The notes under the pieces were generated by a model. That model worked only from the letters and a program-made list of their open reading frames with translations. It did no database searches and was not told the origin of the DNA. A stretch of 64,000 nucleotides of DNA from Candidatus Uhrbacteria bacterium (GTDB lineage Bacteria; Patescibacteriota; Patescibacteriia; GWA2-47-26). Position numbers and translations under genes: made by a program. Numbering within the stretch: position 1 is the stretch's first letter; every line of letters starts with the position of its first letter. The stretch covers positions 228,778-292,777 of the forward strand of contig JACPJN010000007.1 in the NCBI GenBank assembly GCA_016187515.1, written 5' to 3'. Shown piece by piece: positions 1-64,000 of the stretch.

Positions 1-391
1 GAAATGTCTTTATTGCGCCCATAACTGTCTCAAAAGTAACGCGATGATCCGAATGAATATCGGATCGATTGGGAAGATAGATGGTTGTCGGTTGGACTTC
101 CTTCACCACTTTAGATACCGCGGCCATTAACTCCCGTCTCGGCACAGTATCAAGCATTGTAGTTGCATACTGCAGCGGAAATACCTTTTCAAAATGATAT
201 GCCTCTACCACTTTTTTAATCTCCTCCTCCCGTATGCTAATCTGCTCCGCGCTATAACCGACCACGGGCGACATCTTGGTCATTATCAACCAATACACCT
301 GATCCCCATGGCCCGCATGTTTTAAAAGTGTTCCTCCGCAACCAAGCGTTTCGTCGTCAGGATGAGGGGCTACTACGAGTATTGTGGCCAT
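1..391 (-). CDS. PIG-L/LmbE family deacetylase, N-terminal part only (gene runs off window start)
   Basis: Manual minus-strand translation from ATG at 391: MATILVVAPHPDDETLGCGGTLLKHAGHGDQVYWLIMTKMSPVVGYS... HPDDE and GCGG motifs of PIG-L/LmbE zinc deacetylases. Absent from ORF track because no stop lies inside the window. Confidence 0.6.
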   Translation of the reverse strand, partial: MATILVVAPHPDDETLGCGGTLLKHAGHGDQVYWLIMTKMSPVVGYSAEQISIREEEIKKVVEAYHFEKVFPLQYATTMLDTVPRRELMAAVSKVVKEVQPTTIYLPNRSDIHSDHRVTFETVMGAIKTF

Positions 392-404
392 ATAAGCGAT
401 TAAA

Positions 405-474
405 TCCCCCCTCTTTCCGCCCGAGGCGGATCCGCCTTGGGAGGAAAGGTAAGAGGGGTAGGGGGAGTTATGAG
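405..474. repeat. GC-rich palindromic element (family P), intergenic copy
   Basis: CCCCCCTCTTTCC...GGAAAGGTAAGAGGGGTAGGGGGAGTTATGAG. Shares the ...GGTAAGAGGGG(G)TAGGGGGAGTTATGAG tail with the copy at 19141..19226. Confidence 0.7.
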
Positions 475-1649
475 ATACCGACAAGATTCTTTTTAATTAG
501 CCATTGCTTATCGCTTAGATCTATTGATCGTAGCACATCTCTAATTTTTTCTGAAGTATAACCATTACCGAACGGATTTTTCAGTTCTGCCACTTTTGCC
601 CGATATTCTTCATCTGTGCATGCTTTGTGGATAGCCTGTGTGATACTTTGCAGATCATCCGGCACAAACTCAACATTTCCGGCATTTAATCGTCCCTGTT
701 GTCTATTTCCTACATTAACAACCGGAAGTTTATAAAATGGCGCCTCCAGAAGACCCATGCTGGAATTTCCAACAAGCGCTCTGGCGTGCCGCATAACATT
801 AACAAATATCTCCCGCTCAAGGTTTTTGTAAAATTTAATAAACGGCTTATCCTTATACGACTGAATCGCCTCTACAATGTCGTGCGCGCCCGGATCGGTA
901 TTGGGATGAATGGCCACTACTTTGTAGCCGGATTCTTTAGAGAATCTCTCCAGCGCTTGAAGATTAATATGCATTTGTCGTCCGGCATCCTGCCATTCTG
1001 AAGAAAGTGGATTTCGAATAAACACAACATAGTGTCCATCGGTAATATCAAATTTCAATATATTGCTTATCTCGCTTAAACTGCGCGCTGGGGTCGTCCG
1101 AATAGTATCTAAAGCCGGATCACCAACATTAAAAATCCGAAATTCTTCTTCACCAACCCGCTGCAAATTTTTTGCGTACGCGTCTGCCAGAGTAAAATGG
1201 ATGTGTGCCAATTTTGAAACCGCAAATCGTATGGGGTCGTCGGCATTCCCATATACCGGATCTCCTCCGCCAAGGTGCGCGACAGCGACATCCATATAAT
1301 TACCAACTAACGCGGCGGCGATACTCTCTTCTCTATCTCCGACCACAAAAATAACATCCGGCTTTTCTCTTTCCACTGTTTGCGCGAGCGCATAAGTCAA
1401 CATTCCAACCCCTTTGACGCGCTGGGTCGTCCGATTAGTCATTAACTGGCTATCGATTTTATCAACAACATGAAACCCGTCCGCTTCAATCTCCCGCAGA
1501 GTAAGTCCATGCCAGTCGGACAAATGCGCTCCGGAAACAACAACCCGAACGTCAAACTGCTCATCTTTCCGCAACGCATTAATGACTGGATATAGAATAT
1601 AATATTCGCTTCTGATGCCGGTTAACGCGAGAATTTTTTTTATTGCCAT
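468..1649 (-). CDS. UDP-N-acetylglucosamine 2-epimerase (NeuC/WecB family)
   Basis: 393 aa. ILALTGIRSEYYILYPV, DVRVVVSGAHLS and HLGGGD motifs of UDP-GlcNAc 2-epimerases. Lies in a cluster with a NeuB-type synthase. Confidence 0.85.
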   Translation of the reverse strand: MAIKKILALTGIRSEYYILYPVINALRKDEQFDVRVVVSGAHLSDWHGLTLREIEADGFHVVDKIDSQLMTNRTTQRVKGVGMLTYALAQTVEREKPDVIFVVGDREESIAAALVGNYMDVAVAHLGGGDPVYGNADDPIRFAVSKLAHIHFTLADAYAKNLQRVGEEEFRIFNVGDPALDTIRTTPARSLSEISNILKFDITDGHYVVFIRNPLSSEWQDAGRQMHINLQALERFSKESGYKVVAIHPNTDPGAHDIVEAIQSYKDKPFIKFYKNLEREIFVNVMRHARALVGNSSMGLLEAPFYKLPVVNVGNRQQGRLNAGNVEFVPDDLQSITQAIHKACTDEEYRAKVAELKNPFGNGYTSEKIRDVLRSIDLSDKQWLIKKNLVGIS

Positions 1650-2434
1650 AAATCATCTAATTCACTTTGATCCAATTCGGACTGGTCGGAAATGCCGCTC
1701 GGTATCTCTTGCGCACTCTCGGCGCCACTTTTTACGAGTTCTTCTCTTTGAATATTTCCTTCCATTAGAACTTCCAAACTCTTGCCGCCGCAATTGAATA
1801 GCAGATCGACAATGCTTAATTTCGAGACGAACTCTCCCCACTGTTGAGGATACTTTGGGTAATGATAGTCCTGAAAATACGGCTGGACGCCTGCGCCCTT
1901 GAAATCTTTTGTCTTGACATACCGCTTTCCAAACGCGCCAAAAATATAGGCATCGGCTCCAAGCTTTTTACACATATCCAGCACCAGCTCTGACCCTTTA
2001 CCCTCAAAATGCATTTCCGAGGCCTTAGAATACCTAACCTTGATATCAAGTTCTTTTAAAAACCAAAGTAGTATGTAGTCCGTCAGCTCTGAAAAATATT
2101 TCCAGTCGCGCTTATATACATCTTCAAAAAAATCAGCATAACTGCTCCAGAACGGAGCATGTTTGTAACTAACCATGAGCGACCTAAAATGTTTTGACCG
2201 CCAATCCGTTGAATTATCTATCTCCATCTGCCAGAGCTGTTTTTCTCTGTAACCGTGAGTTAATAGTGGTACCGTGAGAAAACAAGTCCCCTGCGCGGTT
2301 TTGATCGTATTTCTATTAAACCCGCGCCGCCGATACTGCGCAATATCGAAGGAACAAAACGCGTCGCTCAAAGCAATCTTGTGGAAAAACGCGAGCCAGG
2401 GAAGATAAGTTGGCTGATGCGCGGTAAGTATCAT
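1640..2434 (-). CDS. WbqC-like family protein (glycan-cluster protein of unknown function)
   Basis: 264 aa. N-terminus MILTAHQPTYLPWLAFFHKIA fits the WbqC-like family. Overlaps its neighbour by 10 nt (operon). C-terminal SELDQSELD direct repeat. Confidence 0.6.
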   Translation of the reverse strand: MILTAHQPTYLPWLAFFHKIALSDAFCSFDIAQYRRRGFNRNTIKTAQGTCFLTVPLLTHGYREKQLWQMEIDNSTDWRSKHFRSLMVSYKHAPFWSSYADFFEDVYKRDWKYFSELTDYILLWFLKELDIKVRYSKASEMHFEGKGSELVLDMCKKLGADAYIFGAFGKRYVKTKDFKGAGVQPYFQDYHYPKYPQQWGEFVSKLSIVDLLFNCGGKSLEVLMEGNIQREELVKSGAESAQEIPSGISDQSELDQSELDDLWQ

Positions 2435-3561
2435 AGTATTGCATCCTTAAACTGTCCGGCTATAAAGCGGGCTGCATCTTTACTAATCCCGAGATGAATC
2501 GGCAGGCAGATATGGCGCTGTGCCCGACTCTCCGCGTTTAGATATTGGCCGGCTTTTGTGCCATACATCCTCTGAAATGCCGGCTGAAGATGAATAAGCG
2601 GCTGATAAGGCCAGTCAATAACAATGTCTTTTTCTTTCATTCTTTCCCGCACCTTATCACGATTAACGCCGGATTGCAAGAATACAATAAACCGCCAGTA
2701 GGAATGCCGCACTGCATCTGGAAACTGCGAAAATGTAATCCGACCTTCTTTTTCAAACGAGCGCAATTCTTCTTGATATATTCGGGCAATCATATTGCGA
2801 TGCGCCACAAACTCATCCAGCCGTTTGAGCTGAAAGCGTCCTAAAATTCCTTGGAATTCCGTCATGCGCCGATTGCCGCCTATTTCTGAATACTGCTCAA
2901 GGGGCGCATCCACATCAATTCCGAGATGAATTAAACTACGGCACAGTTTCGCGACTGCCTCATTATTAGTCGTAATCATTCCGCCATCACCGGTGGTTAT
3001 TACTTTGGTAGAAAAAAAAGAAAAACATCCGGCGTCTCCGATCGCGCCGGCGCGCACGCCATTGATTTCCGCTCCGGACGCGTGCGCCGCGTCCTCAATC
3101 AATAATATATTACGCTCCTTAAGATAATCACGGATCGCAAAAATTTCTGGATGAATCAGTCCGGCAAAATGCACCATCACCACGGCTTTGGTCGCCGCGG
3201 TAATCTTTGCTTTCAAATCTTCAAACGAGAGAAGGAAATTATCATCCGTGTCGCAAAATATCGGACGGGCGCCAACCATAACCGCGCTTGAAGCGCTTGA
3301 AAAAAACGTCTGCACCGGAACAATTACCTCGTCTCCTGTTCCAATGCCATACGCACGCAACACGACTTCCAGCGCCGAGGTGCAAGAATTAGCAGCTACG
3401 GCATGCCGCACTCCGGTGTACGCGGCAAATTCCTTTTCAAATTCTTTTACCTGCGGGCCCTTGGTAAGCATTCCTTCGCCGGCAAGAATATTCTTGAATT
3501 CGCTTAAAATTCGTTCAATATCTTCTTTCGGGAAATAAGGAAACGCGGAATTATATTTCAT
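2431..3561 (-). CDS. DegT/DnrJ/EryC1/StrS family PLP-dependent sugar aminotransferase
   Basis: 376 aa. GDEVIVPVQTFFSSASSAV and FSFFSTKVITTGDGGMITTN segments typical of sugar-nucleotide aminotransferases (PseC/LegC/PglE-like). 4-nt overlaps on both sides. Confidence 0.85.
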   Translation of the reverse strand: MKYNSAFPYFPKEDIERILSEFKNILAGEGMLTKGPQVKEFEKEFAAYTGVRHAVAANSCTSALEVVLRAYGIGTGDEVIVPVQTFFSSASSAVMVGARPIFCDTDDNFLLSFEDLKAKITAATKAVVMVHFAGLIHPEIFAIRDYLKERNILLIEDAAHASGAEINGVRAGAIGDAGCFSFFSTKVITTGDGGMITTNNEAVAKLCRSLIHLGIDVDAPLEQYSEIGGNRRMTEFQGILGRFQLKRLDEFVAHRNMIARIYQEELRSFEKEGRITFSQFPDAVRHSYWRFIVFLQSGVNRDKVRERMKEKDIVIDWPYQPLIHLQPAFQRMYGTKAGQYLNAESRAQRHICLPIHLGISKDAARFIAGQFKDAIL

Positions 3562-4493
3562 ACAGGCGCGGGCATGCTCTCAATATATTTTTTTATGCCA
3601 TCTTCTAAAGTCATCGGACTAAAACCTAACCGCTGTTTTATTTTTCCAATATTCATATTTACATCCCAAGGAGGGGAAGATGGCTTGTCAATCAATACCA
3701 CCTTGGATGATGAATGTAAATAATCTCTTACATATTCTGCGATCCTGGCCATCGGCAAAGAATTGGCGCTTCCAACAAGAAATATCTCAAACGGCGTGAG
3801 AATCTCCTTTTTCTCGGCAACTCTGCACAGTGCGTCAATCGCGTCGTCAACATAAAGCGCGTTGCGAAGCGTCTCGCCACGACCGTAGACCTCAATCGGC
3901 TTTGCTTCTTTAGCCAGCTGATAGTAGGTATAGATCATCCCGCCCAAATGATTACGGCCGAAAAGCGATGGAAAACGCACTACCGTTGCCTGCACATTCG
4001 TTCGCTGCAGTTCAATCTCAATCAGCCGTTCGGCAATATATTTTGTAAGACCGTAATAATTGCTGGGGACAGCAGGCACATCTTCACTAAGCTCCTTATC
4101 AAAAACACCGCATACGGCAATGGTTGAGACATAAATGAGCTGACTGGCGGATTGTTTGGCTAGTGTGATGACATTACGCGTGGTTGAAACATTGCCTTTG
4201 TAAAAATCGTCAAAACTAAGTGCGGGCGAAGATGGCTGCTGGGCGGCAAGGTGAAAAATGGTCTCAATCTTATACTCTGAAAGCGCGGCGGTAACGTCTT
4301 GTGTGAGGTCGAGTTTACGCAAAATAAATTGGGGATCTTTTACTGCCCTAGCTGATAAAAATCCTTGGTCGCGCCGGCCAATGCCAATCACCCGCTTGCC
4401 ACGATCAAGAAGCGCCCCCGTAAGCGCGCTCCCTAAAAATCCGGTTGCTCCTGTAACCAGATATGTTTGCATACTAACTTGATTTTCTCGCAT
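3558..4493 (-). CDS. NAD-dependent epimerase/dehydratase (SDR) family protein
   Basis: 311 aa. Rossmann motif LVTGATGFLGSAL. True start may be the internal Met MQTYLV at 4472. Confidence 0.75.
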   Translation of the reverse strand: MRENQVSMQTYLVTGATGFLGSALTGALLDRGKRVIGIGRRDQGFLSARAVKDPQFILRKLDLTQDVTAALSEYKIETIFHLAAQQPSSPALSFDDFYKGNVSTTRNVITLAKQSASQLIYVSTIAVCGVFDKELSEDVPAVPSNYYGLTKYIAERLIEIELQRTNVQATVVRFPSLFGRNHLGGMIYTYYQLAKEAKPIEVYGRGETLRNALYVDDAIDALCRVAEKKEILTPFEIFLVGSANSLPMARIAEYVRDYLHSSSKVVLIDKPSSPPWDVNMNIGKIKQRLGFSPMTLEDGIKKYIESMPAPV

Positions 4494-5340
4494 TAATCAC
4501 AAGCGCGAACCCTGCCCATTGTCCAATCGCGCGCTCAAAACTGCTGGGGAGTATGACATCGGCGTCTCCTAAATGCACTCTGTGCCGTTTCCATACATGA
4601 TAAATTCCCGGAAACAGATCAGGCCAGTGAAAAGAATGTTTGCGCAAACTTACAATTTGAAATTTATTAAACAGCTGTTTCATCTGCCGGCCGGAATACA
4701 CTTTCGTCATTGGGTTTAATCTTTCTTCCTTTGTATGCCAAGCCAGTTCAGTAGTGTGCCCGAGCCAGTTGCGGCCATGCCGAAAAATTCCGCCGAGAAT
4801 AATTCCGCGCACCAAAAGTAAACTCACCAGATACTGAAAAGACCACTTTGCGTAGAGCATGACGACCGCATGTCCGCCCGGTTTGAGCACGCGATGTATT
4901 TCATCCACTGCCTTTTGAGTATTGGGCGTATGATGCAAAACGCCACTTGAAAACACTATATCAAAACTATTATCGGGAAACGGTAAATTCTCCGCGTCGG
5001 CCTGTACCGCGTTTCCGGCAAGACCGAGTAGTTCAAATTTCGCTTTAGTAATAGCGACCGCCTCATCCGTTAAATCCGAAGCGGTTACCTGCGCCCCATC
5101 CAGCGCAAAAATTATACTGCTCGTTCCTGCTCCGCAACCGACCTCTAACACTGTCTTATCACGCAGTCCGATATCCTTCATCTCGCGCACCTGTTCACTT
5201 TCTTGCATTTCCAGGAGCATCCGGATTGCGCCAAGTTCTTGAAGGTATCGCTCTTTGGTTTTAGTACTTCCATCATCTCGTCCGCGCTTTTCCCATCCTT
5301 TACCCCAAAATTCCTTCATTTCTTGTTTGAATGTATTCAT
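4474..5340 (-). CDS. class I SAM-dependent methyltransferase
   Basis: 288 aa. SAM-binding motif VLEVGCGAGTSS and DIVFSSGVLHH. Confidence 0.75.
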   Translation of the reverse strand: MNTFKQEMKEFWGKGWEKRGRDDGSTKTKERYLQELGAIRMLLEMQESEQVREMKDIGLRDKTVLEVGCGAGTSSIIFALDGAQVTASDLTDEAVAITKAKFELLGLAGNAVQADAENLPFPDNSFDIVFSSGVLHHTPNTQKAVDEIHRVLKPGGHAVVMLYAKWSFQYLVSLLLVRGIILGGIFRHGRNWLGHTTELAWHTKEERLNPMTKVYSGRQMKQLFNKFQIVSLRKHSFHWPDLFPGIYHVWKRHRVHLGDADVILPSSFERAIGQWAGFALVINARKSS

Positions 5341-5346
5341 ACCCGC

Positions 5347-5622
5347 CTAAGTTTTTGCACTTAATAAGTAGTGCTTTAATGCTTTATGCATATATCGGCG
5401 ACCCCAGCCAGTCTTAAAAAATTTCTCCCTTTGTTCGGCATCTTTTCGATGGGGATAAGCTTCATAGTAAATAAGCATAAATGGGGTGCGTGTTTTAGTG
5501 GCAAACGATAGTTTAGCATTATGTTCTCGTATTCTTTTCCGTAAATTATCCGTACATCCTATGTAGAATTTACCATCTTTGAGACTTCGTAGAATATACA
5601 CATACGAGAACATACGGTGCAA
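5347..5622 (-). CDS. GIY-YIG nuclease family small protein
   Basis: 91 aa. YVYILRSLKDGKFYIGCTDNLRKRIREHN is the GIY-YIG motif. Embedded inside the sugar operon. Confidence 0.7.
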   Translation of the reverse strand: MHRMFSYVYILRSLKDGKFYIGCTDNLRKRIREHNAKLSFATKTRTPFMLIYYEAYPHRKDAEQREKFFKTGWGRRYMHKALKHYLLSAKT

Positions 5623-5626
5623 AAAT

Positions 5627-7012
5627 TTAGGCGGGCGTACAAAAAGTCCTCACCTGCGGGTGATCTTTTGCTTCCTGCTCCATCTTATCAAGAGTCGCGT
5701 CAACCCGCGAATCTTTTAAACGATAAAAATCCCGCAAGGTGCGAAAATTACCGCGTTTATAAAAGCGATATTGATTCCTGAAATAATATGCAAGCGGCGC
5801 CAGCCATAGCGGCACTTTATGAGGAATAGGAAGGGCTTCTTTCCAAGTATCATTTTGGACTTCTTTAAAGTCAGCTAAATCCTTAAGCACATCATCCGCT
5901 ATAACTTCATGCGCGGCTTTTTGATAAGGCCAATTATAGAGATCGCTTAAAAGTCCTGCAACTTCTTCTTTTGATCTTGGCGCAACCGACAACTTCCCGT
6001 CCTGCGCGGCGCGGATTTGATCAAATAATTCGTCTTCGGTTTTCGGTAAATGAAAAGAGGCCACGAATTTTTCAAATCCGCCGGCAACTTTATCAACATG
6101 GCGAAACAAATGCTCCTGATCCATAGTCCCCACAATCGAGACCACTGGAATACCTTCAATATACGCCTCCAGCCCGGTTGTTGACCAAGAAGTCATGAGT
6201 AGATCAATTCTAGATAACCACTCCGATAGCGGCACATTTAACATCACTTTAACCCGCTTGGGGTAGCGCTTTTGCAAAAACATATATTCTTTTTCATCCT
6301 CAAACGGACTTGGCCGGAAAATAACCTTTCCGGGAAAATCTTCAAGAAAACGCTTTAAATATCGCATCGACAGTCGCAGTGTTGCCTGATCAAGCCAGCA
6401 CATATCTTCAAAATGCCGGCGTGGAGGCAACCAAGTAAAGGTTAAGTCCTTGTGAAAATCAAAAAGGGTTTGCGCGTAATGCGGTTCGCCATAGTAGGCG
6501 CTGGTGGTTTTTGCGGAAAATGCCACGCCAAGGGTAAATTCTTTTGAATCCTTCGGTAGTGTGCGCGTCCGCACATGGTGGCGATAAACATCCAGCCGGG
6601 GACTGCCCGCCACCGTCAGCTGATCTTCTCGAAACATGCCGGTTTCCAAAAGCGAATTACGAACATAGTCACTCCAAACATAACACCGGCGTACCCAGTC
6701 AACAGAATCAATGTGTTCGTAAGGATCTCCCTTAAAAACCGCCAGCATGCTTTCCTTAGTAAGATAGGCGCCCTCGGCCGGAAATACATAAATACGGGAG
6801 CACTTTGCCGCTGGCTTGGCAAAGTGCATGTTGGCCCGGTTGGCCATCACGCCGTGCGGTTTAAACCGCCGTAGATTCGGCACCATGTCCAAAAGCGTGG
6901 ATAGCCGCGCATCCGCTCCTTTTTTTAAAAACGCGCGCTGAAGCATGCGGGTCGCGATAAAATCCCGGCGAGCATTATCCGCGACTAAAAGAATTCTTTT
7001 TTTCATAGGCAA
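5627..7012 (-). CDS. hypothetical protein, possibly a glycosyl/nonulosonic-acid transferase or capsule-type polysaccharide biosynthesis protein
   Basis: 461 aa with no motif I can name with certainty. Operon context between sugar-modifying enzymes and the NeuB-type synthase. LLMTSWSTTGLEAYIEGIPVV weakly resembles the C-terminal region of TagB/TagF- or KpsC-like transferases. Confidence 0.35.
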   Translation of the reverse strand: MPMKKRILLVADNARRDFIATRMLQRAFLKKGADARLSTLLDMVPNLRRFKPHGVMANRANMHFAKPAAKCSRIYVFPAEGAYLTKESMLAVFKGDPYEHIDSVDWVRRCYVWSDYVRNSLLETGMFREDQLTVAGSPRLDVYRHHVRTRTLPKDSKEFTLGVAFSAKTTSAYYGEPHYAQTLFDFHKDLTFTWLPPRRHFEDMCWLDQATLRLSMRYLKRFLEDFPGKVIFRPSPFEDEKEYMFLQKRYPKRVKVMLNVPLSEWLSRIDLLMTSWSTTGLEAYIEGIPVVSIVGTMDQEHLFRHVDKVAGGFEKFVASFHLPKTEDELFDQIRAAQDGKLSVAPRSKEEVAGLLSDLYNWPYQKAAHEVIADDVLKDLADFKEVQNDTWKEALPIPHKVPLWLAPLAYYFRNQYRFYKRGNFRTLRDFYRLKDSRVDATLDKMEQEAKDHPQVRTFCTPA

Positions 7013-7018
7013 TTCAAT

Positions 7019-8017
7019 CTAAACATTGTAGATGTCATTTTTATAACGACTAAAATTTTCTGTTTTACGAAACCACTCAATAGTCCGGCGCAGTCCTTCT
7101 TGCAGAGTAACCTTCGGCGTCCACCCGGTCAATTCCTTGATAAGACGGCTATCGCATACGAGCCGCTCCACCTCGCTTCGCTCCGGACGCTGACGCACAT
7201 CGTCTTTTGCAATCATCACCTGAACCCCCATCAGTTCAAATATTTGTTTTGCAAGATCGCCAATCGAAATCTCCGTGCTTGATCCAATATTAACCTCTTT
7301 ACCCACTGCGCCATCGCAACTTCCAAGGGCCACTAACCCCCGACAGGTATCCTCAACATAGTTGAAGTCCCTGGTCGGAGTAAGCGAGCCAAGCTTGATC
7401 TCTTGTAAACCCGCGAGCACCTGGGTCACAATCGTAGGGATCACCGCGCGGGCTGATTGACGCGGACCATAAGTGTTAAACGGACGCGCAATCACCACAG
7501 GAGTTCCAAACGAACAGTAAAACGACTCGGCAAGACGATCTGCTCCCAGTTTCGCCGCGGCATACGGCGATTGCGTCTGAAACGGATGACGCTCGTCGAT
7601 TGGAACATATCGCGCGGTTCCATACACTTCGGAAGTGGACACAATGACAACGCGAGGTGTATTTAATTCACGACACGCCTGCAATACATTAAGCGCGCCT
7701 TTTACATTAGTGTCCACAAACGCATCGGGAGAATGATAAGAAAAAGGGATCGCAATAAGCGAAGCCAGGTGAAATACCGCGTCAACTCCCCTGACGGCGG
7801 CGCGGACCCCGTGCGGATCACGGATATCTCCGGCCACAACTTCTACTTGAGACAATATCTCCTTGGATAGCGTATCCAGCCAACCCCATGAATTAAAGGA
7901 GTTATAAAACACGAATGCGCGTACCCGACATCCTTCTTGGAGCAGATGTTCAACTAAGTGGCTCCCGATAAAACCGTCCGCGCCCGTAACGAGCACATTT
8001 TTCCCCTTGAGTTCCAT
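7019..8017 (-). CDS. NAD-dependent sugar-nucleotide dehydratase/epimerase (SDR)
   Basis: ORF 7019..8047. Probable start MELKGKNVLVTGADGFIGSHLVEHLL at 8017. Y-x3-K catalytic motif present (SPYAAAKLGAD). Confidence 0.8.
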   Translation of the reverse strand: MELKGKNVLVTGADGFIGSHLVEHLLQEGCRVRAFVFYNSFNSWGWLDTLSKEILSQVEVVAGDIRDPHGVRAAVRGVDAVFHLASLIAIPFSYHSPDAFVDTNVKGALNVLQACRELNTPRVVIVSTSEVYGTARYVPIDERHPFQTQSPYAAAKLGADRLAESFYCSFGTPVVIARPFNTYGPRQSARAVIPTIVTQVLAGLQEIKLGSLTPTRDFNYVEDTCRGLVALGSCDGAVGKEVNIGSSTEISIGDLAKQIFELMGVQVMIAKDDVRQRPERSEVERLVCDSRLIKELTGWTPKVTLQEGLRRTIEWFRKTENFSRYKNDIYNV

Positions 8018-8091
8018 AGATTTTACATTGTACTCCCTTCTAAACAAAAAGCAAGGGGGTATGCTCGTCAGAACAATACCCCATGGAACCG

Positions 8092-9093
8092 CTATACCTC
8101 GATCAATTCGTCAGCCCGGAAATCCCGCCTGGACTTTTGCCCAAGCACCCGATCCCACTGCATCGCGCTTATCCCGCTTCCCGGACGCTTGGTGGTCAGA
8201 TTATCTTCACTAAACATTTCGCCAGCGGCAATGTCGCGGGAAGCCACGATACTTTTACGACCAACTGCTTTAAGTACCAGCTCGCGCTCGGTCGGACGCT
8301 TTACTCCATCACCAAGTGCGGATTCCACATTGCGAATCGCGGCCACCATGGCGCTAAGTTCATCGGGTTCAAGCGAGGCCTTGTGATCCGGGCCCGGCAT
8401 ATTGCGATCCAGTGTAAAGTGTTTTTCAATCACGCTCGCGCCGAGCGCCACTGCCGCAATCGGAATCTCAATGCCTGGGGTGTGATCCGAGTAACCCACC
8501 TTAACACCTAAGGCGTCGCGCATAGTTAGCATCGCGCGCAAATTTACATCTTGCATTTGAGTCGGATAATCCGTATGGCAATGGAGCACTGTGATTTTCC
8601 CTTTTGGTGTGCCTGCCTGCACGAGCACATTTAGCGCCGCCTCCACTTCGTCCATGTTTGCCATACCGGTTGACATAATCACCTCACGTCCAAGCCCACC
8701 GATTTTGCGCAGAAGGGGAAGATTAGTAATTTCGCCAGAAGCAATCTTAAACACCGACATCCCAAGTCCTGCGAGAAAATCCACACTCTCCAGATCAAAC
8801 GGTGTGGACATAAACATGATGCCGGTCTGCGCGCAGTACGCAACAAGTTCGCGATGCGCTTCCGCGGACAACTCCAGTGCGCGCAACATCTCTGCCTGCG
8901 ATTCGTTCGTGCCGGTATTTTCTATCTGATACCCGGCTTTTACTGCGCTGGCTATTACCAACTGGTCCGCGCGGAAGGTCTGAAATTTCACCGCATCAGC
9001 GCCCGCGTCAACCGCCGCATCAACCAATTTTTTGGCAATTTCAAGATCGCCATTATGATTTACTCCGGCCTCGGCAATGATAAAGGTATGCAT
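8092..9093 (-). CDS. N-acetylneuraminate synthase family (NeuB/LegI/PseI) nonulosonic acid synthase
   Basis: ORF 8092..9138. Probable start MHTFIIAEAGVNHNGDLEIAKKLVDAAVDAGADAVKFQTF, the NeuB TIM-barrel N-terminus. C-terminal SAF domain (KRPGSGISAMQWDRVLG). Confidence 0.9.
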   Translation of the reverse strand: MHTFIIAEAGVNHNGDLEIAKKLVDAAVDAGADAVKFQTFRADQLVIASAVKAGYQIENTGTNESQAEMLRALELSAEAHRELVAYCAQTGIMFMSTPFDLESVDFLAGLGMSVFKIASGEITNLPLLRKIGGLGREVIMSTGMANMDEVEAALNVLVQAGTPKGKITVLHCHTDYPTQMQDVNLRAMLTMRDALGVKVGYSDHTPGIEIPIAAVALGASVIEKHFTLDRNMPGPDHKASLEPDELSAMVAAIRNVESALGDGVKRPTERELVLKAVGRKSIVASRDIAAGEMFSEDNLTTKRPGSGISAMQWDRVLGQKSRRDFRADELIEV

Positions 9094-9149
9094 AATAGAT
9101 GACCAGTATATCAGAAGCAAACGCGCGCGGCAAGGCACTGATCATCAAA

Positions 9150-9186
9150 GAAAAAAGTCCTACCCCGGATGGCCGGAAATAGGACT
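9150..9186 (-). terminator. rho-independent terminator of the GC-islet gene
   Basis: Minus-strand reads AGTCCTATTTCCGGCCATCCGGGGTAGGACT followed by TTTTTT. 7-bp stem AGTCCTA/TAGGACT. Confidence 0.55.
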
Positions 9187-9230
9187 GCTGACCTGGATCA
9201 GCTAGGAAAAAGGTTCATCGAGCAGAGGGA

Positions 9231-10229
9231 CTACAGGGTCTGGAGCAGGCGCGCCGCCACGGCCATCGGCACTCCGCCATCCACCCCGGTCCAGCTCGTC
9301 ACCTCGGTCAAGACCGCGCGGGCCTCGTCCGTTCTGCCGAGCGACTTGAGCGCCCGGGCCTTGTGGAGCTTGAGCGAGAGCACCACGTTGGCAAACGAGG
9401 TCAGGGTTACCTCCGGAGCAACGAGCGCCGCGTCCGCCGCCGCGATCTGCGTTTCCGGATCGGCGATCTCGGAGACCTGGAACAGCCGCTTCCAGCTAGC
9501 GTACGCCGTCGGGAAGGTACCGCTCCGCAGCTCGTTCCGATCGTCCTCGCGTTCGAGGTAGTCCCGCTCGGCCAAGAGGTGCGCGAACCAGATGTGCCAG
9601 GTCGCGTTCTCCTGCATCCAGAGCGGGTACTTCTCGGTCGTGGCGCGCACAAGCTCCCGCATCTGCCGCAGGTGGGCGAGCTGTACCGCGATCTCCGGGG
9701 AGCTGTCGCGCGTGATGGAGTCGGAGGTGTACTCGACCGCGACCAGGAAAAGGCCAACCGGCGCCTTCTCCTGCCGTCCGGCCGCCATGAAGTAGTTGGC
9801 CGAGGCGAGCTGGGAGTTTCCGGCCTCGCGGTAATGCCGCAAACCGCGAAGCACGATCCCGAGGTTGTAGCAGACGCTCGCTCCCAGCAGGTACTTGAAC
9901 TGACCGGACGGGAGATCCTGGATCAGGTCGTCCCTGATCCGGGCGTACGCCGTGGCTACGGTGTTGTGATCCGCGGCGTTGGGCGGGCGTCGGCGGCCAT
10001 TCCACTCCTCGACCCGGCAGGCGAGCCGCATTGCCGGATCGGTCGTGCGGTTGGAGGCGAGCTCAAACAGGTGGGCGTAGCGGGCCGGATCTTGCGGCGC
10101 GCCGTTTCTGCCGGAAAGCAAATCGCCCACCGGATGACCCATGAAGAAGTCCGCTCCCAACGGCTCGGCGACCAACCTGGCCGCGAGCGCTTCGTCAGAT
10201 GCTGTCCAATCCCAGGGTGTCGAATCCAT
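9231..10229 (-). CDS. hypothetical protein encoded on a GC-rich islet
   Basis: 332 aa minus-strand ORF with balanced composition. Local GC far above flanking genes. Overlapping plus-strand ORFs (9363..10277 and others) are Arg-rich antisense artefacts. Own hairpin + T-run terminator downstream (9150..9186). Confidence 0.5.
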   Translation of the reverse strand: MDSTPWDWTASDEALAARLVAEPLGADFFMGHPVGDLLSGRNGAPQDPARYAHLFELASNRTTDPAMRLACRVEEWNGRRRPPNAADHNTVATAYARIRDDLIQDLPSGQFKYLLGASVCYNLGIVLRGLRHYREAGNSQLASANYFMAAGRQEKAPVGLFLVAVEYTSDSITRDSSPEIAVQLAHLRQMRELVRATTEKYPLWMQENATWHIWFAHLLAERDYLEREDDRNELRSGTFPTAYASWKRLFQVSEIADPETQIAAADAALVAPEVTLTSFANVVLSLKLHKARALKSLGRTDEARAVLTEVTSWTGVDGGVPMAVAARLLQTL

Positions 10230-10335
10230 TGTTGCTTCTCCTCTTGTTTATCTGCCGGTTGCCTTGCCAACCGGTAGATATGATGGAACACTCTTGCACA
10301 AGGTACCTTATATATAACATGGCGGCTTAAAAATG

Positions 10336-10980
10336 TCAAGGCCGCATTTGTAAAATTTTCCTGGCCGGTATACCAACATAGGTACCCGGCTCCAGACAAT
10401 CTTTGGTTACTGCCGCGCCGGCGCCGACAGTACAATGGTCGCCAATAGTTTTATATTGCACCACTGTTGCGCCTACACCTATAAGAGAATGCGAGCCGAC
10501 TTTAACGCCGCCTGAAAAAGTTACCCCCGGCGCAATATGGGTAAAATCTCCGATCACGCAATCATGATCAATGGAAGCACGGGTGTTAATAATCGCGTAA
10601 CGCCCAATGCGCGTACCGGAATTGATGACCACCCCATCCATAACTACGGTACCCTCACCAATTTGTACATCTTCATTCACGACCGCAGTCGGCGATACAA
10701 TCGCCGGCATGGTAAACCCCAACCCGCGCAGTTTCTCAACCAGCCGCTCGCGTAAATCATCTTTGCCTAAATATCCCAGGCCGAGCACTGCCGCACACTC
10801 ACCATGCCGCGCTTTAATATCATGAAGAACATCATCAGTTCCAATATATGGCAAGTAAAGTAGTGGCCCTTGATTCTCGCGGTCGGTATAGCCAAGAATT
10901 TCAAAGGTGTTGAGTTTTTTCAGGATGCTGGTTACAACTTTCGCATGACCGCCACCGCCAATGACGACAATTTTCTGCAT
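10336..10980 (-). CDS. hexapeptide-repeat sugar acetyltransferase (NeuD/PglD-like)
   Basis: ORF 10336..11037. Probable start MQKIVVIGGGGHAKVV at 10980. C-terminal left-handed beta-helix repeats (IGDFTHIAPGVTFSGGVKVGSHSLIGVGATVV). Confidence 0.8.
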   Translation of the reverse strand: MQKIVVIGGGGHAKVVTSILKKLNTFEILGYTDRENQGPLLYLPYIGTDDVLHDIKARHGECAAVLGLGYLGKDDLRERLVEKLRGLGFTMPAIVSPTAVVNEDVQIGEGTVVMDGVVINSGTRIGRYAIINTRASIDHDCVIGDFTHIAPGVTFSGGVKVGSHSLIGVGATVVQYKTIGDHCTVGAGAAVTKDCLEPGTYVGIPARKILQMRP

Positions 10981-10987
10981 ACAATGG

Positions 10988-12151
10988 TTATGAAAAATAA
11001 TTCTTAATCGCGCCTGCCACTGTTTCAATCTGATCATTCGTGATATTCACACTGCAGGGAATATTCAGACATGTCTGCCAGGCATGCAGTGCGTGTGGTG
11101 TGGACTCACCGTAAACATTGCCGCCCTTATACATCGGCAATTCGTGAATTAGATTCCAAATCGGCCGCGCTTGAATCCCTTGGTCGATAAGATATTGCAT
11201 AAGCGGCTCTTTCGCGTTCGGATCAACTTGAATGGTGGAAAGCCAATAGTTGCTCTTGGCCCAAGAGGCCTCCTGCAAAACCTTCAGCTTCCCGCCGATA
11301 CCGGCAAAAAGTTCGCGGTAGCGCGCAGCAATTTCGCGTTTGCGTGTAACATACTCCTCCAATTTTTCCAGTTGGGCCACTCCGAGCGCGGCCTGGATAT
11401 TGGTCAGCCGATAATTGTAGCCGATCTCGTCATGGTCGTAGCGTAGCGGATCTTTTTTTGCTTGCGTACTCAAATGCCGTACACGTGCGGCCCACTCACC
11501 GTTATTTGTTACCAACATGCCTCCGCCGCCAGTAGTAATAATTTTATTGCCGTTAAACGATAGGCATCCGATATTGCCAAGCGCGCCGGCCTTTTTTCCT
11601 TTATATTCCGATCCCAAACTCTCGGTCGCGTCTTCAATCACGCATACCTTATACTGCCGACAAACTTCCATAAGCGCGTCCATGTCCGCCGGGTGTCCCA
11701 AAGCATTAACCGGAATTACCGCGCCGACGCGCTGTCCGGTCTTTTTATAGTAGGCCATCCCATCACCGCGTCTCTCGCATTCACGGCTTAAAAACTGCGC
11801 GATTTGATTTACATCCAAACAAAGCGTTTCCGGATCACAATCAAAAAATACCGGATATGCTCCGACATAACGCACGGTATTAACCGGAGCGATAAAAGTC
11901 AGGGTCGGCACTAGCACGATATCATCCTTTTTGACACCCGCGATAATAAGCGACAGGTGAAGCGCGGCAGTGCCGTTTACCACGGCCACGCCGTGCGCGA
12001 CCCCGAGATACTTGGCCATCTCCTCTTCAAAGCGATTAACAAAACTACCGACCGAAGAAACCCAGCCGGTATCTAGACACTCTTTTATGTAGCGCCACTC
12101 ATTTCCGGCGAGCACTGGTTCAGCAAGCGGTATCATATCGTCAATCGTCAT
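10988..12151 (-). CDS. DegT/DnrJ/EryC1/StrS family sugar aminotransferase (second copy)
   Basis: 387 aa. LAEPVLAGNEWRYIKECLDTGWVSSVGSFV and LSFNGNKIITTGGGGMLVTN segments; PLP-enzyme architecture of LegC/PglE-like aminotransferases. Confidence 0.85.
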   Translation of the reverse strand: MTIDDMIPLAEPVLAGNEWRYIKECLDTGWVSSVGSFVNRFEEEMAKYLGVAHGVAVVNGTAALHLSLIIAGVKKDDIVLVPTLTFIAPVNTVRYVGAYPVFFDCDPETLCLDVNQIAQFLSRECERRGDGMAYYKKTGQRVGAVIPVNALGHPADMDALMEVCRQYKVCVIEDATESLGSEYKGKKAGALGNIGCLSFNGNKIITTGGGGMLVTNNGEWAARVRHLSTQAKKDPLRYDHDEIGYNYRLTNIQAALGVAQLEKLEEYVTRKREIAARYRELFAGIGGKLKVLQEASWAKSNYWLSTIQVDPNAKEPLMQYLIDQGIQARPIWNLIHELPMYKGGNVYGESTPHALHAWQTCLNIPCSVNITNDQIETVAGAIKNYFS

Positions 12152-12187
12152 TCCCGCGGAAGCGGGAATCCAGTCAATACTTAATGC

Positions 12188-13021
12188 TCAATAGGATCTC
12201 AAATCCAAAAGATAGTGATTGGTCTCATGGAGTTTAAACCCGACTTTTTGATACAAACTATTGGCCGCGACGCGTTTGGGATTGGTCGTCAGCTCTACCA
12301 TCTCCACCCCTTGCGCTTTGGCCCAGCGTAAAAGATCATGGAGAATCTTTTCGCCTAGTCCTTTGCCGCGCTGTGCCGGATCAACAATCATATCCTCAAC
12401 TACGGCCTGCCGGCGGAGCATCGTTTGCCGCGGAAAAATCCAACCCATACCCATCAACTTATCGCCTTCGTAGACCATACTCACATACCCGTCCAGCATG
12501 GCTTTATAAAGCGACTGCTCGTCAACAACCGCAGTCGGATCGAGTTGAGCGACTAACTCGCGTACGCGGACGACATCATAATTAAAATGTTTTTTAAGAT
12601 AAGTCAGAATGTCCTGATTAGAATCAAACGCGATCGTGTTAAGTTCTTTAAGCGGGACCCAAGCCAGCTCGGAGTTTTCATGATTAAGCCGCGGCTCGCC
12701 CTGCAGTTCTGCCAGATAGGCAAAACTCAAAACTGGATATTTATGATCCTTATAAGAAGCCGTACCCGGAAACGCGCCAATAAGCGTCTCCGAGCGCACC
12801 CCGACACCCAACTCTTCCTTCAGCTCGCGGCGAAGCGCCTGCTCTGGAGTTTCTCCTTTATGCAAATACCCGCCTAAAAAATCCCACTGATCCTTAAAGG
12901 GCTCTTCGTTGCGTTTGGCCACGAGAATTTTACCGTCGCGTATTACAATGGCCGTGGCTGTCGGTTTTGGGTTTTCAAACGCGCAAAGTTCGCATGTGGT
13001 ATTGTCCATATCTACAAACAC
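12188..13021 (-). CDS. NUDIX hydrolase - GNAT acetyltransferase fusion protein
   Basis: 277 aa. N-terminal half has the NUDIX box GGYLHKGETPEQALRRELKEELGV. C-terminal half has the GNAT acetyl-CoA motif QRGKGLGEKILHDLLRWAKAQG. Start may be MDNTT at 13009, avoiding overlap with the upstream gene. Confidence 0.75.
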   Translation of the reverse strand: MFVDMDNTTCELCAFENPKPTATAIVIRDGKILVAKRNEEPFKDQWDFLGGYLHKGETPEQALRRELKEELGVGVRSETLIGAFPGTASYKDHKYPVLSFAYLAELQGEPRLNHENSELAWVPLKELNTIAFDSNQDILTYLKKHFNYDVVRVRELVAQLDPTAVVDEQSLYKAMLDGYVSMVYEGDKLMGMGWIFPRQTMLRRQAVVEDMIVDPAQRGKGLGEKILHDLLRWAKAQGVEMVELTTNPKRVAANSLYQKVGFKLHETNHYLLDLRSY

Positions 13022-14337
13022 TTATAGATAATGCTGTGCTTCAGCGTGTCGGACGCTTGCACAACAGGTAAAAACCAACTCTTCACATCCATAAGCACTC
13101 CTTTACCGTTGCCATTTCCATTATAGTATTGGATGAGATTTTCAAGTTTCATGTCCTTAAACTGTCGGTGCAATGTTGCAAGAATAATGCCGTCCACTTT
13201 TCCAATCTTTTCAAGATCAGCCACATATTCCACGCCGAACTTTTCTACCTCTTCTTGGTAAAGATTTGGATCATACGCCAAGGGTCGAACACCATATGAT
13301 TTTAGTTTCTTGATTGTATCTCCGATCTTTGAATTACGTGTATCACGAATGTCTTCTTTAAATGTAAGGCCCATGACCAAGACACGCGCGCCTTGCACAA
13401 CTTTACCGGCTTCCACCAGTCCTCGTATAGTGAGATCTGCCACATACTCCGGCATCCAGTCATTAATGCGCCGGCCAGCCAGAATTACTTCCGGATTATA
13501 GCCAAGCTCTTGCGCTTTGTGGGTCAGATAATACGGATCGACTGAAATGCAATGTCCCCCAACGAGCCCTGGCTGATATTTATGAAAATTCCATTTCGTG
13601 CCCGCTGCTTCAATGACATCACGAGTATTGATTCCAAGGCGGTGAAAAATGATCGAGAGTTCGTTCACCAGCGCGATATTCAAATCGCGTTGGGTATTTT
13701 CAATGACTTTTTCAGCTTCCGCCGTCTTGATATTGGGTGTTTTATGCACACCACCTTTGCAAATCTCGCCATACACCGCAGCAACCAATTCAAGCGTCTC
13801 GGTATCCATTCCGGACACCACCTTAACCGTGGTTTCAATCGTATGTTCTTTATCACCAGGATTCGTGCGTTCTGGAGAATATCCCACTTTAAAATCCGCT
13901 CCGCACTTCAACTCAGAATGTTTCTCAATGAGTGACGCGCAAACCTCTTCCGTAACTCCCGGATACACGGTGGACTCATAAACCACCACTGTTCCGGGCT
14001 TCAGATATTTTCCAATGGTTTCCGAGGCCTCAATTACGGGCGACAAATCCGGGGTTTTGGCCTGCGTAATCGGAGTCGGCACCGTAACAATGATAAAATT
14101 CGCGCGCGAAAGCACGCTCGGGTCAGGCGTATACTCCACCTTTGCTGCGGCCATTTCTTCATCGGTAATTTCACCGTTCGGATCATGGCCGGCTTTAAGC
14201 GAGTCAATCCGCGCTTGACTCTTATTCAATCCGATCACCGGCGCAAATCGGCTTTTCCCAAACGCCACCGCCAAAGGCAGTCCCACATAGCCCAACCCCA
14301 CCACTGCAATTTTTATATCTTCAAGTTTTGGTAACAT
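13012..14337 (-). CDS. UDP-N-acetyl-D-mannosamine/glucosamine dehydrogenase (UDP-glucose/GDP-mannose dehydrogenase family, WecC/WbpA/TviB-like)
   Basis: 441 aa. N-terminal IAVVGLGYVGLPLAVAF Rossmann fold and catalytic-Cys region GGHCISVDPYYL. Confidence 0.8.
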   Translation of the reverse strand: MLPKLEDIKIAVVGLGYVGLPLAVAFGKSRFAPVIGLNKSQARIDSLKAGHDPNGEITDEEMAAAKVEYTPDPSVLSRANFIIVTVPTPITQAKTPDLSPVIEASETIGKYLKPGTVVVYESTVYPGVTEEVCASLIEKHSELKCGADFKVGYSPERTNPGDKEHTIETTVKVVSGMDTETLELVAAVYGEICKGGVHKTPNIKTAEAEKVIENTQRDLNIALVNELSIIFHRLGINTRDVIEAAGTKWNFHKYQPGLVGGHCISVDPYYLTHKAQELGYNPEVILAGRRINDWMPEYVADLTIRGLVEAGKVVQGARVLVMGLTFKEDIRDTRNSKIGDTIKKLKSYGVRPLAYDPNLYQEEVEKFGVEYVADLEKIGKVDGIILATLHRQFKDMKLENLIQYYNGNGNGKGVLMDVKSWFLPVVQASDTLKHSIIYKCL

Positions 14338-14453
14338 AGATGAGTGTAATTGACCTAATTAACCTAAGTGCTCTAATTGACCTAAACAATAACCAATATT
14401 GGGATTTGGGACTTGTTTAGAATAATTAGGTTAATTAGAGTAATTAAAAATTC
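14338..14453. repeat. AT-rich intergenic palindromic element, family R subtype 1
   Basis: CTAATTGACCTAAACAATAACCAATATTGGGATTTGGGACTTGTTTAGAATAATTAGGTTAATTAGAG. Arms pair around a central ATTGGGATTT core. Fills the whole ugd-like/ahcY intergenic gap. Confidence 0.75.
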
Positions 14454-15917
14454 TCAAGTACCTTCCTCCCATGAACTCAAATACTTTCTTTGCTCCTCGG
14501 TTAATTCATCTTTGCGCACCTCCATTGCCTCAAGCTGCAACGCGGCAATGTCGTCATCTACTCTGGATGGTAACACATAGACCTTTGGCTCGAGTTTCCC
14601 CAGGTTCTCCACAAGATACGCACAAGCCAAAGCTTGCCCGCAAAATGAAAGCGACATCACCTCTGAAGGATGACCTTCTGCCGCGGCCAAATTCACCAGC
14701 CGCCCTTCGCCGGCGACATACAACACGCGGTCATCCGTCATCGGTTCACGGTTCACGGTTTGTGTTGATTTACTGTGAACTGTCGACTGTGAACTGTCGA
14801 CTGGCAAAGTATATTCATCCAGCATCGTCCGCACCGTCCGCACACCCTTTGCCATCTCCCGCAGTCCTTTCAAATCAATCTCCGCGTCAAAATGTCCGGA
14901 ATTGGCCAGAATCGCGCCGGATTTCATTTTAGAAAAATGCTCTGGACGCAAAACATGTTTGTCACCCGTAACCGTAATAAAAATATCGCCAAGCGTGGCG
15001 GCTTCCGCAAGCGGCATCACCCGAAATCCATCCATCACGGCTTGTAGTGCGCGAAACGCGTCAACTTCACACACAATCACATTTGATCCCATGCCGCGCG
15101 CGCGCAAAGCCACGCCTTTGCCGCAGGAACCGTAACCACACACGACCACGGTTTTGCCCGCCCACAAAATATTGGTCGCCCGCGTAATCCCATCCAGCGT
15201 GGATTGCCCGGTGCCATAGTAATTGTCCATCAGATGTTTGGTCTTATTGTCATTCACTGCTACAACCGGGTATTTAAGCGCGCCGTCGCGCTCCATCGCC
15301 CGCAAGCGGATAAGGCCTGTTGTGGTTTCCTCGGTCCCGCCAATTAAATTCGCAATAAACTCCGGGTGTTTTTTGTGAATTTCACCAACTAAATCCCCGC
15401 CATCGTCAATGGTGATCAAATTTCTCCCACCCCTCCTAGCCTCCCCTCGGGTCCCGGCTGCGGCCGAGGATCCTCGATTCTCGAGAATCGGGACAGGGGA
15501 GGAAATTGATTGTTCTCCCCCTCTTAGAGGGGGAGATTCAGAGGGGGTCCGAACCTCTACTTTCATGAACTCAATCACCCGATTTAGAAAATCGTAGTAT
15601 TCCTCATTACTCTCGCCCTTATGTGCAAATACGGCCACGCCTTCCTCCGCGAGCGCCGCCGCCACATCATCTTGAGTGGATAATGGATTACATCCGGTAA
15701 TCGCAACCTCGGCCCCGCCAGAGCGAAGCGTGCGCACCAGCACTGCGGTTTCTTTGGTCACATGCAAGGCCATACCGACAGTCACACCCGCCAATGGTTT
15801 TTCGCGCGCAAACCGCTTTCGCACTTCCAAAAGCGCGCCCATTCTACGTTCGGCTAATTCAATCTGCAGCCGCCCTTGCGGCGCAAGCGAAATGTCTTTT
15901 ACCTTGTATTGTTCCAT
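14454..15917 (-). CDS. ahcY: adenosylhomocysteinase carrying two in-frame repeat-element insertions
   Basis: ORF 14454..15947; probable start MEQYKVKDISLAPQGR. Conserved AhcY blocks (GCNPLSTQDDVAAAL, NAD site VVVCGYGSCGKGVA, HPSEVMSLSF). Inserted peptides SESPPLRGGEQSISSP...GEARRGG and PVDSSQSTVHSKSTQTVNREPM coincide with DNA repeat elements. Confidence 0.9.
   Translation of the reverse strand: MEQYKVKDISLAPQGRLQIELAERRMGALLEVRKRFAREKPLAGVTVGMALHVTKETAVLVRTLRSGGAEVAITGCNPLSTQDDVAAALAEEGVAVFAHKGESNEEYYDFLNRVIEFMKVEVRTPSESPPLRGGEQSISSPVPILENRGSSAAAGTRGEARRGGRNLITIDDGGDLVGEIHKKHPEFIANLIGGTEETTTGLIRLRAMERDGALKYPVVAVNDNKTKHLMDNYYGTGQSTLDGITRATNILWAGKTVVVCGYGSCGKGVALRARGMGSNVIVCEVDAFRALQAVMDGFRVMPLAEAATLGDIFITVTGDKHVLRPEHFSKMKSGAILANSGHFDAEIDLKGLREMAKGVRTVRTMLDEYTLPVDSSQSTVHSKSTQTVNREPMTDDRVLYVAGEGRLVNLAAAEGHPSEVMSLSFCGQALACAYLVENLGKLEPKVYVLPSRVDDDIAALQLEAMEVRKDELTEEQRKYLSSWEEGT
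14742..14802. repeat. CTGTGAACT-type tandem/inverted repeat (family Q) in-frame in ahcY
   Basis: CGGTTCACGGTTCACGG...CTGTGAACTGTCGACTGTGAACTGTCGAC. Encodes PVDSSQSTVHSKSTQTV. Confidence 0.75.
15425..15552. repeat. family P palindromic element inserted in-frame in ahcY
   Basis: ...CGATTCTCGAGAATCG (perfect palindrome) ...CCCCCTCTTAGAGGGGGAGATTCAGAGGGGGTCC. Encodes SESPPLRGGE...RGEARRGG inside AhcY. Confidence 0.75.
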
Positions 15918-15962
15918 AGTAAATAGTGAAGAAAATAATCCTAACAAATTATATGCCGAGCG

Positions 15963-16736
15963 TCAAAGTTTTTGAGCAATGAATTGCGGGAATTTCAACA
16001 CCCGTGCCCCTTGGTCCGGGCGAATCAACAACGGCTCAACTTCTTTGGCCAGCGCTTTAAAATCAAGTTTTCCGCAATAATCATACACTTGTTTAATCAA
16101 TTTGGAAACTGTCAAACCCATGGCCGCTTTTACATAATCTTCACTGGGTTGTGTAATTCCATACAAAAAACTCACATCATAAAAATCGCGTCCTTTTGTC
16201 CGCTTACGCTGTAAAATCGTGATTAATTTCTGCGCTAGCAAAATATCTTCCGGATTTACTAGCAGATCATAAAACAGATCAAATTTGTTGATGGTATGCG
16301 CACGCGGCGTAAACACTTTCTTTTGCGCCATACTCTCCATTTTAATAAGAATCTTTTCGCTCGCGTGATCACTTATTTTATGCTCATGCAGTAGATGGGG
16401 AAATTTGATGTAGCAATGATACGCGCCTTTTTCTAAAAATCTAAATTCAACCGTAAGGCCCTTACGTCTCATGTCGTCTATTACCTGGTTAAGCATGGCT
16501 TGAAATGCCGAAAAAGAAAGTCCAAAATTATCAAAATCAAGATCTTCGGAAAAGCGATTTCCTTGATAACATATCCGAATTGAGGTTCCGCCCATAAAAC
16601 TTAATTGCTCACTGCCTTTCTGTTTATACAGCGAATCCAGCAGTTCATATTGGAGATATTCAACCAGGACGCGGCGAGGCGAAATAAACTCTTCGTTTTT
16701 TGTATAGTGATCTTTTAACTGCGTGAAGGTGAACAT
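15963..16736 (-). CDS. nucleotidyltransferase AbiEii/AbiGii toxin family protein
   Basis: 257 aa. GGTSIRICYQGNRFSEDLDFD matches the AbiEii hG[GS]...DhD nucleotidyltransferase motif. Overlaps the upstream antitoxin gene by 22 nt. Confidence 0.8.
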   Translation of the reverse strand: MFTFTQLKDHYTKNEEFISPRRVLVEYLQYELLDSLYKQKGSEQLSFMGGTSIRICYQGNRFSEDLDFDNFGLSFSAFQAMLNQVIDDMRRKGLTVEFRFLEKGAYHCYIKFPHLLHEHKISDHASEKILIKMESMAQKKVFTPRAHTINKFDLFYDLLVNPEDILLAQKLITILQRKRTKGRDFYDVSFLYGITQPSEDYVKAAMGLTVSKLIKQVYDYCGKLDFKALAKEVEPLLIRPDQGARVLKFPQFIAQKL

Positions 16737-17335
16737 AGGGCAAGCAATTCGTTAACCAGCTGATCTAAACGCTTGGAGTGGAACTGCTTAACATATTTTT
16801 TAATCCGGGCGCGGTTTAAGGTGGTACTCATGGTTTCGTAATCAAACCGCATTCCCTCCAGGTCGTCGCGAGTCCGTATCGCGCGCGGGTTGAGATAAAA
16901 ATAATCCAGCAATGCTTTTTCAGGGTGCGCAAACAAATACTTACCATGCTTTGTCTCTATATCCCCATATCCCCAAAAAAGTTTGGGTACAATAGTACGG
17001 TAGCTAAACCTGCCAAATTGGTTCGCGATCGTCCGCGTTGGCCGCGTGGTTACCGAAGTGCACACTGCCACCATCTCTGGAATAAACCCATAGTGATGCA
17101 GCGCGTACTCTAAACTAATATAACTTGGTTCATACAGCAGAAACGCGACCTCCTCCGGTATCACCTCTTTCTTACGCGCGGTAAAGACAAAAATCCCGCG
17201 CTGAATTTTTTCAATATCACCCATGCCCTGCCAGCGCGAAAGTTGGTAATCCGGCACCTGGAGATTCCGAATACGCAATTCTGTCCTTGTAAAATAGGGC
17301 TTTTCTATGATTTTAGTAAATTCTCTATATTTCAT
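16715..17335 (-). CDS. type IV toxin-antitoxin system AbiEi family antitoxin
   Basis: 206 aa. Sits immediately upstream of and overlapping the AbiEii gene. N-terminal wHTH-like region (FTRTELRIRNLQVPDYQLSRW), the usual AbiEi architecture. Confidence 0.65.
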   Translation of the reverse strand: MKYREFTKIIEKPYFTRTELRIRNLQVPDYQLSRWQGMGDIEKIQRGIFVFTARKKEVIPEEVAFLLYEPSYISLEYALHHYGFIPEMVAVCTSVTTRPTRTIANQFGRFSYRTIVPKLFWGYGDIETKHGKYLFAHPEKALLDYFYLNPRAIRTRDDLEGMRFDYETMSTTLNRARIKKYVKQFHSKRLDQLVNELLALCSPSRS

Positions 17336-17675
17336 AAACTTAGCAAAAATGATAAGTTACTGAAATACTATAAAATTATCAAAGTCTTGTCAACTGTGGA
17401 TAAAAAAGCCGCCGTGGGGAATTAATCCCGTTGGCGGCAACGCGGCAGGTGCGTGCGACCTGTTATAGCTGTATGGCGGACTCACCCCGTCGGAGACCAC
17501 GAAAAACGGCGGGCGAATCAGTCGGGCATCCTCGCTCACCCGCGCTGACCCCAGATCAAAGAGCGATTCAATTCGCATTACGGCCTCCTTGACGATTGAA
17601 TAATCATCTGCTAACACCCTACCACTGCTCGCCTAAAATGTCAATGCATTGCACTCCCTACTCGACCTCTCCTCA

Positions 17676-18512
17676 CTACCAAATCAGTAACCCTATCCCC
17701 AATGCCAAAACGACAAAAGTCCCTAATTTAATGAGGAGATTTTTCTCATGAAAATATAAATTTCCGGAAAGTACGGACCAAAGTATTGCGGAAGCGCGTT
17801 TTACCGCGGTGATAATGGAAGCCGGAGCAAACACAAATGCAAAACTTTCGAGCGCCACCGCCACGCCCATACCCAGCGATTGCGCGATAAAAATCGGCTG
17901 ACGAAAAAAGCGGAACGGATTTTCATGGGCGCGATAATAGGCGTTTACGAAAAAATATGCCATCAGCACGAGCATAATTATCAACTGCTCAGCGACAACC
18001 GAGTTAAAATGAGTAATGTTGTACTTGTAAAGTGAGATGGTCGCCACGGCATTGACCGCGGTAAACAGCACATACCCGCGGCCTTCCCGCTCAATACCGT
18101 GATTAGCAAACAAAAATAGCAGCGTAATTACAATCAATCCAAGACCGGCGATTTGCGATAAAGACAGCGCATAGCCAAGAAAGACATCCACAACCAAAAG
18201 CAGGGGGATGGTCAGTGAGCGGATAAAACTAAAGGTACTGCGTGCGGCCAGCGCCGCGGCTTTAACCGTCAGATGCGCCTGCGCTACTTCAAGAACCAGC
18301 CGTGGAATAAAAGTAGCGAGCGAAGCGGCGACAAATCGAAAACTGCCCGGCACCAATAACGCGACAGCGAAAAAAGCCAGCACGACCCAGAAAAGATCCA
18401 GAAAGCCCCAGGTAAAAATGCTTTCCTGCCGCTCCGTAACTTTTTTCTTGCCAATCAGCTTGGAACATTCATCAAACAAAGTTCCCAAAGAAGCCAGTAA
18501 AATACCGATCAT
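17676..18512 (-). CDS. EamA/DMT-like multi-pass membrane protein
   Basis: 278 aa, about 9 hydrophobic helices, duplicated-half organisation typical of drug/metabolite transporters. Family call is tentative. Confidence 0.45.
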   Translation of the reverse strand: MIGILLASLGTLFDECSKLIGKKKVTERQESIFTWGFLDLFWVVLAFFAVALLVPGSFRFVAASLATFIPRLVLEVAQAHLTVKAAALAARSTFSFIRSLTIPLLLVVDVFLGYALSLSQIAGLGLIVITLLFLFANHGIEREGRGYVLFTAVNAVATISLYKYNITHFNSVVAEQLIIMLVLMAYFFVNAYYRAHENPFRFFRQPIFIAQSLGMGVAVALESFAFVFAPASIITAVKRASAILWSVLSGNLYFHEKNLLIKLGTFVVLALGIGLLIW

Positions 18513-19804
18513 AATTTTGAAATTAACCGCGTAAGATCCGCTGCGTAGGCCGGCGCGCCGGTGGCTCCGGGAGAGTTATAATTGAGGATGTGGAGCGAGC
18601 GCGGAGTTTGCGCTTCTACAACTTCCGGCACAAATCTGCCGTTGCGATCGATAAGCGAGGCGCGCACGCCGGCAGTGCCGCGCGCCACACAATCCGCCAC
18701 GCGAAGATCGGGCAAGAATTTCTGCACCCGCGCGACCATTGCGTCCTTTGATAAGGCGCTGCGCCACTCCTTACCGCACAAACGTAAAAATTCCGGATTG
18801 CGGAGTAATCGCAATTTGTTGGCCAGTGGTTTTTCAGTGAGCTTGCCAAGCACATTACCCACTCCGCGATAGGCATACGACCCAAACACCGGCACCGCGG
18901 ACGGACCAATTTCCACGCGCCCGTCCACGCGCACCACATAGTGCGGGTCAAGAAACGGAAAATCTGTGTGCCGTGGCACAGAGTACACATTACGCAATGC
19001 CAATCGTGCGCTCTCTCCTTCCACAATCAAATACTCCCCGCGAAAATTCAGATCCGCAAACTCTCGCGCCACTCCCATCAGGTGGGCGATCTTCAGCGCG
19101 GCTCCTCCGGCGCAATTCACCATATAGTGCGCTCGTAACCCCTCCTCGCCTCCCCTTACCCTAAGGGGAGGAACCTCGGCAAAATTCCCCCTCTTAAGGT
19201 AAGAGGGGGTAGGGGGAGTTATGAGTCGTTGATATAAAATATCCACTCCGTCCTTCTTCTCTACGATCTTTTTCACCTCACACCCAAACAAAAATTTCAC
19301 TCCTCTTTCTTCGGCATCATCCCGCAACGCTCGTGTGAATGCACCAAAATCTACGGCCGTATCTGTTGTGCAAAGTAAAGCACCTGCACACCAAGCGCTG
19401 GGTTCAATCTCGCGCACTTCTTCCGCACTCAAAAGCCGCACCTCGCTATCTCCCATCCCATTTTGAAGAGACCAAGCTTTATACTTCTTCAGCCGCGCGA
19501 GCTGCGCCTCATCAAGCGCCACCTCCAGCGTTCCCACCTCGCGCCAGGGCAAACCCTTGCGCGCCGCATACTCTTTCCAAAACTCGTACGACTCTTGCGC
19601 GCAGCGCGCAAACTTCCCCTTGCTGATCGGATCAAGATAAAACGGGCGGTGAATCACGCCCGTGTTTCTACTGCTGGTATGCCGCGCGACACCCTCTTCT
19701 TTTTCCACGACCACAATTCTCTCGCCTGGAATATGTTTGGACAACTGATAGGCAAGCGCTGTCCCCAAAATCCCCCCGCCAACAATAACAATATCATACT
19801 CCAT
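18509..19804 (-). CDS. FAD-dependent oxidoreductase (L-2-hydroxyglutarate oxidase/GlpA-like) with in-frame GC palindromic element insertion
   Basis: 431 aa. DIVIVGGGILGTALAYQL dinucleotide-binding motif. Inserted peptide TPPTPSYLKRGNFAEVPPLRVRGGEEG corresponds to the element at 19141..19226. Confidence 0.7.
   Translation of the reverse strand: MEYDIVIVGGGILGTALAYQLSKHIPGERIVVVEKEEGVARHTSSRNTGVIHRPFYLDPISKGKFARCAQESYEFWKEYAARKGLPWREVGTLEVALDEAQLARLKKYKAWSLQNGMGDSEVRLLSAEEVREIEPSAWCAGALLCTTDTAVDFGAFTRALRDDAEERGVKFLFGCEVKKIVEKKDGVDILYQRLITPPTPSYLKRGNFAEVPPLRVRGGEEGLRAHYMVNCAGGAALKIAHLMGVAREFADLNFRGEYLIVEGESARLALRNVYSVPRHTDFPFLDPHYVVRVDGRVEIGPSAVPVFGSYAYRGVGNVLGKLTEKPLANKLRLLRNPEFLRLCGKEWRSALSKDAMVARVQKFLPDLRVADCVARGTAGVRASLIDRNGRFVPEVVEAQTPRSLHILNYNSPGATGAPAYAADLTRLISKL
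19141..19226. repeat. family P palindromic element inserted in-frame in FAD oxidoreductase gene
   Basis: CTCCCCTTACCCTAAGGGGAG ... CCCCCTCTTAAGGTAAGAGGGGGTAGGGGGAGTTATGAG. Confidence 0.75.
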
Positions 19805-19823
19805 ATAATCCGTGTTCTATCCG

Positions 19824-20753
19824 TTATCTATCTGTGTCCTTCCGTGTCATGGTCTCATACCATTCCATGGTTCTTTTCAATCCTTCTTCAAACTCCACCT
19901 CCGGTTCCCACCCTAAAAGTTCTTTGGCGCGGGAAATATCCGCCAGAGTGTCATGCGGTTCAACTCTGGGCGGGATGTGCGTAGTTGGCCCGCCAATAAG
20001 TTTCGCCACCTGATTAACGCTGTAATTTACACCGGTCCCGATATTGATTGCCTCTCCGCTGCCTACGCTACTGGAATCCATGGCTAGTAAATTTGCGCGC
20101 ACAACATCGTCAACATGGGTAAAATCCCGCGTCTGGGTGCCATCACTGGTAATCGTCATTTCATAACCTTGCGCTTTTTGATCTAAAAAAATAGGAATCA
20201 CTAGTTTATAGGCGCCTTGAAGTGGCATCCGTGGGCCATAGACATTGAAATAACGCAGTGAAACTGTTTGTAATCCCCAAAAAATCGTGGCGAGTTTCAG
20301 ATATCCTTCTCCCACATATTTTTGCAACGCGTAGGGGCTTTTTGGATTGGGAAGAACATTCTCGGGTGTCGGTAGTATCAAGGTATCGCCATAGATTGAT
20401 GACGAGGAGGAAAACACTATGCGCCGGACCCCGGCGCGGGAAGAGGCCTGAATCACGTTAAGGGTGCCGGTAATATTGGCTTCATTCGATTCGAACGGAT
20501 TGTCAATAGATTCCTGCACGCGCGCGAGCGCTGCCGTATGAAATACTCCATCAATCCCATTAAAGGCCTTGGCCATTTTTTTTAGATCAGTAATACTGGC
20601 CTCAAACAACTCCGCTCCCGCGGGCACATTGCCGGGTTTACCGGTTGAAAAATTATCTAACACTCTGACTTTATCCCCACGCTTCAAAAGCGTCTCTGCG
20701 ATATGCGACCCGATAAACCCCGCACCGCCGGTTACCAAATATTGCTTCGCCAT
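19824..20753 (-). CDS. NAD-dependent epimerase/dehydratase family (UDP-sugar 4-epimerase-like)
   Basis: 309 aa. LVTGGAGFIGSHIAETLL Rossmann motif and YALQKYVGE catalytic Y-x3-K. Confidence 0.8.
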   Translation of the reverse strand: MAKQYLVTGGAGFIGSHIAETLLKRGDKVRVLDNFSTGKPGNVPAGAELFEASITDLKKMAKAFNGIDGVFHTAALARVQESIDNPFESNEANITGTLNVIQASSRAGVRRIVFSSSSSIYGDTLILPTPENVLPNPKSPYALQKYVGEGYLKLATIFWGLQTVSLRYFNVYGPRMPLQGAYKLVIPIFLDQKAQGYEMTITSDGTQTRDFTHVDDVVRANLLAMDSSSVGSGEAINIGTGVNYSVNQVAKLIGGPTTHIPPRVEPHDTLADISRAKELLGWEPEVEFEEGLKRTMEWYETMTRKDTDR

Positions 20754-20892
20754 ATTTGAAAAATTCCAATAAACAAGTTACAGATTACAAACAAATCCAA
20801 AATCCCAATATTCAATGTCCAAACTTGTAATTTGGAGATTGTGATTTCCTTGTAATTTGGTGCTTGGGATTTGGAATTTAAATCTTGCCATT
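20754..20892. repeat. AT-rich intergenic palindromic element, family R subtype 2
   Basis: ACAAACAAATCCAAAATCCCAATATTC...CTTGTAATTTGGAGATTGTGATTTCCTTGTAATTTGGTGCTTGGGATTTGGAATTT. Confidence 0.75.
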
Positions 20893-21849
<957 letters not shown>

Positions 21850-21851
21850 AT

Positions 21852-21940
21852 TGGGTAAATCAGGTGAATCAAGTAAATCATGCAAGTCAAGCTCTTGATT
21901 TACTTATCTCGCTTGCTTTACTTGATTTACTTCAATTAAG
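21852..21940. repeat. AATCAAGTAAAT / ATTTACTTGATT hairpin element, family S
   Basis: GTGAATCAAGTAAATCATGCAAGTCAAGCTCTTGATTTACTTATCTCGCTTGCTTTACTTGATTTACTTC. Creates a spurious N-terminal ORF extension of the kinase gene. Confidence 0.75.
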
Positions 21941-22042
21941 GTCTTCCAACTGAAATATAAGTAAAGCCCAACTCCCGCATCTTTTTAGGATCAAGAGGAT
22001 TGTTGCCGTCCACGACCACGGGATTGCGCATGCGGGCTTTTT

Positions 22043-23428
22043 TTATACCATTAACCTATCTTTCTCAACCAGCAGTACTTTTTCCTCGCGCGCGATTTTT
22101 TTCATATCCGCGGTAAAGCCGCTCTTGCTAAACAAAATATACCGCTCTTCCCTGCCCTCCAATCCCCAATCTACCAGTTGCGCTTTCTTTTTTAGCGACT
22201 CATAAATGTTCGTACCGACCGGCTTCTCTGACCACTTACACTCGCCTAAAAGAATTTGGTTTTCACGCTGATTGATTGCCACCACATCTATTTCTTCATT
22301 TTTATCCCACCATTTTCCAACCCGCTCGAAAGGAAATAACTGATCCTGCCAGGTAGGCGCTAATTCACGGCACACCTCCTCATATGCAATCGCAGTGAGC
22401 ATATTAAATTGCTCGCGGAATTTGCGTAGCACCTCATTATGCCGCCCGATTTCCAAATCGCTTTTATAGGGAAATACGTATTGAAACCAAAACCGGAAAA
22501 AATTATCGCAGAGACGATATAATCCTTTGCGGGATTTTACCGGATTTTTTTCCGTAACGGGTAATTCGCGCTCCACGATTAAAAGCTGGGCAAGCGTATG
22601 GAGATACTTATTGACGAGTGTTCTATCGATGCCGGTTTCATTGACAATTTCTCCGAGTTTGCGCTTGCCGAATGAAATGGCGCGCAGAATGGAAAGGTAA
22701 TTTTTCGGTTCGCGCAACTCTTCCTTGAGTACGAATTCTATTTCATTGTATAAAAATTCCGTTTTCGGTAACACATGCGCAACGAGATTTTCCTCCGCAC
22801 TCAAGAGCCCTTCCATCTGCATCAAGTATGCCGGCATACCGCCCACGACCGCATAGAATTCGAGGAAATCGACAAATGACATCTTGGGGAAAAATTGCCA
22901 ACTCTGAGAAAAGGAAAGGGGTTGCAAAAGCAGCTGCCCGGTCCTGCGCCCAAAAAGCGGCGCTTTCTGAATCAAGGTTTCCGATTCCATCATGGCAATG
23001 CTTGACCCCATCAATATCAACATACTCTGCTGTGCGCGCAAGTATTCATCCCACCCCTTTTGAAATACAGAACTTGCGGCCGAATCAACTTCTGCCAAAT
23101 ACGGAAATTCATCCACCACCAGGATGCAACGCTTCTTGCTGTTTCGTTGCAAGTACCGAAATACCTCCAGCCAATCGCCAAAACCCTGCTTCTCAATGAG
23201 GGGGTCGCCGAATGCCTCCCCTACTAAACGACTCACCTCGCGTAACTGGTCAATCATAGTGCGCTTATCCGCTAAAAAGTATATAGCCGGTTTTCCTTGA
23301 ATGAATTTTTTTACCAGTTCGGTTTTGCCTACACGCCGTTTGCCATACACGATAAAAAGTTCCGGTTTTCCGGACTTCCAGCGTTTTTCCAGATCAGCGA
23401 GTTCATTGGTGCGGTTAATGAAATTCAT
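22043..23428 (-). CDS. AAA+ ATP-binding protein (archaeal-ATPase/DUF234-type)
   Basis: 461 aa. Walker A YGKRRVGKTELV. Architecture typical of the stand-alone ATPase family often called 'ATP-binding protein'. Confidence 0.7.
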   Translation of the reverse strand: MNFINRTNELADLEKRWKSGKPELFIVYGKRRVGKTELVKKFIQGKPAIYFLADKRTMIDQLREVSRLVGEAFGDPLIEKQGFGDWLEVFRYLQRNSKKRCILVVDEFPYLAEVDSAASSVFQKGWDEYLRAQQSMLILMGSSIAMMESETLIQKAPLFGRRTGQLLLQPLSFSQSWQFFPKMSFVDFLEFYAVVGGMPAYLMQMEGLLSAEENLVAHVLPKTEFLYNEIEFVLKEELREPKNYLSILRAISFGKRKLGEIVNETGIDRTLVNKYLHTLAQLLIVERELPVTEKNPVKSRKGLYRLCDNFFRFWFQYVFPYKSDLEIGRHNEVLRKFREQFNMLTAIAYEEVCRELAPTWQDQLFPFERVGKWWDKNEEIDVVAINQRENQILLGECKWSEKPVGTNIYESLKKKAQLVDWGLEGREERYILFSKSGFTADMKKIAREEKVLLVEKDRLMV

Positions 23429-23488
23429 AGTTACCTTTTTACCTAGATAATTGTGCCGGAAAGGCCTTATTTGGCATCATAATTAATA

Positions 23489-23510
23489 GTATACTTGTGA
23501 GTATACTATT
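23489..23510. promoter_or_regulatory. candidate operator: perfect 9-bp dyad TAGTATACT-tgtg-AGTATACTA upstream of the AAA ATPase gene
   Basis: Seen directly at ...aattaaTAGTATACTtgtgAGTATACTAtttgtc..., 60-80 nt upstream of the minus-strand ATG at 23428. Confidence 0.35.
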
Positions 23511-23590
23511 TGTCAATGGGCCCCAAACCGGGGTATTTACAATGAAGAAATCCCTCGCCAGCTTTTTCCTCACATACGCCGCGTCCGCAG

Positions 23591-24979
23591 TCAAGGCCGG
23601 CCGACTGAAATGTATTGAAAACCCAGTAAACGCATCTTTTTTGCGTCAAGGAGATTGCGGCCGTCAAAAATAAACGGCTGGCGCATTTTTGTTTTCATTT
23701 CTGCCCACGGCAGATCGCGAAACTGCGGCCATTCGGTAAGCACAAGCACTGCATCGGCGCCTTCAGTGACTTCTTCGGGTGTTGGACATGTCACAAGCTC
23801 GGTGATCTCATGCCTTGCATTGGATTCTGCCTGATAATCAAATGCTTTTATTATCGCGCCTTCTTTCATGAGCAATCGTGTAATATCCAGAGCGGTTGAT
23901 TCCCGCACATCATCAGTATTATTTTTAAACGCCAGTCCCAGCACGCCAATCGTCTTGCCTTCCAGGGCACCAAGTATATCCCGCACACGGCGCACAAAGC
24001 GATGCCGCTGTTCCTGATTGACTTCGATCACGGCCTTGAGCAATTTAAAATCATAATCATGATTTAATGCGATATTGTGCAACGCCCGGGTATCTTTCGG
24101 AAAACACGATCCTGAATATCCTGTCCCGGCCTTGAGGAAGTGTGGGCCAATGCGGGGATCCATACCCATTCCGCGGGCTACTTCGTCTACATTCGCGCCG
24201 ACTTCGTCGCAGACATTGGCAATCTCATTGATAAAGGAAATTTTCGTGGCCAAAAACGCATTGCTGGCGTATTTAATCATTTCCGCAGTCGCAATATCCG
24301 TGACCACGCGCTCACCCGGCAATCCCTCATGCACTTTCAAAAGCGCGTCGCGCGCGCGATCCGAGTCCACCCCGATCACCACACGATCCGGATTCATGGT
24401 GTCATGCACGGCCGACCCTTCGCGCAAAAACTCCGGACAAGACGCCACGTCAAACTCAACCTGTGAACTGTGAACTGACGTCTGTGAACTAATCAATTTG
24501 CGCACTTTCTCCGCGGTCCCCACCGGAACCGTGCTTTTATCCGCGATAACTTTGTATCCCCCTCCCCTAACCCCTCCCACAAGGGGAGGGGGATTGCCGT
24601 TTACTTCCCCTCCCTCGATGGGAGGGGATTGAGGGGAGGGTGAGGGTCCCCAATTTTCCGCCACCTCACGCGCCGCGGCAAACACCTGGCTTAAATCCGC
24701 TTCGCCAGAAGGCAACGGCGGCGTGCCCACGCACAAGAAAATCACCTCGGCATTGGGCACGGCCTCGGCATACGACGTCGTGGGAATGAGCCGGCCGCTA
24801 ACCACGCCTTCGCGCACAAGTTCGGGCAGTCCGGGCTCATAAAACGGTACTTCTCCGCGACGGAGCTTCTTCACCTTGTCCGCATCTTTGCGCACGGCAT
24901 AAACCGTGTGCCCCAACTTGGCATACACTGCCGCAGAAGTAAGGCCAACGTAGCCCGCGCCGATAATCGCAATGCGCAT
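23591..24979 (-). CDS. ugd: UDP-glucose 6-dehydrogenase with two in-frame repeat insertions
   Basis: 462 aa. MRIAIIGAGYVGLTSAAVYAKLGH N-terminus and catalytic GGSCFPKD-like motif (GYSGSCFPKDTRAL). Inserts GPSPSPQSPPIEGGEVNGNPPPLVGGVRGGGYK (element 24556..24650) and SSQTSVHSSQ (24461..24490). Confidence 0.85.
   Translation of the reverse strand: MRIAIIGAGYVGLTSAAVYAKLGHTVYAVRKDADKVKKLRRGEVPFYEPGLPELVREGVVSGRLIPTTSYAEAVPNAEVIFLCVGTPPLPSGEADLSQVFAAAREVAENWGPSPSPQSPPIEGGEVNGNPPPLVGGVRGGGYKVIADKSTVPVGTAEKVRKLISSQTSVHSSQVEFDVASCPEFLREGSAVHDTMNPDRVVIGVDSDRARDALLKVHEGLPGERVVTDIATAEMIKYASNAFLATKISFINEIANVCDEVGANVDEVARGMGMDPRIGPHFLKAGTGYSGSCFPKDTRALHNIALNHDYDFKLLKAVIEVNQEQRHRFVRRVRDILGALEGKTIGVLGLAFKNNTDDVRESTALDITRLLMKEGAIIKAFDYQAESNARHEITELVTCPTPEEVTEGADAVLVLTEWPQFRDLPWAEMKTKMRQPFIFDGRNLLDAKKMRLLGFQYISVGRP
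24461..24490. repeat. family Q repeat in-frame in ugd
   Basis: CTGTGAACTGTGAACTGACGTCTGTGAACT. Encodes SSQTSVHSSQ. Confidence 0.75.
24556..24650. repeat. family P palindromic element inserted in-frame in ugd
   Basis: CCCCTCCCACAAGGGGAGGGG ... CCCCTCCCTCGATGGGAGGGGATTGAGGGGAGGGTGAGGGTCC. Confidence 0.75.
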
Positions 24980-24980
24980 A

Positions 24981-26660
24981 TTACCTAACCGCGTTACTTT
25001 GCTTACCCTCTTCTCGCATAATGGTTTCTATCTCGTCGTATTCCAGTTCTTCTTTCCGAATTAACTCTTGCGCAAAACGATCCAGTAGTTTCTCCTCTTT
25101 CTTCAGTAACTGCTCCACCGCCTGGAGGCAGTCCTGTAAAATTGCCTCGGTGTCGCGGTTGAGTTTCTCTTTTACCGATTCCGCGACTTTATCCTCGCTG
25201 GACTCACCCCGAAAACGCGCCTGCCCAACCAGCAGCTCATAGTCGCCAATCAGTCCCGACGGCCCCATCCCGTATTTCCAGACCATGTTGTGCGCCTGCG
25301 CCATCGCGTTGCGGAAGTCCTGGGCCACCCCGTCGGAAGTTGATTCAAATTTCAACTTTTCCGCCCCGTAACCCCCCAGCGCGACCTTCACGTTCGCTAA
25401 AATCCGGTCGCGGGAAGAAGTAAAGATTTCTTCGCGCGGCTGATGAAACACCATTCCTAAAGCGTCGCGGCGTGAAATGATCGAGGCCTTAAACACATCA
25501 TCTGTGGGATGCAAAAAGTAAGTCACGATCAAATGCCCGGACTCGTGATAGGCCACGCGCTTTTTCTCATCCGCGGTAAGCCGCCGGTGGTGTTTGAATC
25601 CCAGATCAATTCTCTCCATGGCTTCGGACATATCGCGCATCTCCAGGCGCTCCCGTTTATGCCGCGCGGCAATCAGCGCCGCCTCTTTCACCAGATTTTC
25701 AATATCCGCCGGGGACTTCCAAACCGCGCGCCGCGCTAACTTTCCCACGTCCACACTTTCCTCGTGCGCTACCTTTTTAAGATAATGCGCGAAAAGTTGC
25801 GCCCGATCTTCCAGCGTCGGCAGATCCACGTAAATTTTGCGATCAAACCGGCCCGGACGCAAAAGCGCGGCGTCCAGAGCGGACTCGGAGGCATTGGTGG
25901 CGCCAATTACAATCACATCCGCGCCTTTCTCTTGAATGCCATCCATCTCCACTAGCAGCTGATTGACGGTGTTATTCGCTTCGGTACGCGCGCCAAAGCC
26001 CAGGTCGGTCTTCCGCTCGGTTCCGACCGCGTCAAGCTCATCAATAAAAACAATGCAGGCCCCGTGCATTTGCGAAAGTTGGCGCGCCTGTTTAAACAAT
26101 TTGCGCACCCTGGAAGGCCCCACGCCGACAAAAATCTCCACAAATTCGGAGCCGGAAACCGAAATAAACGGAATGCCGGCCTCGGTCGCGATGGCTTTGG
26201 CCAAGTAGGTTTTTCCGCATCCGGGCGGGCCGGTCAAAAGAATGCCGCGCAAAATTTTACCGCCAATGCGCGCGGTCAGCGTCCTGTCCTTGAGCAATTC
26301 GACAACTTCCCACGCTTCCATCTTGGCCTCTTTCAACCCAATCACCTCCTCCCATTTTACATTTACAAATTCCGCCTTCACTTTGGACTTGCCCCATTTC
26401 ATGAATCCGCCGCCGTGATGCAGCCACCACAGTCCAATGATAAAAGTAGCGGCCGAAAGCGTTGACCACATCGGGACCGTAGAGAGTTGGGCCAGATAGC
26501 CCAGGCGCTGCAGTTCATCCAGTTTGCGGTAAATCACGAGCGGCTGGGCGATCGTCAAAATCCAAAAAATGATCGGCAGTACCGTTACGGCTAGAAATAT
26601 GCCGCCCACATATTTTCCCCAATGAAACCGAAAATGCCATTTTAGTTTGTTCCAGGACAT
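24981..26660 (-). CDS. FtsH-family AAA metalloprotease paralog (divergent N-terminus)
   Basis: 559 aa. Walker A GPPGCGKT, second region of homology, M41 zinc site AYHESGHLIV. N-terminal membrane region unlike canonical FtsH. Confidence 0.75.
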   Translation of the reverse strand: MSWNKLKWHFRFHWGKYVGGIFLAVTVLPIIFWILTIAQPLVIYRKLDELQRLGYLAQLSTVPMWSTLSAATFIIGLWWLHHGGGFMKWGKSKVKAEFVNVKWEEVIGLKEAKMEAWEVVELLKDRTLTARIGGKILRGILLTGPPGCGKTYLAKAIATEAGIPFISVSGSEFVEIFVGVGPSRVRKLFKQARQLSQMHGACIVFIDELDAVGTERKTDLGFGARTEANNTVNQLLVEMDGIQEKGADVIVIGATNASESALDAALLRPGRFDRKIYVDLPTLEDRAQLFAHYLKKVAHEESVDVGKLARRAVWKSPADIENLVKEAALIAARHKRERLEMRDMSEAMERIDLGFKHHRRLTADEKKRVAYHESGHLIVTYFLHPTDDVFKASIISRRDALGMVFHQPREEIFTSSRDRILANVKVALGGYGAEKLKFESTSDGVAQDFRNAMAQAHNMVWKYGMGPSGLIGDYELLVGQARFRGESSEDKVAESVKEKLNRDTEAILQDCLQAVEQLLKKEEKLLDRFAQELIRKEELEYDEIETIMREEGKQSNAVR

Positions 26661-26800
26661 AAGAAAAACAGGGAAAAATTCACCTAATTATCCTAATTGA
26701 CCTAATTATTCTAAACAATACCCAAACCCAAAATCCCAATTTTGGTGATTGGAAATTAGGATTTGTTTAGATCAATTAGAGTAATTAGGGCAATTAGAAA
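26661..26800. repeat. AT-rich intergenic palindromic element, family R subtype 1
   Basis: CACCTAATTATCCTAATTGACCTAATTATTCTAAACAATACCCAAACCCAAAATCCCAATTTTGGTGATTGGAAATTAGGATTTGTTTAGATCAATTAGAGTAATTAGGGCAATTAGAAATT. Abuts the hup stop and the FtsH-paralog start. Confidence 0.8.
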
Positions 26801-27079
26801 TTACGCGCGAAGCGCGTCTTTTAAGGTTTTCCCGGCTTTAAATTTGGGAGTTCTGACCGGGGGGATTTCGATTGGTGCTTTGGTCTGCGGATTAATTCCG
26901 GTTCTGCCCTTTCTCATCTTGGCCAAAAACGCGCCGAATCCGGAGAGCGTAACTTCGCCGCCGCCTTTAATCGTCTCGGTAATCACCCCGGTCATGGTCT
27001 CCAGAATCTCCAAAACCTTGGCTTTGGGCACGTCCGCGACCTTTTGAGAAATTACTTCCGCGAGTTCTACTTTGTTCAT
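26801..27079 (-). CDS. hup: HU family DNA-binding protein
   Basis: 92 aa. MNKVELAEVISQK...GFGAF...RTGINPQT matches the HU/IHF fold signature. Confidence 0.85.
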   Translation of the reverse strand: MNKVELAEVISQKVADVPKAKVLEILETMTGVITETIKGGGEVTLSGFGAFLAKMRKGRTGINPQTKAPIEIPPVRTPKFKAGKTLKDALRA

Positions 27080-27080
27080 A

Positions 27081-27170
27081 TTGGTGAGTTATTTAGTTAT
27101 TGGGTTATTAGTTATTAGTTATTAGTTATTTCTGCGCCAATTTTAATAACTTAATCACTTAATAACTTAA
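27081..27170. repeat. palindromic tandem heptamer element (GTTATTA)n / (AATAACTTAATCACTT)n
   Basis: GTTATTGGGTTATTAGTTATTAGTTATTAGTTATTtctgcgccaattttAATAACTTAATCACTTAATAACTTAATCACT, between ymdB stop and hup start. Confidence 0.8.
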
Positions 27171-28001
27171 TCACTCGATCACGATTTGCTCATCAATTCT
27201 TTTTATCGACTTTGCTAATTTAGTGGTTTCATTAATCTCCACCAGCACCGCGCTGATTTGACACAACCCGGTTTCCACTGGCGTGTGCTTGAATGGCTGT
27301 TGCAGTAGGAATGAGCGGATAATCCCATTTTTTTCTTCACCTAAAATTGAATCCACGGCTTGCACTCCGCCCACTTCGGTTACATACGCGGTGCCGCTGG
27401 GCAAAATGCGGGTGTCCGTCGTGCCCATCGAGGTATGCGTGCCCAGCACGGCGGAAACCCGGCCATCAGCGTAATTGCCCAAAGCATTAGCTTCGGAAGT
27501 GGCTTCACAGTGAAAGTCCACCAGAATGCCATTCAATTCTCCCCCTCTTAGGTTAAGAGGGGGCGGGGGGGAGTTATGATACCTCGCCAAAATCTCATCC
27601 AGCTTCCGAAATGGATCATCATACTGCGACTGAAAAAACACCCGGCCCATTAAGTTTACCACCAGCAGCCGAATTTTTCCATCTTTGCTTTCCACTACCA
27701 TATCGCCGCGTCCCGGCAAACCCGGCGGAAAATTGGCTGGCCGCACCAGCGGTAAATCTCCGCGAGCCATCAGCTTGGCCCCTTCGGCCTTAAACGAATG
27801 GTTGCCGCCCGTTACGCAATCCACTCCGGCATCCAAAAGTTCGCGCACGGTTTTTTCAGTCATGCCTACGCCATGCGCCAGATTTTCTCCATTGCCAATT
27901 ACAAAATCCGGCTTGTATTTCTTGCGCCAGCGCGGCAAGACCTCGGCCACGGCCCGCCGCCCGATTTTTCCGAAGATGTCGCCGATGAATATGATGCGCA
28001 T
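27171..28001 (-). CDS. ymdB: YmdB-family metallophosphoesterase (2',3'-cyclic-nucleotide phosphodiesterase) with in-frame palindromic insert
   Basis: 276 aa. MRIIFIGDIFGKIGRRAV...DFVIGNGENLAHGVG metallophosphatase motifs. Adjacent to rny. Inserted SPPPPLNLRGGE coincides with the element at 27541..27578. Confidence 0.8.
   Translation of the reverse strand: MRIIFIGDIFGKIGRRAVAEVLPRWRKKYKPDFVIGNGENLAHGVGMTEKTVRELLDAGVDCVTGGNHSFKAEGAKLMARGDLPLVRPANFPPGLPGRGDMVVESKDGKIRLLVVNLMGRVFFQSQYDDPFRKLDEILARYHNSPPPPLNLRGGELNGILVDFHCEATSEANALGNYADGRVSAVLGTHTSMGTTDTRILPSGTAYVTEVGGVQAVDSILGEEKNGIIRSFLLQQPFKHTPVETGLCQISAVLVEINETTKLAKSIKRIDEQIVIE
27541..27578. repeat. family P palindromic element (short copy) inserted in-frame in ymdB
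   Basis: CCCCCTCTTAGGTTAAGAGGGGGCGGGGGGGAGTTATGAT. Confidence 0.7.
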
Positions 28002-28244
28002 AAGTAAATAAGTTGTAAGTAGTAAGTAGTAAGTAGTGGTAAGTTACTTTTGAATTTTCTTCCAGCCATTGATTAGTTTAGCAGTTTCTTCTGTAACTTG
28101 GTACACCTCCAATGTCAATTCATGAGCTCTCTGCCATGCAATAATTTCACGAAATGTCTTGACCAATATAACTTACAACTTACTCACTTACTCACTTACT
28201 CACTTACTCACTTACTCACTTACTCACTTACTCACTTACTCACT
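28002..28244. repeat. palindromic tandem octamer element: (GTAAGTAG)n ... (CTTACTCA)x9
   Basis: 28003-28050 GTAAGTAGTAAGTAGTAAGTAGTGGTAAGTTAC and 28161-28244 TAACTTACAACTTACTCA(CTTACTCA)n. The two blocks are reverse complements. Spans the whole rny-ymdB intergenic region and generates spurious ORF 28098..28349. Confidence 0.8.
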
Positions 28245-29768
28245 TTAGCGCGCATACTCCACCACCCGCGTCTCCCGAATCACGTTAACCTTCACCTCGC
28301 CGGGATATTGCATCTCGGCTTCGATCCGTTTCGCCACATTTTTGGCTAACTCATAGGCCGACAGGTCGTCAATCTCCTGGGGCTTGACAAAGACCCGCAG
28401 CTCGCGGCCGGCCTGAATCGCGTAGGCATGTTCAACGCCGGGAAAGGCAGTGGCAATTTTTTCCAAATCCTCCAGGCGTTTGACATAGTCCTCGGCGGAT
28501 TCGCGCCGCGCGCCCGGCCTGGAACCGGAGATCGCGTCAGCCACTTTTACGATAATCCCTTCCAGCGTCTTCGGATTGTCTTCATGGTGGGCAATGGCCA
28601 TGTACGCGATATTTTCCGGAAAATTGAATTTCTTCATCAGCTCATAGCCCAAGTGCGTGTGCGCGCCTTTCATGTCCTGATCAATCGCTTTGCCGATATC
28701 ATGGAACAGTCCGCCTTTTTTACAAATGCTCACATCCGCGCCCAGCTCCTCGGCTAAAAGCGTGGCGAGATAGCCCACTTCGGTGGAATGCACTAGGACA
28801 TTTTGACCATAACTCGTGCGATATTTAAGGCGGCCCAGGATGGAGACCATCTTCGGATCAATTCCGGTAATCCCCATTTCATAAAGTACGTCGTCGCCGG
28901 CTTTACGAATGTCCAGCGCGAGTTCCTGGCGGGCTTCTTCCACTTTCTCTTCAATGCGCGCCGGATGAATCCGTCCATCCGCGATGAGTTTATCCAAAGC
29001 GCGCTTGGCCACTTGCCGGCGGATCGGCGAAAATCCGGAAACCGTCAAGGCATTCGGGGTCTCATCAATAATCACGTCAATTCCGGTCAACCGCTCCAGG
29101 GTCTTGATATTCCGGCCTTCTTTTCCAATAATGCGCCCTTTCATTTCATCGGAGGGCAGCGGCACGACGGTAGTGTTAATATCGGAGGCGTGGGAGGCCG
29201 CGATACGCTGGACCGCGGTGGCGACCATGGTCCGGGCTTGGCGATCCAGCTCTTCTTGAGTAGTCCCCTGCAGTTTGCGAATCCGGGTTATCAATTCTTC
29301 TTGGCTATCCTCTTCCACTTTCTTTAAAAGCTCGGCAACGGCTTGCTCGCGGGTCAGTCCGGCCACGGTTTGCAGCCGCTCGATCGCTTGCTGGCGCACT
29401 TGTTCGATCTGCGCTTTAACCCCCTCCACCTGCTTTAATTTTTCTTGCAGTTTTTCTTGCTTATCTTCAAGCTCCAGGAGTTTTTTATCAAACGTTCCCT
29501 CGCGGTCAACCAACCGCTGCTTCTCCACCCGCAACTCTTTGCGTACGGTCTCTTCTTCGGCCTTGGCTTTATCAATAATGACAATACTCTTCTCCCGGGC
29601 TTGAAGAAGAATCTCCTGCTCTTTGGACTTGGCCTCCGCGACGATTTTTTCGGCTTTGGCTTCGGCGCTATGCGCGAGCGTCGCGGCGCGGCTCTTGCGC
29701 AGATACCAGCCGATGGCGGCGCCGATGGCCAGCGCCCCGAGTGTCGAAAGAATGGTAATCAATGACAT
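28245..29768 (-). CDS. rny: ribonuclease Y
   Basis: ORF 28245..29804. Probable start MSLITILSTLGALAIG (N-terminal TM anchor) at 29768. Long coiled-coil, KH domain (GRIIGKEGRNIKTLE), HD domain (HSTEVGYLA...HDIGKA). Confidence 0.9.
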   Translation of the reverse strand: MSLITILSTLGALAIGAAIGWYLRKSRAATLAHSAEAKAEKIVAEAKSKEQEILLQAREKSIVIIDKAKAEEETVRKELRVEKQRLVDREGTFDKKLLELEDKQEKLQEKLKQVEGVKAQIEQVRQQAIERLQTVAGLTREQAVAELLKKVEEDSQEELITRIRKLQGTTQEELDRQARTMVATAVQRIAASHASDINTTVVPLPSDEMKGRIIGKEGRNIKTLERLTGIDVIIDETPNALTVSGFSPIRRQVAKRALDKLIADGRIHPARIEEKVEEARQELALDIRKAGDDVLYEMGITGIDPKMVSILGRLKYRTSYGQNVLVHSTEVGYLATLLAEELGADVSICKKGGLFHDIGKAIDQDMKGAHTHLGYELMKKFNFPENIAYMAIAHHEDNPKTLEGIIVKVADAISGSRPGARRESAEDYVKRLEDLEKIATAFPGVEHAYAIQAGRELRVFVKPQEIDDLSAYELAKNVAKRIEAEMQYPGEVKVNVIRETRVVEYAR

Positions 29769-29810
29769 AGGACTGGGAGGGACGGGATAGTATTGCAACA
29801 CCACAAGAAT

Positions 29811-29858
29811 CTCTCCCCCTTAGGATAAGGGGGAGCAAGAGGGGGTTACGAACCCTCA
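29811..29858. repeat. family P palindromic element in rny 5' region
   Basis: TCCCCCTTAGGATAAGGGGGAGCAAGAGGGGGTTACGAACCC, about 40 nt upstream of the rny start codon. Confidence 0.65.
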
Positions 29859-29990
29859 TGCGGTGTGCCTGCCCCGCACCGAGCTTGCTCTGGTGCTGGG
29901 TTGCGTAATACGTGTTACGTGAATCCATACTATTCCATCCAAATTTACCTGATTTAAGCTATGCTTCTATCCTACCATAGGCCAAAAAGC

Positions 29991-30025
29991 TTGACAAGAG
30001 TTGAAAAATATGCTAGTATAAAGGG
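29991..30025 (+). promoter_or_regulatory. putative sigma70-type promoter and strong SD for the GC-islet gene
   Basis: cTTGACAagagttgaaaaatatgcTAGTATaaa, followed at 30071-30088 by gggagAAAGGAGctggcaATG. Confidence 0.35.
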
Positions 30026-30088
30026 TCCCTTGACAATGGGTTCCCATACCCAAAAACCCCCGTTATATACGGGAGAAAGGAGCTGGCA

Positions 30089-31222
30089 ATGGAAAAGTGC
30101 ATACACGGAATGCGACCCGAGTTTTGCGCTCGCTGCCGGCCCCAAGACCCCCAAAAGAGTCAGCCGGGCAGCAGCGAACCATCTCGCGCCAAGGCAGGGA
30201 CTCTTGATCAGCAATATCGCGAACTTCTAGCTGAACGCCGGCGCGCCCAAGTTGTGGTGCGCAAGGATGCGCGCGCGGCTCTGGAAACCGGATACGTGAG
30301 GATCTGTACTCAGGGAGGAGGACGCCGCCATCACAGCTTCAACGACCTCGACGTGCGCACTCGGGTTGTGCACATCAATGGCTACCCGTTTCTGTGGGCA
30401 ATCGAGCTGATCCTGGAGCGGGCTCCCAACGTGAGTCGGATCGAGGTCATCCCGAGCATGCTCGCTAAACTCCAAGCTATGCAGAGCAGCAGGGCGTTGG
30501 CACTGTGTCGCGAGCGCGCAGTTGAACTGGTGGCGGGTCACGACCGCCCGGACACGGCCTGGGAAGGCAAGGAAAACCGCTCGCCTACCTACGACAAGCA
30601 GCGCGCTTTCCTCGTCGGCCTCGCCGGGACACAAAAGGCGCGCTGGGAAGAGTTGCTCGCCATGGAGTTCGAGGCCGCGCAGCTCACCGCGCGCTACTTC
30701 TGTCTCCGCGGAGAAGAATACCGTTCGCAGAGGATCTTGGGTGAGGACTACGGGATCGCTCAAAGCATGGACCATATGGTCTCGATGCGGATTACCGCGA
30801 TCCTGTACTACCTTGATCCGTCGTTCAAGATCAGTGCGCGATCCAAGCAGTTCGCGGGAATGATGGAACGACGCGCCGCTCGTTTGCGGCCATTTCTCAC
30901 CGATGCAAGGTTGCGGGAAAAACTTGCCACGCAGCTGGGCATCCCTGCCCTTCCCTCTGGCTTGCCACTCAGCAGGCTAGAGGTCTACGACGCCCTGCTT
31001 CAGGCCCGCCAGGACGGGCGACTGGACCGGCTCGCCAAGGACCACGAGAACGCTCACTGCGCGCTTGCGTTGCGCTTTGGCCTGGACAAGCTTGATGCCC
31101 CGGCGTATCTCACTCTGGAGGCAGTTGGTCAGCTCATGGGTGAGGGAGGAGTCACGCGTGAGCGGATCCGTCAGCTCGAAGAACGGGCGCTGGAGCTTCT
31201 CGGAATCCAGGAAGACGAATAG
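30089..31222 (+). CDS. GC-rich ORFan with N-terminal Cys cluster and C-terminal sigma-70 region 4-like HTH
   Basis: 377 aa. N-terminus MEKCIHGMRPEFCARC. C-terminus YLTLEAVGQLMGEGGVTRERIRQLEERALELLG closely matches sigma-70 region 4.2 (LTLEEVG..VTRERIRQIE.KAL.KL). No sigma region 2 recognisable. GC much higher than neighbours. Confidence 0.6.
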   Translation: MEKCIHGMRPEFCARCRPQDPQKSQPGSSEPSRAKAGTLDQQYRELLAERRRAQVVVRKDARAALETGYVRICTQGGGRRHHSFNDLDVRTRVVHINGYPFLWAIELILERAPNVSRIEVIPSMLAKLQAMQSSRALALCRERAVELVAGHDRPDTAWEGKENRSPTYDKQRAFLVGLAGTQKARWEELLAMEFEAAQLTARYFCLRGEEYRSQRILGEDYGIAQSMDHMVSMRITAILYYLDPSFKISARSKQFAGMMERRAARLRPFLTDARLREKLATQLGIPALPSGLPLSRLEVYDALLQARQDGRLDRLAKDHENAHCALALRFGLDKLDAPAYLTLEAVGQLMGEGGVTRERIRQLEERALELLGIQEDE

Positions 31223-31299
31223 CACCCTCCCAATGTCCCGCCGGTCATAACGGCGGGAAAGACGCCCTTCATCCACTGAAGGACGCTGCGAAAAACGCA

Positions 31300-31331
31300 G
31301 AGCCCCACGGCAACGTCGGGGCTCGTTTTTT
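31300..31331. terminator. bidirectional rho-independent terminator
   Basis: GAGCCCCacggcaacgtcGGGGCTC followed by TTTTTT on plus strand. Lies between convergent genes ending at 31222 (+) and 31338 (-). Confidence 0.6.
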
Positions 31332-31337
31332 AAAAAT

Positions 31338-31937
31338 TTATGGCAATTGGGCTAGGATTTTGCGCTTGAGGCGGGAGAATTGATGAGCGTTAAGGTTGAG
31401 CTCGGGTACTTCTATTGTCTTTTGCAATAATTCGCGCAGACGCTCCGTGTGCGAGGTCAAATTGTGGGCCTTAACGAGCTTCGCGTATAAGCTCCAATCA
31501 ATGCCGGTATTAAGCAATCCGATAATGTCCACGCGATCTTTCTCACCTTTTAAACTATGCCCACGATCGTGCCAGGCATGTTGCTTGAGAATAAGTAAGA
31601 CGGCTTTTCGCGGCAGAGTAAATCCTTCCACCTGCGCAGTATGTTTCTGCACCGTCTCAATCGGGAGTCCCAGATCGGAAAAATACGGGACATAAACATC
31701 CACATCAATTTCTTCAAGATGAATCTCGTATTTCTTTAGTCGATCGTTTTTAAAAAGCTCGTGTTCTTTGCGTAAGCGTTCCAACTCGCCATACGCTACA
31801 ATCACATCAATATCTTTTGATTTCAATTGTTTGGTATATAAATATACTGCCCATCCGCCAATTAAAATAAATTGATGCTGACGTTTGAGGTCTTGAAGCA
31901 TCCTCCAGCTTTTTTCAGTAATGAGCTCATGATACAT
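31338..31937 (-). CDS. minimal nucleotidyltransferase-fold protein (candidate toxin)
   Basis: 199 aa. FILIGGWAVYLYTKQLKSKDIDVIV fits the hG[GS]-x(9-13)-DhD Pol-beta-type NTase motif. Immediately downstream (4 nt) of an HTH protein gene. Confidence 0.45.
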   Translation of the reverse strand: MYHELITEKSWRMLQDLKRQHQFILIGGWAVYLYTKQLKSKDIDVIVAYGELERLRKEHELFKNDRLKKYEIHLEEIDVDVYVPYFSDLGLPIETVQKHTAQVEGFTLPRKAVLLILKQHAWHDRGHSLKGEKDRVDIIGLLNTGIDWSLYAKLVKAHNLTSHTERLRELLQKTIEVPELNLNAHQFSRLKRKILAQLP

Positions 31938-31940
31938 ATC

Positions 31941-32582
31941 TCACAGTTTCATTTTTTCTTTTAGCGCTTCGAGAAATTCTTTGGCATACCAATGCGGGGT
32001 ATTCCAGATATCCACGAAGGTTTGCGCGTCGGACGTCAGGTGCGGCTCCGGCGCGCCCAGAGCATCGGGTTTTAAGACCACCAGATTTTCATAGCCCCTG
32101 GTTTTCGGAAAACGCGCTCTGATCGCGTCCACATCAGGGGCATACACATACACCACGTCATAATCCGCCGGCGCGTCCTTGTAGCGCAGGCGATAGGCGC
32201 TGAAGGCCGCAAAGATCGCGCCGGGAACCATCGCCCCCTCGATTTTTTGTACGGATGCGTCAACGTGGGTGGCATAAAGAATGTCGCGCTTGAGGTTACG
32301 CTGCGTTGCCCAAAGATAAAGCAGTTTTTCCGGATCACGCAGGCGAAAAAATCGTCCGGTTACCTCCACCGCGCCGATCTTGCGCGGGATATCCAGGGCG
32401 TGGTGTACGGTGCTCAAAGAAAACCGAAAGCGCCGCGCCAGCTCTTTTTGCGTAAAGGTTGGCAACTTTTTTGGGCTGGCCGTGTCCAAAATATGGCGCC
32501 AAATTAGCTCTTTTTTGGTCATACCCGGTTTCGATTTCTTTACCCTATTTATAGCTTCATTTCTATTATAATCGAAACTCAA
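31941..32582 (-). CDS. winged-HTH DNA-binding protein (candidate antitoxin/regulator partner of the NTase)
   Basis: 213 aa. N-terminal TQKELARRFRFSLSTVHHAL helix-turn-helix. Gene order HTH then NTase mirrors AbiEi-AbiEii modules. Confidence 0.4.
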   Translation of the reverse strand: MSFDYNRNEAINRVKKSKPGMTKKELIWRHILDTASPKKLPTFTQKELARRFRFSLSTVHHALDIPRKIGAVEVTGRFFRLRDPEKLLYLWATQRNLKRDILYATHVDASVQKIEGAMVPGAIFAAFSAYRLRYKDAPADYDVVYVYAPDVDAIRARFPKTRGYENLVVLKPDALGAPEPHLTSDAQTFVDIWNTPHWYAKEFLEALKEKMKL

Positions 32583-32614
32583 TTTTTTGTCAACCCTGAC
32601 CCATCAGAGCCTGT

Positions 32615-35600
32615 TTACGCGCTATTTTTGCTCTTGCGCGTGATAAGAAACCAAGCCGCGCGGGTTCCGGAGACAAAGAGTTTCCGCCGGCGCAGCGCGG
32701 CCGCGGCCGCCACCGCGCCTCCTCCGGCCGCCGTGGCGGTAGTATAGGGAGAGGGTTCGGCGGTTGATGCTCCGTCTTTTTCTGTCTCCGCGCCAGTTGC
32801 GCCCAACAATTCATCTTTACTCAAAATCTCAATATCTTCGGTAAACCTGGGCATGAGTTGATACCCGTTTTTGGTCTGTCCTAAAATACCCGTAACCGCG
32901 ACTCTAAATCCCGGGACAAGCTCGGTCATCTTAATATCGGTCGTATTCTTTACCGCCACATAAACTTCCCCGGCCGCATCCTCCAAAGTAAATCCGGAGT
33001 TTTTTATATCAATAATCGTGCCTTCCATCTTAATTAACGCGGCCTCGGTTTCCTCACCAACTTCATCGCTTAAAACCTGGCGCGGAATTGGCGCTTTTCC
33101 TTTCTTAATAAATCCAACGTCTTCCTTATCTTTAACGCGAATCCGATACTCGCCGCCGGCCTGACCCAGTACGCCTTGAACGGTAACCACATCGCCAATC
33201 TCAAGCGCCGGAAACGCTTTTTTGCTGGAATAAACCTGCAAACCTGATTCCCGGCTTTGCCGAGGATCCTCGGTAGTAAAGCTACCGGGACCGAATAAAT
33301 AAAAAATCTGCGCGCCGAGCATTCCGGGCGGCGCGGAAACCACTCCTTGCACGCGGACTTTTGTACCCAGCTCAAGATCACGCACTTCGGAAAGCGGTAC
33401 TTCCTGCGCGGCGTAAGACCCCTCCTCCGCTCCGCGCGGGAGAGGAGGGGGTGAGGACGATTCAATCACATTTTTCGCGCCCGGTGTTAACTTCCCGGTC
33501 CATCCCCACTGACCGTTTTGCGTCCGCGCGTAACTGTGTCCCTCACGCGCTTCTTCATACTCCACACTATCGATCAGCCGACCGACCGGATCAAACAAGC
33601 GCACCGCGTCCGTTGTATTGTTGAGCGTAAGCCGCGTTTTTGATTTGGGGAAAAGCGCGTAGCTGTGCGGCGCGGCTTTAACCGCCTCAATCGTATGGGC
33701 CGGACTCCCGCCTTCGATGTCATCCAGTTTAAATCCGGCCAGATCCAATTCTTCAGCGCCATCCCAAAACAGTTCAAGCCATTCTCCCTCATCAGATCCC
33801 TCCGGATCAGGAATAAATTCCGAGATGAAAAGTTTATCTCGCACATCAGAAATCCCCTCACCCCCACCCTCTCCCGCAGGGGGCGAGGGAGTACGATTGG
33901 CTTCCTCCCCCTTGATGGGGGAGGATTGAGGAGGGGGTGGTAATTTTGTGTTATCTGTGTCGATTTTCTGTGATTCTTCAATCACGTTTCCCTGCCCTTT
34001 CGTCACCTTCGCCGTTACCGCAAAATCCTTCTGATCATTAGCGGTGTCTTGCCCGTCTACCCGTCGGGCAACCGAATGGGGGTCTTGAGCGGCTGGCGCG
34101 TTATCCGAAGGTATGCCATCCTCCCACACGCCATAGGCCACGCGATCCACTACTGCGTTTTTATCATTTTTTAGCCGAATGATGTCGCCCTTGTTGTTGA
34201 GATTGCCTTTGATTGTCTCCACCACCAAAAACATTCCGGGAACAATGGTGCCTTGCAATTTGGTCTTACTTTCCGCGCCTTCTTCTAAAAACCAACCTTG
34301 AAGATCAACCGCGACCTCGCCGGAGTTAAAAAGTTCAACCCACTCCTCGCCGTCTTCCGGATCAGACACGAATTCGTTGATCACTATTTCCGCGGAAGGA
34401 ATGTTCGATGGCGCGGATACAACATCTGTGCCTCCGCGAGTAACGGTTTCAGTAATAACTTTGATTGCGGTAATGGTATTGGCCGAACCCTTGGTTGGGG
34501 TAGATGAAACCGCAAAATCGACGTTATCTATTCCAGTATCCGCGCCATTGCTTTTGCGCGCCACCGCGTGTCCGGGAGTATCGGGCGCCGGGGCATTGTC
34601 GGAAATGTTTCCATCGTTCCAATCGCCATAAGCGGCTTTATCGAGAAGCAACCCCGCGGCCGACTTCAGTTCAATAACGTCGCCGCTATTGTTGAGCCGC
34701 GCGGACGAAACTTCAAAAACCAAAAAGCCGCGCGCCGAAATTGTGCCCGTAAGCGATTTTATGGAATTGCCGGTGCCGTCATAAATTCTCCACCCGGCCA
34801 AATCAATCGGGAGATTAGTATTGTTGTAAAGTTCAATCCACTCCACGCTGTCGGTCGGATTGGGAACAAACTCATTGATAACCACCTCTCCCGCGCCAAC
34901 CACCCCTTCCTCCCCTCCTGCCAAAGGAGGGGGAAGCGGATCGTTTTCCTCCCCTGCCGGAGGAGGGTCGCCTTCCTCGCTTTCTCCCCCTTCTGAAGGG
35001 GGAGATTCAGAGGGGGTCCCAAGCTCCGGCCGTACCGCACTTACGCTATTTCGCGGATCCGCGCTTGCCCGTAACACAAAATCCGCGACATTGTTATTGG
35101 TATCCGCGCCGTTACCTTCCGCGCCGCCCGGAAGACGCTCAATACTTTCGCCCGCGCCCGGATTTGCCGCGAAAACTGTCCCTTCCACAAAAGCGTTTGC
35201 CGCCGTACCCCAGCCGACCGCGTCAATGATCTCGCCGGTATTTTCCGGGCCGCGGCGAAGGGCGATCCCGTTGTCCGGAGCAATCGTGCCTACGGTGGTT
35301 TCATCCGGCGTAACCGCGATAGCCGTAAACCCGCTATTGGCCCAAAGATAATAGCCGTGGGATGGCACTAGCGCCGCTTCGGTCCAGGATTTCAGAGTAG
35401 TGTCGCTGGTGCCCGTGGCGGTTCGCTTCACCAGCCGTATCCCATTCAAATCTACGGCCGCGGCCGTGGGATTGTAAAGCTCCACAAAATCATTCGTAGT
35501 TTTTCCCGCCCCGCCGGTGATCTGCACTTGGGAAATTAGCAGTCCGGTACCATGCGCGGCCGAGGCAAGGTTCCCCAAATAAAAAAATCCCCCCACTACT

Positions 35601-35635
35601 ACTAAAAATATAGAAATCCTTCGGTAAAACACCAT
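32615..35635 (-). CDS. large cell-surface protein with four lamin-tail domains (LTD) and repeat-element-derived P/G/E-rich linkers
   Basis: ORF 32615..35788; probable start MVFYRRISIFLVVVGGFFYLGNLASA (signal/TM) at 35635, because the longer ORF would run through tRNA-Leu. Four repeats of the LTD pattern, e.g. INEFVPNPTDSVEWIELYNNTNLPIDLAGWRIYDG. Linkers PPSEGGESEEGDPPPAGEENDPLPPPLAGGEEG coincide with GC palindromic elements. Confidence 0.7.
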   Translation of the reverse strand: MVFYRRISIFLVVVGGFFYLGNLASAAHGTGLLISQVQITGGAGKTTNDFVELYNPTAAAVDLNGIRLVKRTATGTSDTTLKSWTEAALVPSHGYYLWANSGFTAIAVTPDETTVGTIAPDNGIALRRGPENTGEIIDAVGWGTAANAFVEGTVFAANPGAGESIERLPGGAEGNGADTNNNVADFVLRASADPRNSVSAVRPELGTPSESPPSEGGESEEGDPPPAGEENDPLPPPLAGGEEGVVGAGEVVINEFVPNPTDSVEWIELYNNTNLPIDLAGWRIYDGTGNSIKSLTGTISARGFLVFEVSSARLNNSGDVIELKSAAGLLLDKAAYGDWNDGNISDNAPAPDTPGHAVARKSNGADTGIDNVDFAVSSTPTKGSANTITAIKVITETVTRGGTDVVSAPSNIPSAEIVINEFVSDPEDGEEWVELFNSGEVAVDLQGWFLEEGAESKTKLQGTIVPGMFLVVETIKGNLNNKGDIIRLKNDKNAVVDRVAYGVWEDGIPSDNAPAAQDPHSVARRVDGQDTANDQKDFAVTAKVTKGQGNVIEESQKIDTDNTKLPPPPQSSPIKGEEANRTPSPPAGEGGGEGISDVRDKLFISEFIPDPEGSDEGEWLELFWDGAEELDLAGFKLDDIEGGSPAHTIEAVKAAPHSYALFPKSKTRLTLNNTTDAVRLFDPVGRLIDSVEYEEAREGHSYARTQNGQWGWTGKLTPGAKNVIESSSPPPLPRGAEEGSYAAQEVPLSEVRDLELGTKVRVQGVVSAPPGMLGAQIFYLFGPGSFTTEDPRQSRESGLQVYSSKKAFPALEIGDVVTVQGVLGQAGGEYRIRVKDKEDVGFIKKGKAPIPRQVLSDEVGEETEAALIKMEGTIIDIKNSGFTLEDAAGEVYVAVKNTTDIKMTELVPGFRVAVTGILGQTKNGYQLMPRFTEDIEILSKDELLGATGAETEKDGASTAEPSPYTTATAAGGGAVAAAAALRRRKLFVSGTRAAWFLITRKSKNSA
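33420..33460. repeat. family P-like palindrome inside LTD surface protein gene
   Basis: CCTCCTCCGCTCCGCGCGGGAGAGGAGGGGGTGAGGACGATTC. Encodes SSPPPLPRGAEEG. Confidence 0.55.
33853..33945. repeat. family P palindromic element inside LTD surface protein gene
   Basis: ...CTCCCCCTTGATGGGGGAGGATTGAGGAGGGGGTGG; the GATTGAGG tail is shared with the ugd copy. Confidence 0.7.
34902..35017. repeat. family P palindromic element (composite) inside LTD surface protein gene
   Basis: ...CCCCTTCTGAAGGGGGAGATTCAGAGGGGGTCCC; the AGATTCAGAGGGGGTCC tail is identical to the ahcY copy. Confidence 0.75.
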
Positions 35636-35728
35636 GGTATTGAAAAACTTTCGGTATTCTGCTATATTATAACATACGCGCCGCGGTGGTGAAATGGCAA
35701 ATTTACCCCGTAAGCTCTTGCCCAGATG

Positions 35729-35750
35729 GCGGAACTGGAATACACAGCCC
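35729..35750 (+). other. degenerate partial copy of tRNA-Leu 5' end
   Basis: GCCCAGATGGCGGAACTGGA versus tRNA 5' GCCGAGATGGCGGAATTGGC, 17/20 identical, lying about 30 nt upstream of the intact tRNA. Confidence 0.5.
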
Positions 35751-35760
35751 TCCAAAATTT

Positions 35761-35844
35761 GCCGAGATGGCGGAATTGGCAGACGCACTGGGTTTAGGAC
35801 CCAGCGATCGCAAGATCATGGGAGTTCAAATCTCCCTCTCGGCA
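35761..35844 (+). tRNA. tRNA-Leu (anticodon TAG)
   Basis: GCCGAGATGGCGGAATTGGCAGACGCACTGGGTTTAGGACCCAGCGATCGCAAGATCATGGGAGTTCAAATCTCCCTCTCGGCA. 7-bp acceptor stem, anticodon loop TTTAGGA, long variable arm, T-arm GGAGTTCAAATCTCC. No encoded CCA. Confidence 0.85.
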
Positions 35845-35910
35845 AATTTAGGCGGGCCAATATAACTTAAACAAACTTAATCTTGACAATCCCGGCTCCG
35901 GATGGTAGGT

Positions 35911-36120
35911 TTAAGGGGACTGTTGCGCAGTGCGCTTTCGTAGCGAAAGGTAAGAATTTCGAGCGAGCCGAAGCAAAAATTATGAAGCATATACGGAGTA
36001 TCTGTTGAGTAATTTTTGCAAAGGCGCAGCCGAAATTCTTACCTTGCAGTAGAAATTTGCAAAGGCGCAGCCGAAATTCTTACCTTGCAGTAGAAATGGC
36101 ACTGCGCAACAGTCCCCTAA
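35911..36120. mobile_element. MITE-like structured element: 19-bp perfect terminal inverted repeats (GGGGACTGTTGCGCAGTGC) enclosing two tandem 42-bp hairpin units
   Basis: TIRs at 35911-35929 and 36099-36120. Internal direct repeat TTGCAAAGGCGCAGCCGAAATTCTTACCTTGCAGTAGAAAT x2 (about 36011-36097); each unit is itself a hairpin. A third solo copy of TTTAAGGGACTGTTGCGCAGTGC lies at 40880-40903. Confidence 0.55.
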
Positions 36121-36145
36121 AGAACTAGGCAATCCCGCCTGGTTT

Positions 36146-36655
36146 ATGGAGGAAGTTATGCCGAAGCAGCGCCAGTCCGGTGCGCGAACCTTCAATCCTG
36201 CCGACGTCTTGAAAATTGCCAGGGAGGCCCTGCGTGATGTCTGCGGAGCCGCCGATACCGACGGCCGGGCCGGCGGATACTTTGGCCTGTTTCCCAAAGA
36301 CCGCTTCCGCCGAAACGGTTTTCCCGCGATTCTGGAGCCCATCGGGAGAATCAAGCCCGGAAAACGCGCCCTGGCCAAAAGGCGCGCGCAGGAAAAGCCC
36401 CGCCGCTTGAGCAGACACCCGGATCATGTGAGCAGCCACCAGAGCCGCGATGAAAAACGCGACCGTTGGGGCGGCGCGATCGCCGCCCAAGAATACTACT
36501 TGTCCTTTTCCGGCCTGCCGGAGCTGTGCGACGAAACGCTGTCCCTCATTGTCGCCCGCAAGCTTGGGCTGTTGACCGATAAGCAAGCCAGACGAATCGC
36601 CGGCATCAGCGGCAACCGGCTCTTCAGAGAATGGGCCGCTACCCATCGCGTCTGA
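36146..36655 (+). CDS. GC-rich hypothetical protein
   Basis: 169 aa; the start may be MPKQ at 36158, preceded by GGAGGAAG. High GC. Basic and Arg-rich. Followed by hairpin CTCCCCGCAGTACTGCGGGGAG (36661-36682) and a T-run. Confidence 0.45.
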   Translation: MEEVMPKQRQSGARTFNPADVLKIAREALRDVCGAADTDGRAGGYFGLFPKDRFRRNGFPAILEPIGRIKPGKRALAKRRAQEKPRRLSRHPDHVSSHQSRDEKRDRWGGAIAAQEYYLSFSGLPELCDETLSLIVARKLGLLTDKQARRIAGISGNRLFREWAATHRV

Positions 36656-36737
36656 ACCCACTCCCCGCAGTACTGCGGGGAGGTCGAAAAGGGTTCTCTT
36701 TTTTTACCGTACCACGGTATGATAGGATTCCACCCGT

Positions 36738-37238
36738 ATGACTCGCTTCACTCTTAAGAATGAACAACAAACTCTTGCGCTGGCCCGCCGCCTTGCCCGT
36801 ACGCTCCGCGGCGGGGACGTCTTGTTATTGCAAGGCGAGCTTGGCGCGGGCAAAACCACTTTTGTCCGCGGCTTGGCCCGCGCGCTTGGCGTGCGCAGCC
36901 GCATCAAAAGCCCGACTTTTACGCTAATACATGTGCATGAATTGGCTAAGGGCAAAGAGCATAGGGCTAAGGGCACTTTGCACAAAACTCTAAGCTCTAA
37001 GCTCTACGCTCTACGCTACCTCGTGCATTGCGATGCTTATCGGATAAAGCGCGCGCGCGAATTACGCGATGCGGGCCTCATGGACTGGCTTGGCCGACCC
37101 GACACGCTCGTGGTCGTAGAGTGGGGAGAAAAAATAAAACCGCTTCTTAAGGGGCGGCGATATATCCTGATCAAATTTGAGCATGGAGAACAAGGGAACC
37201 AGAGAATCATCAAAATGATGGCCTCTCTGCAGAGTTAG
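36738..37238 (+). CDS. tsaE: tRNA threonylcarbamoyladenosine biosynthesis protein TsaE (YjeE P-loop ATPase) with in-frame tandem-repeat insertion
   Basis: 166 aa. [22 protein letters not shown] Walker A and SPTFTL block. About 25 extra residues ([25 protein letters not shown]) encoded by tandem DNA repeats at 36941-37020 (gctaagggca / ctctaagctctacgct). Confidence 0.8.
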
Positions 37239-37294
37239 TTGACAGGTGCCTCTCGTTATGCTACAGTGGTATCGATCGCGGCACAGATGCCGTA

Positions 37295-39031
37295 TTGATC
37301 ACAACCCTGGTTTTCGAAGAAAGGAATGGTGCTAAAATGGCATTCATTGCCCCGAAGTTCCGACGTGAATCGTGGTACGGGCGACTGTACCTGCGCGCGT
37401 ACGGCGAGGATCGCGGGTGGCTCGTCCGCCTCAAGCTGGCGGGCTCGATCGGGTTCGACTACGCGCCGTGCCCGGAGTTCCCCGCCGATGTCCCCGAGGC
37501 CGAGCGCATCGGTGCGGCCGTTGACTGGCGCAGGCGGAGCGACGAAGCACATCAGCGCTCGCTCGCGTTCCTCATGATGCCGCCAGCGGTCCAGCCGTTC
37601 GTCGAGACGGGCCCGAAGGTTTCGATCTGTCCGACGTTCTGGAAGATCGTGTTCGCGATGCTCGTGTACTGTCCGATCGTCGCGCTGCGCGCGATGAGAC
37701 GGGCGATCCGCGATGCGGCGCGGGCGGCGCTCGCGGCGATCGCCTCCGCGTTCCGGTGGACCGGCCGTCGGTTCGGTCGGCCGCTCGCGTGGATGACCGC
37801 CGGCGCGTTCGTACTTGCCAGCTACGGCATGGGCGTCTACATGATCGCAGCGGTGTCGTACGGCGTGACCGGCTATCTCATGGGTCGTGCCGGCATCAGT
37901 CCGGAGGAAGCGCTGCTGCAAGTGGTGGAGGCGCAGACGCGTGCCGAACGCGAGCAGCTTCGCCAGGACTACCTCAAGGAGTGCGCCGCGAGCATCCGAG
38001 CCGAAGCGGAGAGGACCGTTGAGTCCTACCCGGAGTGCGATACGTTCGTTCTCATTGGCGGGATGTCGCACGAAGAGCAGGCGAAGCGGTGCGTCGGCCG
38101 CGACGAGCGGTATCTCTCCGAGATCAAGGCAGTCGAGGGCGGCGACCACGACTGCGTGGTGCAGGAGATGTATGGTTGGAGAGGTCTTGTCTTCGCGCGT
38201 CTGTTCCCCGGTGAGGCCGAACGAAAGGAGCTCGCAACATGGCTCGCGGCAAAGCTCCGCGAGCGGTTCGCGAAGGAGGTGCAGGCCGGTCTCGACTCGC
38301 GCGAGCGGCGGATCGCCGAGGCGCGCAAGGAGGACGCGAAGGTCGTCGGCGCCGCGGTCGCGAAGCTCGTCCCGATGCAGCATGATCCTCGCAAGCTCTA
38401 CGAGCAGTTCACGGCCAACTGTCGGTACGAGGAGTACGACAAGCGGTGGGTCGCGAGGTATGGGCACGGTGTCGTCTCGAACGCGACCTGTGCGACGCTC
38501 GCCGGACTGTTCGGCCCGCAGATCGAGGACGCGCAGTTCACGATCCGGTGGCAGGAGAGGAGAACAGCGCTCCGACAGTACGGGCCGGGCGTCGGGAAGG
38601 GGATCGGGTTCGTGGTCGGTGTCGTGTTCCTTCTCGCACTGCTCGTCGTGCTCCTGGACAGGTACATCCGCGCAATCGGTCGCGCGCTCGCGTGGTTTTT
38701 AGACAGGATTGTCTGGCCAGTCGGCAAATGGACCGTGATCATCGCGACCGCGCCGATCTGGATGCCGGTGCGGTACCTCGTCTGGCCGGCGCTCTGTCTG
38801 GTCGGGCGGAGTTTCCGGTCCGTCGGGCTCGCGTTCGGGCTCGCGTTCTGGAACGTCTGGCTCGTACGCACGGTTCGCTCCGCGTTCGTCTCCGTGTTCA
38901 CCGGCATCGCCTCCGGCATCCGCCGGTTCGCTGCCGCGACGCGGCAGGTCCTCGCGGACACCTGGCACCTCATCCGCGCCTTCGCGTCCGCGAAGTGGGA
39001 ACGCCTCTGCCCGTTCATCGAGTGGTCGTAA
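37295..39031 (+). CDS. GC-rich hypothetical polytopic membrane protein
   Basis: 578 aa; start possibly MAFIAPKF at 37337. Multiple hydrophobic helices at both ends and a central soluble Cys-containing domain. Local GC very high, so several long antisense ORFs appear (37256..38467- and others). Confidence 0.5.
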   Translation: MITTLVFEERNGAKMAFIAPKFRRESWYGRLYLRAYGEDRGWLVRLKLAGSIGFDYAPCPEFPADVPEAERIGAAVDWRRRSDEAHQRSLAFLMMPPAVQPFVETGPKVSICPTFWKIVFAMLVYCPIVALRAMRRAIRDAARAALAAIASAFRWTGRRFGRPLAWMTAGAFVLASYGMGVYMIAAVSYGVTGYLMGRAGISPEEALLQVVEAQTRAEREQLRQDYLKECAASIRAEAERTVESYPECDTFVLIGGMSHEEQAKRCVGRDERYLSEIKAVEGGDHDCVVQEMYGWRGLVFARLFPGEAERKELATWLAAKLRERFAKEVQAGLDSRERRIAEARKEDAKVVGAAVAKLVPMQHDPRKLYEQFTANCRYEEYDKRWVARYGHGVVSNATCATLAGLFGPQIEDAQFTIRWQERRTALRQYGPGVGKGIGFVVGVVFLLALLVVLLDRYIRAIGRALAWFLDRIVWPVGKWTVIIATAPIWMPVRYLVWPALCLVGRSFRSVGLAFGLAFWNVWLVRTVRSAFVSVFTGIASGIRRFAAATRQVLADTWHLIRAFASAKWERLCPFIEWS

Positions 39032-39062
39032 GAGAGCAGATCTTGATCATTCTTGCCCCGTA

Positions 39063-39125
39063 CAGGTTTCCGGCATCACGCCGGGGGCTCGCACGGGGCG
39101 TTTTTCTTTTAAAATCCCCGCTGCT
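39063..39125 (+). terminator. putative rho-independent terminator after GC-islet membrane protein gene
   Basis: GCCCCGTACAGG...CTCGCACGGGGCGTTTTTCTTTT; GC stem CCCCGT(a)C / G(c)ACGGGG with a T-run. Confidence 0.4.
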
Positions 39126-39147
39126 CTTTTAAGTCGTATAAGACCTA

Positions 39148-40866
39148 TCATTCTGCCACTCGGAAGACCTCTTCCACCGTCGTAATCCCGTCTAAGGCCT
39201 TGAGCAGGCCGTCTTGAACCATGGTGATCATGCCGGCTTTGACCGCAATTTCCTGCAGGGTATATTCGGAGATTTTTCCGGCCAGCACCACCTCTTCAAT
39301 TTCTTTATTCATCATCATTACCTCAAAAATACCCACCTGTCCTTTGTAGCCCAGATCAAAACAGCGCGCGCAGCCCCGGCCGCGGTAGAATTTTAAGGCG
39401 GCTAACGGCTGACGGTCCCGGCTTTGCCGAGGACTCTCGGTTTGACCGGAGCTTACCGCGGACTGCTCTTTGGGAAGCGCCGCGAGTATTTCTTTCACGC
39501 GCTTAAGCGTCTCCTCCTCCAATTTCACCTCTTCTTTGCACTCCTCGTGAATCCGGCGAACCAACCGCTGGGCCATTACCGCGTTAAGCGCGGGAGCCAG
39601 CAGAAACGGTTTAGCCCCCAACGCTAAAAACCGCGGAATCGCGCCGGAGGCGGAATTAGTATGGACGGTGGAAAGCACCAAATGTCCGGTAAGCGCGGCT
39701 TGGATCGCGATATCCACGGTTTCCAGGTCGCGGATCTCGCCGACCATAATCACATCCGGGTCTTGGCGCAAAATCGAACGCAGCCCTTCGGCAAAGGAAT
39801 AATGCTTGGCCGTATCAATTTGGCTTTGCGCGATGCCGGGAAGTTTGTACTCGATGGGATCCTCCAGGGTAATGATCTTGGTCTCCGGATTATTGAGTTT
39901 ATGCAAAGCCGCGTAAAGCGTGGTGGTTTTCCCCGAGCCGGTCGGCCCGGTCGTGATAATCATGCCGTTGGGACGCTTAATTTCCGCCATCAGTCGCTCA
40001 AACGGCTTGCCCCGCAACCCCAATTCTTCAAAGTTAAGCCCCTTGGAAATTGGTTTCAAAATACGAATCACCACGGACTCTCCCTCGGAAGTGGGAATAG
40101 TGGAGACGCGCACCTCCACATTTCCCTCTTTTACAAAAATAGTAAACCGCCCGTCTTGGGGACGATCGGTAACATTAATCTTTAGCCCGGAGATTAACTT
40201 GATCCGCGAAACAACCTTGGGCCACTCGGATTTATCAAGCTTGGCGACTTGATGAAGGACCCCATCAATGCGAAAGCGCACCACAATAGCGGCGCTTTCG
40301 GCTTCAATATGAATATCGGAAGAATTGGCCCGCAAGGCCGAGGCGACCAGCAGGGTGACCAGATCGGTAACCGCTGCGCCTTTGAGCCGCGCCTGGAGCT
40401 CGTCAAACGAATGAAATTCTTCTTTAAAATTCGCCAAATCCTCGGCCTTAATTTCCACGCCTTTGACGGACGGCTTAAGGCGAGGCAGTTTCGCGTATAA
40501 CTTAAGCGCGTGATCTAAAGAATCATCCGAGATCATGTAAATCAACCCGCGGGCCTTAATCCGCTCCTGAATTTGATATAGCAGTTCGTGGAGCGCGGGA
40601 TTTTCCGGACGCGGACTCCCTATCCTAAACTCGTCTCCAATATAAAAAAAACACACTACGGATAGCTGCCGGGCCTGCTCCTCCGGGATAATCCGCAGCG
40701 CCTCCGTACTAATCGGAAACTTTACCAACTGAATATAGGGAATGGCGGCGCGCGAGGCGGCCTGTTCAATGTCATGTTCCTTGCCGCGCAAGTTCAGCTC
40801 CTTCATCTTTTCTTCAAACTCCTGCCGGGCCTCTTTGGAACTGATGCGCGGAAACTGATTGTCCAT
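39148..40866 (-). CDS. type II/IV secretion system ATPase (GspE/PilB family)
   Basis: 572 aa. Walker A GPTGSGKTTTLYAAL; GEIRD and tetracysteine motif (GCARCFDLGYKG) typical of PilB/GspE. Confidence 0.85.
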   Translation of the reverse strand: MDNQFPRISSKEARQEFEEKMKELNLRGKEHDIEQAASRAAIPYIQLVKFPISTEALRIIPEEQARQLSVVCFFYIGDEFRIGSPRPENPALHELLYQIQERIKARGLIYMISDDSLDHALKLYAKLPRLKPSVKGVEIKAEDLANFKEEFHSFDELQARLKGAAVTDLVTLLVASALRANSSDIHIEAESAAIVVRFRIDGVLHQVAKLDKSEWPKVVSRIKLISGLKINVTDRPQDGRFTIFVKEGNVEVRVSTIPTSEGESVVIRILKPISKGLNFEELGLRGKPFERLMAEIKRPNGMIITTGPTGSGKTTTLYAALHKLNNPETKIITLEDPIEYKLPGIAQSQIDTAKHYSFAEGLRSILRQDPDVIMVGEIRDLETVDIAIQAALTGHLVLSTVHTNSASGAIPRFLALGAKPFLLAPALNAVMAQRLVRRIHEECKEEVKLEEETLKRVKEILAALPKEQSAVSSGQTESPRQSRDRQPLAALKFYRGRGCARCFDLGYKGQVGIFEVMMMNKEIEEVVLAGKISEYTLQEIAVKAGMITMVQDGLLKALDGITTVEEVFRVAE

Positions 40867-40879
40867 ATTCCCGCGTGGC

Positions 40880-40903
40880 TTTAAGGGACTGTTGCGCAGT
40901 GCC
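40880..40903. repeat. solo copy of the MITE-like terminal repeat TTTAAGGGACTGTTGCGCAGTGC
   Basis: Identical 23-mer to 35907-35929 (the left TIR of the tRNA-Leu-adjacent element). Lies between pilB start and the downstream membrane-protein gene. Confidence 0.65.
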
Positions 40904-40905
40904 GT

Positions 40906-41877
40906 TTAGATTACTTTGCGATGCAGGAGATGACCAAACCGGGAAGTAAGACGGATAATCTTGGCGGTGGCGCCTTCCTCACGCAGGCGCATAAACAGCA
41001 GCACCCAGGAAGCGTATTGAAAAGTCACAAACGCGGAACCGATCAGCAAGAGCGCCGCCAAATACGCGGCCGCCCCGACTGCCACGATTACCCAAAGCAG
41101 CGCCGGAACATTCAAAAACACCGCGATTGAACCCGCCAGCAGCAGCGGTATTCCCAAAGCGAACATGGCGAGCAGAACGCCGACCCCGACCAAAAGCGTG
41201 ATAAAGTAAAGAATCAGCGCCAGCTCGATGGAGACCAGCCAGTGCTGCGCGAAAATTGAAAACGCTTCCCGCAGTGATTGTAAGAAGGTGTGTCCATCAA
41301 GAATAACCAGCACCGCGGCGTAGATGCCCAGAAAAGATAAGATCAGTGAAAGTAAGGTGACTAAAACAAAGGCGAGCAAGAACAGCGTAAAGGTGAGCGG
41401 AGACGGCCCTTGCGCGACTAAAGGATTGATCAAGAACCAATACAGCAGAATGTCCAGCCGCGTCAGCAGGCCAATCCCCAGCAGCGGAAAAAAAGCGCGC
41501 GCTCCGCGCTTTAAAAGCGCCGGAATACTTTCTTTTCGCCCAGGACTAGCGGTCTTCGCCAGCGCCCAAATCAGTCCGCCGCGAGCGGCCGTCACCAAAA
41601 CGAGCAGAGCCGCCATTACGGCAAGCGCAATAAACGAGAGGCCCAAAAGGACGGCGAATTGCCAAAAATTCAGACCGGCAAACGGCAAGAGCAAAGAGCT
41701 TGCTCCGGCAAGAAAGCCGGGTCCTGGCAGGCGTTCCAGGGCTTGGTTAAAGGTCTGGTAGGCGCCCAGATCACCCCAGAATACGGCCAAAAGCCCCAGC
41801 GCCCAAAACCGCTTATAATTCCAGGTCGTTTTCCAGGCCTCCCGCAAAATGTGCCGATAAAGCGTATCCTCCTGCAT
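40906..41877 (-). CDS. hypothetical multi-pass membrane protein
   Basis: ORF 40906..41922. Probable start MQEDTLYRHILREAWK at 41877, since the N-terminal extension is encoded by an intergenic hairpin repeat. About 6 TM helices. Confidence 0.45.
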   Translation of the reverse strand: MQEDTLYRHILREAWKTTWNYKRFWALGLLAVFWGDLGAYQTFNQALERLPGPGFLAGASSLLLPFAGLNFWQFAVLLGLSFIALAVMAALLVLVTAARGGLIWALAKTASPGRKESIPALLKRGARAFFPLLGIGLLTRLDILLYWFLINPLVAQGPSPLTFTLFLLAFVLVTLLSLILSFLGIYAAVLVILDGHTFLQSLREAFSIFAQHWLVSIELALILYFITLLVGVGVLLAMFALGIPLLLAGSIAVFLNVPALLWVIVAVGAAAYLAALLLIGSAFVTFQYASWVLLFMRLREEGATAKIIRLTSRFGHLLHRKVI

Positions 41878-41886
41878 ATTTATGGA

Positions 41887-41970
41887 GTGAATCAAGTAAA
41901 TCAAGCGAGGCATGTAAATCAAGGGCCTGATTTACCTGATTTACCTGATTTACTTATCTTACTTAATTTA
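41887..41970. repeat. family S hairpin element
   Basis: GTGAATCAAGTAAATCAAGCGAGGCATGTAAATCAAGGGCCTGATTTACCTGATTTACCTGATTTACTTATCTTACTTAATTTAC. Confidence 0.75.
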
Positions 41971-41978
41971 CACCACCA

Positions 41979-43895
41979 TTATACCATCGAAGGGCCCAGT
42001 TGGGGAAGTATTCTGGTTGGAACGCGTTCTTTCTTAACCGGCTTCACGGTTCCGCTTGGCGCTTTAGGGCGCCCCTTGGTCTTGACGGTAAAAAGCGCTT
42101 CAAATTCCTCGCGTTCAAGAGTTTCCTTTTCAAGCAGGTGTTCCGCGATCTGATCTAAGATCGGACGCTGCTCTTTAATTATTTTTGTCGCGACATCCCG
42201 AGCATTACCAATGATGCGATCCATCTCCGCGTCAATGGCCTTGGCAATATCTTCGGAATAATTACGCTGCTCGGTAATCTCGCGGCCCAAAAATATCAAG
42301 TCCTCATGATCCCCAAAAGTGCGCGGTCCCAGTTTATCCGACATCCCGTATTCCACGACCAGTTTTCGCGCGAGTTGGGTCGCCACCTTAAGATCGTTGG
42401 ACGCGCCGGTCGTAATATCGCCGAACACTTCTTTTTCGGCGACGTATCCGCCCAGAAGCGCGGCGAGCTCATCCAAAAATTCCGCGCGCGTCTTCAAATG
42501 CCGGTCTTCGGAGGGGAGCTTTAGCGTATAGCCCGCGGCGCGGCCGCGCGAGATAATCGATACTTTATGCACCGGATCGGCGCCGGGCAGCTCATGACCA
42601 ACGAGGGCGTGCCCTCCTTCATGATACGCGGTAACCTTCCGCTCATTTAACGACAGTAAATGGCTCTTGCGTTCCGGACCAAGCATCACCTTCTCAATTG
42701 ATTCAACCAGTTCAGCCATCCCGACCTCTTTTTTGTTTCGCCGGGCGGTCAAAATTGCCGCCTCATTCATCAGATTCGCCAGATCCGCGCCGGAAAATCC
42801 CGGCGTCCGCTCGGCAATTATCCTAACTTTTACCCCGTGGCCGATCGGCTTGCCCTGGGCATGAATCTGCAGGACCGCTTCGCGGTCGTTAATGTCCGGA
42901 AGTTCTAAAATAATCCGCCGATCAAAGCGCCCGGGACGCAGGAGCGCCGGATCCAAAATATCCGGGCGATTGGTCGCCGCCATAATTATTACCCCCAGAT
43001 TGGGATCAAAGCCGTCCATCTCCACCAGAATTTGGTTCAGCGTCTGTTCCCGCTCGTCATGGCTCCCCCCCAGTCCGGCGCCGCGCTGGCGCCCGACCGC
43101 GTCAATCTCATCCACAAACAAAATGCAGGGAGCCGCTTTTTTGGCCTTGCGAAACAGATCGCGCACGCGCGCCGCCCCCACGCCAACAAACATCTCCACA
43201 AACTCGGACCCGGAGATATGGAAAAATGGGACATTGGCTTCCCCGGCAACCGCGCGGGCGAGCATGGTTTTGCCGGTGCCCGGCGCCCCCATCAGCAGGA
43301 CGCCTTTGGGAATTTTCGCGCCGACCGCCGTAAACTTCTTGGGGTTTTTAAGAAACTCCACAATCTCATTAAGTTCTTCTTTCGACTCCTTAAGGCCGGC
43401 CACGTCTTTAAAGGTCACCTTATCTTTGTCATTGGGCGCGGCTTGTCTGGCGCCGGCCTGACCAAAGGACATCGCGCGAGAATTCACCCCCTGGACCTGG
43501 CGCATCATAAAAAATATCACCAGGCCAATGAGCACGAAGGGGATAAGAAAGGGCAGCAATGCCGAGAGCCAGTAGCCGACTCCGCTTTCCCGCTTGACTT
43601 CAATCTGCACCCCCTGCAGCACCGGGGACTCTATTCCATAGTTCTTCAATAAATTGGAAAATGACTCGCCCGGCTCTTTTTGAGTGGTGAGCTGCTTTCC
43701 GTCCTTAAGCGTCGTATGGATAATATCTCCGCGCACTTCAATCTTGGATACTTCGCCGCCGCGCACATGTCCCAGCAGCGTCCCCACATCAATACGATCG
43801 GGACGCGCCTCCGGAAAGCGCACCGAGGACAATACTCCCGCGATAACCAAAAGACCCAAAAGAAAAATGAAAAAATTACGGAACAAACTGGACAT
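41979..43895 (-). CDS. ftsH: ATP-dependent zinc metalloprotease FtsH
   Basis: 638 aa. N-terminal TM, Walker [19 protein letters not shown] zinc site. Confidence 0.9.
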
Positions 43896-43922
43896 GTGTT
43901 TTGTAGGTTAAGAACTAGGTAA

Positions 43923-43978
43923 AATAAGTAAAGCAAGCAGCTTAATTCACTTAATTTACTTAACCACTTGATTTACTG
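43923..43978. repeat. family S-related short element
   Basis: AATAAGTAAAGCAAGCAGCTTAATTCACTTAATTTACTTAACCACTTGATTTACTG, between rpsA start and ftsH stop. Confidence 0.55.
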
Positions 43979-43980
43979 TT

Positions 43981-45180
43981 TCATTGTACCACATCCGATG
44001 CCGGGATACTAGGCGGGGCCTCAACCAGCTCCGACTTCTTCACCTCTTCTGTGGGTTCTGTGTCGGTTTTCTGTGGTTCGGCTTTGGCCTTTTTTTCGGA
44101 AAGGCCCAACCGATGATGTTCGGATTCAATGGAAACCACCTTAAATTCTCGCGTATCCCCGGGCTTGACTTGCTCTTCCACCGGAATACCCGGCGTGATG
44201 TCCAGCTCTGAAACATGCGCCAAGCCGTGGATCTCGGGATCGAGCTCCACAAAAAGTCCAAAGGGATTGACTTTCAAAATCTTGCCTTTAACTACCTGCC
44301 CCACGGCATACCGGCTTTCCACTTGCTTCCAAGGATCCCCAATCAGGACGCGAATGGAAAGGAAGATCTTTGACCCTTGAATGTTTAAGACCTGCGCCCG
44401 AACCGTATCGCCCACCTTGACGACTTGCGAAGGATGATCCAGGCGCTGCCAAGCAATTTCAGAAATATGCACTAAGCCCTCGAGGCCATCAAAACCGACA
44501 AATACTCCGAAGTCCGCGACCGCCGTAACTTGACCCTCAACAATATCGCCGACTTTATACTTCGAGATAAGATCTTTCTGTTCTTCTTCCCAAAGCGTCT
44601 TTTCCGAGAAAATCAATTTATTCTCGTGCGGCACGCAATCCAGCACGCGCAGGCGAAAATTAGTTCCGACAAACGACCGCAGCCGTTCCAAAATTTTGCC
44701 CTTATCGCCCCCGGGCACGCGCGGATAATGCTCCGGCGCCAGTTGTGATACCGGAAGAAACCCGGCCATGCCCAGCCAGGTCACCATCAGTCCTCCGCGA
44801 TTCGCCTCCACGACCTTGCCTTCAACAATAGTATTTTTCGTTTTGGCTTCAATCGCCTTTTCCCAGCCGCGCAGTTCTCCCGCGAACTGAAAAGAGAGTT
44901 CCACTTGTCCTTCTTCGTTTTCCAGCTCGGTAACCGTGGCCTCCACCGGATCGCCGATTTTAAGGTTGGGGTAGACCTGGCTTAACTCTTTCATCTCCAG
45001 GCCCCGCACGATTCCGGTTTTAAATCCGGGAATGTCCACGAGAATTTCGCGCGAGGACAAGGCAATCACCGTACCTTTGACCACGTCCCCTTCTTTGGGA
45101 ACGGTAATGTAAGTTTTATCAGATAATAACCTTTTAAGCTCCGAGTCGTTGGCAGTACTGGCAGTAACCGCTGTTGACAT
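43981..45180 (-). CDS. rpsA: 30S ribosomal protein S1 (short 4 x S1-domain form)
   Basis: 399 aa. Repeated S1 domains (GDVVKGTVIALSSREILVDI, GDIVEGQVTAVADFGVFVGF, GQVVKGKILKVNPFGLFVEL). Confidence 0.75.
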   Translation of the reverse strand: MSTAVTASTANDSELKRLLSDKTYITVPKEGDVVKGTVIALSSREILVDIPGFKTGIVRGLEMKELSQVYPNLKIGDPVEATVTELENEEGQVELSFQFAGELRGWEKAIEAKTKNTIVEGKVVEANRGGLMVTWLGMAGFLPVSQLAPEHYPRVPGGDKGKILERLRSFVGTNFRLRVLDCVPHENKLIFSEKTLWEEEQKDLISKYKVGDIVEGQVTAVADFGVFVGFDGLEGLVHISEIAWQRLDHPSQVVKVGDTVRAQVLNIQGSKIFLSIRVLIGDPWKQVESRYAVGQVVKGKILKVNPFGLFVELDPEIHGLAHVSELDITPGIPVEEQVKPGDTREFKVVSIESEHHRLGLSEKKAKAEPQKTDTEPTEEVKKSELVEAPPSIPASDVVQ

Positions 45181-45303
45181 ACGATTATGAATTAAATTAT
45201 GAATTAAATAAGCAAAGACAGTATATCAGAACGCGAATTGCTTGACAAGGGGGTCACCTTGGAGTAAGGTAAATAGGCCGAAAAGGCATGAAAGTGAGGA
45301 ATC

Positions 45304-45885
45304 ATGAAGACGTTCGTTCTTTGTACAGCAGTTCTGGCCGGATGCCATGCACCCACTCGCGGTACCACGCCCGTCCGCATCAAGGCAGCGCCTTCGCAGT
45401 ATACCTGCCGCGATCTCGCCAGAGACACGGCATCGTATCCGGGAGAGGAAAACGAGAGGCCTTCACCGCGCGTATTCTCTTGCCATGACGATACGTGCTG
45501 TTCGACGGATGTGCTCCATGTGACCCCCATGGTCGAAGAGATGATTGCGGTTGAGGGGTCGTGGGAAAGCGCCGTGTTGATTCCCCATGACTCAAACGGA
45601 GAAATGATCCAGCTGGGCATCCTCTTTCGAGCAGGAGAGCTGGAGGTAGAGCCGGGACTCAAGGTAACGTTGTTCAAGTTCACCTACCCCTCCTTCATGG
45701 CGCTCGAGAATGGCGGAACGCTCACCGCATTCATCACCACCTCCGCAAGCAACATTAAGGCTGGACCGGATGGTCGTCTCCCTTTGCGGGACAGTGGGTG
45801 TCGTGACGTGCGCATCATCCTCGCACCTTCCACGCCGGTTCCTCTACGTCCTGCGGTCCCATCGGAACCGGCACAGTCGATCTGA
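45304..45885 (+). CDS. GC-rich putative lipoprotein
   Basis: 193 aa. Signal peptide with lipobox MKTFVLCTAVLAGC. Elevated GC. Cys-rich. Hairpin + T-run (CCGGTGTCGCG...CGCGACCCGG CCTTTTTTTT) downstream at about 45905-45960. Confidence 0.5.
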   Translation: MKTFVLCTAVLAGCHAPTRGTTPVRIKAAPSQYTCRDLARDTASYPGEENERPSPRVFSCHDDTCCSTDVLHVTPMVEEMIAVEGSWESAVLIPHDSNGEMIQLGILFRAGELEVEPGLKVTLFKFTYPSFMALENGGTLTAFITTSASNIKAGPDGRLPLRDSGCRDVRIILAPSTPVPLRPAVPSEPAQSI

Positions 45886-46025
45886 GATCCGTAGTACCTT
45901 CCCGTCCGGTGTCGCGTGCATATCCTTACCGGATGCACCCCTCGCGACCCGGCCTTTTTTTATTTGCAAAAAGGTGTCCATGATCAGACACCGTCGCTGT
46001 TCGGTTATTTGAACACTGTCTTTGT

Positions 46026-46574
46026 TTATATGTCCAACACTCTGATGCCAGGAATCTTTTGAAATCTTTCAACATCGTAGGTGTAGAGTCGGGCTACACC
46101 ATTGCTAAGCATAGTTGCCGCCAGGACTACATCATAAATATGTTTGCTTCCAAACCCGAGTTGTCTCATCAAGTTAATCACATTGTCGTGTACATTCATC
46201 GGCGGCGTAATGAGGGAAAGAGAATCGGCGAGTTTTGTCATTTCGTCCAGCGCCTCGGTAGGTGTAATAGGTTTTGCCACTCGCGCAGGATTGGTTACTA
46301 CTGCGAAAAATTCAAAAAGAATTTGTGGCGCAAGGCAAGCATTCAGTTCACCCTTAGTCGCACGATCAAGTAGTGCGCGACATGTAGTATGATACTCGCT
46401 GTCCGCATTATATGCGTATACGAGTATGTTCGTATCCAACAAAGCAGTATCCGGAGCAATTCCAGATACTGCAGTCGCATTGACCGTTGTGTTCAACCCA
46501 AGGAAAGGTGGGGCCATTCCGCTAGTAAATGTAGTGAATGCAACACTAGCCGAGGGATCAAATGAGCTCTCCAT
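46026..46574 (-). CDS. vapC: PIN-domain ribonuclease, type II toxin VapC
   Basis: ALLDTNILVYAYN first acidic PIN residue, later DVVLAATMLSNG. ORF track start 46586 overlaps the antitoxin. The true start is uncertain: MESS at 46574, or a non-ATG codon nearer LLDTNIL. Confidence 0.65.
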   Translation of the reverse strand: MESSFDPSASVAFTTFTSGMAPPFLGLNTTVNATAVSGIAPDTALLDTNILVYAYNADSEYHTTCRALLDRATKGELNACLAPQILFEFFAVVTNPARVAKPITPTEALDEMTKLADSLSLITPPMNVHDNVINLMRQLGFGSKHIYDVVLAATMLSNGVARLYTYDVERFQKIPGIRVLDI

Positions 46575-46776
46575 AGATCTCGTCACGTGTCAAACGTCCC
46601 TTAAGAGCCCCAAGATGCCAAACCCCAAGCCGGTACTTCTTTTTTGGAAGCACTGTGTTTATCGTAGTAATAGTGACATTAAGGGGCTGTCCCTCGGGGA
46701 GGTCCACTCGTTCCAGTGGTTCAAACACCCCCCCACGAACTTGTACGCGAATTGTCTTAGTTAATGTAGTTGCCAT
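46558..46776 (-). CDS. vapB: VapB-type antitoxin (DUF104-like, IxAxYENGV...LPEG family)
   Basis: ORF 46558..46797; probable start MATTLTKTIRVQVRGGVFEPLERVDLPEGQPLNVTI. Directly upstream of and overlapping the PIN gene. Confidence 0.55.
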   Translation of the reverse strand: MATTLTKTIRVQVRGGVFEPLERVDLPEGQPLNVTITTINTVLPKKKYRLGVWHLGALKGRLTRDEIYGELI

Positions 46777-46836
46777 ACAAGATATATGATACATCAACAG
46801 TGCAAAATTGACAAGTCGTTTTTCAGCAACTAAACC

Positions 46837-47568
46837 GTGACTTGTCGACTAGCTAAAGATGCGCTACACTATCTTCATATGCTCCATCCCCATCATTATA
46901 CCCTTTCCTTACTTCAGCATCTGCTGGCTAAAGCCGACCATACTCTTTTTCCGCCGGACCGCTTGGCGGAGATGAAAAAAGAATACGCCCGGACCATGGG
47001 CGACCACGAGGTTCCCCAAGTGCAGGTTGAACAAATGGCCAGTAAGTTCGGGCGGGAAATTTGGCCTTACCACGAAGCCCTGGAAGAACTCTATCGCCGA
47101 CATGGCAAGAGTCAAGAAGAAGAGCGGGTGCGCCAAGAACTTAATCCGCAACTTAAAGAAAAATATGAGCGCTTCCTGGCCGGCGGCGGCAGTTTAAATG
47201 ATTTCCGCCGCGGCGCGGAGGTGGAGACGTATTTTACTCCGGAGGAAAAATTCGAACTCGGCTCCGCGGTAGTGGATGCTCATCACGCCGTATTGCAAGA
47301 AATCGCCTCCGGCTGCCGGCTGGATCTTCGACCAGAATGTGAAGAAGTCATCAACGACCATAAACAAAAAATCGAGCGCATCGAGAAAAAGCTCGTCATC
47401 CTAAAAAACCTGGCTTCCCGTTCGGAAAAATGGCGTCCGGAAATTGAAGACAAAGTAAAAACCTTGGAAGAGGCCTTTGGGTACCTGGAACGCACTTTTC
47501 ACGAATCCGATCTGGATGGCGCGATTGACTACTACGAAGGCGTGATTGAGAGTCCGGAATTTGGATAA
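46837..47568 (+). CDS. hypothetical protein
   Basis: 243 aa, helical, charged. No recognisable motif. Confidence 0.4.
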   Translation: MTCRLAKDALHYLHMLHPHHYTLSLLQHLLAKADHTLFPPDRLAEMKKEYARTMGDHEVPQVQVEQMASKFGREIWPYHEALEELYRRHGKSQEEERVRQELNPQLKEKYERFLAGGGSLNDFRRGAEVETYFTPEEKFELGSAVVDAHHAVLQEIASGCRLDLRPECEEVINDHKQKIERIEKKLVILKNLASRSEKWRPEIEDKVKTLEEAFGYLERTFHESDLDGAIDYYEGVIESPEFG

Positions 47569-47679
47569 ATCACAAATCACAAATCACAAACAAATTCAAA
47601 ATCACAATATCCAAACTTTGTAATTTGGAATTTGTAATTTCCTTGTAATTTGTTGCTTGAGATTTGGAATTTTCACCGC
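47569..47679. repeat. AT-rich intergenic palindromic element, family R subtype 2, with (AATCACA)n tandem arm
   Basis: AAATCACAAATCACAAATCACAAACAAATTCAAAATCACAATATCCAAACTTTGTAATTTGGAATTTGTAATTTCCTTGTAATTTGTTGCTTGAGATTTGGAATTTT. Confidence 0.8.
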
Positions 47680-48552
47680 ATGTCCACGGCTATCCAGTTG
47701 TTTATCAACATCCTCATCCAAACCACCCTGCTTGGACTTGTCGCCGCAGGGTTTAGTGTATTTTATTCCGTCTCTAAAGTACAGCACCTGGCCCACGGCG
47801 CGATTATCACCGGATCCGGCTACATTTTTCTGGCCTTGCTAAAGGCCGGATTGGGCATTCCGCTGGCCCTTGGCGGCGCGCTTGGCGGCGCGATCGTTGC
47901 CGGCTTACTTTGCAATTTTTTACTTTATGAGCGGCTGCAAAGGCGGCGCTGGTTTTCCGGCCTGGTCGCGCTGATCGCTTCACTCATCTTGCTTTCCGGA
48001 CTCCAGAGCATGCTTTTAATTATTTGGGGATCGCAGCCGCGAGTTATCCCGCTCGAAGGGACCCACGAACGCCTGGACCTTTGGGGGGCCTCGCTCACGC
48101 CGCTCCAAATCCTCATCATGGCCTTGTCGCTATTTTTAATTGGCATTTTTTACCTATATCTTAAACGCTCCCGCCTGGGAGTGGCGATCCGAGCCGCTGC
48201 GGATAATCCCGAAATGGCGGAAATTATCGGAATCAGCACTCGCGCCGTGCGTTATCGCACCATGGCGTTAATTTCTTTGCTTGGCGGAGTTGCCGGGGTG
48301 CTGATCGCTCTGGAATACAATCTTGATCCCTACTCCTCTACGCTGCATGCCGTACGCATGTTTGCGCGCACGATTGTGGCCGGGGTTGGTTCGGTGCCCG
48401 GAGTAATCGCTTCCGGACTGCTGATTGACGGCGCGGAAAATCTGGGCGGATACTTTATTTCCAGTTCGTTCAAAGATGCCTACTCCTTTCTCTTGGTTTT
48501 CTTATTTTTATTGCTGCGTCCGCGGGGATTATTTGGCCCAAAAAAAGATTAG
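47680..48552 (+). CDS. livH: branched-chain amino acid ABC transporter permease (LivH-type)
   Basis: ORF 47650..48552; probable start MSTAIQLFINILIQTTLLGLVAAGF. Confidence 0.8.
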   Translation: MSTAIQLFINILIQTTLLGLVAAGFSVFYSVSKVQHLAHGAIITGSGYIFLALLKAGLGIPLALGGALGGAIVAGLLCNFLLYERLQRRRWFSGLVALIASLILLSGLQSMLLIIWGSQPRVIPLEGTHERLDLWGASLTPLQILIMALSLFLIGIFYLYLKRSRLGVAIRAAADNPEMAEIIGISTRAVRYRTMALISLLGGVAGVLIALEYNLDPYSSTLHAVRMFARTIVAGVGSVPGVIASGLLIDGAENLGGYFISSSFKDAYSFLLVFLFLLLRPRGLFGPKKD

Positions 48553-48558
48553 GAGAGT

Positions 48559-49422
48559 ATGTTCAATTCCGGCTACATCATCTATCTAGTCAATCTGGTG
48601 GCTCTGTTTGCCATCCTGGGACTTTCATATAATCTGCTGGTCGGCTTTACCGGTCTGGGCAATCTTGGGCATCCGGCTTTTTTTCTGGTCGGGGCCTATA
48701 CTACCGCTCTGCTTACTGTAAAAGCGGGTTGGCCATTGCCGGTTGCCTGGGCTTTGGGAACGCTAGCGGGTATGATCACGGGCGCGCTGCTTTCGCTGGT
48801 TACCCGCAAAGCGCGCGGGGATGTGGTTTCGGTGCTGACTTTATTTTTTCTCATCACCGTGATTACGGTTACCCTAAATTGGACTACGGTCACCCGCGGA
48901 GCCCTGGGCATCCCGGGAATTCCCCGGCCAACCGCTTTTCAAACTCCGGAACAATTCCTGCTGCTAACCGTGTTTGCTTTTATTCTAGTGTATGGCATAG
49001 TTTGGAAAATTACCCGCAGTCCGTTTGGCCGGGTCTTGGGAGCAGTCCGCGATGATGAACTCGCCGCCGCGACTCTGGGCAAAAACGTATTCAAAGCGCG
49101 AGTGGTTGCCTTTTTGATTGCCGGGGCGCTCGCGGGTTTTGGCGGCGGACTGTTTGGTATGTTTTTTCGATTTGTTGATCCGGGGAGTTTTTATTTTCCA
49201 ATGCTGATCTCGGTTTTAACCATCGTCTATATCGGCGGGCTGGCTTCGCTTCCGGGCACCATCCTTGGCGCGGTGGTGGTCATCTTGCTTCCGGAAATTT
49301 TGCGCTTTCTTCCGCTAAACCCCGAGGTCGTCGGCGCCCTGCGCCAAATTATCTTCTCCGCGCTGGTGCTGATCGTAATCATTTGGAGACCCAAAGGGAT
49401 GCTGGGTAAAGTGGAGTTATAG
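48559..49422 (+). CDS. livM: branched-chain amino acid ABC transporter permease (LivM-type)
   Basis: 287 aa; hydrophobic, LivM-like order after LivH. Confidence 0.75.
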   Translation: MFNSGYIIYLVNLVALFAILGLSYNLLVGFTGLGNLGHPAFFLVGAYTTALLTVKAGWPLPVAWALGTLAGMITGALLSLVTRKARGDVVSVLTLFFLITVITVTLNWTTVTRGALGIPGIPRPTAFQTPEQFLLLTVFAFILVYGIVWKITRSPFGRVLGAVRDDELAAATLGKNVFKARVVAFLIAGALAGFGGGLFGMFFRFVDPGSFYFPMLISVLTIVYIGGLASLPGTILGAVVVILLPEILRFLPLNPEVVGALRQIIFSALVLIVIIWRPKGMLGKVEL

Positions 49423-49424
49423 TT

Positions 49425-50159
49425 ATGCTGGGAGTTCAAAATCTTAAAAAAAACTTCGGCGGCATCCAGGCCGTTGACAACTGTACTTTTAGCGTTGAAC
49501 CGCGGCGGATCACCGCGCTTATTGGTCCCAATGGCGCCGGAAAAACCACACTCTTTAATGTGGTGGCCGGGGTGGTTCCATCGGATGGCGGCACGGTGCG
49601 CCTGGGGGGGCATGACCTCACGCGTCTGCCAATCCACCTCCGGGCTCGGCTCGGGATCTCGCGAACCTTCCAAACCGTCCGCAATTTTTCCAACCTGAGT
49701 TTGGAAGAAAATCTGCGGCTGGCGGCCGAGCCGCGGGATCAGCATTTTTGGCAATCAATTTTTATTCCACGGAGCGCTCCCAAAAACCAACTGCTCGAGA
49801 TATTGAAGCGTGTCGGTCTAGAACAACCGCTTAATTACCCGTCCAAAGATCTTTCCTACGGGCAGAGTAAACTACTGTCGCTGGCCCGCGCGCTCTTAAT
49901 GCCGCACAAAATTCTGATGTTGGATGAGCCGGTCGCCGGAGTCGCTCCAACCTTGCGCGAGCAGTTTAAAGAGTTGTTGCCTGATCTTCAAGCGCGCGGC
50001 GAAACCATCTTTTTTATCGAGCACGATATGGATTTTGTCCGCGCCGTCGCCGACACGGTGATTGTCATGGATCAAGGCCGGGTGCTTACGGAAGGAACAC
50101 CCAATGAGGTACTTCGCGACCAGCGTGTACTTGATGCCTATCTTGGGGAACAACTCTAA
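49425..50159 (+). CDS. livG: ABC transporter ATP-binding protein (LivG-type)
   Basis: 244 aa. Walker A GPNGAGKTTLFN; signature LSYGQSKLL; Walker B ILMLDEP. Confidence 0.85.
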   Translation: MLGVQNLKKNFGGIQAVDNCTFSVEPRRITALIGPNGAGKTTLFNVVAGVVPSDGGTVRLGGHDLTRLPIHLRARLGISRTFQTVRNFSNLSLEENLRLAAEPRDQHFWQSIFIPRSAPKNQLLEILKRVGLEQPLNYPSKDLSYGQSKLLSLARALLMPHKILMLDEPVAGVAPTLREQFKELLPDLQARGETIFFIEHDMDFVRAVADTVIVMDQGRVLTEGTPNEVLRDQRVLDAYLGEQL

Positions 50160-50283
50160 AATTTCTAATTCACCTAATTAACCTAATTATTCTAAACAAT
50201 GTCCAATTCTCAAGCCCCAATTTTGGTCATTGGATATTGGGATTTATTTAGGTCAATTAGAGCAGTTAGAATAATTAGAAATT
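50160..50283. repeat. AT-rich intergenic palindromic element, family R subtype 1
   Basis: AATTTCTAATTCACCTAATTAACCTAATTATTCTAAACAAT...ATTGGGATTTATTTAGGTCAATTAGAGCAGTTAGAATAATTAGAAATT. Ends immediately at the livF ATG. Confidence 0.8.
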
Positions 50284-50988
50284 ATGCTTCGTATAAGCAA
50301 TCTCACTTCCGGTTACTCCGGCAATGAAGTCCTGCACGATATTTCCCTGCATGTTGCGCCCGGAGAAATTGTGGGACTGATTGGCCCCAACGGCGCCGGA
50401 AAATCCACGGTGCTGCGCTCGATTTTTCAGTTGGCGCAGATCAAGCGCGGTGCGATCACGTTCAAGAAACATGACGTCACGCGCCTGCACACCCACGATC
50501 TGCTGGAGCTGGGGATTGGCTTTGTGCCCCAGGGCCGGCTAGTATTTTCCAATCTGACGGTGCAGGAAAATTTGCGCATGGGCGGGTTCCTGCTCAACAA
50601 CAAAGATGTGCTCACGCGCAACATGAACGATGTGCTGGCGCGCTTTCCAGTGCTGCGCGAGAAACTCCGCGACAAAGCCCGCAACCTTTCCGGCGGCCAA
50701 CAGCAAATGCTGGCCATTGGCCGGGCGCTCATGATGACCCCGCAACTGCTTTTGCTTGACGAGCCCTCGCTTGGGCTCTCACCAAAAATAATGGGTGAAA
50801 TTGTGGAGATTTTGAAACAGCTCAACGCCGCCGGCGCCACCCTTATGATTGTTGAACAAAACGTGCACCTGCTTTTGGAATTCGCCACCCGTCTTTACGT
50901 GCTGGCCGCCGGCCGCGTGGTTGCGGAAGGCCCGCCTGAACAATTTCACGATCCGGCCGTACTGCGAAAACTTTACTTTCAGGAATAA
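50284..50988 (+). CDS. livF: ABC transporter ATP-binding protein (LivF-type)
   Basis: 234 aa. GPNGAGKSTVL; LSGGQQQML; LLLLDEPS. Confidence 0.85.
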   Translation: MLRISNLTSGYSGNEVLHDISLHVAPGEIVGLIGPNGAGKSTVLRSIFQLAQIKRGAITFKKHDVTRLHTHDLLELGIGFVPQGRLVFSNLTVQENLRMGGFLLNNKDVLTRNMNDVLARFPVLREKLRDKARNLSGGQQQMLAIGRALMMTPQLLLLDEPSLGLSPKIMGEIVEILKQLNAAGATLMIVEQNVHLLLEFATRLYVLAAGRVVAEGPPEQFHDPAVLRKLYFQE

Positions 50989-51158
50989 AAAAGCAAATTT
51001 TTGCTCGATCAGCTAGGCGGCCTTGACCCAAAGATGAGCGCAAGGGCGCCCAAATAGAAGAAGCCGATCCTTCGATGAAGGATCGGCACGGAAGAACAGC
51101 TGGATGCGGCGACGCTACATGCCGCGCGCGAGCACGCTGATCGCGCACATCTGGGTCG

Positions 51159-51608
51159 TCAGCGACGGTCCCGCGCCTGCGTCATGACATCTCGGGTCGC
51201 CTTGAGCTCGCCCTGGAGTGCCGCAACCTCCGGCCGGAGGTTGTTGACGGTCTCCCGGAGGTTGTTGACGGTCTCCGTAAGGTGCTGAACGCTCTCATCG
51301 AGCTTGGTGACCTTCTCGCCGAAGGGCTCGATGGCCCGCGAGACCCTGTCCTCGAGGCCCTTGACCGTCGTCCACGCGGTACCTGCGGAAATCATGGCTA
51401 CGGCGACGATCACCGTCGCAAGCCACCACCAGGATGGGCGCGAATCTCGCGTTCCCTTGAATTCCCGACGTTGTAAGTCCACGACGACCGCTCTGAATTC
51501 TGTGATCGCCTGCAACATCACCGCACGTTCTGGCCGCAGCGCTTCCAGAATCTCTCTGACGTCCGACTTGGTAGCCGGCGTTGGCTCGGCCGGTGGCAGA
51601 GGATCCAT
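51159..51608 (-). CDS. GC-rich hypothetical membrane-anchored coiled-coil protein
   Basis: 149 aa. Central TM WWWLATVIVAVAMISAG. C-terminal tandem peptide repeat TETVNNLRETVNNLR. GC well above neighbours. Perfect 11-bp-stem hairpin GCCGATCCTTCgatgAAGGATCGGC downstream at 51061-51086. Confidence 0.5.
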   Translation of the reverse strand: MDPLPPAEPTPATKSDVREILEALRPERAVMLQAITEFRAVVVDLQRREFKGTRDSRPSWWWLATVIVAVAMISAGTAWTTVKGLEDRVSRAIEPFGEKVTKLDESVQHLTETVNNLRETVNNLRPEVAALQGELKATRDVMTQARDRR

Positions 51609-51764
51609 GGGTGCCGTCCTGTCTTGGCGCTGGTCCTCACCTGACCACCAGGGCGCCGTGCCTACTGGTCATGGCGCGGACCCCCGCCGACCACCTCTCC
51701 TTCTATTCAACCACACCGGCAGGATCCGTCAAGGACGCATAAGTTAAGATACATCTTGCACTCC

Positions 51765-51793
51765 TTGTCAAAATGAGAAAATTGTGGTATACT
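51765..51793 (+). promoter_or_regulatory. near-consensus sigma70 promoter giving a leaderless transcript
   Basis: TTGTCA-17nt-TGgTATACT (-35 at 51765-51770, -10 at 51788-51793). ATG of the small protein at 51803, only about 3 nt past the predicted start site. Confidence 0.6.
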
Positions 51794-51802
51794 ATTATTG
51801 TT

Positions 51803-52060
51803 ATGACCATCAATGACTTTATAAAACAGCGCCCGCATCTGATTTGGTATACCAAGAATTATGCCGGTCTTAATGCGGAGGCAATTGTCGAGGCAACGCT
51901 CAATTACGGAAATTGGAAGGACGTACAAACGCTGATAAAAATTATGGGGGTGAAGGAGGTGGCACGCGTCTTTACTACCTACGCGAACCGGCCAAGATGC
52001 AATTATCGTCCTGATATTAAGCATTTTTTTACTCTTTACTTTAAGCGCCATGCCCCGTAG
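51803..52060 (+). CDS. small AbiEi-like wHTH protein (candidate antitoxin), cassette 1
   Basis: ORF 51773..52060, but its first ATG lies inside the promoter spacer, so the start is taken as MTINDFIKQRP. Homologous to the small protein at 54709 (shared L[YW]Y...YG[ND][WL]K..Q...G......R.....YR pattern). Confidence 0.5.
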   Translation: MTINDFIKQRPHLIWYTKNYAGLNAEAIVEATLNYGNWKDVQTLIKIMGVKEVARVFTTYANRPRCNYRPDIKHFFTLYFKRHAP

Positions 52061-52067
52061 TGAAACC

Positions 52068-52679
52068 ATGCATAAAGAAATTCTTACTTCCGAGCAAGTT
52101 GAGCTCTTGCCGCTGGTTGGCTCGTTTTCCAAAGAGTTTGGTTTGGTAGGCGGTACGGCGGTTGCCCTTCAGCTTGGCCACCGGCGTTCCATTGACTTTG
52201 ATCTTTTTTCTTTTAAGGGCTTCAATAATTTAAGCATCAAGCAAAAAATATCGCGGAAACGTAAGATTGATGAAATTTATGTGAACAGAAAAGGGGAGTT
52301 TACTTTTCTGATGAATGGGGTTAAGGTAACTTTTTTTCACTATCCTTTCGAGCTTGATTTTTCAGAGCGGTTTGACCGCGTAATCCGCATGCCGGACCTG
52401 CTGACCCTTGCCGCAATGAAGGCCTATACATTGGGGCAAAGAGCCAAATGGAAAGATTATGTAGATCTGTATTTTATCATGCAAAAATATCATGGCATCT
52501 CGGCAATCGCCGAGAAAGCCGAGACACTCTTCGGCAATGAGTTTAATGAAAAATTATTCCGCACCCAGCTCACATTTTTTCAAGATATTAACTATGCGGA
52601 AAAAGTTGAGTATCTGCCGGGGTTTGAGGTTGAACAACATACCATTGAAAAAGCGCTTGAAAACTACAGCGTAAGTTAG
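52068..52679 (+). CDS. AbiEii/AbiGii-family nucleotidyltransferase (candidate toxin), cassette 1
   Basis: ORF 52050..52679. Start MHKEILTSEQVELLPL at 52068 aligns with the paralog's MHHETIEKK. GLVGGTAVALQLGHRRSIDFDLF NTase motif. Confidence 0.7.
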   Translation: MHKEILTSEQVELLPLVGSFSKEFGLVGGTAVALQLGHRRSIDFDLFSFKGFNNLSIKQKISRKRKIDEIYVNRKGEFTFLMNGVKVTFFHYPFELDFSERFDRVIRMPDLLTLAAMKAYTLGQRAKWKDYVDLYFIMQKYHGISAIAEKAETLFGNEFNEKLFRTQLTFFQDINYAEKVEYLPGFEVEQHTIEKALENYSVS

Positions 52680-52683
52680 GACT

Positions 52684-54216
52684 ATGTCAACTAAAGTTCT
52701 CTCGGTCGCGCTGGTGGGGCTGGAAGCGGCGCAAGTGGAGGTGGAAGCCGGCATTACCTCGGCCCTTACCGCGTTTACGATTGTGGGACTGCCGGATACC
52801 GCGGTTCAAGAAGCGCGTGAGCGCGTGCGTCTCGCCATTAAATCCAGCGATCTGAATTTTCCAACGACTAAAACCACGGTTAACCTCGCGCCGGCGGACG
52901 TAAAAAAGGAAGGGCCAAAGTATGATTTGCCGGTCGCGCTTTCGGTCTTGCTGGCGCACGAAGAATTAAAGCCCGCGGCCGGCCTGGGCCCGAATTTTTT
53001 CGGGCGTTTTTTATTTTTGGGCGAACTCGCGCTTGACGGCCGTTTGCGCCCGGTTTCCGGCGTGCTCCCCGCGGCGCTTTTTGCGGCCGCGCGCGGACTG
53101 GAAGGAATGTTTGTGCCGGAGCAAAACGCGGCCGAAGCCGCGATTATTAAAAAGATCAAAGTGTATCCGGTACGCGATCTGCGCGAACTGGTGGAGCACA
53201 TCCAATGCAATGAACAAATTGAACCGGCGCCGCCCACAGAAGTGGAGCGTGAGCGCGGCCAAATCGAAGTGGATATGGCCTATATTGCCGGGCAAGAGCA
53301 TGCCAAGCGCGCGCTTGAGATTGCCGCGGCCGGACACCATAATGTGCTCATGCACGGGCCGCCCGGATCCGGCAAAACGCTGATGGCCAAGGCCACCGCC
53401 GGACTGCTCCCGCGTCCGTCTTTAGATGAGATGATTGATGTGACGCGGATTTATTCGGTGGCGGGATTGCTTCCGCCCGGAGTGCCGTTAATTACGGAGC
53501 GCCCCTATCGCGCGCCGCACCACAGCGCCTCATCTGCCGCGCTGGTCGGCGGAGGTACCGCGGTCAAGCCCGGGGAGATTACGCTGGCGCACCGCGGCGT
53601 GCTCTTTTTGGATGAACTGGTGGAGTTTCATCGCGACGTGCTGGAATCGCTGCGGGAGCCCTTAGAGAACGGCGCGATTACGATTTCCCGCGCCGCCGGA
53701 TCGCTGCGTTTTCCCGCGAAGTTTATGCTCATTGCCGCGTGCAATCCGTGCCCGTGCGGTTATCTGGGCGACCGGGAAAAACAGTGCGTGTGTATGCCCG
53801 GGGCTGTTGCAAAATATCGGAAAAAACTTTCCGGTCCAATTCAGGATCGCATTGACTTGCATGTGGAAGTGCCGCGGCTTAAATTTGATAAATTAACCTC
53901 GGAGGCAGTGGCCGAGCCATCGGAAACAATCCGCGCGCGCATTGAGAAGGCGCGCGAAATTCAGCGCGCTAGATTTGCGGAGCGCGGGTATGCCGTAAAC
54001 GCCGAAATGCCGGTGCAAGACATAAAAAAATTCTGCGCGGTGGACGCCCAAACGCAAGATGTACTTCGAAACGCCGTAGATCGCCTGCATCTTTCCGCCC
54101 GCGCTTATCACCGCGTGCTCAAACTCTCCCGCACCATTGCCGATCTTGCCGGGGCCGAGCGTATTGAACAGAATCACGTTGCCGAGGCGATAAATTATAG
54201 ACCCAAGAGTGACTGA
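52684..54216 (+). CDS. comM: YifB/ComM family Mg-chelatase-like AAA+ ATPase
   Basis: 510 aa. N-terminal Lon-like domain (VLSVALVGLEAAQVEVEA), Walker A GPPGSGKTLMA, C-terminal zinc motif CNPCPCGY...C. Confidence 0.85.
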   Translation: MSTKVLSVALVGLEAAQVEVEAGITSALTAFTIVGLPDTAVQEARERVRLAIKSSDLNFPTTKTTVNLAPADVKKEGPKYDLPVALSVLLAHEELKPAAGLGPNFFGRFLFLGELALDGRLRPVSGVLPAALFAAARGLEGMFVPEQNAAEAAIIKKIKVYPVRDLRELVEHIQCNEQIEPAPPTEVERERGQIEVDMAYIAGQEHAKRALEIAAAGHHNVLMHGPPGSGKTLMAKATAGLLPRPSLDEMIDVTRIYSVAGLLPPGVPLITERPYRAPHHSASSAALVGGGTAVKPGEITLAHRGVLFLDELVEFHRDVLESLREPLENGAITISRAAGSLRFPAKFMLIAACNPCPCGYLGDREKQCVCMPGAVAKYRKKLSGPIQDRIDLHVEVPRLKFDKLTSEAVAEPSETIRARIEKAREIQRARFAERGYAVNAEMPVQDIKKFCAVDAQTQDVLRNAVDRLHLSARAYHRVLKLSRTIADLAGAERIEQNHVAEAINYRPKSD

Positions 54217-54313
54217 ATCATGCCTGTCTGACAAATCGGGTATGGCCTGAATATAGGCGAGCCCAGCGAGTTGTAGTCAAAAGCCCATATTCTGTATTCT
54301 GTGGCCCATATTC

Positions 54314-54349
54314 TGTCCCAAAATCTCACGGCCGTGAGATTTTGGGACA
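54314..54349. repeat. 36-nt perfect palindrome TGTCCCAAAATCTCACGGCCGTGAGATTTTGGGACA (copy 1)
   Basis: Identical copy at 60673..60708. Both lie just downstream of plus-strand genes. Preceded by a direct repeat GCCCATATTCTGT x2. Confidence 0.8.
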
Positions 54350-54669
54350 ATTTTGAAATGTGTAAAAGTACCGGTTCACTTATGCAACACGAAGACTAAG
54401 CTTCCGGAAAAGTATGGCTGTTGGCAATACAATGCGCGGGACAAGCATCTTTATTATTACCCAAATTTTAAATCACAGACATCGAGGTAACCCTCTCTTC
54501 CGTCATTTCGACCGAGGATCCGACCGCGGTCGGATCGAAGTGGAGAAATCCCACCCCCTGCCATAATGCAAGAGGAATTTTGCAAGCAGTAACAACCCGC
54601 CGCGTCTGCCGGTGCCACAGCACCGAAGCGAAGCGGAGGCATGTGCGTCGGTGGGAGAGGCGGGTCTTT

Positions 54670-54698
54670 TTGACAAACCCGCGATTTTGTGATATCAT
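54670..54698 (+). promoter_or_regulatory. consensus sigma70 promoter giving a leaderless transcript (cassette 2)
   Basis: TTGACA-17nt-TATCAT with TG extension (tgTGaTATCAT). ATG at 54709. Confidence 0.6.
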
Positions 54699-54708
54699 AT
54701 TGTGTAGT

Positions 54709-55029
54709 ATGAAGACCAAACTTCCCAAATCCCTCTACCGTTATTTTTGGGATATTGAACCGGAGAAACTTGACGTGCGCCAATACTCCACCTATGTAAT
54801 TTCACGATTGTTTGAGTACGGTGATCTCAAGTCGATTCAATGGATGCGTAAGACATACCGCACACCGACACTCCGTGCTGCCCTGACCCGACGAGGTCTT
54901 TCACTTAGATCCCGGCACTATTTTGCCCTCCTGTTTGATCAAAAACTTCATAAAATTTTATGCACCACGAAACCATCGAAAAGAAAACTCGCGCTGCTCT
55001 CGAGCTTTTGGGATCGTCGCGACTCCTAA
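54709..55029 (+). CDS. small AbiEi-like wHTH protein (candidate antitoxin), cassette 2
   Basis: ORF 54580..55029, trimmed to MKTKLPKSLYRYFWDIEPEKLDVRQ... directly after the promoter. Its 3' end overlaps the NTase start by about 70 nt (possibly a frameshifted or extended tail). Confidence 0.45.
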   Translation: MKTKLPKSLYRYFWDIEPEKLDVRQYSTYVISRLFEYGDLKSIQWMRKTYRTPTLRAALTRRGLSLRSRHYFALLFDQKLHKILCTTKPSKRKLALLSSFWDRRDS

Positions 55030-55574
55030 ACGATTTTTATCTTGCCGGCGGCACCGGACTTGCGCTCCATCTTGGCCATCGTCTTTCCTACGATCTTGAT
55101 TTTTTTTCTCCCAAAGAGTTCTCACCCCAATCGATGATCATTAAACTTCGAAAGGCGGGACATTTTGCTCTTGACAGTAAAGACAAGGGAACCGTGCACG
55201 GACAATTTGGGGGCGCCAAATTGAGTCTTCTACGCTATCCCTACCCGCTTCTTTTTCGTCCCGCACAATGGTTGGGTATCGCAATCGCGGATCCGCGCGA
55301 TATCGGCTGCATGAAACTTGACGCGATATCCTCCCGTGGCACAAGAAAAGATTTTATTGATCTCTTTTTCCTCCTCAAAACAATCTCATTAAAAGACCTG
55401 CTCGCATTATTTGAGAAAAAATATCGTCGCGTCAGTTATAATCTTGCGCATGTATTAAAAAGCATTGTGTACTTTGAGGATGCGCGGTCAGAGCCGGAAC
55501 CCACTATGCTTCTTCCATACTCCTGGGAAAAAATTGAACGCCTGCTTGAACAGCAAATAAAAACAACCCTATAA
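54960..55574 (+). CDS. AbiEii/AbiGii-family nucleotidyltransferase (candidate toxin), cassette 2
   Basis: 204 aa. FYLAGGTGLALHLGHRLSYDLDFF NTase motif. Paralog of 52068..52679. Confidence 0.7.
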   Translation: MHHETIEKKTRAALELLGSSRLLNDFYLAGGTGLALHLGHRLSYDLDFFSPKEFSPQSMIIKLRKAGHFALDSKDKGTVHGQFGGAKLSLLRYPYPLLFRPAQWLGIAIADPRDIGCMKLDAISSRGTRKDFIDLFFLLKTISLKDLLALFEKKYRRVSYNLAHVLKSIVYFEDARSEPEPTMLLPYSWEKIERLLEQQIKTTL

Positions 55575-55610
55575 ATGGTCGCATTTATCCGCCCGCGCTT
55601 AGCGCGCGGC

Positions 55611-55639
55611 TTGACCTCTGATTTGCAATGTGATAAACT
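55611..55639 (+). promoter_or_regulatory. sigma70-type promoter for the zinc-ribbon miniprotein
   Basis: TTGACC-17nt-TAAACT. AGGAGG Shine-Dalgarno 8 nt before ATG 55660. Confidence 0.45.
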
Positions 55640-55659
55640 GCTGATCAGGAGGTACATCC

Positions 55660-55857
55660 ATGTCCAAAATCGCTCCCCCATTGCCATGGAAAGAGGGTGA
55701 TGCTGACCGGAATCCTGACGAGCTTCAGGAAAGAGGAACCCGGGTCTGCTTCAACTGCGGTGAACCTCGGGTGGTCGGGCAACCGCATCGCTGCGGCGAG
55801 CTGGATGCGCTGGCAAGACCGCGCGAAAAAGCGCCCCCGCAACCCAAGCGGAAGTGA
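55660..55857 (+). CDS. small zinc-ribbon-like protein
   Basis: 65 aa. CFNCGEPRVVGQPHRCGE gives a C-x2-C...H-x-C cluster. Strong RBS and promoter. GC-rich. Confidence 0.4.
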   Translation: MSKIAPPLPWKEGDADRNPDELQERGTRVCFNCGEPRVVGQPHRCGELDALARPREKAPPQPKRK

Positions 55858-55959
55858 CTATTCGGCTCTTTTCAATACTCTCTCAAATCCCTGCGACCGC
55901 TCCGGCGGTCTTTTTTTATTTCGAGCAATTGACCTGATTGACAGGACATGATACAGTAC

Positions 55960-56050
55960 TGTGTACGAATTACGAATCTTGTCCGAATGTTACGAATACA
56001 TTGATTAATGCAAATTCGTAGTATTCGCAGCGTCATTCGTAATTCGTATA
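55960..56050. repeat. long imperfect palindrome of TACGAAT / ATTCGTA heptamer repeats in the infB 5' region
   Basis: gtgTACGAATTACGAATcttgtccgaatgtTACGAATacattgattaatgcaaATTCGTAgtattcgcagcgtcATTCGTAATTCGTAtac. Also a 10-nt perfect palindrome ACAGTACTGT at 55953-55962. Confidence 0.7.
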
Positions 56051-56054
56051 CAAT

Positions 56055-59000
56055 ATGAACGTTACTGAACTCGCTCGTCGGCTTAAAGTGTCTCCGCAAG
56101 AGCTTCGGGAAATGCTCCCGGCGCTTGGTTTTGATATTGGCATGCGCGCGGTTAAAGTTGACGATCGGACGGCCTGGCGCATTATTGAGCAGTGGCCGCA
56201 ATTGCGCCGCCAATGGCAGACCCTGAAGCAAAAAGAAGACGTGGCCAAAGTCGCCGAGGTGGCCAAGGCCGCCCAGGAGGTAGAGCTTCCCGCGATGATG
56301 ACTGTCCGCGAATATGCCGCCTATCTGGGACTCCCGATTGCCCGAGTGATCTCCGAACTGATGAAAAACGGGATTTTGGCGGCCATGAATGAACGCCTGG
56401 ACTTTACAACGGCTTCCATCATCGCGCAGGATTTGGGCTTCAAGATCAAAGAAAAAACCAAACCAACCTCCATCGAGGAAGAGGTAATCTCCGATGTAAT
56501 CCGTGAGCGGCTCGGTCAAGAGACCGCCGAGCAGCTTAAAGAGCGTCCGCCGGTAGTGGTCGTTATGGGCCATGTTGATCACGGCAAGTGTATTACCGGC
56601 GATACTGAAATTGTGTTGGGGAATGGTGAATTAAAAACGGCTCAGGCATTTTGGGAGGAAGAAACTGCCACGCAATCTCCAATTGCTTCACCTGATGGTG
56701 AAGGTGAATTTGTTGCGCCTCGCTCAAATATCAGCACCATGAGTTATGACCCAGACAGCCATACCATGAAAGCTTCTAAAATTGAGGCGCTGTGGAGGAT
56801 GCCAGCGCCTCAAGCGCTTACTGAAATTAGGCTGCGCTCGGGTGATAAAGTAACGACCACGCCAGAGCACCCCTTCTTTGTGACAGACCTTTCGGGCGAC
56901 ATCAGGCAAGTACCAGCCCAAAATATCTCTGAGGGGCAGTTTGTGATTATTCCTCAAAAATTACCCACGCACAATACTCTCGAAAAATTAGCTCATGAAA
57001 TCATAGAAAGACTTGGCAAGAGCAAAGATTTACTTATTCTTCTTCACAAAACACGGGGTAAAGACTTTCTCACGCGCCTGGAATCAGCCAATAAACAAGA
57101 ATTGTTACGCCAAGGTATACTTTCTACAAAACCACGTTCAAAACAGTATGGACTAAGGAGATTGCGCGCCAGGGATTATATTCTTCTTGGTCGTAAGTGG
57201 CGCTACTGCGACTATGAACTGTGGGAAAGTGTTGAAGCCATAAAACATGCTTCAGAAAAACAAAGAGCATCTCACAAGAGCTTCTTTATACGCTTTCCTC
57301 AACCCAGTGATGACTTACGACAACTCGGATATATTATGGGATGCCTGGCTGGTGATGGTCATATTCCAACAATGCAACTTTCCAATAACGACGGTGATAT
57401 TCAAGAAGCCTATAAGGAAGCGCTGGAAACAATCTTTGGCATCACGACTACCAAATACTCCTACGCAGGCGCGTGTGATACTATCGTCACAACTGGCGGC
57501 GAATCTTTAGCTCGATTCATGTTCGAGATAGCGGGCTTTCCCAGAAAGCAAAAAAGCGCTACTATCACCCTCCCTGTAATCGCACAAATAAATTCGGATA
57601 TCTTTCGCGGCTTCATCGAAGGGTGGTTCGATACTGACGGATATGTATCACCGTTTAATTGGTGGGTAGAAATCACCAGCAAAAGTCACGCGCTGGTACA
57701 ACAATGCGCCACACTCTTACTGCAGGATGAAATTCATAGTGTGATTGCTGAAAAGAAGGGGTTTTTTACCTTGCGGATTGCCAACGAACCTTATCTTTCC
57801 AAGTTTGCCTCTGTCTATCACCCTTGCTGCATGAGAAAAGTCTCCAGATTGGCAGATGCCGTGCACCATGCGGGCACGAGCCGTATTTTTGATCTGACGC
57901 CACTCTCCGGGGGTAGTCTTTTATCTCAAATCAACGTACGAGGGGGTAATAAGACGGTGCCTTTCTTAAGTCGCTATCGAGATTATAGTCAACTGTCACG
58001 GCCATTTTTGCAAGGCTTATTGCCCAACGTCACTCCTCAGAGTGTCGCGGTACTGGACAGAATTAAACCCTGGCTGACAAGCGAGATAAGTTTAGTTCCT
58101 GTCATATCAGTCAGACAGGTGCCGCCCGGTGATGCTTTTGTCTATGATTTCACCGTACATAAAACTCATACCTTTATTGGAAATAGGATTGTACTCCATA
58201 ACACCAAATTGCTCGATGCCATTCGCAAAACTAATGTCGTGGCTACGGAAGCCGGCGGAATTACCCAGCATATCGGCGCTTATCAAACCGTCCGGCACAA
58301 CCGCAAAATTACCTTCATTGATACCCCCGGACACGAGGCCTTTACCACCATGCGCAGCCGCGGGGCGCGGGTGGCGGATGTCGCTATTTTAGTGGTGGCG
58401 GCCGACGATGGGGTCCAGCCGCAAACCGTGGAAGCGCTAAACATCATCAACGCCGCGAAAGTTCCGTTTGTGGTCGCCGTGAATAAAATGGACAAACCGG
58501 AGGCCAGCGCAGACAAAGTAAAACGCGAACTTTCGGAAAAAGGAGTAATCCCGGAGGATTGGGGCGGCAAAACTCCTTTCGCACCCATCTCGGCGAAATC
58601 CGGCCTGGGGATTGACGCGCTTCTGGATGTCATCCTCTTGGTCGCCGACCTGGAGAAAGAAAAAATCACGGCCAATCCGGAGGCGCGAGCGCTCGGCACC
58701 ATTATTGAGGCCCACGTTTCCCCGGGCGAGGGCGCGGTCGCGACTATGCTGGTCCAAAACGGAACTTTAAAAGTCGGCGATGCGCTGGCTGTGGGCCACT
58801 CACTCTACGGCAAAGTCCGCGCGATGAAGGCCTGGGACGGCGCGCTGGTTAAAACCGCCCCGCCCGGAATGCCGGTGCGCATCCTGGGGTTCAAGGTTGC
58901 TCCGGAAGTCGGAGACATCGCGGAGGTGCCGGAAAATCCCAAACTGCTCGAACTTAAAAAAGCCCGTCCAACTTTTGAAAAACTGGTGATTAGTCCTTTC

Positions 59001-59651
59001 AACACCCGGACGGAAGAAGAAATTAAGGCCCAAACCCTGATTAATGTGGTAATCAAGACCGACGTGCTTGGCTCGCTGGAGGCCATCCTGGCGAAATTGG
59101 AGCAACTGCAGACCCCGGAGGTCGCGGTAAAAGTCGTGGCTAAAGGACTGGGTAACATTACGGAAGCCGAGATTCTCCAGGCCGAGTCCTCCAAAGCCAT
59201 TGTCTATGGCTTTCAGGTGATCGCCCCGCCGGCCGTCCTGGAACTCGCGCGAGAAAAAAGCGTGGAGATTCAAATGTATAAAATTATTTACGAACTGCTT
59301 GACGACATTAAAGGCCGCTTGGAGGTGCTGCTGAAACCGGAAATTCTGCGCATTGCTTTGGGGAAACTAAAAGTCCTGGCGGTGTTTCGAAAAGAGCGGC
59401 ATCATGCTATTATAGGAGGACGGGTGGAGGAGGGCAAAGCCGTTAAAAAAGCCAGGGTAACGATCATGCGCGCGGGCGCCGAGGCCGGAGGCGGCGAGAT
59501 TACGGAATTGCAATCCGCTAAACAGGCGGTCTTGGAAGTGCCCGGCGGTTCGCAGTGCGGTCTGAAAATCAACACCAAAGCTGAAATTCAGGAAGGGGAC
59601 GTGCTCGAGCTGTACCGCGAAGAGAAAAAAGAGCGCAAACTTGCGCTTTGA
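56055..59651 (+). CDS. infB: translation initiation factor IF-2 precursor interrupted by an intein in the GTPase P-loop
   Basis: 1198 aa. G1 motif GHVDHGK split after K178 by CITGDTEIVL...FIGNRIVLHN, then TKLLDAIRKTNV resumes IF-2. Downstream G motifs DTPGHEAF and NKMDK. C-terminal IF-2 domains present. Extein about 660 aa. Confidence 0.9.
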   Translation: MNVTELARRLKVSPQELREMLPALGFDIGMRAVKVDDRTAWRIIEQWPQLRRQWQTLKQKEDVAKVAEVAKAAQEVELPAMMTVREYAAYLGLPIARVISELMKNGILAAMNERLDFTTASIIAQDLGFKIKEKTKPTSIEEEVISDVIRERLGQETAEQLKERPPVVVVMGHVDHGKCITGDTEIVLGNGELKTAQAFWEEETATQSPIASPDGEGEFVAPRSNISTMSYDPDSHTMKASKIEALWRMPAPQALTEIRLRSGDKVTTTPEHPFFVTDLSGDIRQVPAQNISEGQFVIIPQKLPTHNTLEKLAHEIIERLGKSKDLLILLHKTRGKDFLTRLESANKQELLRQGILSTKPRSKQYGLRRLRARDYILLGRKWRYCDYELWESVEAIKHASEKQRASHKSFFIRFPQPSDDLRQLGYIMGCLAGDGHIPTMQLSNNDGDIQEAYKEALETIFGITTTKYSYAGACDTIVTTGGESLARFMFEIAGFPRKQKSATITLPVIAQINSDIFRGFIEGWFDTDGYVSPFNWWVEITSKSHALVQQCATLLLQDEIHSVIAEKKGFFTLRIANEPYLSKFASVYHPCCMRKVSRLADAVHHAGTSRIFDLTPLSGGSLLSQINVRGGNKTVPFLSRYRDYSQLSRPFLQGLLPNVTPQSVAVLDRIKPWLTSEISLVPVISVRQVPPGDAFVYDFTVHKTHTFIGNRIVLHNTKLLDAIRKTNVVATEAGGITQHIGAYQTVRHNRKITFIDTPGHEAFTTMRSRGARVADVAILVVAADDGVQPQTVEALNIINAAKVPFVVAVNKMDKPEASADKVKRELSEKGVIPEDWGGKTPFAPISAKSGLGIDALLDVILLVADLEKEKITANPEARALGTIIEAHVSPGEGAVATMLVQNGTLKVGDALAVGHSLYGKVRAMKAWDGALVKTAPPGMPVRILGFKVAPEVGDIAEVPENPKLLELKKARPTFEKLVISPFNTRTEEEIKAQTLINVVIKTDVLGSLEAILAKLEQLQTPEVAVKVVAKGLGNITEAEILQAESSKAIVYGFQVIAPPAVLELAREKSVEIQMYKIIYELLDDIKGRLEVLLKPEILRIALGKLKVLAVFRKERHHAIIGGRVEEGKAVKKARVTIMRAGAEAGGGEITELQSAKQAVLEVPGGSQCGLKINTKAEIQEGDVLELYREEKKERKLAL
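56589..58202 (+). mobile_element. intein (538 aa) with double-motif LAGLIDADG homing endonuclease
   Basis: Begins with Cys (block A CITGDTEIVLGNG), block B TTPEHPFFV, ends VLHN before extein +1 Thr. LAGLIDADG motifs YIMGCLAGDGHI and GFIEGWFDTDGYV. Confidence 0.85.
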
Positions 59652-59683
59652 AATTTCTTTAGATATTTTCAAATCTAGCTAGT

Positions 59684-59941
59684 ATGACCATTCCGCTTTG
59701 GTTCATCCTTGTCCTCTGGGGAATCTTTATCGGCTTTACCGTACTTTTATCACTGGTCAATCTTTTTCATATCCTGCATTACGGCTTTTGGACTTTCAAG
59801 TCCGCGCTGTTTTCGCTCTTTTATTACGGAGCTGTAATCATTATTCTGTATTGGGCTTGGACCGAGCTCGGCAGTTTTAATTGGAATCAACCGCTCGTTA
59901 CGTTTGGCATACCGGCTTTTAGCATACCCGCTTCTTTATGA
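59684..59941 (+). CDS. small hydrophobic membrane protein
   Basis: 85 aa, three predicted TM helices (WFILVLWGIFIGFTVLLSLV...). Confidence 0.4.
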   Translation: MTIPLWFILVLWGIFIGFTVLLSLVNLFHILHYGFWTFKSALFSLFYYGAVIIILYWAWTELGSFNWNQPLVTFGIPAFSIPASL

Positions 59942-60045
59942 GTAAATCAAGTAAATAAGGTAAATCAAGCTCTTGATTTACTTGCCCCGTAGTAGAGCGA
60001 AGCTTCACTACAGGGCTTGCCTCGCTTGATTTACTTGCTTTACTT
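59942..60045. repeat. family S hairpin element with nested GC hairpin
   Basis: GTAAATCAAGTAAATAAGGTAAATCAAGCTCTTGATTTACTTGCCCCGTAGTAGAGCGAAGCTTCACTACAGGGCTTGCCTCGCTTGATTTACTTGCTTTACTTC. Confidence 0.75.
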
Positions 60046-60052
60046 CAATAAT

Positions 60053-60661
60053 ATGGATTTTTCAAAAATTCTTAAAAAACTGCTGCCGGTCCCCAAGGAA
60101 TACGAAAAACTGGCCGTCATTGTCAAGCGGCACTGGGTCACTTTTATTCCGTATGCGGCCCTGTTTTTACTGCTCGCCGCTCTGCCGGCGGGCGGGTATT
60201 TCTTTGCCAAAACCTACGAGCCGCAGCTTTTGGCCACTGTCTGGCTCCCGCTGATTTTTGTGCTGGGCGGCAGCGCTTGGTATCTTTTCGCGCTGCTTTT
60301 ATTTTTCACGCACTTCACGGATTTTTTTCTGGACGTCTGGATTGTTACCAACGAGCGCGTCATCGCGATTGTGCAAAAGGGTCTGTTCCATCGGGAGGTC
60401 TCCCAAGCGCGGCTGTATCAAGTTCAGGATGTCCGCGCGATCGTTAAAGGCCCGATCCAAATGATTTTTGGACTGGGAGATTTGCGGGTGGAGACGGCCG
60501 GACTGGGGCATGGCGAATTCCATTTTGACAATATCCCGGCGCCAAACGAAGTAGCCCGTCGAATTATGGAGCTCGTCGAAGGCGACCGCAAATATCATGA
60601 GGAAAAAATTCGTTTGCTCAAAATTGAAGAAACGCCCAGAATTATTGATTCCGGAGCGTAG
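60053..60661 (+). CDS. membrane protein with bacterial PH (YdbS/YdbT-like, DUF304) domain
   Basis: ORF 60017..60661; start MDFSKILKK. The upstream extension is encoded by a hairpin repeat. Two TM helices, then a PH-like region (DVWIVTNERVIAIVQKGLFHREVSQARLYQVQDV). Confidence 0.5.
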   Translation: MDFSKILKKLLPVPKEYEKLAVIVKRHWVTFIPYAALFLLLAALPAGGYFFAKTYEPQLLATVWLPLIFVLGGSAWYLFALLLFFTHFTDFFLDVWIVTNERVIAIVQKGLFHREVSQARLYQVQDVRAIVKGPIQMIFGLGDLRVETAGLGHGEFHFDNIPAPNEVARRIMELVEGDRKYHEEKIRLLKIEETPRIIDSGA

Positions 60662-60672
60662 TGGTGTTATAT

Positions 60673-60708
60673 TGTCCCAAAATCTCACGGCCGTGAGATT
60701 TTGGGACA
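60673..60708. repeat. 36-nt perfect palindrome TGTCCCAAAATCTCACGGCCGTGAGATTTTGGGACA (copy 2)
   Basis: Identical to 54314..54349. Confidence 0.8.
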
Positions 60709-60802
60709 GAATGGACGGGGTAGTTGCCGACGGCGGTTTCCAGGAAAATCAGAAAATCAGTGGTCTCCAGAAAAATTTAGAAGAATTGTACGAATCATTC
60801 TC

Positions 60803-63800
60803 CTACTTCACCCACTCTCCGATTTTCTTGTAGTTTTGAACTGCCCACTGACCGACCGACATTTTTGGATTGGCCTCATGAAGTTCCATGGCCTGGGCCA
60901 GCTTATAATGCGCATCATTTTCCGCTGAAAATAATCGAGCCGGACTAAATCGTGCCGGGGCATCTTCGATGAAATCCTTAACTGGCATATCATCCCACGC
61001 CATAAACCATCTTTCCGGAATCGCAAATTCGCCAAAGTGCAGCTTACCGTCCGCCGCTCGAAGTCCCCCTTCGTCAATCGGCCGCGTCAGCGCGCGCGCG
61101 TCGCGTGGAACCTGTACTCCCGCCTCATCAGGTGCTGGCGCCTCAACTGCTCCGCCTTCTGGCGCGACTGCGACCGCTGCGGCCTCGGCTTTTCCTCCAA
61201 ATTCTTTAATCGCGGACGTATAGGCCTTATCCAGCGCTTGTGCTAATTCATCTCCGGCATAGGGGTGGTCAAGATCAATGGGCGCGTCCAGTGCATGCGT
61301 ATATTCCTGCCCTTGCCAAGCCGCCGTGATTTTGTGAATAACGCCGTTTTCAACCGGCACAACATTATTTCCAAGATGCGCCGCGTAGTTATGCTCATCC
61401 GCCACATCTTCCGGCCTGACTTCTAATCCCGGAATGCCGGTAGTTTGGGCTTCATATTGCGCCACTTGTATTTCTGCTTTATGCACGGCTGGGCTCTTGT
61501 CAAAATCATCCACTATAATCTTTATACCAGTGCCATGTGCACGCGCGTCCATAATGCCCTGTGAGATACTTCGTTTCGTATTATTAAGGTAGGCCATCAT
61601 GGAAACATTGTATTTATCCGCCATGTGTTCAAGCTCCGGCATCAATGTTTTAAACTTGTCCACATCTTCAACAACAAGATCGCCATGGTCATCAAGGTGC
61701 ACTACATCCTTGGCTTTTGCAAGAAGCGCGTCTATTTTTGCTTGATCAAAATCTTTTGCAAACCACTGCGCGTGCAACCGCTCGTGATGCACCGTATGCG
61801 TCAATATTTTAATAATTTTCTCCGCGCGGTCCATTTCAATATCGGTTAAGTGATCACCTTTAACATCAAGATCCTGCAATATCACGCGCCGGAGCCCTTG
61901 CTGCACTTCTTCAAACCCATGCGCGCGATCACCAAGCGGAATTGTCAAACGATGACCATCAAGAACAGCCCGGTGCTCTTCCACAAGCGATTTAATCACC
62001 CCATGCTTGCTCAAAAATTCTTCCGGTGTCTCCACAGGCGGTGCTTCCGCCGCAGGGACCCCTGCGATAGCAGCGGGTTTCACTGGATGTACTTCCGAAT
62101 GCGTTTGTAGCGTTTCCTGTCCGCGCTCGCCGCCAAAGACAAGATGCCAAGCGCCCTTCATTCCTTTCCAAACCCGCTCTGGATAGCGCACAAAACTATT
62201 CCCAATCGCCGTAAATGGGCCATCTTTATCCCATTGATCCTGAAATTCCTGAACATTGCGCCGGATCGCTTCGGTTACTCCGCCATGATCCCATTGTGAA
62301 TACGCAGAAAATCCAATAGAAGCATAGCGCGCAGTAATGAGCAGTGCTTTTAATTTGTCCATTCCTTTCCCAGCCCAAAGCATGCCATATTCTTTCACGC
62401 CTTCCGCAATGGTTCGCTTGGCCACCACTTCCCACGCTTTTTCCAAAACTCCCGGCTCCAGCGCTTCTCCCTCACGCAAGGCCTTGGCGCGCAAATCCAG
62501 TTCATATTCTTTTTTCTGTTTAAGCGCGCGTTCAATCGGACCCATGGCAAAAAGAGCCAGACCGCGTGCAAGATACTGTTGGGTGACAAAAAGACCAGTA
62601 TTCACTGCCTCCTTTGCCAATGTAAAACCAGTTACTTTTTTAATTAAATAATCATCGACAATCCGGTCTCCGTCTTTTATTACCTGTTCGGTTGGAGCAT
62701 CGAATTCTTTTGCGCGCTTACTTAATGTATCCGCAATTTCTCCCAGTATTTGATCACGCCGTTTTGCCGATAATTTTCCATCTGAAACAAGCTGATTAAC
62801 TTGCGTCCGCAAGGTTTCCACTTTTTGGTCAAATACTTGGCGCTGATCTTCTGGCAGTGCAAAAAACCATAACGGCTCGTTTTCGCGGGTAAGTTTTCTC
62901 GCCTCCTGGGTAAACAGCTGGTCAATTTCTTTCATGATATTTCCCACGTTCTCGCCCACTGATTTCCGTGTCTTGCTTTCTTGCCTGCGTAGCGCAATGG
63001 CAAGCGGCAAATTTGCCCCAAATGCTTTAGTCAAGTTGTCAATTACAGTATTGTTAAGCAGTTTTTCAAATAATCTTCTTTTTGCCTTGCCTGGCTCTCG
63101 GGGCAATTGTTCAGTCGCGGCTTCGGCCGGCGGCGGTTCTACAAGTCGTGGGGTCTCCGGGACTGAAGGCGCTTCACGGGTCTCTGGAGTCACAGCAGGC
63201 GGGGCTGCTTCTGGCACGACCTCCGGCGCGGCCTGGCGAATCTCCTCGTCGGTTGCGCCTAGCCGCTCTTTAGCATCGCGGGCGGCTTTATCAAGTTCAT
63301 CACGCAAGCGAACAATTTCATCAAATCTCTGGGTTTGCAGTTCTTGAAGTGTACTTTGAAGGTCCGGGGGAATATCCGGCAAATCCAGAGCTGCTTGCGC
63401 ATTTATCGCTCCAAGTTGGTCAACAAGCTGACGATATTCTCGTGCTTCAGCGGGCTGTTTTTGAAAGCGCTGGCGACGGGCTTTAGGTGAAAGATCAAGA
63501 TAAGGACGCAACTTATCCAAAATACTTTGGGCCACAATTTTCAAATCCGCGATTTGCCCAGCGTAGGATTCCACCTCTTTTAGCGCATCTGCCTTGGCTG
63601 CCCGCGGACGGTACGGCACCACTGGCCCGCGCTCTAATTTCCGGGGAGAGATTTCTCCAGCGACAGCAAGACGCTCCCGCGCGCCTTCCGGCGGCGGGAT
63701 GACTGCTGGTCTGGTGTCTGGAAGCCCGGCGCCTGGCTCTACGCCAACTTCAGCCGGGGATGCGCGCTTAGCCGCAATCTCCCGGCCAATCGCAACACGC

Positions 63801-63859
63801 TCTGCATCGCTAAGCCGAGCGGCATTCGGCACTTCAAATTTTATCCGTGGTCTTGCCAT
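60803..63859 (-). CDS. large hypothetical protein (1018 aa ORFan)
   Basis: Single long minus-strand ORF, moderately GC-rich. P/A/E-rich N-terminal third, no nameable catalytic motif. Start overlaps/abuts the upstream partial gene. Confidence 0.5.
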   Translation of the reverse strand: MARPRIKFEVPNAARLSDAERVAIGREIAAKRASPAEVGVEPGAGLPDTRPAVIPPPEGARERLAVAGEISPRKLERGPVVPYRPRAAKADALKEVESYAGQIADLKIVAQSILDKLRPYLDLSPKARRQRFQKQPAEAREYRQLVDQLGAINAQAALDLPDIPPDLQSTLQELQTQRFDEIVRLRDELDKAARDAKERLGATDEEIRQAAPEVVPEAAPPAVTPETREAPSVPETPRLVEPPPAEAATEQLPREPGKAKRRLFEKLLNNTVIDNLTKAFGANLPLAIALRRQESKTRKSVGENVGNIMKEIDQLFTQEARKLTRENEPLWFFALPEDQRQVFDQKVETLRTQVNQLVSDGKLSAKRRDQILGEIADTLSKRAKEFDAPTEQVIKDGDRIVDDYLIKKVTGFTLAKEAVNTGLFVTQQYLARGLALFAMGPIERALKQKKEYELDLRAKALREGEALEPGVLEKAWEVVAKRTIAEGVKEYGMLWAGKGMDKLKALLITARYASIGFSAYSQWDHGGVTEAIRRNVQEFQDQWDKDGPFTAIGNSFVRYPERVWKGMKGAWHLVFGGERGQETLQTHSEVHPVKPAAIAGVPAAEAPPVETPEEFLSKHGVIKSLVEEHRAVLDGHRLTIPLGDRAHGFEEVQQGLRRVILQDLDVKGDHLTDIEMDRAEKIIKILTHTVHHERLHAQWFAKDFDQAKIDALLAKAKDVVHLDDHGDLVVEDVDKFKTLMPELEHMADKYNVSMMAYLNNTKRSISQGIMDARAHGTGIKIIVDDFDKSPAVHKAEIQVAQYEAQTTGIPGLEVRPEDVADEHNYAAHLGNNVVPVENGVIHKITAAWQGQEYTHALDAPIDLDHPYAGDELAQALDKAYTSAIKEFGGKAEAAAVAVAPEGGAVEAPAPDEAGVQVPRDARALTRPIDEGGLRAADGKLHFGEFAIPERWFMAWDDMPVKDFIEDAPARFSPARLFSAENDAHYKLAQAMELHEANPKMSVGQWAVQNYKKIGEWVK

Positions 63860-63865
63860 ACTGGT

Positions 63866-64000
63866 TAAGTCCTATTTTTCTTGCGCGGACGCACTTTGAC
63901 CCATTCCACAAACTCCGGCAATTGCTTAACATAGTCCGGCAGGTAGGTGACCAGAACATGGTTGGGGCAACTCACCTCCTCCGGGGAAACGCCGGATTGT
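63866..64000 (-). CDS. hypothetical protein, C-terminal fragment only (gene starts beyond window end)
   Basis: Manual translation of minus strand: ...QSGVSPEEVSCPNHVLVTYLPDYVKQLPEFVEWVKVRPRKKNRT, stop at 63866-63868. Confidence 0.3.

What the first reader, a model, noticed from the sequence alone, without database searches (positions are those of the whole stretch)
1..14337. Nonulosonic-acid type glycan operon with no recognisable CMP-transferase, an embedded GIY-YIG gene and a 461-aa unknown protein
A 14-kb minus-strand operon with 4- to 10-nt gene overlaps encodes NeuC/WecB-type epimerase, WbqC-like protein, two DegT aminotransferases, two SDR dehydratase/epimerases, a methyltransferase, a NeuB/LegI/PseI-type synthase, a NeuD-type acetyltransferase and a UDP-HexNAc dehydrogenase. 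This is the toolkit for sialic/legionaminic/pseudaminic-acid-like sugars on a surface glycan or pilin. No cytidylyltransferase (NeuA-like CMP-sugar synthetase) is recognisable. A GIY-YIG nuclease gene (5347-5622) and a GC-rich ORFan (9231-10229) are inserted mid-operon. The 461-aa protein (5627-7012) is a candidate novel transferase or activating enzyme.
Basis: partly seen in the sequence, partly recalled or inferred. Interest (0 to 1): 0.5.

Follow-up and report, generated by a model that had tools for sequence, protein, structure and literature searches.

The report
Legionaminic-acid operon carrying two hitchhikers
This is an ordinary, complete gene set for making and attaching the sialic-acid-like sugar legionaminic acid in a tiny uncultured Uhrbacteria bacterium. 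The "missing" activating enzyme lies about 1.4 kb outside the window, and the most unusual feature is a 294-bp mobile element carrying the small nuclease gene, inserted exactly at a gene's start codon.

Summary
The gene list is essentially right, but the headline claim is a window-edge artefact. A public contig that is 100% identical to window 1-11649 continues past base 1. It carries, in the same overlapping operon, a PIG-L deacetylase, a CBS+nucleotidyltransferase (PtmE-like) and a NeuA-type CMP-sugar synthetase (E 1e-40 to solved CMP-Neu5Ac synthetases). LegB, LegC, NeuB, NeuC and NeuD pass curated family cut-offs, so this is a conventional CMP-legionaminic-acid pathway in a Candidatus Uhrbacteria genome.

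The "461-aa unknown" (really 459 aa) is not an activating enzyme. It has a GT-B fold closest to CMP/CDP-binding TagF-like enzymes. It matches the Tannerella Pse/Leg-transferase family weakly. In 7 of 7 other lineages examined its homologues lie within a few kb of NeuB and/or NeuA homologues (both in six). It is most likely the legionaminic-acid transferase.

Both "embedded" genes are real insertions, absent at those positions from relatives. The GC-rich gene is a self-contained 1.27-kb cassette encoding a TPR protein from a small family. The GIY-YIG gene sits in a 294-bp element with 19-20-bp terminal inverted repeats and a TATG duplication. Full and ORF-less copies of this element sit exactly at start codons of unrelated genes across Patescibacteria metagenomes.

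The parts
1..391 (-). 5' part of a PIG-L/LmbE-type deacetylase gene that runs off the window. The operon continues beyond base 1.
   Evidence: The translation reads MATILVVAPHPDDETLGCGG.... The full gene carries PF02585 on L001 11259-11927.
468..1649 (-). NeuC/LegG-type hydrolysing NDP-sugar 2-epimerase.
   Evidence: PF02350 E 5e-70. TIGR03568 scores 358 bits against a cut-off of 236.
1640..2434 (-). WbqC-family protein. It is possibly the PtmG-like amidotransferase that makes the acetamidino form; this is inferred, not tested.
   Evidence: PF08889 E 5e-67. The PtmG function comes from PMC3766260 and the SugarBase preprint. The WbqC=PtmG link is from memory only.
2431..3561 (-). Second DegT-family aminotransferase; specificity unknown.
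   Evidence: PF01041 E 2.5e-101. It falls below the PseC and LegC cut-offs.
3558..4472 (-). Second extended-SDR epimerase/reductase; specificity unknown.
   Evidence: PF01370 E 3.5e-38. The gene is called as 304 aa.
4474..5340 (-). SAM-dependent methyltransferase. It is a conserved partner of the GT-B gene, and its start codon is the regenerated ATG of the element's TATG duplication.
   Evidence: PF08241 E 3.6e-28. It lies next to the GT-B homologue in L018, L019 and L069.
5342..5635 (-). 294-bp mobile element. Its 19-20-nt terminal inverted repeats lie at 5617-5636 and 5341-5360. It is flanked by TACG (5636-5639) and TATG (5338-5341). Its left end supplies the last three codons and the stop codon of the upstream GT-B gene.
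   Evidence: Both repeats were found in the window, with 0.2 matches expected by chance. The ends are conserved in unrelated contexts. Empty sites are seen in L068 and L069.
5347..5613 (-). 88-aa stand-alone GIY-YIG nuclease gene carried by the element.
   Evidence: PF01541 scores 62.9 bits against a cut-off of 22.6. Y6, G19, R27 and E63 are invariant and Y17 and H31 nearly invariant across 38 homologues. The gene is absent from the sister genome.
5627..7006 (-). 459-aa GT-B-fold enzyme, the proposed CMP-legionaminic-acid transferase.
7019..8017 (-). LegB, NDP-GlcNAc 4,6-dehydratase.
   Evidence: TIGR04180 scores 496 bits against a cut-off of 475.
8092..9093 (-). NeuB/LegI-type nonulosonic acid synthase.
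   Evidence: PF03102 E 7e-102 plus a SAF domain. TIGR03569 scores 511 bits against a cut-off of 400.
9095..10363 (-). 1.27-kb GC-rich insertion cassette. It contains a promoter-like site, a 5' hairpin, the ORF, hairpins followed by a T-run, and an outward promoter-like site facing NeuB.
   Evidence: It is absent from L018, where LegH and NeuB overlap by 4 nt. The sequence is shown. TTGCCG-17-TATACT lies at 9133-9105. No terminal repeats were found.
9231..10229 (-).
10336..10980 (-). LegH-type (NeuD/PglD) N-acetyltransferase.
   Evidence: TIGR03570 scores 217.5 bits against a cut-off of 160.8; PglD_N and Hexapep domains are present.
10988..12151 (-). LegC aminotransferase.
   Evidence: TIGR04181 scores 483 bits against a cut-off of 420.
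12188..13021 (-).
   Evidence: PF00293 E 1e-22 and PF00583 E 1e-15. It is conserved in L018 and L069.
13012..14337 (-). TviB-like UDP-GlcNAc 6-dehydrogenase. It may supply a HexNAc-uronic acid acceptor sugar (inferred).
   Evidence: All three UDPG_MGDP_dh domains are present. TIGR03026 scores 387 bits against a cut-off of 190.

Best explanation
The region is the larger part of a conventional operon for CMP-legionaminic acid and its transfer, in a Candidatus Uhrbacteria (Patescibacteria/CPR) genome. The window edge cuts the operon.

The predicted route is as follows. A PtmE-like CBS-nucleotidyltransferase, outside the window, makes NDP-GlcN(Ac). LegB (7019-8017) dehydrates it, LegC (10988-12151) aminates it, and the NeuD/PglD-type LegH (10336-10980) acetylates it. 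The NeuC-type LegG (468-1649) removes the nucleotide and epimerises C2. NeuB/LegI (8092-9093) condenses the product with PEP. A NeuA-type LegF, about 1.4 kb outside the window, makes the CMP-sugar.

WbqC, the methyltransferase, the second DegT and SDR, the PIG-L deacetylase and the NUDIX-GNAT fusion probably tailor the sugar or make an accompanying sugar. The TviB-like dehydrogenase may supply a HexNAc-uronic acid acceptor.

The 459-aa protein is a peripheral-membrane GT-B enzyme that takes CMP-Leg and transfers it to the growing glycan. A PglK/MsbA-type ABC exporter encoded downstream would then export that glycan.

Two passengers interrupt the operon without breaking it. The first is a 1.27-kb GC-rich cassette encoding a TPR protein. 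It has its own promoter-like and terminator-like signals, plus an outward promoter-like site in front of NeuB. The second is a 294-bp inverted-repeat element carrying an 88-aa GIY-YIG nuclease. It inserted at the TATG that contains the methyltransferase start codon. Its left end provides a stop codon for the upstream reading frame, and its right end regenerates TATG for the resident gene.

What is shown: gene identities, the presence of NeuA, both insertions, and the element's architecture and spread. What is inferred: sugar stereochemistry, donor and acceptor of the GT-B enzyme, the roles of the tailoring genes, and whether the nuclease moves the element.
For: The operon continues beyond the window. 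L001 matches window 1-11649 at 100% identity. It carries PIG-L, CBS+NTP_transferase, CTP_transf_3, a 249-aa unknown, an ABC exporter and an NTP_transferase, with 4-8 nt overlaps.

The 234-aa protein matches solved CMP-Neu5Ac synthetases over its full length: 6ifd at 3.9e-40 and 1eyr at 1e-39. It matches the PseF model at 2e-55.

Curated cut-offs are passed by LegB, NeuB and NeuC and by LegC and NeuD.

The sister Uhrbacteria contig L018 is syntenic at 72-81% DNA identity and also has the PtmE-like and NeuA genes.

For the insertions, see composition, absence in relatives and the element analysis.

Against: The NeuA-like protein scores just under the PseF cut-off, 188 against 206, and no LegF-specific model was available.

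Leg stereochemistry cannot be read from sequence. The extra DegT, SDR and NUDIX-GNAT genes could mean a different or a second product.

The flanking genes come from a metagenome contig, not from the window itself.

The promoter-like and terminator-like sites in the cassette are consensus matches only. The count of promoter-like sites in the region is not above the shuffled expectation.
Confidence: 0.72

Rival explanations
1. One reading: the pathway truly lacks a CMP-sugar synthetase, and the 461-aa protein is a novel activating enzyme.
For: No cytidylyltransferase domain occurs in any ORF of window 1-20753. The 461-aa protein has no Pfam family.
Against: A NeuA-type gene sits about 1.4 kb beyond window base 1 in the same operon, and also in the sister genome. 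The 461-aa protein has a GT-B fold, not a nucleotidyltransferase fold. Its homologues sit beside their own NeuA genes.
Confidence: 0.02
2. The 459-aa GT-B protein is not a nonulosonic-acid transferase. It would instead be a TagF/TagB-like polyol-phosphate transferase using a CDP-alcohol, or an NDP-sugar epimerase/hydrolase acting inside the pathway.
Against: There is no Pfam Glyphos_transf or Epimerase_2 hit. The operon already has a NeuC that passes its cut-off. Linkage with NeuB and NeuA is conserved across Gammaproteobacteria, Solibacteraceae, Oligoflexales and metagenome lineages. The only family-level sequence matches are to the 'surface carbohydrate biosynthesis' model and the Tannerella NulO-transferase model.
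Confidence: 0.2
3. The product is not legionaminic acid but another nonulosonate (a Pse-, Aci-, 8eLeg- or 4eLeg-type, or Neu5Ac), or there are two different products.
For: NeuB and NeuC match generic Neu-type models. The NeuA's best model is PseF. A second DegT scores best against PseC (250 bits). A second SDR and a NUDIX+GNAT pair, which could mimic the PseG+PseH chemistry, are also present.
Against: LegB and LegC pass equivalog-level cut-offs, while PseB, PseC and PseI score far below theirs. A PtmE-like CBS-nucleotidyltransferase is present, as in the Campylobacter GDP-dependent Leg route (the route is from established knowledge). There is only one NeuB and one NeuA.
Confidence: 0.15
4. The GIY-YIG gene is a free-standing homing endonuclease that spreads by double-strand-break repair between homologous operons. 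On this reading it is not part of a transposon-like element, and the inverted repeats are incidental.
For: GIY-YIG enzymes are classical homing endonucleases. The gene sits precisely between two conserved genes, and relatives have empty sites. The catalytic residues are conserved.
Against: The same 19-20-nt inverted ends flank the gene in unrelated genomic contexts. ORF-less copies of 64-135 bp with the same ends lie in front of many unrelated genes. The flanks show a 4-bp TATG duplication. The protein has only 88 aa and no DNA-binding domain. [quoted passage not shown]
Confidence: 0.15

Closest known systems
Campylobacter jejuni legionaminic acid pathway (PtmE, LegB, LegC, LegH, LegG, LegI, LegF, plus PtmG/PtmH tailoring)
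   Same: A candidate for every enzyme of the route is present: a CBS-nucleotidyltransferase, LegB, LegC, a NeuD/PglD acetyltransferase, a NeuC-type epimerase, NeuB and a NeuA-type synthetase. A methyltransferase and a WbqC-family gene sit between the core genes, as ptmG and ptmH do in C. jejuni.
   Different: The host is a CPR bacterium with no flagellar glycosylation island or Maf proteins in the window. Extra DegT, SDR, PIG-L and NUDIX-GNAT genes are present. The WbqC=PtmG equivalence was not tested here. The nucleotide (GDP or UDP) is unknown.
Tannerella forsythia Pse/Leg-derivative transferases Tanf_01245 / TFUB4_00887 (BFO_1060 family, NF046086)
   Same: The 459-aa protein matches the family model over residues 7-293 at E 7.7e-15. 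Both are predicted to be GT-B/TagB-like, and both are encoded beside NulO biosynthesis genes. In Tannerella the acceptor is ManNAcA, and here a UDP-GlcNAc 6-dehydrogenase is co-encoded.
   Different: The score of 55 bits is far below the 200-bit cut-off. The C-terminal roughly 170 residues are not covered. No experiment exists for this clade.
TagF / TarL / Bcs3 TagF-like GT-B polymerases (CDP-donor, CMP-releasing)
   Different: Sequence identity is only 12-14%, and there is no Pfam Glyphos_transf match. The linked donor-synthesis genes are NeuB and NeuA, not CDP-glycerol or CDP-ribitol synthases.
Bacterial MITEs such as Neisseria Correia elements, and REP/RAYT systems (from general knowledge)
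   Same: These are short elements bounded by inverted repeats. They form long hairpins, carry a short target duplication, sit beside genes in many unrelated places, and exist as ORF-less copies alongside ORF-bearing copies.
   Different: The only ORF here is an 88-aa GIY-YIG nuclease, not a DDE or Y1 transposase. The duplicated target is TATG, and in 19 of 22 copies it contains a gene's start codon. The element supplies a stop codon on its left and regenerates the start codon on its right.
RRNPP-type TPR receptors (NprR, Rap, AimR, PlcR) and MalT domain III
   Different: Sequence identity is 7-9%. There is no HTH domain, no Pfam TPR hit above cut-off, no adjacent pro-peptide gene (sequence read directly) and no PADLOC hit. 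TPR solenoids match each other generically.

Membership tests
Legionaminic acid biosynthesis pathway | LegB-type NDP-GlcNAc 4,6-dehydratase | tested here: met
   TIGR04180 scores 496.4 bits against a cut-off of 475 for 7019-8047.
Legionaminic acid biosynthesis pathway | LegC-type aminotransferase | tested here: met
   TIGR04181 scores 483.2 bits against a cut-off of 420 for 10988-12151.
Legionaminic acid biosynthesis pathway | N-acetyltransferase of the NeuD/PglD type (LegH) | tested here: met
   TIGR03570 scores 217.5 bits against a cut-off of 160.8; a PglD_N domain is present.
Legionaminic acid biosynthesis pathway | Hydrolysing 2-epimerase (LegG/NeuC) and PEP-condensing synthase (LegI/NeuB) | tested here: met
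   TIGR03568 scores 358 against 236, and TIGR03569 scores 510.6 against 399.65. These models do not separate Leg-specific from Neu-specific enzymes.
Legionaminic acid biosynthesis pathway | CMP-nonulosonate synthetase (LegF/NeuA) | tested here: met
   The gene is outside the window at L001 13005-13709. It carries PF02348 and matches 6ifd at 3.9e-40 and 1eyr at 1e-39. Its PseF-model score of 187.7 is just under the 205.7 cut-off. L001 is identical to the window over 11,649 bp.
Legionaminic acid biosynthesis pathway | Product has D-glycero-D-galacto (Leg) stereochemistry | not testable with these tools
   This requires mass spectrometry or NMR of the sugar.
TIGR04396 surface carbohydrate biosynthesis protein | Score above the curated cut-off | tested here: not met
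   The score is 76.3 bits against a cut-off of 125, with E 2.5e-21 over residues 7-377. Some homologues are given this name by JGI.
BFO_1060 family glycosyltransferase (NF046086; Tannerella Pse/Leg transferases) | Score above the curated cut-off | tested here: not met
   The score is 54.9 bits against a cut-off of 200, with E 7.7e-15 over residues 7-293. The relationship is distant, not membership.
BFO_1060 family glycosyltransferase (NF046086; Tannerella Pse/Leg transferases) | Encoded with CMP-nonulosonate biosynthesis genes | tested here: met
   This holds here and in 7 of 7 other lineages examined. NeuB and NeuA homologues are both nearby in six; L019 has Leg-pathway genes only.
BFO_1060 family glycosyltransferase (NF046086; Tannerella Pse/Leg transferases) | Transfers Pse or Leg from the CMP-sugar to a glycan | not testable with these tools
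   This needs an enzyme assay or a knock-out. The Tannerella evidence is in PMC5420450.
TagF-like glycerophosphotransferases (Pfam Glyphos_transf) | Sequence match to the family model | tested here: not met
   No Pfam family matches at E<=0.01.
TagF-like glycerophosphotransferases (Pfam Glyphos_transf) | GT-B two-Rossmann fold resembling TagF | tested here: met
GIY-YIG nuclease superfamily | Domain match and catalytic Tyr, Tyr, Arg, His and Glu residues | tested here: met
   PF01541 scores 62.9 against 22.6. Y6, G19, R27 and E63 are invariant, and Y17 and H31 are at least 90% conserved, in 38 sequences.
Transposon-like / MITE-type mobile element | Terminal inverted repeats | tested here: met
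   The two ends match at 18 of 20 positions in the window. Exact 19-nt inverted pairs occur in 24 fetched loci from other assemblies, which hold 22 distinct elements with both ends including the window's own.
Transposon-like / MITE-type mobile element | Target-site duplication and an empty site in relatives | tested here: met
   TAT|G lies to the left and TATG to the right in about 19 of 22 elements. Relatives L068 and L069 have a single TATG at the methyltransferase start.
Transposon-like / MITE-type mobile element | Copies in unrelated genomic contexts, including non-autonomous copies | tested here: met
   The downstream genes include a methyltransferase, a cupin, DivIC, an Epimerase_2 protein, a radical SAM protein, GlmS, aldolase, S17, L29 and CofD. 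Fifteen copies are shorter than 180 bp and lack an intact ORF.
Transposon-like / MITE-type mobile element | Encoded enzyme catalyses the element's movement | not testable with these tools
   No transposase-family domain is present. Whether the 88-aa GIY-YIG nuclease moves the element is unknown.
RRNPP peptide-sensing receptors | TPR receptor with an adjacent secreted pro-peptide gene, and usually an HTH or phosphatase module | tested here: not met

The most novel reading that the evidence does not exclude
The 294-bp unit around the GIY-YIG gene represents an undescribed kind of bacterial mobile element. It is a minimal inverted-repeat element whose only gene is an 88-aa GIY-YIG nuclease, and it has many ORF-less miniature derivatives in Patescibacteria. 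It inserts at TATG sites that contain a gene's start codon. On its left it terminates the incoming reading frame (ATG CCC GCC TAA). It borrows the host gene's translation signals for its own ORF. On its right it hands a regenerated TATG start back to the host gene. If the nuclease is the mobilising enzyme, this would be a transposition-like system built on a GIY-YIG domain rather than on a DDE, serine, tyrosine or HUH enzyme.
Probability: 0.35. Interest if true: 0.7.

Novelty: new member of a known kind. Interest (0 to 1): 0.4.

Why it matters
For the finding as written, the value is mainly corrective. The pathway is conventional, and the apparent gap came from the window edge.

Three things remain useful.

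1. A complete legionaminic-acid pathway with its own transferase and exporter is conserved in at least two Uhrbacteria genomes. I found no paper in the searchable library that links nonulosonic acids to CPR/Patescibacteria. Surface sugars of these epibiotic or ultra-small cells could matter for host attachment and phage evasion.

2. Nonulosonic-acid transferases are poorly known. This clade of GT-B proteins, tightly linked to NeuA and NeuB across phyla, offers concrete candidates to test.

3. The GIY-YIG element shows how a tiny selfish gene can sit inside a tight operon without polarity. It may define a new mobile-element type that targets start codons.

Tried and rejected
- **Cytidylyltransferase inside the window.** Pfam and NCBIfam scans of all 20 ORFs in 1-20753 found none. 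It turned up only on the flanking contig.
- **Profile search of the GT-B family against PDB sequences.** It returned only a marginal KpsC hit at E 0.35. This is suggestive of a shared C-terminal nucleotide-binding motif but was not used as evidence.
- **Foldseek against the PDB.** It gave generic GT-B and epimerase hits with TM about 0.45-0.5, so it could not separate transferase from epimerase.
- **PADLOC.** There was no hit for the TPR protein and only noise for the GIY-YIG protein, so a defence-system reading was dropped.
- **RRNPP quorum-sensing reading of the TPR protein.** Rejected: there is no HTH domain and no adjacent peptide gene.
- **Terminal repeats or a target duplication around the GC-rich cassette.** None were found.
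- **Rfam.** No family matched the element. Only sub-threshold microRNA-hairpin hits appeared, which reflect the long stem.
- **A gene-specific leader RNA as an explanation for the short elements.** Rejected because the downstream genes are unrelated.
- **The TIR-like match at 35842-35857.** It overlaps the 3' end of a tRNA-Leu gene and has two mismatches, so it is treated as chance.
- **WbqC = PtmG.** I could not verify this. No paper in the library links the two names, and I had no Cj1324 sequence to compare.
- **Literature on nonulosonic acids in CPR.** The searches returned nothing relevant.

Full report
**1. What is in the window**

ORF listing shows an unbroken file of minus-strand genes from 14337 down to base 1, with overlaps of 4-10 nt or gaps of a few bases. 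Pfam and NCBIfam identify them as follows.
- 13012-14337: a TviB-like UDP-GlcNAc 6-dehydrogenase.
- 10988-12151: LegC (TIGR04181, 483 bits against a cut-off of 420).
- 10336-10980: a NeuD/PglD acetyltransferase (TIGR03570, 217 against 161).
- 9231-10229: a 332-aa protein with no family.
- 8092-9093: NeuB (TIGR03569, 511 against 400).
- 7019-8017: LegB (TIGR04180, 496 against 475).
- 5627-7006: a 459-aa protein with no Pfam family.
- 5347-5613: an 88-aa GIY-YIG protein.
- 4474-5340: a methyltransferase.
- 3558-4472: an SDR.
- 2431-3561: a second DegT.
- 1640-2434: WbqC.
- 468-1649: NeuC (TIGR03568, 358 against 236).

Translating window 1-469 on the minus strand gives the N-terminus of a PIG-L/LmbE deacetylase, MATILVVAPHPDDETLGCGG.... 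The operon is therefore cut by the window edge.

**2. The missing cytidylyltransferase**

Looking up the NeuC protein in public assemblies returned contigs from a series of related runs. The longest, L001, is 100% identical to window 1-11649 over all 11,649 bases and extends 8.5 kb beyond window base 1. On the same strand, and with 4-8 nt overlaps, it carries:
- the rest of the PIG-L gene;
- a CBS+NTP_transferase protein of 362 aa (PtmE-like);
- a 234-aa CTP_transf_3 protein;
- a 249-aa unknown;
- a PglK/MsbA-like ABC exporter;
- a further nucleotidyltransferase.

The 234-aa protein aligns end to end with solved CMP-Neu5Ac synthetases, 6ifd at 3.9e-40 and 1eyr at 1e-39. It matches the PseF model at 2e-55, at 188 bits just under the 206-bit cut-off. 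With a PtmE-like enzyme, LegB, LegC, LegH, LegG, LegI and a NeuA-type synthetase all present, the route matches the legionaminic-acid pathway known from Campylobacter. That route is established knowledge, and the gene names are as listed in the SugarBase preprint.

**3. Organism and conservation**

The 332-aa and 88-aa proteins are identical to NCBI proteins from 'Candidatus Uhrbacteria bacterium'. A second Uhrbacteria MAG (MGDU01000021, locus L018) is syntenic at 72-81% nucleotide identity across the whole operon. It also has the PtmE-like and CTP_transf_3 genes. The rest of the window looks like a CPR genome: FtsH, RNase Y, a PilB-type ATPase and an intein-containing IF-2. Three literature searches pairing nonulosonic, legionaminic or sialic acid with Patescibacteria, the candidate phyla radiation or Parcubacteria found nothing relevant.

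**4. The 459-aa protein**

It has 42 homologues in the 5.8-billion-protein set, and several are labelled 'surface carbohydrate biosynthesis protein'. NCBIfam gives two sub-threshold but significant matches. One is TIGR04396, at E 2.5e-21 and 76 bits against a cut-off of 125. The other is NF046086, 'BFO_1060 family glycosyltransferase', at E 7.7e-15 and 55 bits against 200.

BFO_1060, Tanf_01245 and TFUB4_00887 are the Tannerella forsythia proteins whose knock-outs lose the terminal Pse or Leg derivative from the S-layer O-glycan. They are described as GT-B/TagB-like and transfer onto a ManNAcA residue (PMC5420450).

Gene neighbourhood is the strongest argument. I examined seven independent lineages at 43-53% identity: two Gammaproteobacteria MAGs, a Solibacteraceae MAG, an Oligoflexales MAG and three unnamed metagenome contigs. 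In six of them the homologue lies within a few kb of both NeuB and NeuA homologues, and NeuA is the adjacent gene in several. The seventh, the short contig L019, shows LegB, NeuC-like and PtmE-like genes instead, with the same LegB-GT-methyltransferase order as here. An NDP-sugar dehydrogenase is also a frequent neighbour. Together with the TviB-like gene here, this parallels the uronic-acid acceptor in Tannerella; that parallel is an inference.

I conclude that it is most likely the CMP-legionaminic-acid transferase (about 0.6). The main rival is another cytidine-nucleotide-dependent GT-B activity. It is not an activating enzyme.

**5. The GC-rich gene**

In the annotated frame GC1/GC2/GC3 are 0.66/0.48/0.86, against a GC3 of 0.40-0.55 in the neighbours. 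That is the signature of a real coding sequence from a high-GC donor.

In L018 the acetyltransferase and NeuB genes overlap by 4 nt, and homology to the window breaks at about 10364 and resumes at 9094. Window 9095-10363 is therefore a 1.27-kb insertion.

Reading the sequence directly, the cassette contains:
- TTGACA-17-TATATA overlapping the acetyltransferase stop codon;
- a 13-bp-stem hairpin (z -2.9);
- a GAGGAG ribosome-binding site;
- the ORF;
- two hairpins followed by a T-run;
- TTGCCG-17-TATACT with an upstream TG, just ahead of the NeuB ATG.

These are consensus matches only. I found no terminal repeats.

The protein is not a true orphan. An exhaustive search found 48 cluster representatives of about 330 aa. 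A 60%-identical copy lies next to an S-adenosylhomocysteine hydrolase gene that is 82% identical to the window's own, that is, in a different slot of a related genome.

**6. The GIY-YIG gene**

The 88-aa protein passes the Pfam cut-off. It keeps the catalytic Tyr6, Tyr17, Arg27, His31 and Glu63 across 38 homologues, all from Patescibacteria where named. Its GC content is 36%.

The junctions are informative. The upstream GT-B gene ends ...TGT ACG CCC GCC TAA. Thirteen nt later comes the GIY-YIG ATG. The ORF ends ...AAA ACT TAG GCGGGT ATG, and that ATG is the methyltransferase start.

The two ends are inverted repeats: GCCCGCCTAAATTTTTGCAC at 5636-5617 and ACCCGCCTAAGTTTTTGCAC at 5341-5360 on the other strand. 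Three matches to the 16-nt repeat pattern were found in the window against 0.2 expected by chance, two of them these ends.

Homologues at 78-83% identity lie in quite different contexts, before a cupin gene and before a DivIC gene. They have the same ends and the same 6-nt spacing to the next start codon.

A metagenome scan with the left repeat returned 41 loci. Together with the window and the two homologue loci these hold 22 distinct elements with both ends.
- Six are 291-295 bp. Five of these carry an intact 87-88-aa ORF, and in the sixth (L036) the ORF is disrupted.
- Fifteen are 64-173 bp and ORF-less. One more, of 200 bp, keeps only an ORF remnant. Some of these are visibly deletion derivatives that keep the ORF's last codons.
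- All fold into a long terminal stem.

In 19 of 22 the right end is followed by TATG, and the left end is preceded by TAT (or TAC), so the flanks read as a 4-bp TATG duplication. In 17 of those 19 the ATG opens an ORF of 62-607 aa; the other two reach the contig end.

Those ORFs are unrelated genes whose Pfam matches begin at the profile start. They include aldolase, GlmS, ribosomal proteins S17 and L29, CofD, a radical SAM protein, an Epimerase_2 protein and a metal-binding membrane protein.

Empty sites exist in closer relatives of the GT-B gene. L068 (84% identity) reads TTTTGC TATG ATT, and L069 (69% identity) reads AAAG TATG ATT. In both, that single TATG holds the methyltransferase start. 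In both, the GT-B protein ends ...FCYD or ...LCWE rather than ...FCTPA. The sister genome L018 keeps the left repeat and the leader but has lost the ORF.

No Rfam family matches. The library has no paper on bacterial GIY-YIG genes in MITE-like elements. [quoted passage not shown]

The gene is therefore the cargo of a small mobile element that sits at start codons and preserves both neighbouring reading frames. Whether the nuclease drives its movement, and whether the start-codon preference reflects targeting or survivorship, remains open.

**7. Other variable cargo**

Relative to L018, the window also carries an AbiEi/AbiEii pair plus a 278-aa gene upstream of the SAH hydrolase. L018 in turn carries an IS30-like transposase and a TylF-type methyltransferase between the operon's methyltransferase and SDR genes. 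The locus is therefore a hot spot for insertions that leave the core pathway intact.

**8. Verdict**

The central interpretation, a pathway without CMP activation, is refuted. The transferase idea for the 459-aa protein is supported but unproven. As a glycan operon this is a new member of a known kind, in an unusual host. The side finding on the GIY-YIG element is the part that deserves follow-up.

Noticed in passing
window 56055-59651 (+): The translation initiation factor IF-2 gene (1198 aa) is interrupted in its GTPase domain by an intein with a LAGLIDADG homing-endonuclease domain.
   Followed up: no
window 15963-17335 (-), and about 15918-18542: An AbiEii/AbiEi toxin-antitoxin (abortive-infection) pair and a 278-aa membrane-like protein lie just upstream of the SAH hydrolase and glycan operon. 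This block is absent from the sister Uhrbacteria contig L018.
   Followed up: partly
L018 12279-14080: The sister genome has different cargo in the same operon: an IS30-like transposase (HTH_38+rve, opposite strand) and a TylF-type methyltransferase between the methyltransferase and SDR genes.
   Followed up: partly
L016 280-1275 and 1357-2487: A 60%-identical copy of the TPR 'ORFan' sits directly upstream of an SAH hydrolase gene that is 82% identical to the window's. The gene therefore occupies different slots in related genomes.
   Followed up: partly
window 12188-13021 (-): A NUDIX hydrolase + GNAT acetyltransferase fusion is conserved in this operon in L018 and L069. It could combine nucleotide-sugar hydrolysis with N-acetylation, analogous to PseG+PseH, but its role is unknown.
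   Followed up: no
L001 13723-14472 and L009 4333-5181 / 6896-7972: A roughly 250-aa protein with no Pfam or NCBIfam family recurs next to the ABC exporter and the GT-B gene in distant lineages. It may be another unrecognised component of the glycan machinery.
   Followed up: no
window 22043-23428 (-): An ATPase_2 + DUF234 protein matches the PADLOC candidate defence family PDC-S27 at E 1e-47.
   Followed up: no
window 32615-35788 (-) and 35760-35845 (+): A 1057-aa protein has four lamin-tail domains plus an OB fold. A tRNA-Leu(tag) gene lies just upstream, and its 3' end overlaps a 2-mismatch match to the element's repeat, which is probably chance.
   Followed up: partly
L048, L052, L034, L027 (short elements): One subfamily of ORF-less elements shares an internal hairpin (CGTTCCGC...GCGGAACG), a conserved stretch GCAAATGATAGGCGAGCATAA that reads as a mini-ORF (MIGEHK...), and a sub-terminal second copy of TTTTTGCAC. 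The meaning of these features is unknown.
   Followed up: partly
upstream flanks of elements in L027-L067: Many insertion sites have -10-like boxes (TATAAT, GATAAGAT) only 7-12 nt before the TATG. This suggests the targeted genes may be leaderless or have very short leaders. The reading was made by eye and was not tested statistically.
   Followed up: no

What the first reader, a model, noticed from the sequence alone, without database searches (positions are those of the whole stretch)
405..35017. A GC-rich palindromic element family inserted in-frame into at least eight protein-coding genes
A repeat built from CCCC(C)TC-loop-GAGGGG(G) hairpins plus a G-rich tail recurs at least nine times (405-474, 15425-15552, 19141-19226, 24556-24650, 27541-27578, 29811-29858, 33420-33460, 33853-33945, 34902-35017). 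The tail is ...GAGGGGGTAGGGGGAGTTATGAG, ...AGATTCAGAGGGGGTCC or ...GATTGAGG(A)GGGG. Most copies lie inside open reading frames. They preserve the frame and are translated as Pro/Gly/Glu-rich loops (SPPLRGGE, PPLRVRGGEEG, NPPPLVGGVRGGG, SPPPPLNLRGGE, PPPLAGGEEG). Affected genes include ahcY, ugd, ymdB, an FAD oxidoreductase and a four-LTD surface protein. All copies share one orientation. This strongly parallels Rickettsia palindromic elements (RPEs), selfish hairpin repeats that colonise coding sequence without inactivating it. As far as I know this has not been described as a named element family in this kind of genome. Several essential housekeeping genes each carry a copy.
Basis: seen in the sequence. 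Interest (0 to 1): 0.88.

Follow-up and report, generated by a model that had tools for sequence, protein, structure and literature searches.

The report
Triplex-motif palindromic repeats inside CPR genes
A Candidatus Uhrbacteria genome carries G/C-rich hairpin repeats of the same three-armed kind as the E. coli BoxC repeats, but here they sit in frame inside housekeeping genes and add disordered Pro/Gly-rich loops, and across bacteria they regularly flank a small nuclease gene (DUF559) that may move them.

Summary
All nine copies are real and far beyond chance. Seven lie in frame inside five genes (AhcY, a FAD oxidoreductase, Ugd, YmdB and an LTD protein with three copies). One supplies the stop codon of an epimerase gene and one lies upstream of RNase Y. 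The title's "at least eight genes" is therefore overstated.

The "G-rich tail" is a mirror copy of the hairpin's purine arm. Each module reads Y-arm, loop, R-arm, 2-3 nt, mirror R'-arm. This is the class II intrastrand-triplex motif already described as BoxC, PIT or TMECO in E. coli (PMC4666352). One window copy matches the published TMECO pattern exactly.

The family is not lineage-specific. The type-1 hairpin occurs in at least 119 loci across many phyla, with conserved TAAC...GTTA ends.

Two results appear to be new:
- In CPR genomes 58% of elements are read through by long ORFs, against 7% elsewhere. Hosts include LeuRS, PolA, RuvB and transketolase.
- DUF559 (Vsr-like nuclease) genes are flanked by these modules in 68 of 80 unbiased metagenomic loci, and at E. 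coli ycjD.

The RPE-like reading holds functionally. The family itself is a known kind in a new setting.

The parts
405..474 (+). Solo class II module: Y arm CCCCCCTCTT, R arm AAGAGGGG, mirror arm GGGGGAG, then the GTTATGAG terminus. A roughly 30-nt palindrome is nested in the loop. Read on the minus strand it supplies ...ATC TCA TAA, the last two codons and the stop of ORF 468-1649(-) (Epimerase_2).
15425..15552 (+). Composite element in AhcY. The left module is CCCCTCC-TAG-CCTCCCC...GGGGAGG, with a 49-nt nested palindromic insert in its loop. The right module, 15514-15547, is TCTCCCCCT-loop-AGGGGGAGA-TTC-AGAGGGGG. It is translated as residues ~122-165 of the 487-aa NCBI AhcY model.
19136..19225 (+). 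Canonical two-hairpin composite with TAAC...GTTA ends: TAAC-CCCCTCC-TCG-[CCTCCCCTT/AAGGGGAGG]-15 nt-[CCCCCTCTT/AAGAGGGGG]-TA-GGGGGAG-TTATGAG. It forms a 26-aa in-frame insert in the DAO-family oxidoreductase that is absent from two syntenic relatives.
24556..24650 (+). Composite element in Ugd. The left module is CCCTCCCC-TAA-CCCCTCCC/GGGAGGGG. The right module is TCCCCTCCC/GGGAGGGGA-TTG-AGGGGAGGG, a 9/9 mirror. The insert covers roughly aa 110/111-143 (110-142 by the coordinate mapping; residues 111-143 have no counterpart in PDB 4a7p). It is orthologous to a shorter insert in L122, and the site is empty in L121.
27541..27578 (+). Solo class II module in YmdB: CCCCCTCTT/AAGAGGGGG-CGG-GGGGGAG-TTATG. 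It makes an 11-aa insert relative to B. subtilis YmdB (4b2o) and is read in the PPLNLRGG frame.
29811..29858 (+). Solo class II module: CTCCCCCTT/AAGGGGGAG-CAA-GAGGGGG-TTACGA. It is intergenic, lying 7 nt upstream of the longest rny ORF and about 43 nt upstream of the probable ATG at 29768.
33420..33460 (+). Degenerate single hairpin (CCCCTCCTCCGC...GCGGGAGAGGAGGGG) with a partial G-rich tail. It lies in frame in the LTD protein (aa 777-790), after the fourth LTD repeat.
33853..33945 (+). Composite element in the LTD protein (aa 615-646). Its left module, 33855-33889 on the minus strand, matches the published TMECO pattern exactly: CCCTCGCCC-CCTGC-GGGAGAGGG-TGG-GGGTGAGGG. Its right module is TCCTCCCCC/GGGGGAGGA-TTG-AGGAGGGGG, a 9/9 mirror.
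34902..35017 (+). Composite with three hairpins in the LTD protein (aa 258-296, the linker before the second LTD repeat). The right module, 34983-35016, is TCTCCCCCT/AGGGGGAGA-TTC-AGAGGGGG and is 87% identical to the AhcY copy.
   Evidence: (D19)
14454..15917 (-). Host gene: adenosylhomocysteinase, 487 aa against 416-425 aa in typical homologues. It is 100% identical to an NCBI Candidatus Uhrbacteria protein.
18509..19804 (-). Host gene: FAD-dependent oxidoreductase (Pfam DAO).
23591..24979 (-). Host gene: UDP-glucose 6-dehydrogenase.
27171..28001 (-). Host gene: YmdB-like phosphoesterase.
32615..35788 (-). Host gene: protein with four lamin-tail-domain (LTD) repeats, carrying three elements in inter-repeat linkers. 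The 5' end of the longest ORF overlaps a tRNA at 35761-35844(+), so the true start is further downstream.

Best explanation
Identity. The repeats belong to the widespread BoxC / PIT / 'TM' class of G/C-rich palindromic repeats.
- The basic module is a class II purine-motif intrastrand-triplex design. It has a polypyrimidine arm, a 3-5 nt loop, the complementary polypurine arm, a 2-3 nt spacer, and a second purine arm that mirrors the first.
- Two modules in tail-out inverted orientation, separated by a 10-60 nt spacer, form a composite of roughly 90 nt. In the commonest subfamily this composite ends in TAAC...GTTA.

Behaviour. They act as non-autonomous selfish DNA.
- Copies are scattered, nest inside one another, and differ between close relatives.
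- The same sequence family occurs across phyla and on viral contigs.

What is special here. In this Candidatus Uhrbacteria genome, and in CPR/Patescibacteria generally, the elements are not purged from coding sequence.
- Copies that keep the frame and avoid the one stop-containing frame persist.
- These copies are presumably translated into disordered Pro/Leu/Arg/Gly/Glu-rich loops at tolerant surface or linker positions. This is what RPEs do in Rickettsia.

Shown:
- the existence and enrichment of the copies;
- three-way covariation of the arms;
- in-frame, lineage-specific insertion;
- the contrast between CPR and other phyla;
- the physical linkage with DUF559 genes.

Inferred:
- that the inserts are translated;
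- that a triplex or hairpin forms in vivo;
- that the elements move, and how.

My favoured mechanism, at about 0.35-0.4, is that the Vsr-like PD-(D/E)XK nuclease DUF559 acts on the folded ends. Its gene is bracketed by two modules with their third arms facing the gene.
For: Architecture:
- Every C-rich hairpin in the window has a 7-9 nt mirror copy of its adjacent arm. Other hairpins score 5 or less.
- The window has 10 class II motifs against about 0.01 expected.
- One copy matches the TMECO pattern exactly. By my alignment it is about 30 of 35 nt identical to the E. coli K-12 copy next to ycjD.

Covariation across phyla:
- Arm pairs co-vary, for example CCTCCCC/CCCCTCC, CCCCCTC/CTCCCCC, CCTCCTC/CTCCTCC, CCTCCCT/TCCCTCC and CCTTCCC/CCCTTCC.
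- In 93 hairpin pairs with different stems, the outer arm mirrors the adjacent hairpin perfectly in 33 (left) and 38 (right) cases. It mirrors the distal hairpin in 2 and 2 (p about 4e-9 and 7e-9).
- Only 2 of 21 composites have a perfectly Watson-Crick outer stem.

Known class:
- PMC4666352 describes the same Y-R-R' motif. It reports inverted pairs, triplex formation in vitro by CD and NMR, and 3610 copies in 262 genomes.

Distribution:
- At least 119 loci in GTDB species representatives across many phyla carry the same flanking arms.
- So do 62 viral contigs.

In-frame insertion:
- Alignments with orthologues show it.
- Alignments with PDB homologues 4a7p, 4b2o and 7zd8 show it.
- Syntenic Uhrbacteria loci show it.
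- The AlphaFold AhcY insert has pLDDT below 50 and is coil.

CPR contrast:
- 15 of 26 CPR elements are spanned by long ORFs, against 7 of 103 in other phyla (Fisher p = 4e-8).
- Random positions score 60% and 66%.
- CPR hosts include LeuRS, RuvB, PolA, transketolase and Fmt.

DUF559 linkage:
- All 7 DUF559 genes in the pattern-derived loci have a module within 71 nt.
- 68 of 80 metagenomic DUF559 loci, selected on protein motifs only, have one within 150 nt, against 0.23 per kb background.
- The orientation is consistent: 24 to 6 upstream and 30 to 6 downstream.
- E. coli K-12 ycjD has a TMECO about 170 nt downstream and a TM remnant at its stop codon.
Against: - No transposase, integrase or DUF559 gene was found among the window ORFs scanned. 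Activity in this genome is therefore unproven.
- No target-site duplication could be defined.
- Window copies are diverged, at about 87% between the closest pair, so there is no sign of a recent burst.
- Holder et al. saw no triplex in vivo and found no link to mobile elements in E. coli.
- Gene-less composites are tail-out (39 against 5). A simple internal deletion of a [module-DUF559-module] unit would give a tail-in product.
- Translation of the inserts rests only on open frames and on the NCBI annotation.
- The 80 DUF559 loci are the best matches to queries that were themselves TM-associated, so they sample one subfamily.
Confidence: 0.8

Rival explanations
1. The elements are attC-like recombination sites, or empty integron-type cassettes. 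They would fold as single strands and be moved by a tyrosine recombinase. Genes such as DUF559 would be cassettes lying between them.
For: - The type-1 ends are ...TAAC and GTTA..., which recall the AAC/GTT of attC R''/R' boxes.
- The minimal unit is 49-50 nt and consists of an outer stem, an internal loop and an inner stem.
- Some genomes carry arrays with short ORFs or 45-nt 'empty' spacers between copies: L026, L042, and L108 with toxin-antitoxin-like genes.
- DUF559 ORFs fit exactly between GTTATG and TAAC.
Against: - No integrase was found in the window ORFs scanned.
- Copies are dispersed singly inside housekeeping genes rather than in arrays.
- Gammaproteobacterial variants end in AAATC...GATTT, and window types 2 and 3 lack AAC/GTT.
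- The conserved constraint is mirror symmetry with the adjacent hairpin, not pairing of the two ends. The attC model does not predict this.
- I did not scan the array loci for intI.
Confidence: 0.07
2. The segments are selected protein features. They would be Pro/Gly-rich flexible linkers that arose or converged at the protein level, with the DNA similarity as a by-product.
For: The inserts sit in loops and linkers, are compositionally similar, and appear to be tolerated in essential enzymes.
Against: - The same DNA unit is read in two frames, giving unrelated peptides: ITPPTPSYLKRG and NSPPPPLNLRGG.
- It also occurs outside ORFs (copies 405 and 29811) and intergenically in about 93% of non-CPR cases.
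- Perfect palindromy and mirror symmetry have no meaning at the protein level.
- The insert is absent from close orthologues.
- The AlphaFold model shows it as unstructured.
Confidence: 0.03
3. The elements act at the RNA level. They could be a structured regulatory motif, or an intervening sequence excised from the mRNA, in which case the inserts would never reach the protein.
For: - Every copy forms a strong hairpin.
- Many copies elsewhere sit just upstream of an ATG, with a GGGGGAG stretch that looks like a ribosome-binding site.
- CPR bacteria are known, from my own knowledge, to carry insertions in their rRNA genes.
Against: - No Rfam family matches.
- The ATG of GTTATGA rarely starts a real ORF: about 8 of 47 sites.
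- In CPR the share of elements read through by ORFs (58%) equals the coding fraction at random positions (60%). Essentially all intragenic copies are therefore stop-free and in frame, which excision would not require.
- Purine-motif triplexes do not form in RNA (PMC4666352).
- PIT elements showed no promoter or terminator activity.
Confidence: 0.05
4. The repeats are not mobile. They would arise and be reshaped locally by replication slippage, hairpin-templated repair or gene conversion at unstable G/C-rich sites. The DUF559 linkage would reflect a repair or regulatory role, or a shared preference for such sites.
For: - TM loci are hotspots of small deletions and rearrangements in E. coli.
- The same AhcY and Ugd sites carry different or nested modules in different lineages.
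- No target-site duplication and no transposase were found.
- L042 shows tandem duplications of target plus element.
Against: - Near-identical units of 50-90 nt, with the same termini and spacer logic, occur in unrelated genes, phyla and viral contigs.
- Independent local origin is hard to reconcile with this. A clean presence/absence difference at the DAO site points to insertion of a pre-formed unit.
Confidence: 0.08

Closest known systems
E. coli BoxC repeats = PIT elements (Hoyne/Maher 2000) = TMECO intrastrand triplex motifs (Holder et al. 2015, PMC4666352)
   Same: - The module is the same three-block Y-loop-R-spacer-mirror R' design (class II purine motif), G/C-rich, with 7-9 nt arms and similar loop and spacer sizes.
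- Pairs of modules occur in inverted configuration.
- The T-for-A variant GGGTGAGGG is shared.
- One window copy fits the published pattern exactly and is about 30 of 35 nt identical to an E. coli K-12 copy.
- The family is multi-copy and differs between close relatives.
   Different: - In E. coli the motif is reported as always intergenic. Here 7 of 9 copies, and 58% of copies in CPR loci, are read through by ORFs.
- Most window copies use other arm sequences (CCCCCTCTT, TCTCCCCCT, TCCCCTCCC) and, in type 1, the TAAC/GTTA termini.
- The published distribution was 262 proteobacterial genomes for TMECO. Here the family reaches CPR, Nitrospirota, Desulfuromonadales, Chloroflexi, Omnitrophota and viral contigs.
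- The published work does not report a DUF559 linkage.
Rickettsia palindromic elements (RPEs; Ogata et al. 2000, summarised in PMC10969869)
   Same: - Both are short palindromic selfish repeats inserted in frame into unrelated housekeeping genes.
- Both are translated as extra peptide segments at positions compatible with the fold.
- Both occur in reduced-genome, host-dependent bacteria.
   Different: - No sequence relationship has been shown.
- RPEs are about 100-150 bp, fall into ten families, each encode a conserved peptide, and are restricted to Rickettsia.
- The present modules are 35-50 nt, are read in two frames, have mirror (triplex-type) symmetry, and occur across many phyla.
Bacterial MITEs with intragenic copies (ERIC, BOX and others; PMC10969869, PMC3184786)
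   Same: - They are small, non-coding and carry terminal inverted repeats.
- They nest inside one another.
- They occasionally form in-frame fusions with host ORFs.
   Different: - No target-site duplication and no parent IS element with a known transposase were found.
- The candidate partner (DUF559) is a Vsr-like nuclease and not a member of a known transposase family.
Integron attC sites
   Same: Both have an imperfect palindrome with AAC...GTT-type ends (in type 1), fold as a single strand, and occur in some genomes in arrays separated by short ORFs.
   Different: The present elements lie inside genes, no integrase was seen, some subfamilies lack AAC/GTT, and their conserved constraint is mirror symmetry.
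REP/REPIN elements with RAYT transposases (PMC3116915, PMC3733652)
   Same: Both are short G/C-rich hairpin repeats, often in inverted pairs, possibly mobilised in trans by a single-copy domesticated nuclease gene that is itself flanked by the repeats.
   Different: No GTAG or CGTC tag and no RAYT (IS200/IS605-like) gene was seen. REPs are extragenic. The flanked gene here is DUF559.

Membership tests
BoxC / PIT / TM intrastrand-triplex repeats | Three consecutive blocks on one strand: a pyrimidine arm, its Watson-Crick purine complement, and a third purine arm that mirrors the second (G*GC, A*AT or T*AT triads) | tested here: met
   - the mirror match is 7-9 nt for every C-rich hairpin and 5 or less for all others.
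- 7 motifs on the plus strand and 3 on the minus strand, against about 0.01 expected.
- the arms co-vary across phyla.
BoxC / PIT / TM intrastrand-triplex repeats | Published TMECO pattern CCCTCNCCC-N3-6-GGGNGAGGG-N3-GGGNGAGGG | tested here: met
   One search gives one exact match at 33855-33889(-), with 0 expected. The other eight copies are sequence variants of the same design and do not match this exact pattern.
BoxC / PIT / TM intrastrand-triplex repeats | Frequent pairing of two motifs in inverted configuration on opposite strands | tested here: met
   Five of the nine window copies are composites. Across loci the tail-out arrangement outnumbers tail-in by 39 to 5.
BoxC / PIT / TM intrastrand-triplex repeats | Intergenic location, as reported for E. 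coli MG1655 | tested here: not met
   Seven of nine window copies lie inside ORFs. In CPR loci the figure is 15 of 26, against 7 of 103 elsewhere. This is a property of the E. coli copies and not part of the structural definition.
BoxC / PIT / TM intrastrand-triplex repeats | The single strand actually folds into a triplex (CD/NMR) | not testable with these tools
   Only Watson-Crick folding could be computed. In solo modules the R' arm stays unpaired in that fold.
Rickettsia palindromic elements (RPE) | Palindromic repeat inserted in frame in unrelated ORFs and compatible with the protein fold | tested here: met
Rickettsia palindromic elements (RPE) | Sequence membership in RPE families 1-10, each with a conserved encoded peptide | not tested
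   No RPE sequences were available for comparison. Size, composition and the use of two reading frames argue against homology. I therefore file this as 'works like an RPE', not as a member.
MITE | Terminal inverted repeats and small non-coding size | tested here: met
   In type 1, TCATAAC[T/G]CCCCC...GGGGG[A/C]GTTATGA ends are conserved across phyla. Units span 49-161 nt.
MITE | Target-site duplication | tested here: inconclusive
   The flanks of 17 complete units show no direct repeat beyond a possible TA hidden in TAAC/GTTA. Orthologues at about 75% identity are too diverged to fix the boundaries.
MITE | A parent element encoding a transposase with the same ends | tested here: not met
   No transposase was found in the window ORFs scanned. 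The only recurrent neighbour is DUF559, a nuclease of unknown role.
Integron attC | Conserved AAC...GTT core sites at the ends of an imperfect palindrome | tested here: inconclusive
   They are present in type 1. They are absent in window types 2 and 3 and in the gammaproteobacterial AAATC...GATTT variants.
Integron attC | Arrays next to an intI integrase gene | tested here: not met
   The window has no integrase and no array. Array-bearing loci in other genomes were not scanned for intI.

The most novel reading that the evidence does not exclude
BoxC/TM triplex-motif repeats and DUF559 genes together form a previously unrecognised class of mobile element that is found across bacteria and also carried on phage contigs.
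- The Vsr-like DUF559 nuclease would recognise and nick the folded (hairpin or triplex, mismatch-containing) ends that bracket its own gene, and would mobilise gene-less copies in trans.
- In CPR/Patescibacteria these copies insert into coding sequence about as often as expected at random. They would be a continuing source of new disordered loops in essential proteins.
Probability: 0.35. Interest if true: 0.85.

Novelty: new variant of a known kind. Interest (0 to 1): 0.68.

Why it matters
- Origin and spread of BoxC/PIT repeats. These repeats have been known since the 1990s without an origin, a mobility mechanism or a partner protein. The tight, oriented DUF559 linkage (68 of 80 loci, plus E. 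coli ycjD) gives a directly testable candidate, and gives a large domain of unknown function a candidate substrate.
- Extension of the RPE phenomenon. In-frame colonisation of housekeeping genes by selfish palindromes has been regarded as a Rickettsia peculiarity. Here it appears across a whole radiation of reduced-genome bacteria, which may explain some of the unusual insertions and length variation in CPR proteins.
- Evidence for selection on a triple-strand-compatible DNA structure. The three-way covariation across phyla is comparative evidence of this kind for a structure whose occurrence in vivo is still debated.
- Practical consequence. These inserts can mislead annotation, orthology calls and structure prediction for CPR genomes assembled from metagenomes.

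Tried and rejected
- Rfam scan of the whole window found only a tRNA. No described RNA family matches.
- Literature searches for CPR in-frame palindromes, for the literal arm sequences, and for DUF559 found no prior description of this setting. Only the search on intrastrand triplexes found the known class.
- I tested whether ...GGGGGAGTTATG is a ribosome-binding site plus start codon. Only about 8 of 47 such ATGs open an ORF longer than 80 aa, so GTTATGA is an element terminus. I rejected the idea.
- I tested for a fixed orientation relative to the host gene. Solo modules in other genomes are roughly 7 sense to 7 antisense, so I rejected it as a general rule.
- I considered that the outer arms are simply a terminal Watson-Crick stem. 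This is disfavoured, because each arm mirrors its adjacent hairpin perfectly, while the two arms pair perfectly in only 2 of 21 composites.
- The search for a target-site duplication was inconclusive.
- I looked for extra or degenerate copies in 36-64 kb and found none.
- I looked for a transposase, integrase or DUF559 gene in the window and found none in the ORFs scanned, about 38 of roughly 60.
- I considered that DUF559 sits inside the spacer of a composite. This is rejected, because the third arms face the gene (tail-in), whereas composites are tail-out.
- tblastn found no DUF559 genes on the 62 viral loci.
- I considered G-quadruplex or i-motif readings from the sequence and did not pursue them. 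There are only three G-tracts or C-tracts per strand, and neither structure explains the mirror covariation.

Full report
**Source and setting.** The window comes from a Candidatus Uhrbacteria (CPR/Patescibacteria) assembly. Its AhcY protein is 100% identical to an NCBI Uhrbacteria protein on a 318-kb contig. Overall G+C is 51%. Positions 1-26 kb hold a nucleotide-sugar and glycan biosynthesis cluster on the minus strand: Epimerase_2, WbqC, two DegT, NeuB, PglD-like, several epimerases and two Ugd-family genes. They also hold AhcY, a DAO-family oxidoreductase, PfkB, an AbiEii toxin and FtsH. Downstream come YmdB, RNase Y and a protein with four LTD repeats.

**Check of the observation.**
- A scan for perfect hairpins found 11 with a C-rich pyrimidine 5' arm and a G-rich 3' arm (8-10 bp stems, 3-5 nt loops). 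All lie inside the nine copies, and none has the opposite polarity.
- GAGGGGG occurs 19 times against 8 expected; 0 of 100 shuffles reach that count.
- All copies fold better than their shuffles as single-stranded DNA, with z from -1.75 to -4.1.
- A looser scan found no further copies, and none lies in 36-64 kb.
- Seven copies are in frame within five genes: AhcY, the DAO oxidoreductase, Ugd, YmdB and the LTD protein (three copies).
- Copy 405-474 contributes only the last two codons and the TAA stop of the epimerase ORF.
- Copy 29811-29858 lies upstream of the probable RNase Y start.
- The title's 'at least eight genes' is therefore too high.

**What the 'G-rich tail' is.**
- In every module the tail is the mirror image of the hairpin's purine arm, after a 2-3 nt spacer. 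Examples are GGGAGGGGA-TTG-AGGGGAGGG, GGGGGAGGA-TTG-AGGAGGGGG, AGGGGGAGA-TTC-AGAGGGGG and GAGGGGG-TA-GGGGGAG.
- Left-hand modules of the longer copies are the reverse complement of this design: mirror pyrimidine arm, spacer, hairpin.
- Mirror matches are 7-9 nt for every C-rich hairpin and 5 or less for all 41 other hairpins in the window.
- A formal search for Y-loop-R-spacer-mirror R' finds 7 motifs on the plus strand and 3 on the minus strand, against about 0.01 expected.
- This is the sequence requirement for an intramolecular purine-motif (class II) triple helix.

**This architecture is already known.**
- Holder et al. 2015 (PMC4666352) describe the E. coli BoxC repeat. It was re-found as the 'potential intrastrand triplex' (PIT) element by Hoyne and Maher, and Holder et al. 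renamed it TMECO.
- Its pattern is 5'-CCCTCNCCC-N3-6-GGGNGAGGG-N3-GGGNGAGGG.
- They report 3610 copies in 262 proteobacterial genomes.
- The single strand forms a stable triplex in vitro, by CD and NMR. No triplex was detected in vivo.
- Two motifs often pair in inverted configuration.
- In E. coli the motif is always intergenic, shows no link to mobile elements, and is associated with local genomic instability.
- Window 33855-33889(-) matches the published pattern exactly, with 0 expected. It closely resembles an E. coli K-12 copy.
- The window's five composite copies have the same inverted-pair layout.

**The family is not lineage-specific.**
- Hits come from Desulfuromonadales/Geobacter, Nitrospirota, Dehalococcoidia, Omnitrophota, Methylococcaceae, Pasteurellaceae, Planctomycetes and many CPR lineages.
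- Although only the hairpin was specified, nearly every hit carries the outer arms, in the form (CA)TAAC[T/G]CCCCC-N2-4-[hairpin]-N2-4-GGGGG[A/C]GTTA(TGA).
- Often a second hairpin (CCTCCCCTT/AAGGGGAGG) is present, exactly as in window 19136-19225.
- 62 IMG/VR viral contigs also carry it, and 59 of 72 hits there have at least one proper arm.

**Three-way covariation.**
- Across variants and phyla the outer arm always mirrors the adjacent hairpin arm. Pairs include CCTCCCC/CCCCTCC, CCCCCTC/CTCCCCC, CCTCCTC/CTCCTCC, CCTCCCT/TCCCTCC, CCTTCCC/CCCTTCC and CCCCTCT/TCTCCCC.
- The GGGAGAGGG variant takes GGGTGAGGG as its third arm. This places T opposite an A-T pair, an allowed T*AT triad.
- In 93 neighbouring hairpin pairs with different stems, the outer flank mirrors the adjacent hairpin perfectly 33 (left) and 38 (right) times. 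It mirrors the distal hairpin 2 and 2 times (Wilcoxon p about 4e-9 and 7e-9).
- Of 21 composites with both mirrors perfect, only 2 have perfectly complementary outer arms.
- The conserved constraint is therefore mirror symmetry and not a terminal stem. Mirror symmetry has no meaning for a dimeric protein on duplex DNA, which points to a triple-strand-compatible fold (inference).

**The inserts are lineage-specific and in frame.**
- AhcY is 487 aa, against 416-425 aa for typical homologues.
- Relatives at 63-76% identity carry different inserts, or none, at three hot spots.
- Against PDB 7zd8, residues 112-165 and 375-398 have no counterpart.
- The Ugd insert is roughly aa 110/111-143; residues 111-143 have no counterpart in PDB 4a7p.
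- YmdB carries 11 extra residues relative to 4b2o.
- Two syntenic Uhrbacteria loci were recovered, L121 and L122.
- The 26-aa DAO insert is absent from both.
- The Ugd insert is absent from L121. In L122 a shorter insert shares the same DNA boundaries.
- L122 AhcY carries a full type-1 composite at the hot spot where the window has a type-2 composite.
- In the AlphaFold2 model of AhcY the fold is confident. Residues 125-163 (the element) and 378-393 (a second repeat-derived insert) are coil with pLDDT below 50.
- The same DNA unit is read as ...PSYLKRG... in DAO and in L122 AhcY, and as ...PPLNLRGG... in YmdB and many CPR hosts. The third frame contains TAA.
- The epimerase ORF ends on the TCA TAA of the terminus.

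**CPR against other phyla.**
- I scored each element as 'intragenic' if a stop-free frame spans it within an ORF of at least 150 aa, with at least 40 aa on each side.
- By this test 15 of 26 elements in CPR loci (58%, excluding the window) are intragenic, against 7 of 103 (7%) in other phyla. In the window the figure is 6 of 7 (Fisher p = 4e-8).
- Random positions score 60% in CPR loci and 66% in other loci.
- Outside CPR the elements are therefore strongly excluded from genes. In CPR they are not excluded at all, yet they remain open.
- CPR hosts include LeuRS, RuvB, DNA polymerase I (two copies), transketolase, Fmt (two copies), a PrmC-like methyltransferase (two copies), PolX and a NadB-like oxidase.
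- Occasional non-CPR cases include YbeY, RibD and YggS.
RPEs are summarised in PMC10969869.

**A candidate partner: DUF559.**
- In several pattern-derived loci a small ORF sits exactly between two elements. Its ATG lies in GTTATG and its stop lies in or near TAAC. The ORF is DUF559 (PF04480).
- DUF559 belongs to the Vsr-like branch of the PD-(D/E)XK nucleases. That branch also contains a homing endonuclease (PMC3424549; PMC12907096).
- All seven DUF559 genes in those loci have a C-rich hairpin within 71 nt, and four are flanked on both sides.
- As an independent check, the single annotated DUF559 gene within the 30-kb E. coli K-12 region examined, ycjD, has three features. A TMECO lies about 170 nt downstream, a TM remnant overlaps its stop codon, and a duplicated fragment of its 3' end lies between the two. 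From memory, ycjD is the only DUF559 gene in K-12, but I did not check this genome-wide.
- As an unbiased test, 80 metagenomic DUF559 loci were retrieved on protein motifs only. 68 have such a hairpin within 150 nt. It lies upstream in 49 of 75 loci, downstream in 54 of 70, and on both sides in 37.
- The background more than 300 nt from the gene is 0.23 per kb.
- The module nearest the gene has its third arm facing the gene, 24 to 6 upstream and 30 to 6 downstream.
- Gene-less composites have the opposite, tail-out arrangement, 39 to 5. The relationship is therefore not a simple internal deletion.
- The layout resembles gene-plus-site cassettes, or the joined ends of an excised circle.
- No DUF559 gene lies in the window. 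I found no published link between DUF559 and BoxC.

**How it most likely works.**

Shown:
- It is a structured repeat family with strong sequence and symmetry conservation, spread across phyla and onto viral contigs.
- It is present or absent between relatives, nests inside itself, and is physically coupled to DUF559.

Inferred:
- It is selfish DNA that spreads as a pre-formed unit.
- Folding of one strand during replication, repair or transfer is part of its recognition.
- DUF559 is the best candidate for the enzyme that nicks or processes it. The imperfect outer stems contain T:G and C:A mismatches, which is the kind of substrate a Vsr-like enzyme recognises.
- In CPR, insertions into coding DNA survive when they are in frame and stop-free, at loop or linker positions. 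They are then translated into disordered segments.
- Why CPR tolerate them is unknown. The parallel with Rickettsia, which also has a reduced genome and a host-dependent lifestyle, suggests weak purifying selection (inference).

**Rivals.**
- An attC or integron reading is suggested by the AAC/GTT-like ends and by arrays in some genomes. It is weakened by the lack of an integrase here, the dispersed intragenic copies, subfamilies without those ends, and the mirror constraint.
- Protein-level selection is contradicted by the use of two reading frames and by the intergenic copies.
- RNA-level function or excision is unsupported by Rfam, and the universally open frames argue against it.
- Purely local generation by instability cannot easily explain near-identical units in unrelated genes and phyla.

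**Verdict.** The RPE-like interpretation is right in function. The element is a member of a known structural class (BoxC/PIT/TM) in a new and striking genomic role, and it now has a candidate partner protein.

Noticed in passing
window 14766-14811 (AhcY), 21454-21485 (PfkB), 24461-24492 (Ugd): A second repeat family also lies in frame inside genes. It consists of tandem heptamers CTGTGAA/CTGTCGA (D8), translated for example as SSQSTVHSKSTQTV. In AhcY it forms the second insert (aa 375-398), which has no counterpart in PDB 7zd8 and has low pLDDT. Relatives carry other repeat-derived peptides at the same site.
   Followed up: partly
window 28170-28257; 27141-27180; 21855-21936, 41887-41959 and 59942-60058; 14347-14446, 26676-26806 and 50165-50287; 20825-20879 and 47618-47672: Intergenic tandem arrays of 8-9-nt units recur at several sites. 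They include ACTTACTC x10, GTAAATCAA-type 9-mers arranged around a palindromic centre, TAATTGACC-type 9-mers inside a 123-nt repeat, and TTGGAATTT-type units. Similar TTGGAAT heptamers alternate with the C/G hairpin elements in a Dehalococcoidia locus (L022), and they precede the element in L122 AhcY.
   Followed up: no
window 56055-59651 (+); L121:1-2515: Translation initiation factor IF-2 carries an intein with a LAGLIDADG domain. In the related Uhrbacteria locus L121 the Ugd orthologue carries an intein instead of the palindromic insert.
   Followed up: no
window 54309-54349 and 60668-60708: Two 95%-identical copies of a perfect 16-bp-stem hairpin, TGTCCCAAAATCTCAC-GGCC-GTGAGATTTTGGGACA, lie at gene ends. 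This is a different, A/T-richer palindromic repeat and may be terminator-like.
   Followed up: no
window 36000-40000: This stretch has 60% G+C, against 51% overall. It contains long overlapping ORFs on both strands (37295-39031 + and 37256-38467 -) with no Pfam match, and an exact 41-nt tandem duplication at 36015-36096.
   Followed up: no
window 35761-35844 (+): A tRNA gene (Rfam, 57 bits) overlaps the 5' end of the longest LTD-protein ORF on the opposite strand. That ORF's true start must therefore lie further downstream.
   Followed up: no
window 405-474 and 15440-15500: The loops of two elements contain other small G/C-rich palindromes, for example CCGCCCGAGGCGG...CCGCC and GGATCCTCGATTCTCGAGAATCG. 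This suggests nested insertion of a further repeat type into the hairpin loops.
   Followed up: no
L042:2600-4250 (Desulfuromonadaceae): Four tandem units of about 220 nt each consist of a duplicated 3' fragment of a type I restriction hsdS gene plus a composite element. They are followed by a flanked DUF559 gene and then hsdR, whose ATG lies in the element's GTTATG. This is an example of element-associated local duplication.
   Followed up: partly
L108:1300-4750 (Arsukibacterium ikkense): Four composite elements of the AAATC...GATTT variant are spaced 740-1700 nt apart, with small ORFs between them that look like toxin-antitoxin genes (PIN-like, RHH-like) judged by eye. The layout resembles a cassette array. 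I did not check for an integrase.
   Followed up: no
window 24981-26660 and 41979-43895: There are two FtsH paralogues (AAA + Peptidase_M41). They account for the direct DNA repeats D10 and D12.
   Followed up: no
L203-L264 (IMG/VR contigs): 62 viral or prophage contigs carry the type-1 hairpin, mostly with the proper outer arms and in some cases with several copies per contig. tblastn found no DUF559 on them. This is a possible route for spread between phyla.
   Followed up: partly
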